From Bdellovibrionales bacterium (lineage in GTDB: Bacteria > Bdellovibrionota > Bdellovibrionia > Bdellovibrionales > UBA1609), in NCBI GenBank assembly GCA_963692945.1, contig OY843585.1:720001-752000 (forward strand): DNA of 32,000 nt, given 5' to 3'. The position numbers and the translations under genes were made by a program. Positions 1-32,000 of this stretch are shown here, piece after piece. Under the pieces are notes generated by a model, which saw nothing but the letters and a program-made list of their open reading frames with translations, made no database searches and had not been told where the DNA came from. Each line of letters starts with the position of its first letter. Within the stretch, counting starts at the first letter, position 1.

Positions 1-127
1 TTTTTTTATTTGTTGGGGTTCTTTTAAATATGAGACTACAAGTTTTTTATTTGATGGGGTTTTTTAAATACTAGATTACAAGTTTTTTATTTGATGGGGT
101 TTTTTAAATACTAGATTACAAGTTTTA
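1..127. repeat. 40-bp tandem repeat, about 3 copies (diverged copy 1-40, copies at 41-80 and 81-120, fragment to 127)
   Basis: The unit agttttttatttgatggggttttttaaatactagattaca recurs head-to-tail at 41 and 81. A further fragment ggttttttaaatact lies near 156-170. Confidence 0.9.
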
Positions 128-226
128 AGGACGTTAATGGTTTGCATTTGTAGAGGTTTTTTAAATACTTGCTAGGAGTGTGGATTTTGACTAACATCCA
201 GTTCAGGTTTAAATAAAAAAAATTAT

Positions 227-1000
227 ATGGCTCAAATTTTATCTCAACAAGAAATACCTTTGATGCGTTCGGCTTGTAAATTAGCGGCTCAGGTTTTGGT
301 TTTTATTGAACCTCATATTCAACCTGGAATCACTACAGAAAAATTAAACCAGCTTTGTCATGATTTCATTTTATCCCATTCTGCTATACCAGCTCCTTTA
401 AATTACAACGGCTTTCCTAAATCTATATGCACTTCTGTGAACACTTGCATTTGCCATGGAGTTCCTGATTCTACCGTTTTAAAGGAAGGAGATATTATCA
501 ATGTAGATGTGACTTGTATAAAGGATGGATTTTTTGGAGATACCTCTAAAACTTTTTTTGTAGGGGAAGTTACAGAAAAGGCCAAAATTCTGACTGATTG
601 TGCCTTTCAAGCTATGAATAAGGGAATTGAGGCTATAGAGCCTTATGGAACCACAGGTGACATTGGCTTTGCCATAAATAAATATGTGACTAGAAAGGGT
701 TTTTTTCCAGTTTTAGAGATAGGTGGGCATGGTATAGGTAAAAAATTTCATGATGAGCCTTTTGTTCCCTCTGTGGGGAAAAGGGGAAGGGGGGTTGTGT
801 TGCAACCTTGGAGTTGTATAACGGTAGAACCCATGGTCAATGAAATATCTCCAGACATAAAAGAATTTCCCATAAATAATTCTAGTGTGAAATACTACCA
901 CACAATAGATGCAGGTCTATCGGCTCAGTTTGAACATACCATTTTAATTACAGATGGCAGTGATTCTTCCAATTATGAAATTCTAACTCTTCCTGAGTAA
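227..1000 (+). CDS. map: Methionine aminopeptidase, type I
   Basis: 257 aa. Metal-ligand context typical of MetAP-I: GDIINVDV, GFFGD, GGHGIG, TVEPM, QFEHT. Confidence 0.93.
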   Translation: MAQILSQQEIPLMRSACKLAAQVLVFIEPHIQPGITTEKLNQLCHDFILSHSAIPAPLNYNGFPKSICTSVNTCICHGVPDSTVLKEGDIINVDVTCIKDGFFGDTSKTFFVGEVTEKAKILTDCAFQAMNKGIEAIEPYGTTGDIGFAINKYVTRKGFFPVLEIGGHGIGKKFHDEPFVPSVGKRGRGVVLQPWSCITVEPMVNEISPDIKEFPINNSSVKYYHTIDAGLSAQFEHTILITDGSDSSNYEILTLPE

Positions 1001-1203
1001 AAAATGGCAGTGATTCTTCCAATTATGAAATTCTAACTCTTCCTGAATAAAAGATGGCAGTGATTCTTCCTTATCTTAAATTCTAACTCTTCCTGAATAA
1101 AAGATGGCAGTGATTCTTCCAATTATGAAATTCTAACTCTTCCTGAGTAAAAAATGGCAGTGATTCTTCCGATTATGAAATTCTAACTCTTCCTGAATAA
1201 AAG
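954..1203 (+). repeat. 50-bp tandem repeat x5; the first copy is the last 47 nt of map plus its stop codon
   Basis: atggcagtgattcttccaattatgaaattctaactcttcctga(g/a)taaaa(a/g) starts at 954, 1004, 1054, 1104 and 1154. Copy 3 carries the variant ttatcttaaa. Confidence 0.95.
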
Positions 1204-1290
1204 AGAGATTAAAAAAGGAAGCACAAAGTTATTTCTTAAATTCTTCTATTAACTTTCTACATAAAAGAGTTTTCTAGCCATATTATATCT

Positions 1291-1332
1291 TCCTTATCTT
1301 AAATTCTAACTCTTCCTGAGTAAAAGAGAGAT
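1291..1332 (+). repeat. Orphan partial copy of the map-tail repeat (copy-3 variant)
   Basis: tccttatcttaaattctaactcttcctgagtaaaagagagat matches the variant unit and the array's right-hand junction (aagagagat), 90 bp downstream of the array. Confidence 0.85.
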
Positions 1333-1465
1333 GTTCTATAACTTAGAAGCAGGGACTTTTATCCTATTATCAACTCTTTTAAATTTATTTCCGTTTCTTT
1401 TGAAAAAAAATAAACTCATAGAGCTTCTCTTGCTTTTTCTTTTTTTCAAAGATATATAAAATTTT

Positions 1466-2806
1466 ATGTCAATCTCTCCATCTAAAAATCTGGATTACAA
1501 AGTTTGTTCTTCTGCAATGAAGGATAAAAAAGTCTTTCAAGAAATGGCTGTCTTTGGGAGAGAAGAAATCCTAATTGCTGAAAGAGAAATGCCTGGTTTG
1601 ATGGCTTTAAGAAAAGAGTATGGAGCTTCAAAGCCTCTTAAGGGAGCTCGTATTACAGGTTGTCTTCATATGACAATACAAACGGCTGTTCTTATAGAAA
1701 CTTTAAAACATTTGGGAGCAGAAATCAGATGGTCTTCTTGTAACATTTACTCTACACAAGATCATGCGGCTGTAGCCATGGCTCAATCAGGTGTTCCTGT
1801 TTTTGCTTGGAAGGGAGAGACAGAAGAAGAGTATCAATGGTGTATTGAGCAAACGGTTTATGGTTGGGGTGAACAAGGTTTTAATCTTATTATAGATGAC
1901 GGAGGAGATTTAACTCACTATATGCACGAAGAAAAACAGTCTTCTTTGATGAAAAAAGTTTTAGGTCTTTCGGAAGAGACCACAACAGGTATTCAAAATT
2001 TGGAAAAACTTCATAAAAAAAATCAACTTAAAGTTCCTGCTATCAATGTAAATGATTCTGTTACTAAATCTAAATTTGATAATTTATACGGGTGTCGGGA
2101 ATCTTTAGCGGATGGTTTAAAAAGAGCAACAGATGTTATGATTGCGGGTAAAAATGTGTTGGTTGCTGGTTATGGAGATGTGGGTAAGGGATGTGTTCAA
2201 AGTATGCAGGCTTATGGAGCTAGAGTTTTTGTGACAGAAATTGATCCCATCTGTGCTTTACAAGCTCGTATGGAAGGTTATGAGGTTGTTTTATTAGAGG
2301 ATGTTGTAGATAAAATAGATATTTTTGTAACGGCATCTGGTTGTAAAAGTGTCATTTGCAAACAGCATTTTGAAAAAATGAAACAAGGAGCCATTGTTTG
2401 TAACATAGGACATTTTGATGTGGAAATAGATATGGCTTGGCTCCATCAAAACACAGAATCACGAACCATAAAACCACAAGTTAAAATACATAAATTTAAA
2501 AATGGAAGAGAAATTATTGTTTTGGCTGATGGACGTCTTGTGAATTTAGGTTGTGCAACTGGACACTCTTCTTTTGTGATGAGTAACTCTTTTACGAATC
2601 AGGTTTTAGCTCAAATAGAACTTTGGAAGAATCATAAAAATTATCCTTTGGGAGTTTATGTTCTTCCTAAAATTTTAGATGAAAAAGTGGCACGGCTTCA
2701 TTTAGATCAACTGGGTGTGAAGCTTACAAAATTAACCAAAGAACAATCTGAGTACTTGAGTGTTCCTCAAGAAGGGCCTTTTAAACCCAAGCCTTATCGT
2801 TACTAA
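1466..2806 (+). CDS. ahcY: Adenosylhomocysteinase (S-adenosyl-L-homocysteine hydrolase)
   Basis: 446 aa. N-terminal DYKV...EMPGLMALR, the NAD-binding GYGDVGKG motif, and IGHFDVEID and NLGCATGH motifs. Confidence 0.95.
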
Positions 2807-3110
2807 GTCATTTGTTTTGTCCTAAGTTTTTTGCCGACAAGTTTCTAGCTTGTGAACAATCAACAACTAGAGAGTTTTTTTAATTTTATTTTGTCCTATG
2901 TTTTTGCTTTGTCTAAGTTTTTTGCTTTGTCCTAAGTTTTTTGCCGACAAGTTTCTAACTTGTGAACAACCAACAACTAGAGAGTTTTTTTAATTTTATA
3001 TTGTCCTATGTTTTTGCTTTGTCTAAGTTTTTTGCTTTGTCCTAAGTTTTTTGCCGACAAGTTTCTAGCTTGTAAACAATCAACAACTAGAGAGTTTTTT
3101 TAATTTTATA
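2807..3110. repeat. 110-bp tandem repeat, about 2.6 copies, filling the ahcY/hflX convergent spacer; includes the last ~8 codons and stop of hflX
   Basis: cctaagttttttgccgacaagtttcta(g/a)cttgt(g/a)aacaa(t/c)caacaactagagagtttttttaattttat... starts at 2821, 2931 and 3041. ctagagagtttttttaattttata is the reverse complement of the hflX end (KIKKTL-stop). Confidence 0.9.
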
Positions 3111-4262
3111 TTTTTTCCACTTACTGATTTGATGGGAGGGCATTTCTACATAACAAACCGTCCCTTTAGAGCCAGTTTCTTTTTTTTGTATAGTTGTTTC
3201 CCGACTGAGTTCATAAATTTCATACTCTTTGTCTTTGGGGAAGTAAAGTTCTATGGGTTCGTTTAGATTTTCCAAAATCTCTTTCATTTTTAAAAGAAGA
3301 TTTTCAAGATTGTAATTTGTTCTAGCACTAATAGAGATGCGATTTTGGCAATGAGAGGGAGTGATCACTTCTGTTTCTGAAACAAGATCTGTTTTGTTAA
3401 AAACATAGAGGACTGGTTTTTTATACCAACCAAATTCTTCAACAAGTTCATCTACAACTTTAATATGATTGTGCATTTGAGGATTTGAAATATCAATCAC
3501 ATGCAACAAAACATCCGATGTATCTAGTTCTTCTAAGGTGGCTTTAAAAGCGGAAATCAAATTAGGAGGTAAGTCTCTGATAAAACCAACCGTGTCTGTC
3601 ATGACAGCACTGGCAACGCCGGGGATAAAAACTTTTCGTGTTTTAGGGTCTAAGGTCATAAAGGATTGGTTTTTAGTTTCCACATTGGATTTTGTAAGAA
3701 GATTTAAAAGCGTACTTTTTCCTGAGTTTGTATAACCTATAAGAGAGAACGAGGGGATTTTGTTTTTTCGCCGAACCGATCTATGTTGAGAGCGACTTCT
3801 TCTTACTTTTTCTAATCTTTCTTTAACTCGTTTGATTTTTTCTCGGGCTTGTCTGCGATCTATTTCCAAAGCCTTTTCCCCTGGTCCTCTTGAGGCTTTT
3901 CGTCCTCCTTGTCTGGAAAGAGAACCAAGCCATGCACCCACCATACGAGGCATTTGGTCCATAAGTTGTGCCAGTTCCACTTGAAGTTTTCCTTCGTGAC
4001 TTTGAGCTCTTTGTGCAAAAATTTCTAAAATCAGTTGGGTTCTATCTAAAATGGTAACTTTTAAAGATTGTTGTAAGTTACGAGTTTGAACACCTGATAA
4101 ATTGTGGTCAAAAATCACATAGTTTGGTTTGAGACTGCGAACAATAGTTTCTAACTCTTTTTGTTTACCAACACCGATGAGATAAGCTGGGTCTATGGAT
4201 TTTAAATTTTGGAAAAACTTTTCTAGAGGATGTAAGTTTGCAGCTACAGCAAGTTCTGTCAT
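3087..4262 (-). CDS. hflX: GTPase HflX
   Basis: G1 GYTNSGKSTLLN, G3 DTVGF, G4 NKTD, and the HflX N-domain motif GKLQVELAQL. The frame stays open 31 codons upstream of the ATG and encodes KGQTAILFSAV (HflX-like N-terminus). An AAGGAG lies 7 nt before a CTG at 4350-4352, so the true start may be non-ATG at 4352. Confidence 0.9.
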   Translation of the reverse strand: MTELAVAANLHPLEKFFQNLKSIDPAYLIGVGKQKELETIVRSLKPNYVIFDHNLSGVQTRNLQQSLKVTILDRTQLILEIFAQRAQSHEGKLQVELAQLMDQMPRMVGAWLGSLSRQGGRKASRGPGEKALEIDRRQAREKIKRVKERLEKVRRSRSQHRSVRRKNKIPSFSLIGYTNSGKSTLLNLLTKSNVETKNQSFMTLDPKTRKVFIPGVASAVMTDTVGFIRDLPPNLISAFKATLEELDTSDVLLHVIDISNPQMHNHIKVVDELVEEFGWYKKPVLYVFNKTDLVSETEVITPSHCQNRISISARTNYNLENLLLKMKEILENLNEPIELYFPKDKEYEIYELSRETTIQKKETGSKGTVCYVEMPSHQISKWKKYKIKKTL

Positions 4263-4471
4263 TTCTGCGAGGTTTTCTTTAAAAATGGAAGGGGTTCCAT
4301 TTTTTACAGCACTAAATAAAATTGCTGTTTGTCCTTTTTTAATAAGTGGCAGTGTTTATCTCCTTTTTTCTATTTATAATGATAGCAGGGTAGAGGGAGA
4401 TTGAAAAGATAAAAAGGATTGGCATAAAGAATTTTGATTGTAAAAGAAGTTTTATTAAGCCATTTTGTAGT

Positions 4472-4645
4472 TTAAGTTTCAGAAATATTTTTCCATTTTT
4501 CTAAATGTAAAGATCTTGTAATGGAAATAATTTCTTTTCTTACATGTTTATCTGGAATGACTTTTTCTAACTCTTTGATGAGCTGTGTTTTTGATTTTTT
4601 AGAAAAGGCTTTTTTATAATCTCTTTTTGATAGTGGTCGTTTCAT
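4472..4645 (-). CDS. Small basic hypothetical protein (57 aa), divergent from the ParA-like gene
   Basis: ATG at 4643-4645 (minus strand), preceded by AAGAGGA. Translation: MKRPLSKRDYKKAFSKKSKTQLIKELEKVIPDKHVRKEIISITRSLHLEKWKNISET. It is below the ORF-track cutoff. Confidence 0.45.
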   Translation of the reverse strand: MKRPLSKRDYKKAFSKKSKTQLIKELEKVIPDKHVRKEIISITRSLHLEKWKNISET

Positions 4646-4728
4646 CTCTTTATCCTCTTAAAGTTATTTTATCACAATGGGGTTTATTTACAAAATACTT
4701 TTCAGAAAGTCCAGTCTTTGTAGTCATG

Positions 4729-4756
4729 TTGACTTTTTTAAGATTGAATTGATAAT
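4729..4756 (+). promoter_or_regulatory. Possible sigma70-type promoter for the ParA-like gene
   Basis: TTGACT (4729-4734), a 16-nt spacer, then GATAAT (4751-4756), about 110 nt upstream of the ATG at 4869. Confidence 0.3.
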
Positions 4757-4868
4757 GGGGATAATCAATGTTTGTTTTTAATCATAAGTTGATAACTTTT
4801 GGTCTTTCTCTTTGAAGTCATCTATAAATTTATTGACTAAAATTAGAGATGAATATAGGAAGTAATTA

Positions 4869-5888
4869 ATGGAACATATTGTATATTGTATTTGGAACAA
4901 TAAAGGAGGAGTAGGAAAAACATTCTTATCTTTTACTCTTGCATCTGTTTATGCTCAGAAAAATCCTGATAAAAAAGTATTTGTTGTTGATACTTGTCCT
5001 CAAGCTAATCTTTCTGAAATTATATTAGGAGGAAATAGCTCGGGAGCTGTAATTTTGGAAAAATTTATCAATCAGAAAAAAACATTAGGTGGTTATTTTG
5101 ATTCAAGAATTAGAAAACCACATGAAAAAACTGGAAGTGAGTCAGGTTTTATAATACAAACTTGTGAATATAATAAACATTTGCCTAAGAATCTTTACCT
5201 TATAGCTGGTGATCCTAGCTTAGAAATACAGGCTCAGGTGATGAACCAAATTAGTAGCTTAAAGATACCTAATGACAGTTGGAAAAGTGTTCATTTGTGG
5301 GTTAAAGACATAATAGGAACGGCACAGGAGCATCATGGAGGAAATACAACTACATTTATTGATTGCAATCCTAGTTTTTCTGCTTATACAGAGCTCTCCA
5401 TCATTGCTTCAAACAAACTTATAGTTCCTTGCACCAGTGATGGTTCTTCTGCTAGAGCTATAAATAATCTGTTTTTCCTAATTTATGGCCTTGGAAGAAC
5501 AACATTGCAAAAAGAGTATGAAGATGTTAGTTTTGCTAAAAAATCAGAAACTTTTAATTTATCTAAACCGATTCTACATTCTGTTTTGTTAAATAGATCT
5601 ACTCAATATGAGAAGAAAGCAAGTAAAGCTTTTGGTGCGGTTATGAAAGAAATAAGGAGAAGGGTGGAATCTATAAAAACAGAAGATTCAAAATTATTTC
5701 ACAGTGATTTTGATTATTACGATATACCTGATGCACATTCAGTGGCTATAGTTTCTTCTTATCAAGGAAAACCTATAACTCAAATCAGTCATGGGATTCA
5801 TGAGGTGCATGGGACTCGGCCACAAATAAATAAAGAAAACCTAGATAGGCACAAAAAAGCAATAGATGAATTTGTTTTAAAACTTTAA
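4869..5888 (+). CDS. ParA/MinD-family (deviant Walker A) ATPase, orphan, 339 aa
   Basis: N-terminal IWNNKGGVGKT (KGGxxGKT deviant Walker A), DTCPQANLS, and IDCNPS (Walker B-like). There is no adjacent parB. Confidence 0.8.
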   Translation: MEHIVYCIWNNKGGVGKTFLSFTLASVYAQKNPDKKVFVVDTCPQANLSEIILGGNSSGAVILEKFINQKKTLGGYFDSRIRKPHEKTGSESGFIIQTCEYNKHLPKNLYLIAGDPSLEIQAQVMNQISSLKIPNDSWKSVHLWVKDIIGTAQEHHGGNTTTFIDCNPSFSAYTELSIIASNKLIVPCTSDGSSARAINNLFFLIYGLGRTTLQKEYEDVSFAKKSETFNLSKPILHSVLLNRSTQYEKKASKAFGAVMKEIRRRVESIKTEDSKLFHSDFDYYDIPDAHSVAIVSSYQGKPITQISHGIHEVHGTRPQINKENLDRHKKAIDEFVLKL

Positions 5889-5917
5889 TTTTTAAGTTTT
5901 AGATGATTGTCTTTGTT

Positions 5918-6079
5918 GTGGTATTTTTTTACTCTGTCCATATTAGAAGTCATTAACTTTATGTTGTAACAGTGGTATTTTTTTACTCTGTCCATATTAG
6001 AAGTCATTAACTTTATGTTGTAACAGTGGTATTTTTTTACTCTGTCCATATTAGAAGTCATTAACTTTATGTTGTAACA
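5918..6079. repeat. 54-bp tandem repeat x3
   Basis: gtggtatttttttactctgtccatattagaagtcattaactttatgttgtaaca starts at 5918, 5972 and 6026. The copies are identical. Confidence 0.95.
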
Positions 6080-6085
6080 GTGTAA

Positions 6086-6200
6086 ATTAAAATCTGGTGT
6101 AACAGTTTTTGATTTTTGTGATGCAAAAATGAGGTTTATTTTTTGGTTTTTAGTTGTTTAGGTTCTCTTTTATCAGGTTCAACATATGTGACATCATTTT
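6086..6200 (-). repeat. Two juxtaposed orphan gene-tail copies: 6086-6131 copies the 3' end of the 7207-9285 gene, and 6128-6200 copies the 3' end of the 6559-6930 gene
   Basis: 6086-6131 matches 7206-7251 (46 bp, 2 mismatches; encodes HFCITKIKNCYTRF-stop versus HFCVTKIKNCYTSF-stop). 6131-6200 matches 6553-6622 (70 bp, 1 mismatch). Confidence 0.9.
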
Positions 6201-6397
6201 GTGGACTGATCTTGTCTAACAGATTCGTTGTGAGCTTTAATTGCACTTTTCACTTCAGGTTTATTCCAAAGTTCTTTTGCTGTTGCTATCCTATTTTTTT
6301 TACGGAAAAGCCACCAGCTATAATCTGATTCTTGTTCTTTCTTTCCGTTTAATCCTAGTTTTTTTTTAGAACCATTAAAATAAGCCATAAACATCAC
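6194..6397 (-). CDS. Hypothetical small protein (67 aa or shorter)
   Basis: A GGAGAGG lies about 8 nt before the third Met (MAYFNGS..., ATG at 6386-6388). The stop codon lies inside the shared 70-bp tail module. No recognisable family. Confidence 0.4.
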   Translation of the reverse strand: MMFMAYFNGSKKKLGLNGKKEQESDYSWWLFRKKNRIATAKELWNKPEVKSAIKAHNESVRQDQSTK

Positions 6398-6558
6398 CTC
6401 TCCGTTTCATTATATAACAAAAGCAAGAAAAAAAATAGAGCAAATTTCTAAAAAATCAACTTCCCATCTTCATTGAGTTTTTTTCTACATACCAGATTAA
6501 CAAGACTAATAGCTCTTGTGATTGATACAAAAATAAATAGGGTTTATTTTAATGAGGC

Positions 6559-6930
6559 TTATTTTTTGGTTTTTAGTTGTTTAGGTTCTCTTTTATCAGG
6601 TTCAACATATGTGACATCATTTTTTTTGCAGATTTGACTCATATAGACTTCCATATGGCTTAAATGATTTACTTCTATTGTGGTTATCTTACCTTTTATT
6701 CCTGTCATATCTTCTTTTATTTCTGTTATATCTTCTTTTATTCCTGTTATATCTTTTTTCATTCCTGTCATATCTTTTTTCATTCCTGTCATATCTTCTT
6801 TTATTCCTGTTATATCTTCTTTTAAAGGTTTTACTGTATTATCAAAATGATTTTTGATATCATTGATTATAATTCTTTCTCTTTCATCTCTATATTCTGG
6901 TTTTATTCCGTTTCCCATTTTGTTCTCCAC
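6559..6930 (-). CDS. Hypothetical coiled-coil protein with 7 perfect heptad repeats (KEDITGI/KKDMTGM)
   Basis: 123 aa. The 21-nt tandem repeat has register points at 6699, 6720, 6741, 6762, 6783 and 6804. Confidence 0.6.
   Translation of the reverse strand: MENKMGNGIKPEYRDERERIIINDIKNHFDNTVKPLKEDITGIKEDMTGMKKDMTGMKKDITGIKEDITEIKEDMTGIKGKITTIEVNHLSHMEVYMSQICKKNDVTYVEPDKREPKQLKTKK
6690..6830 (-). repeat. Intragenic 21-nt tandem repeat x7 (encodes the heptads)
   Basis: ttcctgt(c/t)atatctt(c/t)ttt(t/c)a recurs with a 21-nt period. Confidence 0.9.
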
Positions 6931-7206
6931 TTTGTTGTTTGTATATTTTATTTATACTCTATTTATCGGTAATGTCAAAGTAAAAATAAATTTAAAATTT
7001 TTAAAAATGAAATCAGCACAATTTATTTGTGTAGAAGATTTAAAAAGTTTTATGAGTGATAGTGTTATTTTTTTAATTGTAAAAAGAATTTATTAAATGT
7101 TAACCTAAAAGATTTAAGTCTGCTTGCTAAATAGCTTATGTAGAGTATTTACTAAAAAGCAATAGATGAATTAAAAAGAACTAAGCAATAAGGAATTAAA
7201 AAAAAA

Positions 7207-9285
7207 TTAAAAGCTGGTGTAACAGTTTTTGATTTTTGTGACGCAAAAATGATTCATGGAGTTGGAAACCATTTCAAAAATATTTTGATTGGCACTACCA
7301 ATAGATGATTTTGTTCCTGAATCTCTAGAACGATAGGTTTGAGGTAGTGTCACTGGTTTTTGATTGGAAGCTAGGGTTCGTTTCCCAAAACCTCCTTGTA
7401 AATAAGAACCACGACTTGTTGTTTTGGATTTTGAACTTGAGCCAAAAAATCTTGTTTTCACGGTTTGCCATGTGCTCATTGTTTCGGAGGGTGTTTCTGA
7501 TGTAGATTTCTGAAGGGCTGAACTGGCAAGATTGTTTTTTGATTCTTCATCTGTTTCCGTCAACTTGTTATCATCATTTATCCCAGGCACTAAGTCTTTT
7601 GTTTTTTTGTCGGTGTCTTCAAGACCATCAGGGGTTTCATCGTCTTTGGCCATTTTGTTTCTTTCTTCAAGGAATTTTTTTAAATCGTATGGGTCGCCGC
7701 CATTGGGTTTGTAAGGATTTCCTGATGGAGAACTTCCTGGTGATTCAGAAGTAGAACTTCTTACATTATATCCAGGTCCTACTTGAGAATAAGAAGGGGA
7801 TTGCGAGGGTAACCCATTGTATGAAGAAGAGTCTCCTTCTCCTGAGCTACCACCTGTTAAAGTTCCTGTTGACGATGGTTTATTAGGGTCTTTAGAGTTT
7901 TTAGCCAAACAAGCTTGTTCTGCATGACTTTTGGATTCTTTTTTTATTCTTTCTTCGTTTTTTTCGCTTAATATTATCTTTTCGCAACTTGGAAAATGAT
8001 CTATTGAAGCTCCTTTTGTAATTAATAAATATTCATCCGTTGATGGTTCATACAATTTTTTAGTAGAACTGCTATCAAAAAATTTATCTTTAATTTGTGT
8101 TAGAATCTCTTTATACTTTATAGAGATGTTCACAATGTGTTTCTCACATTTAGAGTTTTCATTAACGGCATCTTTAAAACTGGAAACATAAAAACACCTT
8201 TTAAATTTGTCACGGAATTGTTCTAGAGCAGTATTACAAGTGTTATGACATTGTTTTACATTAGCTTTACAGATATCTATTCTTTTATTATATATGTTAC
8301 TTTCTAAAAGCTCTTTATTTTTACATTGATGAGGATGAGGATTTTTTATATTTTTTAAGTAAGTATTAAAAGATTTTTTATGTTCACAGTCTTCTTGATC
8401 AAGATTACTGCAACAAGATTTTTTTGTTTCAGGATAGTGACCGCATTTGTATAAAAGAGTGTCGCCTTCTCCCTTATGAGGCTTGAGAAACTTATAGAGT
8501 TCTTTTATACAACCCTCCGGTTCGTTGATGTCGGTGTTACATCTTGCTTCTTTTTCCTCTTTAAGTTTTTCGATTTCTTTATTATATTGTTCTAGAAGAT
8601 TGGTATCGATGTTACAATGATTTATGTATATTTCCATTATTTTTTTAAAATATTCATGTGAACCTACTGTAAAATTTTTAAGTTTCAAACCATCATTAGA
8701 AGCAAAACCATCATGGCATAGATCTCTTGATTTTTTTAATTTGTTCCAATCACTATATAGATGTGTTCCTTCTTTTGGTTTGGGTTTTTTGTCTATCTCG
8801 TTTATCTGTCTGATTGTATTATCAAAATGTTTGTCAATTTTATCATTACAAAGACGTGTTAATTTTTTAAAACTAGATAAAGCCATACCTGCTGATGGTA
8901 TCGGGATATCAATTTTCTCCGTATTGTGTTTATAAACTATTTTATTAAAAATTTCTGTAAACTTTCCTGTAAACCTTCCAGAATTATGTTTTATATTTAA
9001 ATCGTTACAATGTTTATCAAAAAATATTCTATATCTTTGATTTGTGAAAGTAGCACGTTCATCAGTATCCGTATCCAAAAAACCTTCAAAATCTTGCATC
9101 TTTTCTCTTATATCGGTTGTTGTTAAATCAGTCTCCTCCTTAAATATATCTTCATCACTAGGACTAGAATAGAATTTTATTGTATTTATCTTGGGACAGT
9201 CATCACATGCGTTTGCTGAGCTTATAGATAAAAGACTTATCATGAGAAATAAAAAAGGTTTAAAAATTTTTGTAAAAGATAACAT
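7207..9285 (-). CDS. Large secreted cysteine-rich protein with a low-complexity S/T/G/P-rich C-terminal third (hypothetical)
   Basis: 692 aa. Signal peptide MLSFTKIFKPFLFLMISLLSISSANA. More than 30 Cys in residues ~27-460, then a Ser/Gly/Pro/Thr-rich region. No recognised catalytic motif. Confidence 0.7.
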   Translation of the reverse strand: MLSFTKIFKPFLFLMISLLSISSANACDDCPKINTIKFYSSPSDEDIFKEETDLTTTDIREKMQDFEGFLDTDTDERATFTNQRYRIFFDKHCNDLNIKHNSGRFTGKFTEIFNKIVYKHNTEKIDIPIPSAGMALSSFKKLTRLCNDKIDKHFDNTIRQINEIDKKPKPKEGTHLYSDWNKLKKSRDLCHDGFASNDGLKLKNFTVGSHEYFKKIMEIYINHCNIDTNLLEQYNKEIEKLKEEKEARCNTDINEPEGCIKELYKFLKPHKGEGDTLLYKCGHYPETKKSCCSNLDQEDCEHKKSFNTYLKNIKNPHPHQCKNKELLESNIYNKRIDICKANVKQCHNTCNTALEQFRDKFKRCFYVSSFKDAVNENSKCEKHIVNISIKYKEILTQIKDKFFDSSSTKKLYEPSTDEYLLITKGASIDHFPSCEKIILSEKNEERIKKESKSHAEQACLAKNSKDPNKPSSTGTLTGGSSGEGDSSSYNGLPSQSPSYSQVGPGYNVRSSTSESPGSSPSGNPYKPNGGDPYDLKKFLEERNKMAKDDETPDGLEDTDKKTKDLVPGINDDNKLTETDEESKNNLASSALQKSTSETPSETMSTWQTVKTRFFGSSSKSKTTSRGSYLQGGFGKRTLASNQKPVTLPQTYRSRDSGTKSSIGSANQNIFEMVSNSMNHFCVTKIKNCYTSF

Positions 9286-9594
9286 AGCCCTATTATTATA
9301 TCGTCAAAAATAGGAAAAGGAGTTAAAAAATTTATTATATTTCTATTTATAAATTATTTATTTAAATCTATTTGAATGGATTTTTTGAAATTTTATTAAA
9401 TTGGATTCAAATCTCATTTAAAAAGTGATTTTTATCCTTTTAAAAGAGAGGAAAAACAAAAACCGTTCAGTTTTTAAACACTTGCTTTTGTAAAATTAAA
9501 GAAATTGTATTTATAAAGAAGCTTTTCATTGTGTTTTTTTGAAAATCATTTAATATAAATGAGTCTCATTTTGAGACACTTACAAGGAGGTTAT

Positions 9595-10545
9595 ATGGTT
9601 TTATGGGACAAGGATGTTTATCGGGAAGGTTTTAAAAAAACTTTTAGTATGAATTTTTTTAAAACTCTTTTCTTGGTATTTTTTTTAATCTTTGGTTTTT
9701 CTAGTTTTTCTTTAACAATAGATTGTGAAGATGAAAATCATGTAGATAGAAAACTGCAAGAAAGACCTAAAGATCATCTCCTCTTAGTTATGAAAGCCAA
9801 ATGCCTGTTATTAAGGGGCAAAAAAGACGAAGCCTTTAGGTATTTAATAAAAGGGAAAGATCAAAAAGGAATTTACCCTGCTTATATGGTGGCCAGATAT
9901 ATAAAAACCGATGGGACTTTTGAAGATATTGACGACCCAGTTAGACATAGTGAAATTACAGATTCAGCTATAGCTTCTTATAAAGAGGTTATAGATCTTA
10001 TTAAATCCATTCCTAACTATCCTAATGCTATATCAACGGACGGTTCTACAGTGCTTTATGCTCTTTTAGAAAAAGATCATTTATTTGAACTGGCTTCTTT
10101 TTATATGATATCAGTAAGTTATTTTGATAGATATTTTTTGCAAGTCATAGATCATCATGCTCAGCTGGAGCATTCTTCACCGGGTTATGAAGAGGGGACA
10201 GGGACTGGTGCTCCTTTGCTTCCTGTTATTCGGCATTATCAAGGCCCTGTTTACAGTTTAAATACATTAGAAGAGGTCTCCACTCATTGTAGTCAAAACT
10301 CTAATCCCTATAATAAAGAACTTTACGATATATATATAGAACTTTGTAATCATATGAAAAACTTTGTAATGGAGGTTAGAGATTTAGAAAATGAGAGAGC
10401 TCATAAAGCACAAATCTGTAAAGATTTTATAAAATTAGAAGGGGAGTTTTGTGAATCTTATTGGAATGCAGTAGGAGAAATCAAAAAGAAGAGAGATATT
10501 ATTTTAAAAAGAATGGGCGAACTGCTTTCAAAATCTAGCTATTGA
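9595..10545 (+). CDS. Hypothetical secreted or membrane-anchored protein
   Basis: The ORF is open from 9559, but an AAGGAGG lies 5 nt before the ATG at 9595. Hydrophobic segment FFKTLFLVFFLIFGFSSFS. No family recognised. Confidence 0.6.
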   Translation: MVLWDKDVYREGFKKTFSMNFFKTLFLVFFLIFGFSSFSLTIDCEDENHVDRKLQERPKDHLLLVMKAKCLLLRGKKDEAFRYLIKGKDQKGIYPAYMVARYIKTDGTFEDIDDPVRHSEITDSAIASYKEVIDLIKSIPNYPNAISTDGSTVLYALLEKDHLFELASFYMISVSYFDRYFLQVIDHHAQLEHSSPGYEEGTGTGAPLLPVIRHYQGPVYSLNTLEEVSTHCSQNSNPYNKELYDIYIELCNHMKNFVMEVRDLENERAHKAQICKDFIKLEGEFCESYWNAVGEIKKKRDIILKRMGELLSKSSY

Positions 10546-10653
10546 TTCTCATTTTATAGATAATTGATTCCTATTTCATAACAATTGATTCCCATTTTAT
10601 AGATAATTGATTCCTATTTCATAGATAGATCAAATTAAAAAATAGAATCTACA

Positions 10654-10678
10654 AGCCCTCCACAGAGGGCTTTTTTTT
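10654..10678 (+). terminator. Rho-independent terminator-like hairpin (AGCCCTC-CACA-GAGGGCT plus T-run)
   Basis: 7-bp GC-rich stem, 4-nt loop and a T8 tract, downstream of the 9595-10545 CDS. Confidence 0.7.
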
Positions 10679-10706
10679 ATAGATAAATTAAAAAATAGAA
10701 TCTACA

Positions 10707-10729
10707 AGCCCTCCACAGAGGGCTTTTTT
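10707..10729 (+). terminator. Second copy of the same terminator-like hairpin
   Basis: Identical stem-loop followed by T6. Confidence 0.65.
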
Positions 10730-11151
10730 ATTTGCTGAAAAGTTAATTATCCGATTTTTGTATACCATTTTGAAAAGAATAAGCGAGTTGGTTTCAGACT
10801 CCAACTATTGATTCCCATTTTATAGATAATTGATTCCTATTTCATAGATAGATCAAATTAAAAAATAGAATCTACAAGCCCTCCACAGAGAGCTTTTTTT
10901 ATTTTCTGAAAAGTTAATTATCCGATTTTTGTATACCATTTTGAAAGAATAGGCGAATTGTTTTAAAGACTCCAATTATTGATTCCCATTTCATAGATAG
11001 TTGATTCCAATTTCATAATAATTGATTCCTATTTTATAAATAGATCAAATTAAAAAATAGAATCTACAAGCCCTCCACCAGACTGTTTTTTTATTTGCTT
11101 TACGCCGGAATTGTTCTTTCTTTCTTTCTTTTTTTCTTTTAGATTCTCTTT

Positions 11152-11172
11152 CCCTCCACAAGAGGGTTTTTT
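11152..11172 (+). terminator. Related terminator-like hairpin (CCCTC-CACAA-GAGGG plus T-run)
   Basis: 5-bp stem plus T6. The neighbouring copies at ~11068 and ~11253 have lost stem complementarity. Confidence 0.45.
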
Positions 11173-11308
11173 ATTTGCTTTTAGTTAAGTTAGTAATATG
11201 TAATATCTTTTTTTTCTTTCATAAATAGATAAATTTAAAAACAGAATCCACAAGCCCTCCACCAGACTGCTTTTTTTTATAGATAAATTAAAAAATAAAA
11301 TCTACAAG

Positions 11309-11331
11309 CCCTCACAAGAGGGTTTTTTTTT
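11309..11331 (+). terminator. Related terminator-like hairpin (CCCTC-ACAA-GAGGG plus T9)
   Basis: 5-bp stem and a long T-run. It is the last module of the repeat region. Confidence 0.5.
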
Positions 11332-11490
11332 ATTTTAGTAGTAGCTCCTATTGGCATGGTTGTTTGGTTTGGTCAAATAACTTTAAATCTATCGGCTGGC
11401 AAATCTTTAAATAAAGATACAAATTAAAATGAAGAAAAAAAGAAAGTGCTTAACAAAAGAACTTGAAGATCAAATTCTAAGGGGTGCATA

Positions 11491-11850
11491 ATGAATAGAT
11501 TACTAATAATTTTGTTGGTGTTTAGTTTTCAAGGCATCGCAGAGGGAAAGACTAACAAGTTAAAGCCTAGTGATTGTGTGTGGTCGGACTATAAGAAAAA
11601 TAGATTCTATTGCCAAACTGAATATAACGAAAATATGAGATTTGTGGATAAGAGATGTCGCAATGTAGGGGTTGCATTATCTCGTTGTTTTAAGTATCCA
11701 CTCTTAAATAAAAAGAAATGTGAGAAGATTAATAAATTTATTAGTAAATGTAAAAAGGCAGCCGATAGAAAAGATGATATTGCTAGAATAAGAAGAAAAG
11801 AAAGAGCAAGAGTAGAAATAGGTGAAATAGCCGATTCTCTAGAAATATAA
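11491..11850 (+). CDS. Small secreted basic cysteine-containing protein (hypothetical)
   Basis: 119 aa. AAGGGG Shine-Dalgarno sequence, signal peptide MNRLLIILLVFSFQGIAEG, 6 Cys, Lys/Arg-rich. Confidence 0.6.
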   Translation: MNRLLIILLVFSFQGIAEGKTNKLKPSDCVWSDYKKNRFYCQTEYNENMRFVDKRCRNVGVALSRCFKYPLLNKKKCEKINKFISKCKKAADRKDDIARIRRKERARVEIGEIADSLEI

Positions 11851-11876
11851 ATAAACAATAAACCTATTAAAATAAA

Positions 11877-12132
11877 TTAGGCTGTTCTCTTTATAAAAAT
11901 ATCTTGCTCTTCTAGTCGGTCAATCATCTGTTTAACAGACATTTTATTAAAAGGCTTACCTTGTCTATTCCTAATGTTCTTATTGTTTAATTCCACAGCC
12001 ATTTTAGAAAGTGATAAGTGACTTAAAAGCTTTAAAGAGTTCACTAGTTCTAAGTCGTATCTTTGAGAAACTGAAAGTGGCTTTACTTTAGTTAATCTAT
12101 CATAATAAAACGATACGATCTAAGTTTTTCAT
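11877..12132 (-). pseudogene. Possible degraded small ORF (helix-turn-helix-like?) downstream of the restriction gene
   Basis: The ATG at 12130-12132 runs into a stop after 10 codons. A different frame is open for ~82 codons (…LSHLSLSKMAVELNNKNIRNRQGKPFNKMSVKQMIDRLEEQDIFIKRTA-stop) but has no ATG before 12002. The span of 256 nt is not a multiple of 3. Confidence 0.2.
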
Positions 12133-12251
12133 AGGCACAAATGCTTAAAAACCGTTGTAAAATAAGTATATAGAGGTTTTTTATCAATATAGGTCAAAAC
12201 ATCTTAGGTAGTAGAAAACTTCAAAAATTAGCAAGTATTAAGAAGTGTTTT

Positions 12252-12830
12252 TTAACATATACCTAAAATTAGAACAGGAATATCAATGTTGGAAGTTCCT
12301 CTGGTTTCTAAGTCCCAAACAAATTGCTCAAAGTAAGACACTCCAGAAGACATTTCATCAGCTAATTCTTTTAATGGAACTATTTCTATGCCTGCATCAA
12401 TATGATCCAGATTTTTAAATATAGTCATCTTAGCACAAACATTATAAGCCATAAAAGCATACTTACCAAATTGAACTTCTACACCAAGACGATTTTTTAC
12501 AAAATCCATATCACGAAAAGCTCCTTGATTTAAAGGCTTAGGATTTTTATGGATTTCTGTATAGTAGTTTTTTGAATATTCACAATTTACTTTAAGAGAG
12601 TTCCAACCCAAAGGCGAAAGTGTTTTCTTAAATTGTTCATTAAACAATACAGGGCTATATAACTTTTTGCCTTTCATAGTTTTTTCTTTACTTATTTTCT
12701 TTTTACTATTTGATTTTTTAATTTTTTTTATACACGATTCAATTTCTAGTTTAGCATCTAGAAAATTTTTATTTATATAATCTTCACCATTGTTAAAACT
12801 AAATTTCCCTGCAATTTTCATTAAAACCAT
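12252..12830 (-). CDS. Type II restriction endonuclease, BglII/BamHI-like fold
   Basis: RDMDFVKNRLGVEVQFGKY reproduces the BglII catalytic D-x8-E-x-Q arrangement (BglII: DIDFGKRDTLVEVQF). The later IEIVPLK...SSGVSYFEQ resembles BglII VAIIITK...SSLYYEQ. The alternative start at 12821 gives a TAATG stop-start overlap with the methylase. Confidence 0.7.
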   Translation of the reverse strand: MVLMKIAGKFSFNNGEDYINKNFLDAKLEIESCIKKIKKSNSKKKISKEKTMKGKKLYSPVLFNEQFKKTLSPLGWNSLKVNCEYSKNYYTEIHKNPKPLNQGAFRDMDFVKNRLGVEVQFGKYAFMAYNVCAKMTIFKNLDHIDAGIEIVPLKELADEMSSGVSYFEQFVWDLETRGTSNIDIPVLILGIC

Positions 12831-13747
12831 TCCTTTGGAATTTGAGTGATTTTATCAGTCAATTTTGGTTGATGAATTTTTGTTCCAATCTTTCTAGTTT
12901 TTAAAACCCCTGCTTTTAAATCTTTAATTCTTAATTTTGCTTCATTACAATAATCCTTATCTTTCTCTATACAAATGCTATGCCTTCTATTTTTTAATGC
13001 AGCTAAAGCTGTTGTGCCAACTCCAGCAAATGGATCTAAAATCCAATCTTCTTGATTTGTAAAAGCTAAAACACAACGTTCTATAAGTTCAATAGGAAAT
13101 TGGCAAGGATGTGATGTTTTCTCAGGATGATTGGCTTTAACATTTGGTATGTCAATAATTCCACTATTAAACTCTTCTCTTATAAGTTCCCAAAAATCAG
13201 AAGGATTTTTACCTAGAGGGTTACCACTGGGTAGTCCCTTCTTTTTACCTTTAAAATGTCGTTTTCCTGGATATTTTGAAGGTACTCTAATATCATCAAG
13301 ATTAAATGTATAACTATCATTTTTTGTGAACCAAAGTAAAGTCTCATACCGACCAGAAAGACGTTTTGAGGCATGCAATCCGTGGTTGAAATGCCAAATG
13401 ATTCTATTTCGCAGTTTTAAACCTAACTCTTTAAAAATAGGATAGAAATAAATGTCAAGAGGGTAAACTTCCCCCTTATCTACAAAATTACCTACCTGCC
13501 AACAAAGACTTCCATTTTTTTTAAGAACTCTACAGAGTTCCTTTATAACTTCCTTTTGCCAATCCAAATAAGAACTAAGACCTATTTTTTTTTCATAGGA
13601 CTTTCCAAGATTATAAGGAGGAGATGTGATAACTAATTTCATACTTTGTTTATCTATTTTAGAAAGACCTTTAAAGACATCTTCATTGTATATAATAGAA
13701 TTTAATTTTGATTTATCATCATCTTTAAAAATTGACATTTGTTCCAT
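12821..13747 (-). CDS. DNA methyltransferase, beta-class N4/N6 (SPPY motif, probably N4-cytosine)
   Basis: Motif IV TSPPYNLGK is near the N-terminus and motif I LDPFAGVGTT near the C-terminus (IV-to-I order, beta class). It overlaps the endonuclease gene. Confidence 0.88.
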   Translation of the reverse strand: MEQMSIFKDDDKSKLNSIIYNEDVFKGLSKIDKQSMKLVITSPPYNLGKSYEKKIGLSSYLDWQKEVIKELCRVLKKNGSLCWQVGNFVDKGEVYPLDIYFYPIFKELGLKLRNRIIWHFNHGLHASKRLSGRYETLLWFTKNDSYTFNLDDIRVPSKYPGKRHFKGKKKGLPSGNPLGKNPSDFWELIREEFNSGIIDIPNVKANHPEKTSHPCQFPIELIERCVLAFTNQEDWILDPFAGVGTTALAALKNRRHSICIEKDKDYCNEAKLRIKDLKAGVLKTRKIGTKIHQPKLTDKITQIPKEWF

Positions 13748-13888
13748 AAAATTCCTACTTAAAGATATAGATTTTAGTTTTTGATTTATTAGTATAATAC
13801 TATATATTTAGCTTGTTTAGAATCAATATCTATAAAAAAAATTATGTAGCGTGTCAGGTAAATTTTAATAAAGAGGGTTAATTAAGTT

Positions 13889-14113
13889 ATGAAAATATTT
13901 TTATTGTTAGGATTGGTTATTGTTTCTTTTGGTTGTTGGGAAGAAGATTATAATTCTTATTTTCCTCCTGGGCAATCTTTTACATATCCTGATAAGAGCT
14001 TATCTGAAATTCAACTCACTGGTGATTATTCTGTATTAGGAACTAAAGAAACAGGAAAGTATAAGGTTACTGAGAAATATAAAAAAATCAAGAAACTACC
14101 TAAACGTAAATAA
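13889..14113 (+). CDS. Small putative lipoprotein or secreted protein (74 aa)
   Basis: AGAGGG Shine-Dalgarno sequence. MKIFLLLGLVIVSFGC is a signal peptide with a lipobox-like SFGC. Confidence 0.5.
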   Translation: MKIFLLLGLVIVSFGCWEEDYNSYFPPGQSFTYPDKSLSEIQLTGDYSVLGTKETGKYKVTEKYKKIKKLPKRK

Positions 14114-14226
14114 ATGGCACAATAAAACAGAATTGAAGATCAAGATATTTTTTTATAGAGTCTATAAACTTATAGTTGAGTGGCTAAACTATTTATCTCA
14201 GATGGATATTACAAAACAATTTTATT

Positions 14227-15762
14227 TTAATCAGCATGTGCAGCTGTTTTTGCAAATTCCATAAGAATTTTTTTACATTTTTCCATTCTCATTTTAATTT
14301 TTGTCCTAGTTTTGAAATTAAATTTATTATTTTTTAAATATTCTTCTAAAAATTTTATTTCAAAATGAACTAAATCTATCTTAAGACGTAAGAGATGATT
14401 ATTTTTAGATAAATTATGTAATTCCCAATTTTTGTTAAAAAAAGGATTTTTAAAGTTATTGTCAAAAAGTTTTTCTGTAGGGATTCTGTTTTTTGATAAA
14501 AATTCTATAATCTCATCTGGTAAAAGTATGTCACTTTCTTCTAAAGAATCTAACAATTCATTAATATTTTGAACTCCTTCATAGATTCTTTGTATTATCT
14601 TAAAAGGCTCATCTTCATAATCTACTTTCATTTTTAAATCTGGTATTATATGCTCATGCTCTTCTGCATTTTTAATATCTTTCCAATATTCTTCCATATC
14701 ATTCTTAATAAATGGAAGATTATATTTATTGTCATCTTTATAAAATTTTAGATAGATATCATCATTTTTAGTTTCCTCATTTTCACAAATATTCTTCTGA
14801 GAAAAAAATAATGCTATATTTTTACCCTGAGAATCTTTAGAACTTCCATAGATTATACCATGAGAGCCTTGTTTTTTGATATATTCAGATAAAATCTGAG
14901 TTGGAACATAATCTGTATGCTCTCTACCATCTTTTTTTATTGGCTCAGATAATTTTGTTGCAAATTCTTGGATAAAAATTAAATCATTTCTTTTTTTCCT
15001 CTGATTTTCATTTATATCAAAAAAGCTTGGTATTTCTTCATTGCTTTTTAAAGTTAAATCAATAACTTGTATTTCCTTTAAAAGTTGAAATTCTGCAATA
15101 TAGGCAAGCCCTTTATGGTCTAAAGAAATTTCAGTTAAAGCCATTTTTTTGTCAAAAGAAGCATATAAAATTGGTATTCTAGGAGGACTCATTCTATTAG
15201 AAGTATTCATAATATCTTCTGGTTCTGGAGGGCCCATTCTTCTTAGATCATTTACAATGCAATTACCTTCTGTAAAAGCTCTAGCTCTATATATTTTTAT
15301 TTGTTTTGTTGGTTTTATATTTTTTTTTAGATCATTTTTTTCTATTATTTTCATTGCTTCTTGTAAAATATTAGTTTGAGAAGAAAAGAAAAATCTCTTT
15401 TCTTTTTTTACATAGTTAGAAAAATCATCCCATTTTTTTAAGAATCCTCTTCTATCAATTAGATGTACTTTTCCAAGTTTGCTTTTAATGAGAGTTTTAG
15501 CATCCTGAAGTAGTTTTTCTTTCTGAACGGGGAAGTAATTTTCCATGAAATCTGATAATGTTTCAGAGTTATTATTTGATCTAGTTATACAATAAATTTC
15601 TTTTAAACAAATAAGAATGTGGTCAATTAGTTTCTCTAAATGGACGGTTTTCTTATTTTTATTTTGACAGTAGTTACAGTCAGAAATTGTTCCATTGTGA
15701 TTTATGAATTTTTTTAACCCAGGTTCATTTTCTAAGCATATCTCACAACAAATAAGAGACAT
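14227..15762 (-). CDS. RES-domain protein with an N-terminal CxxC...CxxC zinc-ribbon-like module and a ~170-aa helical C-terminal extension
   Basis: 511 aa. N-terminal CCEIC...CNYC. RES signature in order: KIYRARAF (R), NRMSPPRIPILYAS...ALTEISL (E), DYVPTQILSEYIKKQGSHGIIYGSS (S). Confidence 0.75.
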   Translation of the reverse strand: MSLICCEICLENEPGLKKFINHNGTISDCNYCQNKNKKTVHLEKLIDHILICLKEIYCITRSNNNSETLSDFMENYFPVQKEKLLQDAKTLIKSKLGKVHLIDRRGFLKKWDDFSNYVKKEKRFFFSSQTNILQEAMKIIEKNDLKKNIKPTKQIKIYRARAFTEGNCIVNDLRRMGPPEPEDIMNTSNRMSPPRIPILYASFDKKMALTEISLDHKGLAYIAEFQLLKEIQVIDLTLKSNEEIPSFFDINENQRKKRNDLIFIQEFATKLSEPIKKDGREHTDYVPTQILSEYIKKQGSHGIIYGSSKDSQGKNIALFFSQKNICENEETKNDDIYLKFYKDDNKYNLPFIKNDMEEYWKDIKNAEEHEHIIPDLKMKVDYEDEPFKIIQRIYEGVQNINELLDSLEESDILLPDEIIEFLSKNRIPTEKLFDNNFKNPFFNKNWELHNLSKNNHLLRLKIDLVHFEIKFLEEYLKNNKFNFKTRTKIKMRMEKCKKILMEFAKTAAHAD

Positions 15763-15989
15763 TAATTTTCTTTATCTCTTGGAGGGAATGGATCATTTCC
15801 GTAAGAATCTTTAGAACGAATTTTTCCATCTCTACCGTGGGTTACAACTTCAGATTTAGATATTTTAGCTCTAACAGTTGCACTTTTTATAGCATTTTTT
15901 TGAGTATTATGTGAAGACAATACGCGTCCAGAATTTTTTACAGACCAACCTTTTCCTAGTTTTACAATATGAAAGTCTTTTTTAGACAT
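15762..15989 (-). CDS. DUF2188-family small protein
   Basis: 75 aa. FHIVKLGKGWSVKNSG...THGRDGKIRSKDSYGNDPFPPRD matches the DUF2188 pattern (WaVk...HgrdGrI...DSYGnDP.PP). Its TAATG stop-start overlaps the RES gene. Confidence 0.75.
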   Translation of the reverse strand: MSKKDFHIVKLGKGWSVKNSGRVLSSHNTQKNAIKSATVRAKISKSEVVTHGRDGKIRSKDSYGNDPFPPRDKEN

Positions 15990-16134
15990 ACCTACACCTC
16001 CTTTCCAAGTAGATTGTATTATAAATGATCTATTTTTTCAAATTATATTTTAAATTAAGGGAATATAAAAACATTTTTTAAAAAATTTTTCATAGAGATA
16101 TAAAATCTAATGTTGTATAATAAAGGAGTAAAGA

Positions 16135-16227
16135 ATGCCAAAGACAATAAGTGAAAAAAGAAAAAGCTCTTACGATAAAGGTTGGCATAAAAGAAATAGT
16201 GCAATTAAAAAAAACTTACAGAAATAA
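16135..16227 (+). CDS. Small basic ORF (30 aa), divergent from the DUF2188-RES operon; contains an A8 tract
   Basis: A strong AAGGAG lies 7 nt before the ATG. Translation: MPKTISEKRKSSYDKGWHKRNSAIKKNLQK. With A9 in place of A8 (16207-16214) the frame continues as KKKLTEIREDIDKFLDQLEKGKEIK-stop. Confidence 0.35.
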   Translation: MPKTISEKRKSSYDKGWHKRNSAIKKNLQK

Positions 16228-16334
16228 GAGAAGATATAGATAAGTTTTTAGACCAATTAGAAAAAGGTAAAGAGATAAAATAGAAGTCCTATGAAAAACT
16301 TTTATAACTTTTTTGGTAAGGCATATTAAATTTG

Positions 16335-16841
16335 TTACCTGCAATCTGATAGAAAGCAACCACCATTTCTAGAGCCTACATGTTTTAATTTTATCGTATT
16401 CCCTTGATTATCTGTGCAAGCTGTTTTGTAGTTTAATTTTTCATGGGAAACATCAAGACAAATAAAACCTCTGCTATGACTAACTTCACCACCACAATGA
16501 AGCCCTTTTATAATTGAACGATTATAACTACCGCTTCTTATAGATATCTGATTCGGAGGAAGAGGGGATGAGTGTGTGATTGGGGTTCCAGCACCTGCAG
16601 TTCCAGCCCTTCCATAACTATCGCATTTAATTCCTATTTCAGAGTAGGAATCACACTCACTGAGAGGTTTAAGAGTTAAACAAGCTTCTAAGGCTTTGCT
16701 AATGTTTGTAATACTAGCATTTATTACTCTTAAAGCAGCTTTACTTTGATATTTATTGTAAGCAGGTATCACAATAGAAGCTAATACTCCTACAATTCCA
16801 ACTACGATTAAAACTTCTATAAGTGAAAAACCTTTTTTCAT
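16335..16841 (-). CDS. Type IV pilin-like protein (prepilin N-terminal cleavage/methylation motif)
   Basis: MKKG|FSLIEVLIVVGIVGVLASIVIPAY is a class III signal with Glu5. The C-terminal domain contains Cys. Confidence 0.85.
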   Translation of the reverse strand: MKKGFSLIEVLIVVGIVGVLASIVIPAYNKYQSKAALRVINASITNISKALEACLTLKPLSECDSYSEIGIKCDSYGRAGTAGAGTPITHSSPLPPNQISIRSGSYNRSIIKGLHCGGEVSHSRGFICLDVSHEKLNYKTACTDNQGNTIKLKHVGSRNGGCFLSDCR

Positions 16842-16902
16842 TTTATTATTCCTTTATTAGTTCATTAGTTATTTCTGTTTTTTACTTGCTACATACCCCT
16901 AT

Positions 16903-17508
16903 CTAAAAGCCAGGAACAACAGGGGATGGCTTGAACTCTGTCGGTGTAAAAATTTTTGGAAGTGCTGGAGGGTTTCTTCCTCCACTTAATCCTGGATGAG
17001 TGTGTGTAGGTGCAGGATGATTGTGTGGATGATCGTGTGCAGGTGTTGCATGAGTGTGTGCAGTTGTTGCATGAGTGTGTGCAGGTGTTGCATGAGTGTG
17101 TGCAGTTGCAGGATGAGTGTGTGGAGGTATAGAAGCTAAATTTCTCACAACACCACACCTGTTACTCGTATCGGTAGGGGAAGACTTATAAAGTTCACAA
17201 CATTGCTCTAAAGTAACTCCCTCATCTAAAGTAAATTTTGAATCATCTCTTTCAAGACTTAATTCAAAGTTAGCCCCTGTGCTTTTGCTTGGGTCTGTAA
17301 CTTCAATAGGTCTTATCAAATCTTGTGATTTTAAAACTCTTTCAATCTCTTTTTTACAAGCATCATTCGGTCTTGGATCAGGGGGGTTCGTGGCAAGATT
17401 GTTTATGGCTAGATAGACTTTCATTTTAGCCCAATCTCTTTTGTATTTTTTTTGAATTTTAGATTGGGATTGAGACTGAGAAACCAAAACACTTCCCATT
17501 CCCAGCAT
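16903..17508 (-). CDS. His-rich pilin-like (minor-pilin-like) protein; the listed ORF is N-terminally truncated relative to an open frame reaching 17643
   Basis: The frame is open upstream of Met-17508 and encodes ...INNPQG|STLISVLIASVIGTIVMLGMG (prepilin-like hydrophobic N-terminus lacking Glu5). The C-terminus has (AHTHATP)n repeats. The nearest upstream ATG (17655-17657) is out of frame across a G10 tract. Confidence 0.6.
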   Translation of the reverse strand: MLGMGSVLVSQSQSQSKIQKKYKRDWAKMKVYLAINNLATNPPDPRPNDACKKEIERVLKSQDLIRPIEVTDPSKSTGANFELSLERDDSKFTLDEGVTLEQCCELYKSSPTDTSNRCGVVRNLASIPPHTHPATAHTHATPAHTHATTAHTHATPAHDHPHNHPAPTHTHPGLSGGRNPPALPKIFTPTEFKPSPVVPGF

Positions 17509-17625
17509 AACTATTGTCCCTATTACACTGGCTATTAAGACCGAGATTAAAGTTGAACCTTGAGGGTTGTTTATAGGGGATAAGAGTTTGTAAATGAGAA
17601 AAGACTTACATCTTTTGAAGTAAGA

Positions 17626-17635
17626 GGGGGGGGGG
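17626..17635 (-). repeat. G10 (C10 on the coding strand) homopolymer in the 5' region of the His-rich pilin-like gene
   Basis: taagaGGGGGGGGGGtgaaa is the longest G/C homopolymer seen in this AT-rich window. Confidence 0.95.
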
Positions 17636-17853
17636 TGAAAATTTTATTTAATGACATATAAATATTATCGGCTAAATAAGAAAATATTTCAAATATAAAA
17701 ATAAAGAGATCAAATAGTGGGGAATTTTGCAAACTTAAAATAAATTAGCTTGTCCCCTTAAAAACACCTTGCTTTTCAAGCCTTTCAATCATTCGTTTAA
17801 GTTATTATTTTCTACTTTACATCTTACTATTTTTAAAATAGGTATAGGGGGTT

Positions 17854-18615
17854 ATGAACCTACTTATATCCTTACTTATGAACCTACTTATATCCTTATT
17901 TGTCTTTTTAACTATGGCGACGCAAGCTCTATCGCCTCATGATCTTTTAAACCAAGAACTCATTGAGGCATCTAAGCGTGGTGATAAAGCTCAAGTTGAA
18001 CAGTTACTTCATAGAAACGAAATCAGTCTCTATGCTAGAAATAGAGAAGGAAAAACGGCTCTTATATTAGCGTCTCAAAAAGGTCGTGCAGATATTGTTG
18101 AACTGTTGCTCGCTAAAGGATTTGATGTCAATGCTCATGGTAAAAATGCAGTAAAAACGGCTCTTATATTAGCATCTCAAAAAGGCTATACAGATATCGT
18201 TGAACTGTTGCTCAATGCAGGAGCTAATCCTAATGCTCAAAATTTATTGGAAGAAACGGCTCTTATATTAGCGTCTCAAAAAGGTTATAAGAGTATCGTT
18301 AAACTGCTGATTGTTTCCGAAGACATTGATACAGAAATTAAGAATAGGTATAAAAACACCGCTCGCATGTTGGCTCTTCAAAAAGGTCATAAAGAGATTG
18401 TTCGTTTACTTGATGAGGCAAACGTTAAAAATGAGGCAAACGCTACAAAGAACACAACTAGTTTGGACTCGAGAGACTCGAGAGATTGGTGGAATCCGCA
18501 GACCAAGGCAGATGCTACAAATAACACAACTAGTTTGGAACCTAATAAGGCAAGAAAAAGCAATTGCAAAAAATATTTTTTTAGAGCGAACTCTCATTTA
18601 CAAAAACCTCTGTAA
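17854..18615 (+). CDS. Ankyrin-repeat protein with an N-terminal signal or hydrophobic segment
   Basis: 253 aa with four or more ANK units (GKTALILASQKGxxDIVELLLxxGAxxNA). The first 24 nt, including the ATG, are tandemly duplicated (MNLLISLL-MNLLISLF). Confidence 0.85.
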   Translation: MNLLISLLMNLLISLFVFLTMATQALSPHDLLNQELIEASKRGDKAQVEQLLHRNEISLYARNREGKTALILASQKGRADIVELLLAKGFDVNAHGKNAVKTALILASQKGYTDIVELLLNAGANPNAQNLLEETALILASQKGYKSIVKLLIVSEDIDTEIKNRYKNTARMLALQKGHKEIVRLLDEANVKNEANATKNTTSLDSRDSRDWWNPQTKADATNNTTSLEPNKARKSNCKKYFFRANSHLQKPL

Positions 18616-18660
18616 ATAAAGTTTTCAATATCACTGAGTGTTAAACTGTTTGAGCTAATA

Positions 18661-18775
18661 AAAGTGTCTCAATTTATCTCACTAAAAAAAGTGTCTCAAT
18701 TGAAAAAAGTGTTTCACTGAAAAAAGTGTCTCAATTTGTTTTACTAATAAAAGTGTCTCAATTTGTTTTACTAAA
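18661..18775 (+). repeat. Five copies of an aaagtgtctcaat(ttgttttacta) motif between the ankyrin gene and the pilin gene
   Basis: Cores lie at ~18661, 18688, 18706 (variant gtgtttcac), 18724 and 18750. Another copy lies at ~20371. Confidence 0.8.
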
Positions 18776-18867
18776 AAAGCCTTAGTTTATTTGATTCTAT
18801 AAAAAAATTTTTAATTTATGTATGTAATGAGTCATAATTTTATTTTGAACAATAACAAAAGGAGTTA

Positions 18868-19512
18868 ATGATGTTTAACATGAATAAAAAGATTCGTTCT
18901 TGCTTTAGAAAAAATAAAGGATTTTCATTGATAGAATTACTTGTAGTTGTAGAAATTATTGGAATTTTAGTTGCTGTGGCTATACCAACATACAATCACT
19001 ATAAAGTGGATGCCGCTCAATCTTCATTGACAGCCTCTCTACACTCTATCGGGAAAGCTTTTGCTGCTTGTCTTGCATTGAGGTCTTTTAGTAATTGCAA
19101 CAGTCTATCAGAACTAAAAGTAAGTTGTCCGGACTGTACTAAAGAATCCACTGGAAGAACGGCTATACCTTATTGTGTTGAAGCTAAATTACAGGCAGGA
19201 GGAATAAACCATAAGGCATGTATGTCTTCTTCAGGAGGAATTCCTTTAATTACTGGTAACTGGGATAGTCTTTGTAAGAACATGTCAGCAGATTATATTT
19301 GTAATGCTGCAGGTAATGGATACAATGCACGATCTTCTTGTAATCAGATAGGTTGTTCTAACCCATCTGAATCTATCCCATCAGGTTCATGTACAGCAGC
19401 AGTTACTCGTAAATTCCGTAACTGTGGTGATGACAATAATCCTGAAGCTCGCTCAACGGCTAGTAGCTCTGGTGGAAGTTGTGACACTACAACTGGATTG
19501 TGTAGCCAATAA
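18868..19512 (+). CDS. Type IV pilin-like protein, Cys-rich C-terminal domain
   Basis: AAGGAG Shine-Dalgarno sequence. ...FRKNKG|FSLIELLVVVEIIGILVAVAIPTY class III signal. 214 aa, about 14 Cys. Confidence 0.85.
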   Translation: MMFNMNKKIRSCFRKNKGFSLIELLVVVEIIGILVAVAIPTYNHYKVDAAQSSLTASLHSIGKAFAACLALRSFSNCNSLSELKVSCPDCTKESTGRTAIPYCVEAKLQAGGINHKACMSSSGGIPLITGNWDSLCKNMSADYICNAAGNGYNARSSCNQIGCSNPSESIPSGSCTAAVTRKFRNCGDDNNPEARSTASSSGGSCDTTTGLCSQ

Positions 19513-19560
19513 TTGACTTATTGAAAGGTGTTCTCGCATTTTTTTGTTTTTAAGTATTTA
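19461..19560. repeat. ~100-bp dispersed repeat (copy A): pilin 3' end plus an orphan copy of the 3' end of the minus-strand ankyrin gene
   Basis: Roughly 85% identical by eye to 20451-20550. The reverse complement of 19513-19555 encodes KYLKTKKCENTFQ-stop, versus the genuine ankyrin C-terminus KYLKQKKCKNSFQ-stop. Confidence 0.8.
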
Positions 19561-19635
19561 ACCTTAAAAAAGGAATTTGACTTTCTTTTTACAATAGATA
19601 AAAATTAAAAAAAACTGTAAGAAAGGAGTTTTTAC

Positions 19636-20190
19636 ATGAAAAATCTATTAATTATTGTCAGTCTCATATCCTTAGCATCTTGTGAAGGATTTAAAGAATA
19701 TTGGAAGGGAGAACCATCTGAAAAGGTATCTGAAAAAAAATCATCTCAAAAGAAATCATCGTCACGAGATGCTTTACTTAGAAAATATGTGGGAGCAGCA
19801 GCTGCACTTTTAAAATCAGAAGGACAAACCAAAGCTTTTAAAGCTTTTGCTACACCAACATGGTTTCAAAGTCCAACCTATGTATTTGTTGCAGATTTTA
19901 AAGGAGTTATCTATTTTAATGTTAATAAAGATTATCCTAATGGATCCAATGTTTATAATGAAAAAGATTCTAACGGCAAGTTTTTTGTTCAAGAAATGAT
20001 TCAAATTGCAAAAACTACAGGAAATGGCTTTGTAGAATATAGAATAAAAAATCCAGCAACTGGTAAAGTTGAACCAAAAAGGTCTTTTATCAAAACAGTG
20101 GTCTTAAACAACCCTCAACAAACAAAGTTAATCGTTGGTTCTGGTTATTATTACGAGAGTAATACACCTATGGTACCTATCAGTCAGTAA
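19636..20190 (+). CDS. Lipoprotein with a single Cache (sCache_2-like) sensor domain and no output domain
   Basis: MKNLLIIVSLISLASC lipobox. YVFVADFKGVIYFNVN...KDSNGKFFVQEMIQIAKTTGNGFVEYRIKNPATGKVEPKRSFIKTV...VGSGYYY matches the sCache_2 pattern. Confidence 0.7.
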   Translation: MKNLLIIVSLISLASCEGFKEYWKGEPSEKVSEKKSSQKKSSSRDALLRKYVGAAAALLKSEGQTKAFKAFATPTWFQSPTYVFVADFKGVIYFNVNKDYPNGSNVYNEKDSNGKFFVQEMIQIAKTTGNGFVEYRIKNPATGKVEPKRSFIKTVVLNNPQQTKLIVGSGYYYESNTPMVPISQ

Positions 20191-20271
20191 TACACCTATG
20201 GTACCTATCAGTCAGTAATAAACCTATGGTGCCTATCAGTCAGTAATAAACCTATGGTGCCTATCAGTCAT
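20160..20271 (+). repeat. 28-bp tandem repeat x4; the first copy is the last 28 nt of the Cache lipoprotein CDS
   Basis: taata(c/a)acctatggt(a/g)cctatcagtca(g/t) starts at 20160, 20188, 20216 and 20244. The stop codon TAA (20188-20190) is the first triplet of copy 2. Confidence 0.93.
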
Positions 20272-20281
20272 TAATGAAATC

Positions 20282-20320
20282 ATTCCACAGTGTGAAATTA
20301 AAATCTCATCACTGTGGAAT
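20282..20320 (+). terminator. 11-bp perfect inverted repeat (hairpin), possible terminator or protein-binding site
   Basis: attccacagtg, a 17-nt loop, then cactgtggaat. There is no strong T-run. Confidence 0.3.
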
Positions 20321-20367
20321 AAATAAAATCTTCAATATCAAATGTTAAATTGTTAATCTGTAATAAA

Positions 20368-20505
20368 CTAGTGTCTCAATTTGTTCACTAAAAAAATCTT
20401 GTTTATCTGATTCTATAAAAAATTTTAATTTATGTATCTAACAACATTTAATAGTAGTGGCGGAGTTTGTGACACTACAATTGGATTGTGTATCCAATAA
20501 TGAAC
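20368..20505 (+). pseudogene. Internally deleted paralogue of the 18868-19512 pilin locus (upstream region fused to the last ~15 codons)
   Basis: 20368-20450 aligns with 18750-18835 (pilin upstream region). 20451-20500 aligns with 19461-19512 and encodes ...SSGGVCDTTIGLCIQ-stop versus SSGGSCDTTTGLCSQ-stop. About 625 bp of CDS is absent. Confidence 0.7.
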
Positions 20506-21354
20506 TTATTGAAAACTGTTCTTGCATTTTTTTTGTTTTAAGTATTTTAAAACTTTTGGATTTTTAGTTAGTGTATGTGTTTCTCTTTCAGATCTTGTTT
20601 TTACATTGGGGTCCGCTCCGTGCTTCAAAAGAAGTTTCACCATTTTTTCATTTTCTGAATAAACAGCATTATGTAAAGGGTTCCATCCTATTCGGTCTTG
20701 AATATTTAGATTTATTTTTTTATTTGTAAGAAGAATCTTTGCAGCTTCTAAATTTTTTTTATTTACAACCATTTGAACGGCTGAAATTTTAAGTATATTA
20801 GTTGCATTTATATCAATATCTTTTCTGGTTATAAGTTGATTGAGTATGTTTTTTTCAGGTCCATCAATCGTAAAAAGCAAGGGCTGTAAATAAGATGCAT
20901 AGATCAAAGGTGTATTGTAGTTTGTATCAAGTGCATTGACATCTATATCTTTTTGTTGGAGGAGGAACTCCACGCTTTTTTCGCTTGGTGTGAAAGCGGC
21001 TAGGTGAAGGAGTGTTATATCGTATTCATATTGATAATTTACATTTAAATTTTGATCTATTAAAAACTTCACGAAGCTTACCTTGTCTAAGGCTGTTACT
21101 GTGTAAAGAATTTCATATTTCAAGAGTTCTATCTCTTCTGGTGACATTTTGGCTTCCACCTTGTCTAAAAGATTTTTGAACTTTTCTATATCTCCAGATT
21201 CAATCGTTTCTCCTAGTGCCATGAAATCACTTTTGTCCATCTGGATGACAGGTTTATTTTGTGTCATTTCTGGTGTTAAGGCAAAGCTGACAACAGAACT
21301 AATGGTAAGAAAAAAGTAAAAGAAAAATCTCATAAATCTCCACCATAATTTCAT
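20506..21354 (-). CDS. Ankyrin-repeat protein with signal peptide
   Basis: 282 aa. Hydrophobic N-terminus FFFYFFLTISSVVSFA. ANK-like units (TLLHLAA..., NPLHNAVYSENEKMVKLLLKHGADPN). Confidence 0.8.
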   Translation of the reverse strand: MKLWWRFMRFFFYFFLTISSVVSFALTPEMTQNKPVIQMDKSDFMALGETIESGDIEKFKNLLDKVEAKMSPEEIELLKYEILYTVTALDKVSFVKFLIDQNLNVNYQYEYDITLLHLAAFTPSEKSVEFLLQQKDIDVNALDTNYNTPLIYASYLQPLLFTIDGPEKNILNQLITRKDIDINATNILKISAVQMVVNKKNLEAAKILLTNKKINLNIQDRIGWNPLHNAVYSENEKMVKLLLKHGADPNVKTRSERETHTLTKNPKVLKYLKQKKCKNSFQ

Positions 21355-21535
21355 AAAAAAATGATTTTGACAATAAATAATGCAGTCCTTTATAAATTTT
21401 TAAACTGTCTTTCATTATAAGGAGATTTGGGTAAAGCTATAAACACAGAGGTTTTTTAGAAAAATTTTCATTTCTAAATGAAATGGAGAGTAAAATCTTT
21501 ACTTTTTCTACTTTAAGTTTTATAAGTATTGCCTT

Positions 21536-23020
21536 GTGAAAAAAATTAGATCTTATTTTTTACATCTTTTAGTTTTACTTTTTACTTCTTTTCATTTGGT
21601 GTTAGCAGGTGGAACTTGTAAGTCGGTTTTTGATAAAAATCAACAAGGTAAGAATCCAAAAGCTGGAGAGATTGCAAAATCTCAAGAAAACATAAATAGT
21701 TTTGACACTCTTTTATTGCCCAGTGACGTTTTGATTTACGATGGAGAGAAATTTGTTGTAGAAAAAAATAAAGCTGTTGGCATACTTGATGGAAAAATTG
21801 TTTTTGTAGGAGAGCGAACCTCTTCTTTGACGGCTAAAAAAACTTATCGTTTAGATCATCATTTGCTTTCTCCAGGATTAGTAAATGCTCACACTCATCT
21901 TCCTATGTCTTTATTTAAGGGTTTGGTTGATAATTTACCTCTTAAAGTTTGGCTAGAAGATTATATTTTTCCTTTAGAAGGAGAATTAGTGAATGAGGAG
22001 TCTATTCGTATAGGAACTCGGTTGGCTGCTTTGGAATTGATTAAGGGTGGGGTCACTACATTTGCTGATATGTATTTTTACAATAGTATAATGGCTCAAG
22101 CGTTGGATCAAGCCGGCTTGAGAGGTATTGTAGGTATAGGGATTCCTAGTGTAGAGAAAGATTGGAAAGATTGGAAAAATAAATTTCTTAAATTGAGAGA
22201 GCAGTATAAAGATCATAGTAAAATTGCTTTTGCTTTGGCTCCTCATGCCCCTTATACAGTGAGTACTGAAGACTTAAGGAGTATTGCTGAATTTTCAAAA
22301 AAAGAAAAAGCACCTGTATTTATTCATGTTTCTGAAAGCCAATGGGAGATAGACGAGATTCAAAAAAGACATGGAAAAACTCCTGTTCAATATCTTCATG
22401 ATCTAGGTTTGACAGGTATTCATTCTGTATTTATTCACTCTGTTCATATCAATGAAGTGGATCGTAAAATTTTAGCAGAAACAGGAACATCTACAGTTTA
22501 TAACCCAGAAAGCAATATGAAAGTGGTGGCAGGAATTTCTCCCGTTGTGGATTTGTTAAAAGAAAAAGTTGCAGTGGGATTGGGAACGGATGGTTCTGGT
22601 TCTAACAACAATCTTAATATGTTTGAAGAGATGGGTTCAGCGGCTAGATTGCAAGCTCTTAAATATGGAGGAGTGGATTTTACAGCGATGGATGCTTTTA
22701 AAATGGCTACTATTTTGGGTGCTAAGGCTTTAGGGCTAGAAGAAAAAATTGGAACGATTGAAGTTGGTAAGTTGGCGGATTTAATTGCTATTGATATAAG
22801 ACGGGCAGAGTATATGCCTCCTTATAATCTTATTTCCCATGCTGTTTATTCTGACAATGGTGCTGGAGTTGTTTTTGTTATGACGGAAGGAGATGTTTTA
22901 ATGGAAGATCGTCAAGTCAAAACGCTTAATGAAGAAGAGATTTACAAAGAGAGTTCAGAAATAGGTCAGAAAATAGAAAAATTTATAGAATCTTTTAAAG
23001 CCAACAAGAATAAAGAATAG
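21536..23020 (+). CDS. Amidohydrolase of the MTA/SAH-deaminase (TRZ/ATZ, MtaD-like) family
   Basis: Metal-binding VNAHTHLPMS, HVSES, GTDGSGSNN. GTG start at 21536 gives a ~55-aa hydrophobic N-terminal extension. An in-frame TTG about 59 codons downstream would give an enzyme of typical length. Confidence 0.8.
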   Translation: MKKIRSYFLHLLVLLFTSFHLVLAGGTCKSVFDKNQQGKNPKAGEIAKSQENINSFDTLLLPSDVLIYDGEKFVVEKNKAVGILDGKIVFVGERTSSLTAKKTYRLDHHLLSPGLVNAHTHLPMSLFKGLVDNLPLKVWLEDYIFPLEGELVNEESIRIGTRLAALELIKGGVTTFADMYFYNSIMAQALDQAGLRGIVGIGIPSVEKDWKDWKNKFLKLREQYKDHSKIAFALAPHAPYTVSTEDLRSIAEFSKKEKAPVFIHVSESQWEIDEIQKRHGKTPVQYLHDLGLTGIHSVFIHSVHINEVDRKILAETGTSTVYNPESNMKVVAGISPVVDLLKEKVAVGLGTDGSGSNNNLNMFEEMGSAARLQALKYGGVDFTAMDAFKMATILGAKALGLEEKIGTIEVGKLADLIAIDIRRAEYMPPYNLISHAVYSDNGAGVVFVMTEGDVLMEDRQVKTLNEEEIYKESSEIGQKIEKFIESFKANKNKE

Positions 23021-23105
23021 TTTTTAGAACTTTCAGTTATTTTGAATAGAAAACATTTCTAAATTTTTAGAAGTTCATTCCATTTATAGGGAGTGAATCT
23101 CTTCA

Positions 23106-23651
23106 CTAATGGCATGTGTGAAAGGTAAAATTGCAATTTCCTCCAGAGACACCAGATTTGCCATTGTGTGATGACCCTCCTGCACTATCAATGCAAACTC
23201 TCAATGTTACTCTGTTAGTTCCTTGGAATCCAAGTTTTTGATATTCTTTTTTTATGGAATTTGGACTTACTATAACGCACCATTTTGAAGGGTCTGAAGT
23301 GTTGCTAAGTGTATAATAAGAGTCGATAAATATATGAAAGGTAAAGAAGTTTTTTTCTTTGAAAAGTTTGTCCTTTGCCTTGTTAATTGTGTCCAAGGTA
23401 GTTAGATTGATATAGCCTTTATAGGCTTGAGTGGACATAACAGATTCTTGGACTATTAAAACGTTTGATAGTATTTTTTGAACAAGAGATGCATTTTTGT
23501 ATTTTTGATAGGAAGGAATAGCAATAGCCGTTAAAAGACCTATAATCGCTATAGTTGCAAGCATCTCCATGAGAGAAAATCCTATGTTTTTGGGATTCAT
23601 TTTTAAAAATGAAATGGATTTTTTGTCCGTTGAAACAAAGTTTGCTTTCAT
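23106..23651 (-). CDS. Type IV pilin-like protein
   Basis: ...MNPKNIG|FSLMEMLATIAIIGLLTAIAIPSY class III signal with Glu5. 181 aa from the first ATG; the true start may be the internal MNPKNIG. Confidence 0.8.
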   Translation of the reverse strand: MKANFVSTDKKSISFLKMNPKNIGFSLMEMLATIAIIGLLTAIAIPSYQKYKNASLVQKILSNVLIVQESVMSTQAYKGYINLTTLDTINKAKDKLFKEKNFFTFHIFIDSYYTLSNTSDPSKWCVIVSPNSIKKEYQKLGFQGTNRVTLRVCIDSAGGSSHNGKSGVSGGNCNFTFHTCH

Positions 23652-23847
23652 GAAATCTCCTTCTGGTTTGCGACTTAATGATCACTTTTTTAGTGATAGC
23701 TATAAATATTATATATCATAATAAATTTAAACTTCTATTGTTTTTTATTTGTTGTTTTGTAAGTTTTAATATATAGGTCAGTTTTGTAAGAGGAACGCTT
23801 TCTCAAATCCAAAAAAGAGCAGATATTGTTTTAAAAGTGCAAAAATG

Positions 23848-23941
23848 AACTGCAAAAGATTAAAACCGAGAAGGGCAAAAGAGGTTCAAACACTAACTGC
23901 AAAAGATTAAAACCGAGAAGGGCAAAAGAGGTTCAAACACT
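23848..23941 (+). repeat. 47-bp tandem repeat x2, immediately upstream of the resB/ccsB start codon
   Basis: aactgcaaaagattaaaaccgagaagggcaaaagaggttcaaacact occurs at 23848 and 23895. The ATG is at 23944. Confidence 0.93.
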
Positions 23942-23943
23942 AT

Positions 23944-25299
23944 ATGAAAAACATTTTACAATTTATTTATGATTTTTTTATATCTTTAAAACTGGCTGTT
24001 TTTACTTTATTATTACTGGCTTTTTCTACAGCCATTGGAACTTTTATAGAGTCCAAATACAATCAAGAAATAGCGAACAAATGGATTTACCATTCTTGGG
24101 TGATGATGATCATTCTCTCTCTTTTGGCTATCAATTTATTTTTTGTTTTAATTGATCGTTGGCCTTGGAAAAAACGACAAATTGGTTTTGTTCTGGCTCA
24201 TATAGGAATTTTGATGATGATTCTTGGTTCTGTAATGACCAGATACTTTGGGATAGATGCTGTGTTGAGCGTAACAGAGGGGCAGAGTACTTCTGTTATG
24301 AGGCTTCCAGAAAGACAGATTAAAATTTATTCCTCCTTTGATGGTTCTAAATTCACTCTTTTGTATGAAAAAGATATTGATTTTTTCTTTCAGCGACCAA
24401 CTGAGAAAACCCCCTATAATGTTTTAGTGGCGGATGAGATTTTTCATATAGACAAGTATATGCCTTATGGGAATCCTCGTGAAAATTATAAAAAAAGTTT
24501 AACAGGAGGAGAACCAGCCGTTCGGTTTTATTTGGAAGGGAGAATGGGAAAGTTTGTAGATTGGATTCAAATTGAAAAAGGAAAAAAAACCATCACAAAA
24601 ACCATGGGACCTGTTTTTATCACTTTGACAAAAAATAGAAACTACCAAAAGCAAAAAAAGAAGGAGATGATTTTGTTTGTTGAAAATAATAAATTATTTT
24701 ATTCTTTATTTTCTTCTTTGAAAAAAAGAATTAAAGTTGGAGAGGTCTTTCAAACTCAATGGATGGATTTTAAGTTTCGTCTTATTGAGTTTTTTCCAAA
24801 ATCTAAAAAAGAATTTATTTTTTATCCTCAAAAAACCCCTACAGAAAACACACTGCAAGCCATTCAAGTTCGTTACCAGGGTAATTCCTCTTGGATTGGT
24901 GAAAACTCTTACACTCGTTTTTATACAAAGGATCGTGTTTATGCTTTTGGTTATCTTAATAAGACCAAATCTCTTGGGTTTGATTTGAAGTTGATAGATT
25001 TTCGCAGAACGAAGTATCAAGGAAGTGAAAAAGCCAAAACTTATGAGAGTGAGGTGGAGATTTTAGGAGAAACAAAAGTTATTTCTATGAATGAACCTTT
25101 AAAGTATGGAGGTTATACCTTTTATCAATCTAGTTTTGAGGAAAATGAAAGGGGAGAAGCAAAAACTTCTATTTTTTCTGTCAATCGTGATCCCGGACGA
25201 ATTGTAAAGTATGTAGGTGCTTTTCTCATTGTTGTAGGTATTGCTTTGTTATTTTTGAAGCGAAAGATTTTTGGTTTAAAGAAAAAAATAACAATTTGA
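23944..25299 (+). CDS. ccsB: Cytochrome c biogenesis protein ResB/Ccs1 (System II)
   Basis: 451 aa. N-terminal FISLKLAVFTLLLLAFSTAIGTFIE. TM segments flank a large periplasmic domain. C-terminal YTFYQSSF...FSVNRDPG motif. Confidence 0.85.
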   Translation: MKNILQFIYDFFISLKLAVFTLLLLAFSTAIGTFIESKYNQEIANKWIYHSWVMMIILSLLAINLFFVLIDRWPWKKRQIGFVLAHIGILMMILGSVMTRYFGIDAVLSVTEGQSTSVMRLPERQIKIYSSFDGSKFTLLYEKDIDFFFQRPTEKTPYNVLVADEIFHIDKYMPYGNPRENYKKSLTGGEPAVRFYLEGRMGKFVDWIQIEKGKKTITKTMGPVFITLTKNRNYQKQKKKEMILFVENNKLFYSLFSSLKKRIKVGEVFQTQWMDFKFRLIEFFPKSKKEFIFYPQKTPTENTLQAIQVRYQGNSSWIGENSYTRFYTKDRVYAFGYLNKTKSLGFDLKLIDFRRTKYQGSEKAKTYESEVEILGETKVISMNEPLKYGGYTFYQSSFEENERGEAKTSIFSVNRDPGRIVKYVGAFLIVVGIALLFLKRKIFGLKKKITI

Positions 25300-25400
25300 A
25301 TCTTTGGATGGCTTATATTAGGATGAGAAATATTTTATTTATCAAAATAAATTAGGTTAGCGATGTATCCAGTGAAAATACATAAAGAAAAATCAACATT

Positions 25401-27023
25401 ATGAAAATGAAAATTTTATTATTATTTTTGTTTTTCTCTTTTTTTGGAGGAGTGAGTAACGGATGGGCTGATAAAGGGAGTCCTTGGAAGAGTTTAGCGA
25501 TTCAGCACAATGGGAGAGTGAAACCTTTTGATACTTTTTCTCGTGAGATTTTGAGAACAGTTTATGGTCGGGAATCTTTTGAAAAACGATCTGCTGTTGA
25601 TGTTGTTTTATCTTGGTTAATCATTCCTGATTATTGGGAGAAACATAGATTTATTCTTATTGAGAAAAATGTTTTAAAAAAATCTCTTGGTTTGAATGAA
25701 AAATTAAAAAGATTTTCTCCTGAAGATTTAAAAACCAATCAAAAATTTGCTTTGCAACTGACAGAGTTGCAGTCTCTTAGGCAGAAAAAAGAATCATTAG
25801 ATGATCACTTTAAAAGTCTTGAAAGTCTGGAAACTAAACTCATTCTTTATGAGTCCATTAAGACATCCTGGCTTTTAAGAGTATCTCCTCAACAGGGTCA
25901 AACGCGTTGGCTGTCTCCTTCTGAAATGAAAGGAGAACCTCTCAAGAAATTTCAAAAAGTTGTGGAGAGTTACATTCAATGGGTTTCAGAAAAATCTAAT
26001 AAGGATGAACATCCAAAAGATTTGGAAGCCTCTCTTGAAGATTTTAAAACTTCTGTTTTTGTAGGAGGTTTGGACAAATGGTATAGTGAAACAAAAATTC
26101 AAGTTGAGATTTTTTACAATGCATTGAAGCCTTTTAAAGTAGCCGCTCTTTTTTATTTCTTGTTTCTTCTAGTTATTTTTATGTTATTTTTGCTCAAGCG
26201 TATTTCTTTAATGACTTGGTTTTTGCCTTTAGTTGCTCTTGGGTTTTTAAGTCATAGCTTAGGCATGATTTTAAGGTCTTATATTATGTCTCGTCCTCCC
26301 GTTTCTAATATGTATGAAACCGTCTTGTGGGTTCCTTGGGTGGCTCTGATTGCAGGTTTTATTTTTTACTTACAAAAATTGCGATTGGTGTTTGTAGCCA
26401 GTGTGATACTGGCTTTCTTTTGTCTATTCCTAACCAATACAGCTCCTCAAATTTTAGACAGTAGCTTGCAACCTTTGGAAGCTGTTTTGAGATCTTCTTT
26501 TTGGTTGAGCACCCATGTTTTGATTATTACTATGAGTTACTCTTTTTTCTTTTTAGCTTTTGTTTTAGGAGACATGGGTTTGATCTATTATATTTCTCAT
26601 AAAACAGATAAGCTAAAACTGGTAAAGAAGATGTTTCAACCCATTTATCGTTCTATTCAGTGGGGGGTGATTTTATTGATGGCAGGGACTATTTTAGGTG
26701 CTATTTGGGCAGACTATTCTTGGGGAAGATTTTGGGGTTGGGATCCCAAAGAATCTTGGGCTCTCATTAGTTTACTATCTTATCTTGCCTTGCTTCATGG
26801 ACGCTTTATTGGCTTGGTAAAAGCCTTATCTTTTTCTGTTGCCTCTGTTTTAATGTTTTTTTTGGTTGTTATGGCCTGGTATGGTGTGAATTTTATACTC
26901 GGAAAAGGCTTACATTCCTATGGTTTTGGTTCTGGCGGTATTGAATATGTAGGGGGATTTTTTGCTGGACATATTCTTTTGTGCGGAGTGATTGCTCTTC
27001 AGCATTTTAAATCTTCTAACTAA
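25401..27023 (+). CDS. ccsA: Cytochrome c-type biogenesis protein CcsA/ResC with a long N-terminal periplasmic extension
   Basis: The Trp-rich haem-handling motif WGRFWGWDPKESWA, multiple TM helices, and position immediately after ccsB. Confidence 0.88.
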   Translation: MKMKILLLFLFFSFFGGVSNGWADKGSPWKSLAIQHNGRVKPFDTFSREILRTVYGRESFEKRSAVDVVLSWLIIPDYWEKHRFILIEKNVLKKSLGLNEKLKRFSPEDLKTNQKFALQLTELQSLRQKKESLDDHFKSLESLETKLILYESIKTSWLLRVSPQQGQTRWLSPSEMKGEPLKKFQKVVESYIQWVSEKSNKDEHPKDLEASLEDFKTSVFVGGLDKWYSETKIQVEIFYNALKPFKVAALFYFLFLLVIFMLFLLKRISLMTWFLPLVALGFLSHSLGMILRSYIMSRPPVSNMYETVLWVPWVALIAGFIFYLQKLRLVFVASVILAFFCLFLTNTAPQILDSSLQPLEAVLRSSFWLSTHVLIITMSYSFFFLAFVLGDMGLIYYISHKTDKLKLVKKMFQPIYRSIQWGVILLMAGTILGAIWADYSWGRFWGWDPKESWALISLLSYLALLHGRFIGLVKALSFSVASVLMFFLVVMAWYGVNFILGKGLHSYGFGSGGIEYVGGFFAGHILLCGVIALQHFKSSN

Positions 27024-27106
27024 AGGTCTTAGTTCTAGAACTTCAATGGGTTTTTGTTTGCCATTTTTCTAAGTATAAAGTAACCCTTTTTTAAATAGAG
27101 GATAAC

Positions 27107-27706
27107 TTGATTCATTTAAAAAAAGATATTTTGAAAAGAAAAATAACGGGAGCTTTAGTGTTATCTCTCTTTTTCATCTCATTGGCTCTTTTCATCTATT
27201 TGATTACAAATAATAAAATCAGTTTGTTCTACAATGATGGCTATCAACCAGATCAACCTCTTCCTTTTTCTCATAAAGTGCATGCTGGTCAATATAAAAT
27301 AGATTGTCTCTACTGTCATACAGGTGTTGAATCGACTCGCCATTCTACAATTCCAAGTTTAAATGTATGTATGAATTGCCATAGAACTGTAAAGACAGAG
27401 AGTCCTTGGATTAAAAAATTATCAGAGGCTTTCAATGAGGGGAAACCTGTTGCTTGGAAGAAAGTTCATCTTTTACCTGATTTTGTGAAGTTTTCTCATT
27501 TTCACCATATTAAAGCCGGTAAAGATTGTAAAACCTGTCATGGTTCTGTTGAAAATATGGAAAAAGTTTCGCAATATAAAAGTTTATCTATGGGTTGGTG
27601 TGTGAATTGTCATCGTCAAGCTCCTAACGATGGGAAAGTGTTGAAGGATTTAAAATCTAAGAATCATCAACAAGCTCCTATCAATTGTTCAACTTGTCAT
27701 TATTGA
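27107..27706 (+). CDS. actA: Alternative complex III subunit ActA (membrane-anchored pentahaem cytochrome c)
   Basis: Five CxxCH motifs (CLYCH, CMNCH, CKTCH, CVNCH, CSTCH), an N-terminal TM anchor, and a TTG start preceded by AGAGGA. Confidence 0.85.
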   Translation: MIHLKKDILKRKITGALVLSLFFISLALFIYLITNNKISLFYNDGYQPDQPLPFSHKVHAGQYKIDCLYCHTGVESTRHSTIPSLNVCMNCHRTVKTESPWIKKLSEAFNEGKPVAWKKVHLLPDFVKFSHFHHIKAGKDCKTCHGSVENMEKVSQYKSLSMGWCVNCHRQAPNDGKVLKDLKSKNHQQAPINCSTCHY

Positions 27707-27723
27707 TGAAGAGGTATTGAAAA

Positions 27724-30720
27724 ATGGATCATGAAAAAAAATATTGGTTAAGTTTAAAGGATCTTTCAGAGGATAAAGATTTTAAAAAATCTTTACAAAA
27801 TGAATTTGTATCTCCTTTACCTTCTATAGAGGATGTAAGTTCTTCTCGTCGTGAATTTTTACAGATTATGGGAGCCGGTTTGGCTTTGACAACAACGGCT
27901 TGTTTAAAGAGACCAACAGAGAAAATCATTCCCTATGTGAACCGTCCAGAAGATATCATTCCTGGTGAATCCAATTATTATGCCTCTTCCTATCATGATG
28001 GGGGAGAGGGGTTTTCTATTCTTGTGAAAACAAGAGAGGCTCGCCCTATTAAGATTGAACCAAACCAAGAGGCAAAACTGCTAAATTCTAAGGGGCTGTC
28101 TCCAAGGGCTCACGCACATATTTTAAGTCTTTATGACCCTGAGAGAATAAAGGGACCTAAGCAAAATCTTTTTAATGATAAAAAAACAAATAAAGAAACC
28201 ATCAATATTTCTTATAAAAAATTAGATTCTCTTCTTGTTGAAGAATTTAAAAAAGGACAAGTGGCCCTTTTAACTCCAAGGTTGCCTTCTCCTTCTGTTC
28301 AAAATCTAATAACGGATTTCAAAAAGACATTTAAAACCAAACATTATGTTTGGGATCCTATTTCTATGGAAGATGTTGTAGAGGCTCAAAAGTTGTCTTA
28401 TGGTTCTTCTTTTGTTCCAAGTTATAATATCTCTAAAGCGAGATTTATCCTTTCATTGAATTGTGATTTTTTAGGAACTTATTTATCGCCAACAGATTTT
28501 CAAAAACAATTTGCATTCACTCGTCGTCCTAGTAAAAACATGAGTCGTTTGGTTGTGTTGGAATCTCTTATGACTTTAACAGGTTCTAATGCAGATGAAA
28601 GGCATCGTCTTAGTTCTGTAGATCAAATGTCTGTTCTTACCTTTTTAGCGAATGCACTTTCTAAAAAATCTTATATCTCTCTTCCTGAAAAAGCGAAAAA
28701 AATTATAGATAGTTATAAAAACTCTTGGTCTCATCTTAAAATTTCAACTGATAAAATAGAAGAGTGGGCCGATCATCTTGGAAGTAATAAAGGTCAATCT
28801 TTGATTCTTTCTGGTGGGCTTCGTTCTCAAACTAAAAATTCTAAAGAAGTTTATATTTTAGTGAACTTTTTAAATTCAGCATTAAAAAATGATGGGAAGA
28901 CAGTGAACCACTCTCAACATTTTCCTTATGAGTTTGGTTCTTACTCTCAAATGAATCAGTTCCTTTCTGATGTCAAAAAGGGTCAAATCAAATCCGTTGT
29001 TATTCATAAATTAAATCCTCTTTACTCCTATCCTGAAAAAGACAAACTTCTTTCTGCTTTAAAAAAGATTCAAGTTGTTTATACGGGAGATCGTATTGAT
29101 GAGACAGGATTTTATGCAAATTATGTTGTTCCCGACTCTCATGATTTAGAAAAGTGGAGTGATTGGGAGTTTAAGAAAAATACATTTACAATACAACAGC
29201 CAACCATTCGTCCTCTCTATAATACAAGAGCTTTTGAAGACAGTTTATTGACTTGGATCAAGTTATCAGGATTAAAAAAAGTACAGGTAGAAAATTTTTA
29301 CCAGTATATCAAAACCTATTGGAAGTCTAAAAAAGGAAGTTCATTTTGGAATTCTTTTTTGAAAAAAGGGATTACGGGTTCCAACAAAGAGTCCACTTCC
29401 GTTACAAGGGCTTTTCGTTCCTCGGCATGGAGTTTTATTAAAAAGGATAGAAAGACTTCTCAAAAATACACTCTAACTCTTTATGAAACCTCTGGTTTGA
29501 AGCAAGGAGATTTAGCAAATGTAGCTTGGCTTCAAGAGTTTCCTGACCCTGTTACAAAAATCTGTTGGGACAATTACATTTGTGTAAGTCCTTCTATGGC
29601 TTTAAAAGAGTCTTTTAAAGAGGGACAAGTTCTTAGAGTTCATTCTAATGGGAATGTTTTAGAAGTTCCTATCCATATTCAACCAGGACAAGACGATCAC
29701 ACTTTGGCTTTAGCGATAGGTTACGGACATACAAAAACAGGTGTTGTTGCTAATCAATCGGGAGTTAATGCTTATCCTCTGGCTCTTCAAAATACTTTTT
29801 CTGGATTAGAAGTTTCTTTTGAGAAAACCAAAGTTGTAAAACCTCTTGCCAATGTTCAAGGTCATCATTCTATGGAAGGAAGAGATATTATTATAGAAAC
29901 AACTTTAGAGGAGTTTAAAAAAGATTCTTCTTCAGGGCTGCATAAACATCATAAAGTTCCAAGTCTTTGGCCAAAACATAAATACAAAGGTCATAAGTGG
30001 GGAATGGTTATTGATTTAAATAGTTGTAATGGTTGTGGAACTTGTATGGTGGCTTGTCAGTCTGAAAACAATATACCAACGGTTGGTAAAAAATATGTTT
30101 TAGAAGGTCGTGAGATGCACTGGATCAGTGTGGATCGTTATTATACAGGGACGGCAGAAGATCCTTTAGCAGTTCATCAACCAAGAGTGTGTATGCATTG
30201 TGATAATGCTCCTTGTGAAACAGTTTGTCCTGTGATGGCTACTGTTCACAGTGATGAAGGGACAAATGATATGATTTACAATCGTTGTGTAGGGACTCGT
30301 TATTGTTCCAACAACTGCCCTTATAAAGTCAGACGATTCAATTGGTTTAATTATGAAAAGAAGTTTAAAGAACCTTTAAATCTTGTTCTTAATCCTGATG
30401 TCACTGTCCGTTCTCGTGGTGTTATGGAAAAATGTACTTTTTGTATTCAAAGGGTGCAGGAGGGGAAAGCACAAGCTAAAAAAGAAGATCGTAATTTAAA
30501 AGATGGAGATATTCAAACCGCTTGTCAGCAATCTTGTCCAGCCGATGCTATTGTTTTTGGTGACTTAAATGACCCTCATTCCAAAGTGAGCCAAGTTTTT
30601 AATGCTAAAAACAGTTATGGTTTATTAGATGAAATGTTAAATACAAAACCGTCTGTTAAATATCGTACAAAAGTTCGTAATAAAAAAAAGTCAATACACT
30701 CTAAAAAAGGACACCATTGA
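27724..30720 (+). CDS. actB: Alternative complex III subunit ActB (molybdopterin-oxidoreductase-like domain fused to a 4Fe-4S ferredoxin domain)
   Basis: 998 aa. Tat signal [19 protein letters not shown]-terminal Fe-S motifs [41 protein letters not shown]. Confidence 0.88.
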
Positions 30721-30722
30721 TT

Positions 30723-32000
30723 ATGGAAAGAGAGCCTTTAGTTTTAGGTCGTAAATCTCTCAAGCAAGTTACAGAGGATGTATCTAAACTTGTAGAGACG
30801 GTTCCAGGAATTAAGTTTTTTGGATTCTTCCTTTCTGTAAAAATGTTATTTCTTTTTTATATTGGAATTTTGGTAGCCATAGTTTCTGTTGGAATGGGGC
30901 TTATGGGTGTGAATCATCCTGTCGCATGGGGAACAGATATTATCACTTTTGTTTTTTGGATTGGTATTGGTCATGCGGGAACATTGATTTCTGCTATTTT
31001 ATTTTTGTTTCGTCAAAAATGGAGAACTTCTATTGCTAGAACGGCTGAGGCAATGACAGTATTTGCAGTTTTAACCGCTGCCGTTTTTCCCGTTTTACAT
31101 CTTGGTCGTCCTTGGTTTTTTTATTGGTTTCTGCCTTATCCTAATCAAAGAGGGTCTCTTTGGATCAATTTTCGTTCTCCTTTAACTTGGGATGTGTTTG
31201 CTATTTCTACTTACGCTCTAGTTTCTATTTTGTTTTGGTATATTGGAATGGTTCCTGATTTAGCGGCTTTAAGAGATAGAGCAAAACATAAATTTCGTAA
31301 AGTATTTTATGGTTCTCTTTCTTTAGGTTGGAGAGGAACAGGTAGAAACTGGAGTCACTATGAAATGGTGTATCTTTTGTTAGCTGGTTTATCTACACCT
31401 TTAGTGCTTTCTGTTCATAGTATTGTGTCTTTTGATTTTGCAACGGCTGGTTTGCCAGGTTGGCATGCTACTATTTTTCCTCCTTATTTTGTAGCAGGAG
31501 CTATTTTTTCTGGTTTTGCTATGGTTGTAACTCTCATGTGTTTAGTGAGAGCCTTTATTCCTCAATTTAAAGATTATATCACTTTAAACCATATGGAGAA
31601 TATGAATAAAATCATTATGGTTACAGGTATGATGGTTGGTTATGCTTATGCTTCCGAGTTTTTTATGGCTTGGTATTCTGGTTCTTCTTATGAACAGTAT
31701 GCTTTTTTAAATAGAGCTTTTGGTCCTTATTGGTGGTCTTATTGGATTATGGTTACTTGTAATGTTATTATCCCTCAGTTTTTTTGGTTCCGTTGGTTTA
31801 GAAGAAATATAAAAGCGATGTTTATTATTTCTATTCTTGTGAATTTGGGTATGTGGTTTGAAAGATATGTCATTATCGTCACTTCTTTACATAGAGATTT
31901 TTTACCAGCTAACTGGGGACTTTTTAAATTAACCTTTTTTGATTTTGGAGCTTTAATTGGAAGTTTTGGAATGTTTTTATTTCTATTTCTTATTTATATT
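30723..32000 (+). CDS. actC: Alternative complex III subunit ActC (NrfD/PsrC-like polytopic membrane protein), 3'-truncated by the window end
   Basis: ATG at 30723, 2 nt after the actB stop. The frame is open for 426 codons to position 32000. NrfD-like [18 protein letters not shown] and multiple TM helices. It is absent from the ORF track because it has no stop in the window. Confidence 0.85.

Follow-up and report, generated by a model that had tools for sequence, protein, structure and literature searches.

Tandem arrays overlapping gene ends

The window (the whole 32 kb stretch of DNA analyzed here) comes from a small, AT-rich, Bdellovibrionales-like genome in which short tandem duplications are unusually frequent. 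Tandem Repeats Finder (TRF) detected 13 arrays covering 7.4% of its length, and no comparable array appeared in 50 first-order Markov, composition-matched simulations of the window. At four loci (map, hflX, a gene at 9559–10545 and a Cache-domain lipoprotein gene) the last codons of the gene and its stop are part of an array, as the initial annotation had described and as both TRF and a repeat search reproduced. The arrays run downstream of the gene on either strand, with reading frames that end at 1000, 3087 (minus strand), 10545 and 20190, all inside arrays.

The map gene (227–1000, plus strand) codes for a type I methionyl aminopeptidase (Pfam Peptidase_M24, 1.6e-46) and ends within an array of 50 nt x 5.0 (954–1202, plus strand; TRF score 428, 91% matches). 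The unit consists of 44 nt of coding tail, the TAA and about 3 nt, unit 1 being the final 15 codons of map and its stop. Units 1 and 4 are alike, as are units 2, 3 and 5, indicating that the array grew in blocks. The units translate as DGSDSSNYEILTLPE*, and the gene's own tail, ...DGSDSSNYEILTLPE*, is the orthologue of ...DDAYEILTLPKSS* in the related genome L003 and of the tails in L007, L008 and L009; judging by these orthologues, the map tail is ancestral. A sixth, dispersed copy (1288–1327, plus strand; 98% to unit 3), with the unit-3 variant ...SSLS*ILTLPE*, is embedded in about 210 nt of extra spacer (1203–1410). The ancestral map-ahcY spacer has been kept: about 49 nt (1417–1465, plus strand) that align with the 43–51-nt spacers of L007, L008 and L009 abut the ahcY ATG on its upstream side.

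On the minus strand, hflX (3087–4262, stop at 3087–3089; Pfam GTP-bdg_N/M and MMR_HSR1) ends in an array (2803–3112; TRF score 571, 95% matches) occupying the whole convergent ahcY/hflX spacer, with the far end adjoining the ahcY stop (2804–2806). Its existence was already noted; it measures 110 nt x 2.8, and the overlap with the coding sequence is corrected here to just 26 nt. Each unit contains the hflX tail and stop (26 nt) plus three 18-nt sub-repeats, and the last seven codons of hflX and 2 nt of the eighth fall within the array. In L009 and L010 the same spacer has no array and measures 20–25 nt. The tail KWKKYKIKKTL* matches KWKDYMIKKS* in L007 and is orthologous to the tails of L007 and L009, which mark it as ancestral too.

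The third gene (9559–10545, plus strand, 328 aa) does have a re-copied tail, with its start corrected from 9595 to 9559; Pfam and NCBIfam searches with its product gave no matches. The complex array downstream (10496–11333, plus strand) was resolved by TRF, repeat search, terminator scan, folding and translation, and the TRF rows at 10541–11333 have nested periods of 22, 53 and 171 nt. It comprises, all on the plus strand, the real tail (10496–10545, ILKRMGELLSKSSY*), a 22-nt sub-array that begins at the ATTGA stop (10541–10627), 53-nt modules detected by the terminator scan (10625–10729, 10848–10900, 11040–11092 and 11217–11333) and two pseudo-tails (10762–10811 and 10933–10982). The translation at 10749–10811 is ILKRISELVSDSNY*, and 10920–10982 is a decayed copy. 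The 53-nt modules are predicted to be strong intrinsic terminators (four intact hairpins, fold z = -5.46), and this is the one array locus (10.5–11.3 kb) with terminator hairpins. Copies are decaying here: pseudo-tail 2 has an internal stop and three terminator copies are mutated.

The Cache-domain lipoprotein gene (19636–20190, plus strand; Pfam dCache_2/sCache_2) has no close homologue in the relatives. Its conserved domain finishes at residue E174 (codon ending at 20157), exactly where P0124 ends, and an array of 28 nt x 4.2 follows (20158–20275, plus strand; TRF score 201, 96% matches). The array was said to re-copy the C-terminus and the stop. The array is real, but a 28-nt unit puts the next copy out of frame, so that the working stop TAA (20188–20190) belongs to unit 2, and unit 1 encodes a 10-residue tail not present in homologues. 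In the one-unit state the protein would end ...ISH* at 20272–20274. The duplication falls entirely within the reading frame, and it is the immediate TAA of the shifted frame alone that makes it tolerable.

Arrays away from stop codons and dispersed gene tails

Four non-coding arrays found by TRF in the window contain no gene stop. The first (40 nt x 3.1, 2–126) ends 100 nt before the start codon of map (227). The second (54 nt x 3.1, 5918–6082, also recovered by the repeat search) has 100% identical units and starts 30 nt past the stop of a ParA-like gene. The third (27 nt x 4.6, 18647–18778, plus strand) lies between the stop of an ankyrin gene (18615) and the start of a pilin-like gene (18868), and the fourth (47 nt x 2, 100% identical, 23848–23942, plus strand) is located in a divergent spacer and finishes 1 nt ahead of the resB ATG (23944).

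Arrays inside genes follow a frame rule. TRF detected in-frame arrays of 21 nt x 6.3 (6693–6824, minus strand) inside the CDS 6559–6930 and of 21/33 nt (16993–17128, minus strand) inside the CDS 16903–17508, and an in-frame 24-nt x 2 duplication (17852–17898, plus strand) over the ankyrin gene's ATG (17854), which is the only array of the window touching a start codon. These three are recent; the fourth in-gene array (18051–18306) corresponds to ankyrin repeats. Counting also L008, the periods of all seven recent arrays within coding sequences are multiples of three (21, 21 and 24; 45, 75, 30 and 30), with a chance probability of about 5e-4. Among the non-coding arrays every residue class is represented.

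The dispersed orphan gene tails reported earlier are also real, with matches to gene tails at 6084–6132, 6128–6200 and 19461–19559/20452–20547. Two of them are fused at 6084–6200 (minus strand; repeat search; translations HFCITKIKNCYTRF* and NDVTYVEPDKREPKQLKTKK*): 6084–6132 is a copy of the tail of the gene 7207–9285 (96%) and 6128–6200 of the tail of the gene 6559–6930 (99%), joined at a 5-nt AATGA microhomology. At 19461–19559 the real tail of the pilin-like gene (18868–19512, plus strand) is followed by an orphan ank2 tail (19513–19559, minus sense), and at 20452–20547 an orphan pilin-like tail (20452–20505) precedes the real tail of ank2 (20506–21354, minus strand). Both stretches match at 85%, and the sequence ahead of the orphan pilin-like tail (20361–20441) is a copy of the upstream region of the pilin gene.

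Repeat load in related genomes

We ran TRF on the window and L008 with mismatch penalty 5, score of at least 80, period of at least 15 and overlapping rows merged. L008, whose source contig is labelled ~2x coverage, is as repeat-rich as the window, with 9.3% in arrays. The arrays are lineage-specific: in the other relatives (L001, L003, L007, L009, L010, L012 and L013) TRF arrays amount to 0–2.1%. Three more stop-spanning arrays were found in L008, at genes different from those of the window: an amino-acid permease (62 nt x 2.7), TauE (107 nt x 3.4) and a trypsin-like protease (51 nt x 3.6). In relatives the map-ahcY spacer measures 43–51 nt, the one between ahcY and hflX 20–25 nt and the one between TauE and its neighbour 18 nt; in the array-rich genomes the corresponding spacers have 229–465 nt.

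When the window was compared with itself, the repeats were all direct and at most 1.7 kb apart, with the exception of one pair at 5.9 kb. Tandem units are locus-specific, none of them recurring at a second place in the window or at any of 13 further loci, and matches of the map and TauE units elsewhere are limited to the single orthologous gene tail in relatives. That the arrays do not stem from one mobile element, as the initial annotation had argued from the unit lengths, is supported by units that are unrelated and locus-specific and by repeats that are all direct and local.

Association with stop codons

Pooling the window and L008, a small sample of 15 non-coding arrays in 53 kb of two genomes, seven arrays (47%) span a stop codon. 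Uniform placement predicts 18–22% (p = 0.01–0.03). When duplications were simulated at random positions on compact gene maps (L007, L009 and L010), 22% fell across a stop, 24% across a start, 9% across both and 45% in intergenic sequence; when start-spanning events were removed from the simulation, 33% stop-spanning arrays were expected and the difference vanished (p = 0.19). The proposed overlap with stops beyond chance is nominally significant against the uniform null and disappears if start-spanning events are left out. What is truly asymmetric is the lack of any out-of-frame array across a start codon (0 of 15 in the window and L008, with 24–33% expected). Start-spanning duplications do appear in relatives, as in-frame repeats (L012 and L013) and as a 45-nt repeat, possibly in-frame (L013).

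One explanation of this pattern is that mutation is directed at the 3' ends of genes, so that array position reflects where events arise and not which survive: the fork would be stalled by R-loops, by RNA polymerase that pauses or terminates or by encounters between replication and transcription, and template switching would re-copy the tail. The contrast between stops and starts would fit it, as would the boundary-crossing duplicates of the self-comparison, all of which carry a stop (map, hflX, o692, o123 and pil1/ank2) and none a start. Three further arrays start 11–32 nt past a stop (5918 and 18647 in the window, 12178 in L008), and just one of the placeable arrays is found in a divergent (5'-5') spacer. 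Such a process is nevertheless not required by the data, and we consider it unlikely. Under the assumption that selection removes start-spanning events, the excess that it would explain is gone. In the seven stop-spanning arrays the CDS takes in a fraction of 0.14, 0.24, 0.25, 0.52, 0.87, 0.94 and 1.0 of the unit, whose other end can lie anywhere between 2 nt ahead of the stop and about 170 nt past it; no boundary is fixed relative to the stop. Genes on both strands are hit, yet GC skew indicates a single replication direction across the window. Most units lack a terminator or stable hairpin (z -0.8 to +1.4), and arrays are also present in 5' regions, in spacers at a distance from stops and, in frame, within genes. 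For arrays always to extend downstream, with the CDS preserved, selection alone would suffice.

A probable origin in local duplication filtered by selection

We find it probable that the arrays go back to a burst of local tandem duplication of the microhomology type, specific to the lineage, and that selection then filtered its products. Those at gene tails are most likely survivors that left the gene intact, not the outcome of targeting of gene ends. The genome of the window and, independently, L008 would have had an unusually high rate of short (~20–170 nt), local, head-to-tail duplication, likely where replication slipped or switched template at microhomologies of a few bases, and the arrays would then have grown via unequal exchange between units. 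Duplications could arise anywhere and those breaking genes would be removed by selection; inside genes in-frame ones alone would persist, and outside genes every period would be tolerated. With ancestral spacers of ~20–50 nt, a duplication of 50–110 nt could usually be survived only when straddling a gene boundary. One running from the last codons to beyond the stop would leave the first copy of the gene intact, and the extra tails, which lack a promoter, a ribosome-binding site and a start codon, would be neutral. The mirror event over a start codon would generate expressed N-terminal fragments and presumably be purged.

Most arrays of the window come to within 1–6 nt, over or short, of a whole number of units, which counts in favor of this explanation, as does the 5-nt microhomology joining the fused orphan tails; only the 27-nt array (+15) and the 110-nt array (+90) depart from this. 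All the L008 arrays have large partial units (remainders of 17–44 nt), and these, together with the 90 nt of the 110-nt array, are not predicted by simple microhomology-mediated duplication and count against it. So does the total lack of out-of-frame start-spanning arrays among the 15, explained solely via a presumed selective cost. Extra sequence of ~200 nt next to two arrays is also to be counted on this side, as are the small sample, the nominal excess at stops under uniform placement and the ~2x coverage label of the L008 contig.

Retention of the arrays for a function, be it as extra terminators or insulators between genes, as 3' UTR or regulatory modules, as iterons bound by protein or as a stock of C-termini exchangeable by recombination, seems to us quite improbable. 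The predicted terminators past the gene 9559–10545 would be candidates, the three perfect 54-nt repeats right after the ParA-like gene might serve as a partition site, the pilin-like gene has the 27-nt repeats on its upstream side, and unequal exchange in the map array could give map another end (...SSLS*). However, folding of the map, hflX, Cache, 54-nt and 47-nt units is no more stable than that of shuffled sequence, an Rfam search gave no matches, the units are mutually unrelated, the same loci are array-free in relatives with 85–89% identical proteins and copies at the terminator locus are decaying. As housekeeping genes, map and hflX have no obvious use for variable ends, and the suggested reservoir for C-terminal variation found no support.

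Footprints of mobile DNA could account for the orphan tails and perhaps some arrays, given that elements inserting at gene 3' ends carry a replacement tail and leave a direct tail repeat on either side. A 1.1-kb block is flanked by a 49-nt tail repeat (6084/7204), the Cache gene, itself without a close homologue in the relatives, by a 99-nt repeat (19461/20452), and the hflX-o692 spacer has 2.9 kb of extra DNA including the ParA-like gene. Still, this is very unlikely: no integrase, transposase or inverted repeats were found in or near the blocks, the tandem units are locus-specific, and the second pilin-tail copy brings with it a copy of the sequence upstream of the pilin gene, an indication of duplication followed by deletion. 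An assembly artefact, with repeats expanded or invented by the assembler, might be suspected from the identical units of two arrays (5918–6082 and 23848–23942) and the coverage label of L008, but is hardly credible when most arrays have diverged units (91–96%) and nested higher-order structure that assemblers do not create, are much shorter than long reads and share one architecture at different genes in two independent samples.

Comparison with known systems

The likeness to Ehrlichia ruminantium proposed earlier is borne out at the level of density, 7.4% in the window and 9.3% in L008 against 6.3% (E. coli, 0.38%; TRF, PMC3287509), figures that are only roughly comparable since the published ones used basic TRF mode, mismatch penalty 7 and unmerged rows. 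The intergenic tandem repeats of E. ruminantium vary in copy number (Collins et al., 2005; Frutos et al., 2006; summarised in PMC10710844). Both genomes are small and AT-rich, with an exceptional non-coding load of minisatellite-size repeats, expanded intergenic regions and locus-specific units that do not form one family. In E. ruminantium repeats and duplications reportedly also truncate or duplicate parts of genes. It belongs, however, to another phylum, the window being Bdellovibrionales-like with respiratory and pilin genes; its units are of ~150 nt (shorter in the window, 22–171 nt), and its defining observation is variation between strains, whereas the window is 32 kb of one genome with units traceable to ancestral gene tails via repeat-poor relatives.

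MIRU-type mycobacterial interspersed repetitive units and REP/MITE-like repeats also place tandem 40–100-nt units in spacers, sometimes overlapping the stop of the upstream gene. They are sequence families present at many loci, whereas in the window the unit of each array is peculiar to it and comes from the gene next to it. In Wolbachia, a host-associated, ankyrin-rich genome, intergenic VNTR loci with ~100–140-nt units expand and contract, but they are few per genome and are not described as gene-tail copies (PMC3287509).

Microhomology-mediated tandem duplications are known in yeast, with events also detected in E. coli, and those that survive in essential genes keep the frame or lie close to the 3' end (PMC8639346). 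They resemble those of the window in being head-to-tail, of tens to hundreds of nt, with few-nt homology at the bounds. The small remainders are as this model predicts, and the L008 arrays and the 110-nt array deviate from it. Laboratory events are rare and subclonal, whereas those of the window and L008 are fixed, in 2–6 copies and over 7–9% of the sequence.

Mutator phenotypes due to defective flap processing occur in yeast rad27 and E. coli polA 5'-nuclease mutants. In Portiera aleyrodidarum from Bemisia tabaci, the intergenic regions of one lineage are expanded and repeat-filled and a relative is compact, attributed to altered mutation input after losing dnaQ, mutL, ruvC and other replication and repair genes (Sloan and Moran, 2013, PMC3673631). 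The lineage of the window shares expanded, repeat-filled spacers next to a compact relative, although the Portiera repeats are mostly 7-bp microsatellites with a few large identical ones and those described here are of 20–170 nt and derived from gene tails. A replication or repair defect is possibly what underlies the burst of duplication in the lineage of the window.

Tandem arrays in the window

The four arrays spanning a stop codon that had been noticed in the initial annotation were all recovered, both by Tandem Repeats Finder (TRF) and by a repeat finder. These are the map array (954-1202, 50 nt x 5.0), the hflX array (2803-3112, 110 nt x 2.8), the array after the gene at 9559-10545 (10541-11333, with nested periods of 22, 53 and 171 nt) and that of the Cache lipoprotein (20158-20275, 28 nt x 4.2). 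The corresponding ORFs end inside them, at 1000 for map, 3087 for hflX (minus strand), 10545 and 20190 (Cache), and therefore all four arrays contain the stop and extend downstream of the gene, beginning in the 3' end of the CDS as had been described. No array of this class appeared in 50 composition-matched simulated windows. These four loci are a subset of the arrays in the window. Non-coding arrays without a stop are located at 2-126 (by TRF), 5918-6082 (starting 30 nt past the stop of the ParA-like gene), 18647-18778 and 23848-23942 (in a divergent spacer, ending 1 nt short of the resB ATG), and recent in-frame intragenic arrays at 6693-6824, 16993-17128 and 17852-17898, the last one covering the ATG of an ankyrin gene. 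Nine of the 13 merged array intervals, equivalent to eight independent arrays, were wholly or partly outside CDS. In the self-comparison all the repeats were direct, with partners at most 1.7 kb apart except for one pair separated by 5.9 kb. Rfam at gathering thresholds gave no matches in the window.

The window has a G+C content of ~31% and its cumulative GC skew climbs steadily, which indicates a single replication direction. It carries map, ahcY, hflX and a ParA-like ATPase, a BglII-type restriction-modification pair and a HEPN/RES toxin, two ankyrin proteins, three pilin-like proteins, the Cache-domain lipoprotein, an amidohydrolase, and ResB/CcsA, after which come a c7-type cytochrome and a 998-aa Fe-S protein. 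In L012 and L013, two repeat-poor genomes found through a ccsA search, NrfD and ActD genes come after the 998-aa Fe-S protein, and we read the Fe-S/NrfD/ActD group as an alternative-complex-III-like cluster. The closest genomes are assemblies of uncultured Bdellovibrionales/Oligoflexia. A 5.9-kb block with the restriction-modification pair, the HEPN/RES toxin, a His-rich repeat protein and a pilin-like gene lies between the two copies of a 69-nt direct repeat (77% identity, 11867-11935 and 17735-17800), and these copies may be the borders of an island. A run of ten G, located at 17626-17635 in the divergent spacer between the CDS 16903-17508 and the ankyrin gene despite the 31% G+C, is possibly prone to slippage.

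Gene tails and their copies

The map unit codes for DGSDSSNYEILTLPE followed by the stop, and is orthologous to the C-termini in four related genomes (L003, L007, L008 and L009). The hflX tail, KWKKYKIKKTL plus stop, is the counterpart of KWKDYMIKKS plus stop in L007, and the tail of the gene 7207-9285 (o692), copied at 6084-6132, also matches its orthologues. Having orthologues among the relatives, the copied map and hflX C-termini are genuine coding sequence, as proposed at the outset. Equally real are the two pseudo-tails that derive from the gene 9559-10545, as well as the dispersed orphan tails (copies of gene 3' ends at 6084-6200, 19513-19559 and 20452-20505), given their recognisable translations with stops included. 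The orphan tails at 6084-6200 are fused at a 5-nt AATGA overlap. The hflX CDS and its array overlap by 26 nt, and the far end of this array adjoins the ahcY stop. In the map array units 1 and 4 are alike, as are units 2, 3 and 5, so the array grew in blocks.

The Cache lipoprotein (19636-20190) departs in part from the original description. Its array does span the stop, but unit 1 is not the C-terminus plus its stop; the working stop is in unit 2 because a unit length of 28 nt brings a TAA into frame there. What unit 1 encodes is a 10-residue tail past the end point of the Cache-domain homologue P0124, and a protein with one unit would terminate in ...ISH rather than ...ISQ. The protein database contained no close homologue of this lipoprotein apart from its own record; the best matches were Cache-domain proteins of 291-303 aa at 31-38% identity, and the best alignment with P0124 (291 aa) spans the second half of the latter only. 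The gene is flanked by duplicated copies of the junction between the pilin-like gene (18868-19512) and ank2 (20506-21354, minus strand). A 27-nt repeat, AAAAGTGTCTCAATTTGTTTTACTAA, is present in ~4.6 copies upstream of the pilin-like gene (18647-18778), with one further copy at 20361-20390, before a remnant second pilin-like copy with its CDS deleted.

Ancestral state in related genomes

The relatives compared have map and AhcY proteins 85-89% identical to those of the window. Their map-ahcY spacer measures 43-51 nt against 465 nt in the window, and the convergent ahcY/hflX spacer 20-25 nt against 280 nt. Similarly, the spacer between TauE and the next gene, 18 nt in relatives, holds in L008 an array plus ~190 nt. 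Altogether the array-rich spacers span 229-465 nt, compared with 18-156 nt in relatives. The ancestral 49-nt spacer is kept in the window immediately before ahcY, and the extra ~410 nt lie between it and the map stop. When searched in 13 other loci, the array units matched the single orthologous gene tail and nothing else. The short ancestral spacers and the single-tail matches indicate that the arrays are recent and lineage-specific. They are duplications of an ancestral gene tail together with spacer sequence, from a few bases to some tens. A scan of the genome collection gave relatives with hflX 70-81% identical and few repeats; in a metagenome scan the best relatives were distant (24-51%).

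The spacer between hflX and o692 (4263-7206) measures 2944 nt in the window and 129-392 nt in L007, L009 and L010. The additional DNA includes the ParA-like ATPase (4869-5888) followed by three 54-nt repeats that are 100% identical (5918-6082), which could be a partition (centromere-like) site instead of a neutral array.

A second array-rich genome

Arrays make up 7.4% of the 32 kb of the window and 9.3% of the 20.8 kb of L008, which comes from a different sample, and 0-2.1% of L001, L003, L007, L009, L010, L012 and L013. Three L008 genes have stop-spanning arrays: an amino-acid permease on the minus strand (62 nt x 2.7, with 32 nt within the CDS), TauE (107 nt x 3.4, 93 nt) and a trypsin-like protease (51 nt x 3.6, 7 nt). 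The same genes are free of arrays in the relatives sampled. An apparent fourth case, a 68-aa ORF at 9645-9851, proved spurious on comparison with the SWIB gene of L007. The seven L008 arrays all end in a large partial unit, with remainders of 17-44 nt (e.g., 6360-6723 and 13936-14117). The window and L008 are no nearer to each other than either is to the repeat-poor L007 and L009, and have no array in common. Inheritance from a common ancestor was rejected, as the genes with arrays differ between the two and no unit is shared.

After the TauE array of L008 there are ~190 nt of unmatched origin and then the remains of the next gene. Elsewhere in this locus a fumarase is split, a 282-aa gene fragmented, SWIB frameshifted and the 5' part of BolA duplicated (4287-5686, 6908-7555, 8210-8304 and 9177-9626), reflecting either gene decay or errors of a contig with ~2x coverage. 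In L013 ccsA appears as two ORFs of 403 and 123 aa (10001-11546), possibly a frameshift or a pseudogene.

The likeness to Ehrlichia ruminantium suggested by the initial annotation holds for the density of repeats and for the lengthened intergenic regions, the arrays being mostly non-coding in both. Gene truncation is also a feature of E. ruminantium. In a TRF survey (PMC3287509) the proportions were 6.3% in E. ruminantium, 0.7% in Anaplasma marginale and 0.38% in Escherichia coli, values that compare only approximately with our several percent since the TRF settings differed somewhat.

Targeted process or survivorship

Reading frame separates the two kinds of array. The recent intragenic ones have, in seven of seven cases, periods divisible by three (21, 21 and 24; 45, 75, 30 and 30), and the non-coding periods (22, 27, 28, 40, 41, 47, 50, 51, 53, 54, 61, 62, 70, 107, 110 and 171) fall in every residue class. 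The share of the unit within the CDS varies from 0.14 to 1.0 and its other end from 2 nt before the stop to ~170 nt after it, a spread that leaves no preferred boundary. Genes of both strands are affected.

We simulated random duplications of the same lengths as the observed units. Of the non-internal events placed on the collapsed maps of the window and L008, 18% span a stop, and 7 of 15 were observed (p = 0.010). With the compact L007, L009 and L010 maps, the simulated events span a stop in 22% of cases, a start in 24%, both in 9% and are intergenic in 45%. Leaving out the start-spanning events raises the expected share at stops to 33%, and the same 7/15 gives p = 0.19; thus, a compact gene map accounts for most of the excess at stops. 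What is missing are out-of-frame arrays spanning a start, with none among 15 when a quarter to a third would be expected (binomial estimate ~0.003-0.02). A duplicated gene head would keep the ribosome-binding site and start codon and yield truncated peptides, and a duplicated tail would be silent, so that the deficit plausibly reflects the cost of expressed gene heads. L013 has one 45-nt start-spanning duplication, and in-frame ones exist in L012 and L013. In both, 30-33 nt of the ActD N-terminus are duplicated in frame across the stop of ActC and the start of ActD (L012 16719-16789, L013 16669-16734).

A mutational process directed at gene 3' ends, as first proposed, has its main support in this asymmetry between stops and starts. 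We consider it unlikely, given the variable boundaries, the involvement of both strands and the loss of the stop excess without start-spanning events. In a more specific version, forks stalled at transcription-termination zones would switch template and re-copy gene tails specifically, the process being turned on independently in two of ~8 related genomes and the asymmetry being mutational, not selective; this we regard as very doubtful. Untargeted duplication followed by selection is favoured by the frame rule together with the variable boundaries and both strands, with no need for a process acting at gene ends. As for the re-copied stop codon, the best explanation is that it follows incidentally from the places at which a duplication can be tolerated.

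Other explanations

Single arrays, not the whole pattern, may have a selected function, the candidates being the terminator modules, the 54-nt repeats that follow the ParA-like gene and the 27-nt repeats upstream of the pilin gene. The 53-nt modules at 10625-11333 are terminators, and four of their hairpins are intact (z = -5.46). The map, hflX, Cache, 54-nt and 47-nt units show no folding advantage over shuffled sequence, and a GC-rich hairpin with a T-run was absent from the map, hflX and Cache units (z -0.8 to +1.0). Amplification of terminator modules as a general cause, one of the explanations initially offered, was accordingly rejected, hairpins being found at that one locus only.

Mobile-element footprints might lie behind the dispersed tail pairs, which bracket blocks of ~1 kb. 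However, no recombinase was found and one pair is clearly a duplication followed by a deletion. Pfam detected no integrase or transposase domains in the 20 larger ORFs of the window, a set that includes, from the ORFs between tail copies, just the Cache gene; those at 6194-6397 and 6559-6930 were compared with NCBIfam only and gave no match. Units that are unrelated, all direct and locus-specific bear out the earlier view that a single mobile element was not responsible, and MIRU, REP or MITE families, whose units recur at unlinked loci, differ from the purely local copies seen in the self-comparison. Assembly error is unlikely, as the units have diverged and the pattern recurs in two samples.

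Mechanism

In most arrays of the window the length is within 1-6 nt, over or short, of a whole number of units, the exceptions being the 27-nt array (remainder 15) and the 110-nt array (remainder 90). Together with the AATGA join and the growth in blocks, this fits slippage or template switching at microhomology, which would be followed by unequal exchange between units. In microhomology-mediated tandem duplications the survivors in essential genes are in frame or near the 3' end (PMC8639346), and here too the recent intragenic duplications preserve the frame, the non-coding ones being unbiased. The model fits less well the large partial units of all L008 arrays and of the 110-nt window array. 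These, with the ~200 nt of unmatched origin after two arrays, suggest multi-step template switching or later indels.

Mutators affected in flap processing provide one analogy for a raised duplication rate. Another is Portiera of Bemisia tabaci, in which repeat-filled spacers coincide with the loss of dnaQ, mutL, ruvC and others (PMC3673631). By such analogies, a defect in replication or repair would be the obvious candidate for the cause of the high rate.

Implications

Repeat-rich small genomes like that of E. ruminantium are rare, and the window is a new instance of this condition in a new lineage. The mechanism behind the plasticity of the E. ruminantium genome was still an open question in a 2023 profile (PMC10710844). 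The lineage studied here has repeat-poor relatives close enough for the origin of single arrays to be read directly, the order being an ancestral gene tail with a tiny spacer, then duplication and then expansion. It also represents a natural case of survivorship bias, in which a striking positional pattern can come from untargeted mutation plus selection. For annotation some caution is advisable, since orphan tails are easily taken for small genes or pseudogenes. A comparison of replication and repair genes between array-rich and array-poor genomes can be used to search for the genetic cause, and it is for comparative work of this sort, aimed at the cause of such instability, that these bacteria are mainly of value.

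Follow-up and report, generated by a model that had tools for sequence, protein, structure and literature searches.

The DNA analysed here, a window of 32,000 nucleotides from a Bdellovibrionales genome, carries a two-gene cassette of which both genes were called on the minus strand, an orientation that the original prediction did not give. The first gene of the cassette (positions 15762-15989) encodes a 75-aa DUF2188 protein of a subfamily marked by the signature HGRDGxIR..DSYG, and the second (14227-15762) encodes a 511-aa protein of the aRES family, composed of a Zn-ribbon, a HEPN/RES N-terminal domain 1 (NTD1), a RES domain and a C-terminal helical domain. Both open reading frames were present as had been proposed, and so was their translational coupling, the stop codon of the DUF2188 gene overlapping the start codon of the RES gene in a TAATG sequence (15760-15764, minus strand). 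A Shine-Dalgarno sequence, AAGGAGGTG, could be read 5 nt 5' of the DUF2188 ATG (15995-16003, minus strand), and two weak, overlapping sigma-70-like promoter matches (10/12) were located 5' of the same gene (16013-16069, minus strand). Promoter and terminator scans at the cassette gave no matches above chance, the number of promoter matches in the AT-rich region upstream of DUF2188 not exceeding the shuffled expectation.

The RES catalytic domain was recognised by a Pfam profile search (PF08808, 48.4 bits for a cutoff of 23.2, E = 1.3e-12) with an envelope covering residues 187-320 (14803-15204, minus strand). Residues R190, E211 and S307 were invariant in an alignment of 14 homologs, as were Y200 and Y285-P287-T288-Q289, and the best Foldseek matches of the protein were the RES toxins NatT, ParT and Xre-RES. 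The R, E and S signature initially read from the bare sequence was thus borne out and, as judged by profile and alignment, the RES domain is real and its active-site residues are intact. At the N-terminus, residues 1-35 (15658-15762, minus strand) form a predicted Zn-ribbon whose cysteines C6, C9, C29 and C32 are conserved among the homologs and correspond to the E. coli aRES motif. HEPN/RES-NTD1 follows at residues 23-130 (15373-15696, minus strand; PF18870, E = 6.2e-6), with an hmmscan score of 27.0 bits that lies 0.4 under the Pfam cutoff of 27.4. PF18870 is also listed among the precomputed Pfam matches of this protein (P0001), and a paralog (locus L012) clears the cutoff with 34.8 bits. 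The CxxC...CxxC module that had been taken for an addition to the RES domain is therefore present and conserved but not novel, since it is part of the defining aRES architecture; the association of Zn-ribbon, HEPN/RES-NTD1 and RES had already been described (Anantharaman 2013).

This same architecture of Zn-ribbon, NTD1 and RES characterises aRES, a stand-alone antiphage NAD+ phosphorylase whose defence by NAD+ depletion has been experimentally demonstrated and which, upon infection, converts NAD+ to nicotinamide and ADPR-1''-phosphate (Osterman et al., bioRxiv 10.64898/2026.01.28.702374). In the same report, aRES homologs were non-toxic in E. coli and functional without a partner, and aRES genes were described as not operonically associated. 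Its detection rule calls for PF08808 and PF18870 within one protein of 300-600 aa at an HHsearch probability >80%, for which hmmscan was used here. At 511 aa, the window protein falls within this range, its PF08808 match is clear, and its PF18870 match just below the cutoff is accompanied by a BLASTP alignment with the E. coli UC5 aRES that is collinear over residues 6-319 (E = 6e-16), albeit with an identity to validated aRES proteins of only 21%. By the definition of that paper, the predicted protein belongs to the aRES family, with which it also shares the R/E/S site and restriction-modification neighbours. The family is widespread, its 339 relatives being mostly solo and often found beside type I restriction-modification, UvrD and SRA/PvuRts1I genes. 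The stand-alone state, which is a descriptive feature of aRES and lies outside the detection rule, was not observed here, since the RES start overlaps the DUF2188 stop and the coupling recurs lineage-wide in nine Bdellovibrionales loci. Because aRES was reported as non-operonic, the coupled DUF2188 partner constitutes a departure from its description; the window protein further differs by an additional C-terminal domain of 165 aa, found in this copy only.

The original prediction had proposed a survey of DUF2188-RES neighbours across genomes, and its outcome depended on the lineage. In 9/9 Bdellovibrionales loci (L001-L004, L008-L012) a DUF2188 gene is located immediately 5' of the RES gene, whereas in 70 aRES-like loci of other phyla no DUF2188 gene lies within 3 kb of the RES gene, nor did these 70 loci reveal any conserved upstream partner of related RES genes outside Bdellovibrionales. 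The TAATG overlap was also found in L001, L002 and L008 and takes the form TAGTG in L003; four of eight distinct loci thus share such an overlap with the window, two have a gap of 8-10 nt and two a gap of about 50 nt, so that an overlap or a gap of at most 10 nt is present in seven of the nine Bdellovibrionales loci. The genes flanking the pair vary from locus to locus, and the pair is kept in paralogs whose RES proteins are approximately 41% identical to that of the window. Identities of the DUF2188 and RES proteins co-vary (r = 0.80, without phylogenetic correction). Since the adjacency holds in all nine loci despite differing flanks and in none of the 70 loci elsewhere, it goes beyond chance, and the DUF2188-RES cassette is a real unit whose coupling is conserved within the lineage.

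The C-terminal region, originally described as a helical extension of about 170 aa, comprises residues 347-511 and, with the stop codon, occupies positions 14227-14724 (minus strand). Its 165 residues are predicted to be all-helical, the AF2 model showing four long helices (pLDDT 78), but the region is a recurrent domain rather than a mere extension. A phmmer search retrieved 87 representative homologs, 34 of them with E < 1e-10 and the nearest with E = 1.9e-24, and the homology extends over the full length of the domain, with the NPFxNRNWExHNL core and the terminal Asp both retained; across the homolog alignments the family signature reads NPFxN[RK]NWExHNL, followed by an invariant terminal Asp. 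This family is unannotated, with no match in Pfam, PADLOC, NCBIfam or PHROGs, and no structural analogue was found in PDB or BFVD, where the best hits were generic helical hairpins (E-values of 0.33-0.36). Elsewhere, the domain is fused to Cap5-like HNH nucleases (such as P0238 of Alteromonas macleodii and P0226 of Psychromonas) and to DUF4062/NIR NADases (P0189), with 27-45% identity between the tails. In these proteins, as in that of the window, the tail follows the effector domain within one polypeptide; they differ in that their effector is not RES, whereas the window protein keeps the aRES N-terminal region. NIR is itself a validated NADase effector that occurs in proteins with swappable sensor domains. 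By homology, the tail is a defined domain that recurs on HNH and NIR effectors, its fusion to RES being restricted to a single genome, and the C-terminal tail of the paralog in L012 is unrelated to it. Other proposals on the nature and origin of this domain were discarded. Vesta consists of the NIR protein VstA and the phosphatase VstB, and the tail was provisionally rejected as the VstA ligand-binding domain because the locus of P0189 (L185) has no phosphatase neighbour. An origin by fusion with a gene located downstream in relatives was set aside since 87 RES loci contain no homolog of the tail, whether as an ORF or as a pseudogene. Finally, the GC content of the tail (0.23, vs 0.27 in the RES core) is uninformative as to a foreign origin in a genome of 32% GC.

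The DUF2188 protein matched PF09954 over the complete profile (1-62/62; 57 bits for a cutoff of 22, E = 2e-15), the PADLOC family PDC-S16 over residues 1-74 of 75 (E = 1.7e-25) and phrog_3220 of PHROGs (E = 1e-18), with homologs present in phages. DUF2188 was the only domain matched, searches for an HTH, a DUF2384 or another DNA-binding domain being negative. We collected 472 homologs at 50-84% identity, and identity across phyla remains at 50-64%. The DUF2188 gene is solo in most of the metagenomic and all of the viral loci examined, and the 80 closest metagenomic loci contain no member of the present RES family in its vicinity. PADLOC lists the subfamily as a single-gene candidate, on which the literature searched holds no paper under the name PDC-S16. 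In other genomes, DUF2188 heads a CBASS operon (2TM-NUDIX and CdnG) and a Pycsar operon (PycTM and cytidylate cyclase) and precedes ThsB TIR genes in a Thoeris-like arrangement. The literature also ties DUF2188 to operons regulated by CapH/CapP, to a CBASS neighbourhood and to a Thoeris island, Burroughs & Aravind 2020 being cited for the link with defence, and, in line with the original statement, the literature searched describes no role for DUF2188 as the partner of a RES protein. Given its conservation across phyla, its mostly solo occurrence, its presence in phages and its position ahead of CBASS, Pycsar and Thoeris-like operons, DUF2188 looks like a generic leader gene of defence operons and not like a dedicated antitoxin. 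It resembles in this respect CapH/CapP and CapW/BrxR in leading unrelated defence systems, a likeness which is positional only: DUF2188 is encoded on the same strand as the genes that it precedes, is coupled, measures 75 aa and has neither HTH nor WYL domain. The idea that DUF2188 pairs with orphan effectors was considered as well and abandoned, because the genes next to it are a CD-NTase and a cytidylate cyclase.

The function of the cassette is most likely abortive infection by NAD+ depletion, and the abortive infection originally proposed gains support from the homology with aRES, a defence for which NAD+ depletion was established experimentally. We consider it probable that the 511-aa protein is an abortive-infection effector of the aRES type whose core is modulated by its tail and by DUF2188 as an accessory factor. 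By analogy with aRES and RES toxins, infection would activate the RES protein, which would cleave NAD+ phosphorolytically into nicotinamide and, presumably, ADPR-1''-phosphate; the resulting loss of NAD+ would be expected to arrest the infected cell and halt the spread of the phage. The Zn-ribbon and NTD1 would form the regulatory or sensing region proper to the aRES family, while the tail would most likely act as an exchangeable module for regulation, sensing or oligomerisation, and DUF2188 would most likely be an accessory factor independent of the effector, setting a threshold or regulating expression. The locus is a variation on the known aRES defence. Its aRES core was already known (2026), and the three leads that are new, the coupling of aRES to DUF2188, the generality of DUF2188 and the tail as a domain, leave the kind of system unchanged.

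A small upstream gene whose stop codon overlaps the start of the next gene is the classic arrangement of type II antitoxins. The pair was at first proposed as a candidate toxin-antitoxin module, in which DUF2188 would neutralise the RES NADase and, being labile, would be lost during phage-induced shut-off or stress, thus freeing the toxin. Gene order and coupling stand in favour of this proposal, as do their retention across loci and paralogs, the relocation of the module among genomic contexts and the correlated divergence of the two proteins, and the DUF2188 proteins of the divergent RES paralogs in L011 and L012 are 42-52% identical to that of the window, whereas solo DUF2188 proteins of other phyla reach 53-64%. 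Precedent also exists in hyperpromiscuous antitoxin domains such as Panacea, and a common fold of DUF2188 and the N-domain of the HicB antitoxin has been argued for in the literature, with a link to PDB 5JN6; neither phmmer nor profile searches recovered a PDB relative of the window subfamily, however, and the 5JN6/HicB link was not reproduced. HicAB itself does not describe the cassette, which has no HicA and in which the downstream gene is RES. The window resembles Xre-RES, MbcA-MbcT, ParS-ParT and NatR-NatT by its RES fold and by a small upstream gene overlapping the toxin start, but the Xre/DUF2384 (COG5642) antitoxin of these systems is replaced by DUF2188, and their toxins are single domains of 150-250 aa, in contrast to the 511 aa and the sensor-like N- and C-terminal domains seen here. 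Small proteins are able to plug the aRES active site, as illustrated by the phage inhibitor aRad1, which like DUF2188 measures approximately 70 aa and has in DUF2188 a counterpart with homologs likewise in phages. No sequence or profile similarity links the two, and a relationship with aRad1 was rejected (hmmsearch E > 0.3 against aRad1a-c; hhalign probability 0.07%). What weighs against neutralisation is that aRES homologs are both non-toxic and functional without a partner, that 70/70 related RES genes elsewhere have neither DUF2188 nor a conserved upstream gene, and that DUF2188 is also found ahead of complete operons of the CBASS and Pycsar types, in which the effectors are in any case signal-gated, so that DUF2188 is not a RES-specific neutraliser. 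Furthermore, DUF2188 is far better conserved across phyla than is usual for a co-evolving antitoxin, is mostly solo and offers no DNA-binding domain for autoregulation. DUF2188 is thus unlikely to be a RES-specific antitoxin, and we regard the toxin-antitoxin explanation as doubtful.

Alternatively, the two genes could be independent neighbours, aRES acting alone and DUF2188 being a separate PDC-S16 element or small stress protein that is co-transcribed by chance. This would agree with the description of aRES as stand-alone, with the single-gene listing in PADLOC and with the solo DUF2188 genes of metagenomic and viral loci. It is nonetheless improbable, for the tight spacing is kept in seven of nine loci, the pair survives duplication and divergence of its RES protein to about 41% identity and moves as a unit into different flanks, and the leader position of DUF2188 recurs ahead of other defence operons.

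Retaining the modulated aRES effector as the preferred reading, a Bdellovibrionales lineage in which aRES is always coupled to a partner provides a handle on how aRES may be silenced or switched. The occurrence of DUF2188 both ahead of CBASS, Pycsar and Thoeris-like operons and in phages suggests a regulatory or counter-regulatory component common to immune systems based on NAD+ and on nucleotides, and a helical domain of about 160 aa that is interchangeable on HNH, NIR and RES effectors has the look of a swappable sensor module. A bolder extension, which we advance only as a speculation with slim prospects, is that the HGRDGxIR..DSYG DUF2188 would be a universal modulator of nucleotide and NAD+ immunity, for instance a ligand buffer or threshold-setter, and the tail a portable trigger sensor for HNH, NIR and RES. 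If so, hosts would keep autoimmunity in check by placing DUF2188 ahead of aRES, CBASS, Pycsar and Thoeris operons, and phages would carry it (phrog_3220) to blunt these same systems.

The wider neighbourhood agrees in part with the defence island that had been suggested. As the genes in the rest of the window are of housekeeping, pilin-like and ankyrin types, such an island would be modest, but the announced BglII-like type II restriction-modification pair was found (12252-13747, minus strand), as context and not as part of the cassette. It comprises an endonuclease (12252-12830; Endonuc-BglII, E = 5.5e-21) and a methylase (12821-13747; N6_N4_Mtase, E = 2.5e-55) and is separated from the RES stop codon by 479 bp, in agreement with the predicted distance of 480 bp.

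Both genes from which a DUF2188/RES toxin-antitoxin or abortive-infection module had been predicted are present on the minus strand: a 75-aa DUF2188 ORF (15762..15989) followed by a 511-aa RES ORF (14227..15762), the TAA of the former overlapping the ATG of the latter in a TAATG motif (15760-15764, minus strand). The Pfam search matched both families (DUF2188, E=2e-15; RES, E=1.3e-12, aa 187-320). A strong Shine-Dalgarno sequence, AAGGAGGTG, was read upstream of the DUF2188 gene (15995-16003, minus strand). In a motif scan, promoter-like matches upstream of this gene did not exceed their frequency in shuffled sequence, and a terminator scan found none. The BglII-like endonuclease and the N6/N4 methylase next to the cassette are likewise real, ending 479 bp from it. 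Apart from this restriction-modification pair, the genes of the window are housekeeping, pilin-like or ankyrin genes, and the proposed defence island is therefore small. The observation behind the original prediction is thus confirmed, its interpretation being partly supported.

Zn-ribbon/HEPN/RES-NTD1/RES proteins have been named aRES and shown to be stand-alone antiphage proteins which, upon infection, deplete NAD+ via phosphorolysis, yielding nicotinamide and ADPR-1''-phosphate (Osterman et al., bioRxiv, January 2026). On its predicted domains, the 511-aa protein satisfies the detection rule of that study (300-600 aa with RES and PF18870 domains), its PF18870 score lying 0.4 bits under the cutoff. 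The Pfam match to HEPN/RES-NTD1, a domain defined by Anantharaman et al. 2013, who noted an extra N-terminal Zn-ribbon in some RES fusions, spans aa 23-130 (E=6e-6, 27.0 bits vs a 27.4-bit cutoff). The protein is collinear with the validated E. coli UC5 aRES over residues 6-319 (21% identity, E=6e-16). Across 14 aligned homologs, R190, Y200, E211, Y285/P287/T288/Q289 and S307 do not vary, and C6, C9, C29 and C32, the N-terminal cysteines, are conserved. The AlphaFold2 model is confident across residues 1-350, and among PDB structures it comes closest to the RES toxins NatT, ParT and Xre-RES. Because of this homology and the intact active site, the best-supported reading is that the protein would act as an aRES-type abortive-infection effector depleting NAD+ by phosphorolysis. 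The core of the cassette belongs to a family already known, whose first description dates from 2026; what sets the cassette apart from known aRES is the coupling of RES to DUF2188, a unique fusion to the tail, and the fact that both small modules are promiscuous.

In a scan covering one genome for each species, 339 relatives of the RES protein were recovered across many phyla, the closest in Bdellovibrionales MAGs. Outside Bdellovibrionales, RES is preceded by a mixed set of genes (type I R-M subunits, UvrD helicases, SRA/PvuRts1I, M78 peptidase, LmuB-like), in agreement with the account of aRES as stand-alone and located in defence islands, and no Xre/DUF2384 gene was found upstream of the related RES genes there. 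In every Bdellovibrionales locus recovered (L001-L004 and L008-L012, of which L002 and L009 share a contig, making nine distinct loci with the window), a DUF2188 gene of 75-77 aa lies directly upstream of RES. At five of the nine the genes overlap in TAATG/TAGTG; two others have gaps of 8-10 nt, and the remaining two have gaps of about 50 nt. The flanking genes differ between loci (AbiEii/Schlafen, Shedu, SufBD, pilins, methylases), which indicates that the pair moves as a unit, and the pair is kept in two divergent paralogs (~41% RES identity to the window) separated by about 7 kb within a single genome. No DUF2188 gene was present within 3 kb of RES in any of 70 loci from other phyla. The predicted pairing therefore holds as a real, conserved and lineage-restricted adjacency, and this conserved coupling makes it least likely that DUF2188 and RES are merely independent neighbours.

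At L010 (2995-3756) the RES gene downstream of DUF2188 encodes 253 aa, yet the tblastn match covers residues 4-351; this gene, at one of the two loci with a ~50-nt junction, is probably a pseudogene. The two RES paralogs ~7 kb apart are L011 and L012 (OZ241914.1). Upstream of the former, the DUF2188 ORF (L011:2527-2937) begins with a fused HNH-like domain, and its HGRDG..DSYG motif has been lost; a second DUF2188 gene, intact and solo, lies 1 kb further upstream (L011:1298-1510).

Beyond RES, the DUF2188 subfamily retains 50-64% identity between unrelated phyla, with an invariant signature H..W..T..A..HGRDG.IR..DSYG. It corresponds to the single-gene candidate PDC-S16 in PADLOC and to phrog_3220 (function unknown) in PHROGs, and occurs solo in 11 IMG/VR loci. 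The window-type RES family was found within 3 kb of DUF2188 in 0 of the 80 closest metagenomic loci. Where a tightly coupled gene follows DUF2188 elsewhere, it is part of another defence system. At two loci DUF2188 heads a complete signalling defence operon, preceding a 2TM-NUDIX CBASS effector, a CdnG-like CD-NTase and a 143-aa ORF (L165:3001-5596) or PycTM, a cytidylate cyclase and a 153-aa ORF (L159:1475-3821). On a human-gut metagenome contig (L182:2343-3810) the gene immediately after it encodes a ThsB-type TIR protein (E=1.5e-56); the second ORF after it was judged TIR-like by eye, and ORFs of 429 and 202 aa, family unknown, lie upstream. Published contexts include CapH/CapP-regulated operons, a position beside a Pseudomonas CBASS operon and a Thoeris island, and a predicted defence role is credited to Burroughs & Aravind 2020 in work citing that study. 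Given its conservation whatever the partner, its place at the head of complete signalling systems and its presence in phages, DUF2188 would most simply be an accessory factor of defence operons that does not depend on the effector. The originally proposed role as antitoxin of the RES protein would fit the gene order and coupling, the co-variation of DUF2188 and RES identities (r=0.80, uncorrected) and the more rapid divergence of those DUF2188 copies that are linked to RES, but aRES proteins in E. coli need no antitoxin, and we consider this role rather improbable. One paper argued for a fold common to DUF2188 and the HicB antitoxin N-domain; sequence and profile searches did not reproduce this link for the window's subfamily. 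DUF2188 was also compared with aRad1, a phage inhibitor of aRES, and showed no similarity.

Close RES homologs end near residue 350, before the C-terminal tail. An exhaustive search with residues 347-511 returned 87 representative tail homologs, among which the window provides the only RES fusion, its junction coinciding exactly with the two domain boundaries. Nearly all are ~274 aa long, their N-terminal half matching HNH nucleases of CBASS Cap5, HNH-Shedu and PDC-M68A; shorter matches are truncated gene calls, since most begin inside the HNH motif. Two carry in place of HNH a DUF4062 domain; this domain, recently given the name NIR, has been demonstrated to act as an NADase effector paired with interchangeable sensor domains. 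The proteins with HNH or NIR are encoded by single genes that lie in variable or mobile regions. The helical extension originally noted is thus present, but as a recurrent domain behind HNH/NIR effectors rather than a lone extension. It aligns end to end around an NPFxN[RK]NWExHNL core, is modelled as four long helices (pLDDT 78), and has no match in Pfam, PADLOC, NCBIfam, PHROGs, PDB or BFVD. Because it invariably sits at the C-terminal side of a cell-killing enzyme, in proteins that are otherwise minimal, the tail would most simply be a portable regulatory, sensing or oligomerisation module. Its last residue is an invariant Asp in every family member (codon 14230-14232 in the window), and this terminal position suggests that a free C-terminus matters for function. 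No separate copy was found near RES in related loci. The 585-aa RES paralog L012:2992-4749 bears a ~210-aa tail without detectable similarity to that of the window, and C-terminal add-ons are therefore variable in the Bdellovibrionales RES clade. The cassette, whose function we infer, offers useful experimental handles.

Three type IV pilin-like genes with N-terminal methylation motifs (16335-16841, minus; 18868-19512, plus; 23106-23651, minus) and two ankyrin-repeat genes (17854-18615, plus; 20506-21354, minus) are scattered around the cassette, and the homologous cassettes in L002 and L003 are likewise flanked by pilin-like genes. Between two of the pilin-like genes, a 201-aa ORF without Pfam match (16903-17508, minus) contains the His/Thr/Pro-rich repeat HTHATPAHTHATTAHTHATPAHDHPHNHP. 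A few kb from the restriction-modification pair, ORFs of 692 aa (7207-9285, minus) and 328 aa (9559-10545, plus), both without Pfam match, and of 123 aa (6559-6930, minus), with a FokI_D3 match below threshold, could be further defence genes. Finally, the interval between the methylase and RES genes holds, on the opposite strand, an ORF of 74 aa whose signal sequence (…VSFGC) is lipoprotein-like (13889-14113, plus).

Follow-up and report, generated by a model that had tools for sequence, protein, structure and literature searches.

Phase variation of pilus adhesins through homopolymer tracts is textbook knowledge for host-adapted pathogens (Neisseria, Haemophilus, Campylobacter and Bordetella). 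In pilC of Neisseria, the tract is located in the region encoding the signal peptide, and in the fim system of Bordetella the length of a poly-C tract controls a fimbrial gene. The G(9-20) tract of pilC is genic and phase-variable (PMC5953494), and the same paper cites Jonsson et al. 1991 for ON/OFF switching of pilC by tract length. The length of a poly-C tract also controls opc, a gene for a surface protein of Neisseria (PMC3960869).

Here we describe a candidate switch of this kind in an uncultured, Bdellovibrio-like bacterium. It lies in a stretch of DNA of 32,000 nucleotides, hereafter the window, to which all positions refer, and all gene reading was done on the − strand. The candidate resembles pilC1 and pilC2 of N. 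gonorrhoeae and N. meningitidis in that a G/C tract within the reading frame, near its 5′ end, would set the frame of the start codon, and the placement of the pilC tract in signal-peptide-coding sequence is mirrored by the placement of our tract in a leader. However, PilC/PilY1 is not a pilin but a large protein that carries a Sec signal peptide, whereas the tract described here belongs to the leader, of class III type, of the pilin-like protein; the proteins have no sequence relationship, the phylum is Bdellovibrionota-like, and switching is, in the present case, a prediction. In fim and opc, the tract adjusts transcription from a position inside the promoter or upstream of it, whereas ours lies 22 nt inside an ORF, with the predicted −35/−10 elements upstream of the ATG. 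Such a layout appears to be translational, not transcriptional.

Other parallels concern the protein and the lineage. Some tip minor pseudopilins (GspK/PilX class) lack Glu5, and so does the protein family described here. In modular type IV pilins, such as PilB and PilC of Streptococcus sanguinis, a small N-terminal pilin module carries a grafted, variable C-terminal module that is probably tip-exposed (PMC8179133). Our family likewise carries differing C-terminal modules on one N-domain but, unlike the modular pilins, it has leaders of up to 42 aa, a putative pilin fold (AF2 pLDDT of 47), and no detectable relative in sequence or solved structure. Within the same broad lineage, mutations in the hit locus of Bdellovibrio bacteriovorus are mostly deletions between short direct repeats, not homopolymer slippage. 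Mutation of this locus (bd0108) brings about a change of lifestyle and has been linked to the extrusion and retraction of pili (PMC3818213), and the switch rate is low, about 1 in 10^7 cells (PMC3539863). The likeness is that of a mutation-prone small gene in a type IVa pilus cluster; unlike the members of our family, however, Bd0108 is not pilin-like, and it is not homologous to them.

The start codon that we propose is the ATG at 17655..17657. It is followed by TCA TTA AAT AAA ATT TTC A and then by a C10 homopolymer at 17626..17635 (G10 on the + strand), which thus begins 22 nt past the ATG, within the 5′ coding region, and which would, in frame, encode Pro-Pro-Pro of the leader. At the assembled length of ten, the ORF (17571..17657) reads MSLNKIFTPPPLTSKDVSLFSFTNSYPL and ends at a stop codon at 17573-17571. 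The pilin-like frame opens at 17643, just past a TAA, reads NFHPPPSYFKRCKSFLIYKLLSPINNPQG|STLISVLIASVIGTIVMLGMG and extends, over 246 aa in all, to the stop codon at 16903..16905. Its first ATG is at 17508, and neither ATG nor GTG nor TTG occurs between there and 17643. We rejected the ATG at 17508 as the true start, as it sits within the hydrophobic helix, would leave the protein without an export signal and lacks a counterpart in the paralogue P0002, which is encoded on the same contig. When tract lengths were simulated, C8, C11 and C14 gave proteins of 250, 251 and 252 aa, and lengths of 7, 9, 10, 12, 13 and 15 gave just 16-29 aa. The ATG at 17657 is the sole ATG, GTG or TTG that a change in tract length can join to the prepilin motif, so the repeat length decides the frame of the start codon relative to an otherwise intact ORF. 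The initial annotation had reported the tract between this ATG and the pilin-like body, the open frame without an ATG up to 17643, and a protein of about 251 aa for C11 or C8, and each of these statements held; its count of 27 codons for the interrupted frame was correct to within one, since the stop at 17573-17571 gives 28 codons including the ATG. Its view that the tract is unlikely to be a chance occurrence also stood: in the window, with a GC content of 31.9%, a first-order Markov model predicts about 0.006 runs of at least 10 nt, and no other G/C run exceeds 6 nt.

The sequence downstream of the tract has the layout of a class III signal peptide, which is defined as a hydrophilic leader ending in Gly followed by a hydrophobic stretch (PMC4471445). 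The leader segment 3′ of the tract (SYFKRCKSFLIYKLLSPINNPQG, 17557..17625) is open, contains no start codon and ends in NNPQG, the Gly being a predicted prepilin-peptidase site, and its length and basic/hydrophobic character resemble the leaders of the homologues P0006, P0007 and L085. It is followed at 17494..17556 by the hydrophobic segment STLISVLIASVIGTIVMLGMG of 21 residues, an α1N-like helix in which position 5 of the mature protein is Ser instead of Glu. Ser or Gly occupies this position throughout the family, and Glu5 is dispensable for prepilin processing (PMC4471445); the target may be processed by a prepilin peptidase. Its leader of about 34 aa exceeds the 6-26 aa quoted for class III leaders (PMC4471445). 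The leaders of intact homologues are 10, 15 and 42 aa long, so that long leaders are usual in this family. Next come a conserved N-domain (17131..17493) with K..W, Cys and V..QCC.LY motifs and 82% identity to P0002, and a His-rich C-terminal module (16993..17128) of (A/P)HTHAT[PT]-type repeats (a 21-nt tandem repeat in 4.5 copies, found by TRF), which P0002 does not have. In none of 20,000 shuffles of the body did the frame stay open for 246 codons (expected chance 5e-7), which argues that it is neither decayed nor a chance ORF.

General pilin models do not recognize this protein above threshold. With the Pfam model N_methyl (PF07963) it scores 18.7 bits, under the cut-off of 21.2, its homologue P0008 narrowly passes with 21.4 bits, and TIGR02532 does not match the target. 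An AF2 model built from an alignment of four sequences consists of one long helix (residues 6-62) at a low-confidence mean pLDDT of 47, with the head not resolved, and a profile search of the PDB detected no relative. No prepilin peptidase or pilus assembly gene was found in the 32-kb window, which also gave no hit to Rfam models and no tRNA in the respective scans.

Canonical pilins are encoded close by. The gene at 16335..16841 (− strand) begins MKKG|FSLIE, has its own Shine-Dalgarno (SD) sequence, AAGGA, and scores 27 bits with N_methyl and 31 bits with TIGR02532. It lies 61 nt downstream of the target gene, and a scan of the gap on the − strand revealed neither a terminator-like nor a promoter-like site. 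The two genes may therefore be co-transcribed, and the OFF phase of the target could exert polarity on this pilin gene. Two further pilin genes are located within 6 kb of the target; the pilin at 23106-23651 has MNPKNIG|F within its leader. All three other pilin genes in the window have a GGAG or AAGGA SD.

The proposed ATG has no SD, but abuts a sigma-70-like promoter site. A consensus scan identified a −35-like hexamer TTGAAA (17687..17692) and a −10-like hexamer GATAAT (17664..17669), with 10 of 12 consensus matches and a 17-nt spacer. The −10-like box ends exactly 6 nt before the ATG, as it does in the homologous loci L081 and L082, and an upstream ATG occurs in the same position in homologues. 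Of the ATGs of the window, just 1.2% are preceded by a promoter-like site with this −10/ATG spacing, and none of the other 23 gene starts is. Transcription is thus predicted to begin at or beside the ATG at 17657 and to give a leaderless mRNA. We also considered whether leaderless genes are simply common in this genome; several genes lack an SD, yet the target is the only one whose ATG is abutted by a −10 box. A promoter-spacer switch of the fim/opc/porA type finds no place here: near the gene, the − strand has a single promoter-like site (17692-17664), which precedes the ATG, and the scan found no −35/−10 pair spanning or following the tract on that strand. No sigma-54 −24/−12 element was seen by eye upstream of the gene, and L085 has no divergent gene upstream that its tract might serve.

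The family is very rare, with about 8 pilin-like members, without Glu5, among 15 billion proteins. When 1.84 billion representative sequences were scanned in full with HMMER, P0005-P0008 proved to be related to the target in the N-domain, with E-values of 4e-7 to 1e-4; two further hits, P0004 and P0009, were rejected as repeat proteins matching over short segments. We found no orthologue in a set with one genome per GTDB species, no match to peptide patterns in JGI metagenomes, and no exact-protein record for the target, P0002 or either neighbour. The DNA pattern AATAAAANNYTCAC7 had 59 matches in JGI metagenomes, all by chance and with no family gene nearby, and synteny via the neighbouring amidohydrolase led only to distant Oligoflexia/Bdellovibrionales MAGs (56-57% identity), all without the target gene. 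The family appears fast-evolving and patchy. Its tails differ on one N-domain, being His-rich repeats in the target, unrelated in P0002, Cys-rich in P0006 and, in P0007, tail-fibre-like NTFxGxxAG repeats with a Peptidase_S74 chaperone domain.

Distant relatives carry similar repeats in the leader, 3′ of an upstream ATG and 5′ of the G|S/F cleavage motif. In L085, an ATG with an SD is followed by 11 codons, C15 (7874-7888), 22 codons and G|FSLVG, and the ATG is out of frame by an amount that +1 would repair. The frame of this gene is broken at two further places, of which one is a T4 run, and is thus divided into three in all, so that it is either a pseudogene or a noisy assembly and the length of its C15 tract is unreliable. 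The contig of L145 starts inside a tract of at least C9, after which leader-like sequence follows. At the equivalent leader position, the repeat is (AG)4 in L081, where the frame is kept, and (AG)5 in L082, where it is lost; the coverage of L082 is just 2.75x as judged from the contig name. L084 has a decayed tract, CACACCCTCCCC, together with a new SD and TTG start. The leader position thus holds C10, C15, at least C9, (AG)4, (AG)5 or a decayed tract, in different genes and in part in low-quality assemblies. Across the family loci (about 82 kb), G/C runs of 8 nt or more and (AG)5 occur only at these leader positions. An unrelated (AC)6 is present elsewhere in the L085 locus. The sequence upstream of the tract is conserved in both DNA and peptide, SLNKIFTPPP in the window corresponding to LLNKKLTPPP in L085 (LNKxxTPPP). 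The short leaders of 10 and 15 aa are those of P0005 and P0008, both of which have a GGAG/AAGGA SD.

Because slippery repeats of a similar kind occupy this site in relatives, we consider an on/off mutational switch most likely, and we propose with moderate confidence that the C10 tract in the leader would make this pilin-like gene a slipped-strand contingency locus of the pilC type. The earlier suggestion that the tract is inside the coding leader of a gene starting at ATG 17657, with its length setting the frame, agrees with the repeats, leaders and promoter-like sites of the relatives. The gene would begin with ATG 17657, end with the stop codon at 16903 and encode a prepilin-like protein, probably a tip-type modular minor pilin, composed of a leader of about 34 aa, a G|STLISVLIAS... 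segment without Glu5, the conserved N-domain and the His-rich repeat module. Strand slippage in replication would alter the length of the tract, which is probably hypermutable in the source organism. At lengths of 8, 11 or 14 (ON), the ATG would be joined to the body to give 250-252 aa, with the tract read as Pro residues (2-4); at 9, 10 (the assembled length), 12 or 13 (OFF), translation would end after 16-29 codons. With some lengths ON and the others OFF, a population would therefore switch a surface protein reversibly on and off, as Neisseria does with pilC.

One observation sits uneasily with this switch: both measurable poly-C tracts, those of the window and L085, need exactly +1, a pattern that systematic under-calling of long homopolymers would give. 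It is thus conceivable, though we think it unlikely, that the assembly or its consensus is in error and that the true state is C11 or a mixture dominated by C11, in which case the gene would be intact and its OFF state an artefact, with the tract still mutation-prone; the initial annotation had already raised C11 as a possible real length, and this caveat holds. Long-read platforms, and some short-read ones, classically leave residual errors at long G/C homopolymers, and the source is a single contig of 1.56 Mb, probably assembled from long reads. Also in keeping with such an error are the other 1-nt break of L085, at its T4 run, and the end of the L145 contig within its tract. However, ORFs of the window that are intact contain 61 A/T runs of 7-9 nt, so this assembly is well polished up to 9-mers. 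Moreover, P0002, on the same contig, was also called with a truncated N-terminus, for which there would have to be another such error at that locus, unless both loci are truly OFF.

A recent pseudogene is a still less probable explanation. A fixed loss of 1 nt from a C11 tract would have silenced the gene, with decay ahead and no adaptive switching. The genome is small (1.56 Mb), the family is fast-evolving and patchy, its member L085 is broken in three frames, and L083 and L084 are also broken, between N-domain and C-module; all of this would fit gene loss. The target, on the other hand, retains a 246-codon body without a stop, an N-domain 82% identical to that of P0002, and an intact promoter-like site and ATG, and its frameshift is limited to a 10-nt homopolymer and hence readily reversible.

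We give very little credence to a non-canonical start downstream of the tract, at ATT 17595-17593 (13-aa leader) or ATA 17574-17572 (6-aa leader), with the tract in a 5′ UTR where it would modulate transcription, mRNA stability or translation. ATA-NNPQG|S does mimic a classic short leader, comparable to the MNPKNIG|F of the 23106-23651 pilin, and the leaders of P0005 and P0008 begin near that position. However, P0005, P0008 and the three window pilins have GGAG/AAGGA, whereas no SD-like sequence precedes the ATT or ATA, and such start codons are very rare. In addition, the pilin frame of the window, L085 and L084 is open and leader-like as far as the tract, peptide conservation upstream of the tract follows the ATG frame, and a promoter-like site spanning or following the tract is lacking on the − strand. 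The initial annotation had suggested as a competing view that the gene might start at the ATA, in which case the tract would act at the level of the promoter or of the 5′ UTR; with no SD before the ATA, no homologue starting there and the predicted promoter upstream of the ATG, this reading found no support.

Similarly slim are the chances that no DNA change is involved and that RNA polymerase slippage on C10/G10 adds a C to a fraction of the mRNAs, or the ribosome shifts −1 on C_CCC_CCC, to give a constant low level of full-length protein. The ATG and pilin frames do differ by −1, every tract codon is CCC so that tRNA-Pro could pair again after a −1 shift, both of the measurable tracts need +1, and in other bacteria with small genomes, slippage during transcription of long homopolymers restores genes that carry a frameshift. 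On the other hand, the well-documented bacterial examples are A/T runs, the (AG)4/(AG)5 difference between L081 and L082 fits DNA-level slippage instead, and such decoding would be compatible with DNA-level phase variation, not exclusive of it.

Returning to the phase switch, we tentatively suggest a broader reading, which we regard as possible but doubtful. A family-wide 5′ cassette, made up of a promoter abutting a leaderless ATG, a poly-C or AG repeat and a long leader, might drive paralogous modular tip pilins without Glu5, and independent switching of the paralogues might then produce a combinatorial, heritable choice of pilus adhesion to prey or host. Homopolymers at the junction of N-domain and C-module may, in addition, choose between short and long forms. 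The C-modules of these pilins would differ, some being metal-binding repeats rich in His and others tail-fibre-like repeats joined to an S74 chaperone domain, and the lineage is uncultured, small-genome, ankyrin-rich and Bdellovibrionota-like.

The target defines a previously unnamed pilin-like family for which no Pfam model exists and whose surface modules are exchangeable. Annotation truncates the genes of this family: in 4 of about 8 members, among them P0002, which is called as starting inside the hydrophobic helix, the N-terminus is placed at or after this helix or inside the leader. Recognizing the leader repeat explains these truncated calls. Bdellovibrio-like and Oligoflexia-like bacteria depend on type IV pili for attachment to prey or host, and to our knowledge homopolymer phase variation of pilus adhesins is essentially undescribed in them. 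The locus is probably a switch of a known kind in a protein family that is new. Should it indeed operate, the bet-hedging of the host-adapted pathogens would be used by an uncultured bacterium of this group with a reduced genome, and on the pilin-like subunit itself.

The His-rich pilin-like gene on the minus strand (proposed ATG at 17657, stop at 16903) contains the sole run of more than six G or C nucleotides in the 32-kb window (31.9% GC), a C10 tract at 17626-17635; under a first-order Markov model of the window, the expected number of runs at least 10 nt long is about 0.006. The 5′ end of the gene reads, on the minus strand, TTGAAA-17 nt-GATAAT-atttat-ATG TCA TTA AAT AAA ATT TTC A-C10-TCT TAC. 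At C10, the frame of ATG 17657 encodes MSLNKIFTPPPLTSKDVSLFSFTNSYPL and stops at 17571-17573. The pilin frame opens at 17643, directly after a TAA, and encodes NFHPPPSYFKRCKSFLIYKLLSPINNPQG|STLISVLIASVIGTIVMLGMGS... through to the stop at 16903; its earliest ATG, GTG or TTG is ATG 17508, within the hydrophobic helix. The 246-codon body exceeds chance, being open in 0 of 20,000 shuffles, with about 5e-7 predicted from base composition. When tract lengths were simulated, 8, 11 and 14 gave products of 250, 251 and 252 aa, and 7, 9, 10, 12, 13 and 15 gave peptides of 16-29 aa. These results bear out the initial annotation, in which the homopolymer split an upstream ATG from a pilin-like body whose frame was open up to 17643 without an ATG, C11 or C8 would join the two into about 251 aa, and a 10-nt G/C run was judged very unlikely by chance in an AT-rich window. 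We read the C10 tract as lying within the leader-coding region of a gene that begins at ATG 17657, with its length predicted to set the frame.

A sigma-70-like -35/-10 site is present in the window and in two loci of relatives, L081 and L082 (encoding family members P0006 and P0007), and in each the -10 box ends exactly 6 nt 5′ of the ATG. The same geometry occurs at 1.2% of all ATGs in the window and at 0 of the other 23 gene starts. This arrangement suggests a leaderless mRNA starting at ATG 17657, which would explain why no SD precedes that ATG.

Similar repeats are found at the 5′ ends of related genes. The locus of P0010 (L085) reads AAGGA-8 nt-ATG AAA AAG CAT AAG TTA TTG AAT AAA AAG CTC A-C15-G AAT CTA ... 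AAT AAT AAA GGA TTT AGT. Its ATG frame stops shortly 3′ of C15, and its pilin frame (KAHPPPPPNLVFNQKRLNLHSLYSSLNNKG|FSLVG) is open across the tract without a start codon; C16 or C13 would connect the two, so that L085, like the window, needs +1. The window and L085 have conserved DNA directly 5′ of their tracts (TYATTRAATAAAA..YTCAC-Cn), and the peptides encoded there in the ATG frame are SLNKIFTPPP and LLNKKLTPPP, respectively, with the whole proteins just ~33-37% identical. In L084 (P0008, from the same sample as L085) what is left of the tract is a decayed CACACCCTCCCC; the ORF from the upstream ATG ends before it, and a new AAGGAGG and TTG start give a leader of 15 aa. L145 (P0012), a Logan contig, starts with C9, followed by a leader-like HLLLKCKFLFFHKLSFLLKK, an A7 frame break and KNNKLSYLNQKG|SALVSV. 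The organism carrying L081 is closely related to that of the window, with ResB, cytochrome c7 and ActB (82%, 89% and 90% identical) adjoining the family gene as in the window; L081 reads ATG AAA AAA GCC TAT AAA TCT (AG)4 TCC ..., in frame, with a leader of 42 aa. L082 has the same sequence but (AG)5, which puts its ATG out of frame, and the gene caller took a later TTG. L083 (P0005) has an ordinary AAGGAG and ATG start and a 10-aa leader. In the ~82 kb of window and family loci taken together, G/C runs of at least 8 nt occur nowhere but in the two poly-C tracts, and (AG)5 nowhere but in L082; L085 also contains, away from its tract, an unrelated (AC)6. The putative ancestral family layout is a start codon, a few codons, a slippery repeat, a long basic/hydrophobic leader and Gly|hydrophobic helix. 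Separately, a conserved 9-bp inverted repeat (CTTTATTCC...GGAATAAAG) flanks GATAAG just 5′ of the SD/ATG in both paralogues L085 (7805-7838) and L084 (5885-5920), and is possibly an operator or 5′ hairpin.

We consider the target a fairly likely candidate for a contingency locus with predicted slipped-strand switching. Slipped-strand mispairing, the most likely mechanism, would reversibly alter the length of the C tract, with the gene ON at C8, C11 and C14 and OFF at other lengths. In Neisseria pilC, the tract is located in the region encoding the signal peptide. The predicted switch here would likewise act through a homopolymer in the part of a pilus adhesin gene that encodes the export signal. 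The pilC tract, a genic G(9-20), is phase-variable in this manner (PMC5953494).

The 61 A/T runs of 7-9 nt that stay in frame inside intact genes of the window assembly, and the paralogue P0002, likewise called truncated on the same contig, argue against a miscalled tract whose true length is C11. We regard such an assembly error as unlikely but still of some weight, given that both measurable poly-C tracts (window and L085) need +1, that L085 has two further frame breaks, one at a T4 run and another 3′ of it, which imply a noisy assembly or a decaying gene, and that L082 has a coverage of 2.75x. A recent pseudogene is quite improbable, with the intact 246-codon body, the promoter-like site and the ATG speaking against any old inactivation. 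There is very little chance that the gene depends on decoding without a DNA change, whereby protein could be made from C10 by slippage of transcription or by a -1 shift of the ribosome on C_CCC_CCC; such decoding is in any case compatible with DNA-level variation and not exclusive of it. We give equally scant credence to an internal start, at ATA or ATT 3′ of the tract. The initial annotation offered the ATA start as a competing reading. For neither codon was anything found in favour: SD-like sequence is absent before both codons, a clear GGAG/AAGGA precedes every internal or short-leader start among family members or window pilin genes, and no promoter-like sites were found spanning or 3′ of the tract. 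A promoter-spacer mechanism of the fim/opc type is likewise a misfit with this layout.

Formal pilin membership of the target is not established, since its N-terminus scores 18.7 bits against PF07963 (N-terminal methylation motif), under the gathering score of 21.2, its mature position 5 is Ser, not Glu, its structure prediction is unconfident (pLDDT 47) and no PDB relative was found. NCBIfam gave sub-threshold matches only, to PpdC/PilW-type 'prepilin peptidase-dependent protein'. Among 5.8 billion proteins, a word-indexed search returned only P0001, the window's truncated product, and P0002, a 273-aa protein whose N-domain is 82% identical to the target's and whose C-terminus is unrelated. 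P0002 is called from MLSVLIAS..., within the hydrophobic helix, and is therefore also without a called start 5′ of the prepilin motif. When 1.84 billion representatives were scanned in full by HMMER with the N-domain as query, four more true members emerged, P0005-P0008 (E = 4e-7 to 1e-4), and P0010 and P0012 joined through later searches. No orthologue or second strain of the target was found in any collection searched, and a DNA-pattern scan for the tract context returned chance matches only. Common to the family are G|(S/F)xL(I/V)(S/G)V..(A/T)S..G..., a K..W motif, a conserved Cys and V..QCC; Glu5 is in none, and P0008 lies narrowly above the Pfam N_methyl threshold (21.4 bits).

The C-terminal modules vary across the family. 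In the target, the C-terminal third consists of His-rich repeats ((A/P)HTHAT[PT] and similar); P0002 carries an unrelated tail and P0006 one rich in Cys; P0007 and L085 combine tail-fibre-like NTFxGxxAG repeats with a coiled coil and a Peptidase_S74 chaperone domain. Such differing modules on a shared N-domain fit the 'modular pilin' concept, in which the pilin module bears a graft that probably lies exposed at the tip of the filament (PMC8179133), and the target, which lacks Glu5, is probably a tip-type modular pilin-like protein. Its predicted leader of 34 aa, and the still longer one of P0006 (42 aa), exceed the 6-26 aa commonly given for class III signal peptides (PMC4471445). Long prepilin leaders seem a habit of this organism: two pilin genes in the window, at 18868-19512 and 23106-23651, have leaders of 18 aa (MMFNMNKKIRSCFRKNKG|F) and 24 aa (MKANFVSTDKKSISFLKMNPKNIG|F), each with an SD before the upstream ATG.

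Within the target, a 21-nt tandem repeat (16993-17128, minus strand) runs for 4.5 copies with 89% matches and also shows sub-periods of 12 and 33 nt. Its product is the His-rich stretch HTHPATAHTHATPAHTHATTAHTHATPAHDHPHNHPAPTHTHP, possibly a metal-binding module that P0002 does not have; the repeat could be a second repeat able to slip, in frame. P0007 (L082 5294-7855) has an unusual architecture, a single intact 853-aa fusion of the prepilin-like N-domain to ~25 NTF(I/L/M)G..AG repeats, Peptidase_S74 (endosialidase chaperone) and a coiled coil at the C-terminus; it amounts to a predicted phage tail-fibre-type module on a pilin-like anchor. In three members, the N-domain and NTFxGxxAG module are in different frames, the junctions being a G7 run in L083 (659-665), a stop and shift in L084 (6630-6700), and the T4 run and one more shift in L085 (8275-8291 and ~9000-9195). 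The explanation may be noise in the sequencing, decay, or a second level at which homopolymers control short and long forms.

A canonical pilin gene (16335-16841; MKKG|FSLIE, own AAGGA) lies 61 nt downstream of the target, and an ankyrin-repeat gene is divergent from it. Across the start of the latter, a perfect 24-nt tandem duplication (17852-17898, plus strand; TTATGAACCTACTTATATCCTTAC twice) yields two in-frame ATGs (MNLLISLLMNLLISL...). The adjoining amidohydrolase has its best relatives in MAGs labelled Oligoflexia (57%) and Bdellovibrionales (56% identity); on this single marker, the source is probably Bdellovibrionota-like. Next to the pilin genes, 12252-15989 looks like a defence or mobile cluster. 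It encodes a BglII-like restriction-modification pair (endonuclease and N4/N6 DNA methylase, ORFs overlapping by 10 nt), a 511-aa RES-domain protein (RES-domain toxin) that begins with a HEPN/RES N-terminal domain, and a DUF2188 protein, the stop of which overlaps the start of the RES gene. Intergenic DNA at 18647-18778, 90-220 nt 5′ of the pilin gene 18868-19512, holds ~5 copies of AGTGTCTCAATT inside a 17/27-nt tandem repeat, and may be an array of regulator-binding sites or a promoter repeat of variable number. Between the divergent pilin gene 23106-23651 and resB (23944), a ~46-nt direct tandem duplication was seen by eye at 23855-23945 (GTGTTTGAACCTCTTTTGCCCTTCTCGGTTTTAATCTTTTGCAGTT twice, minus strand). 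Further along lie ResB/CcsA, cytochrome c7 and an alternative-complex-III-like subunit; ccsA is intact (540 aa) in the window and in at least three frame pieces in L081 (1485-3106), which therefore has either assembly frameshifts or gene decay there. No Rfam or tRNA features were found in the window.

To our knowledge, such switches have not been described in this lineage. The switch type predicted here is already known from Neisseria pilC; the protein family, as judged by our searches, is new and very rare. The 5′ ends of its members are compatible with a family-wide 'promoter-ATG-repeat-leader' cassette that would switch several of the modular tip pilins independently, with additional homopolymers where modules join.
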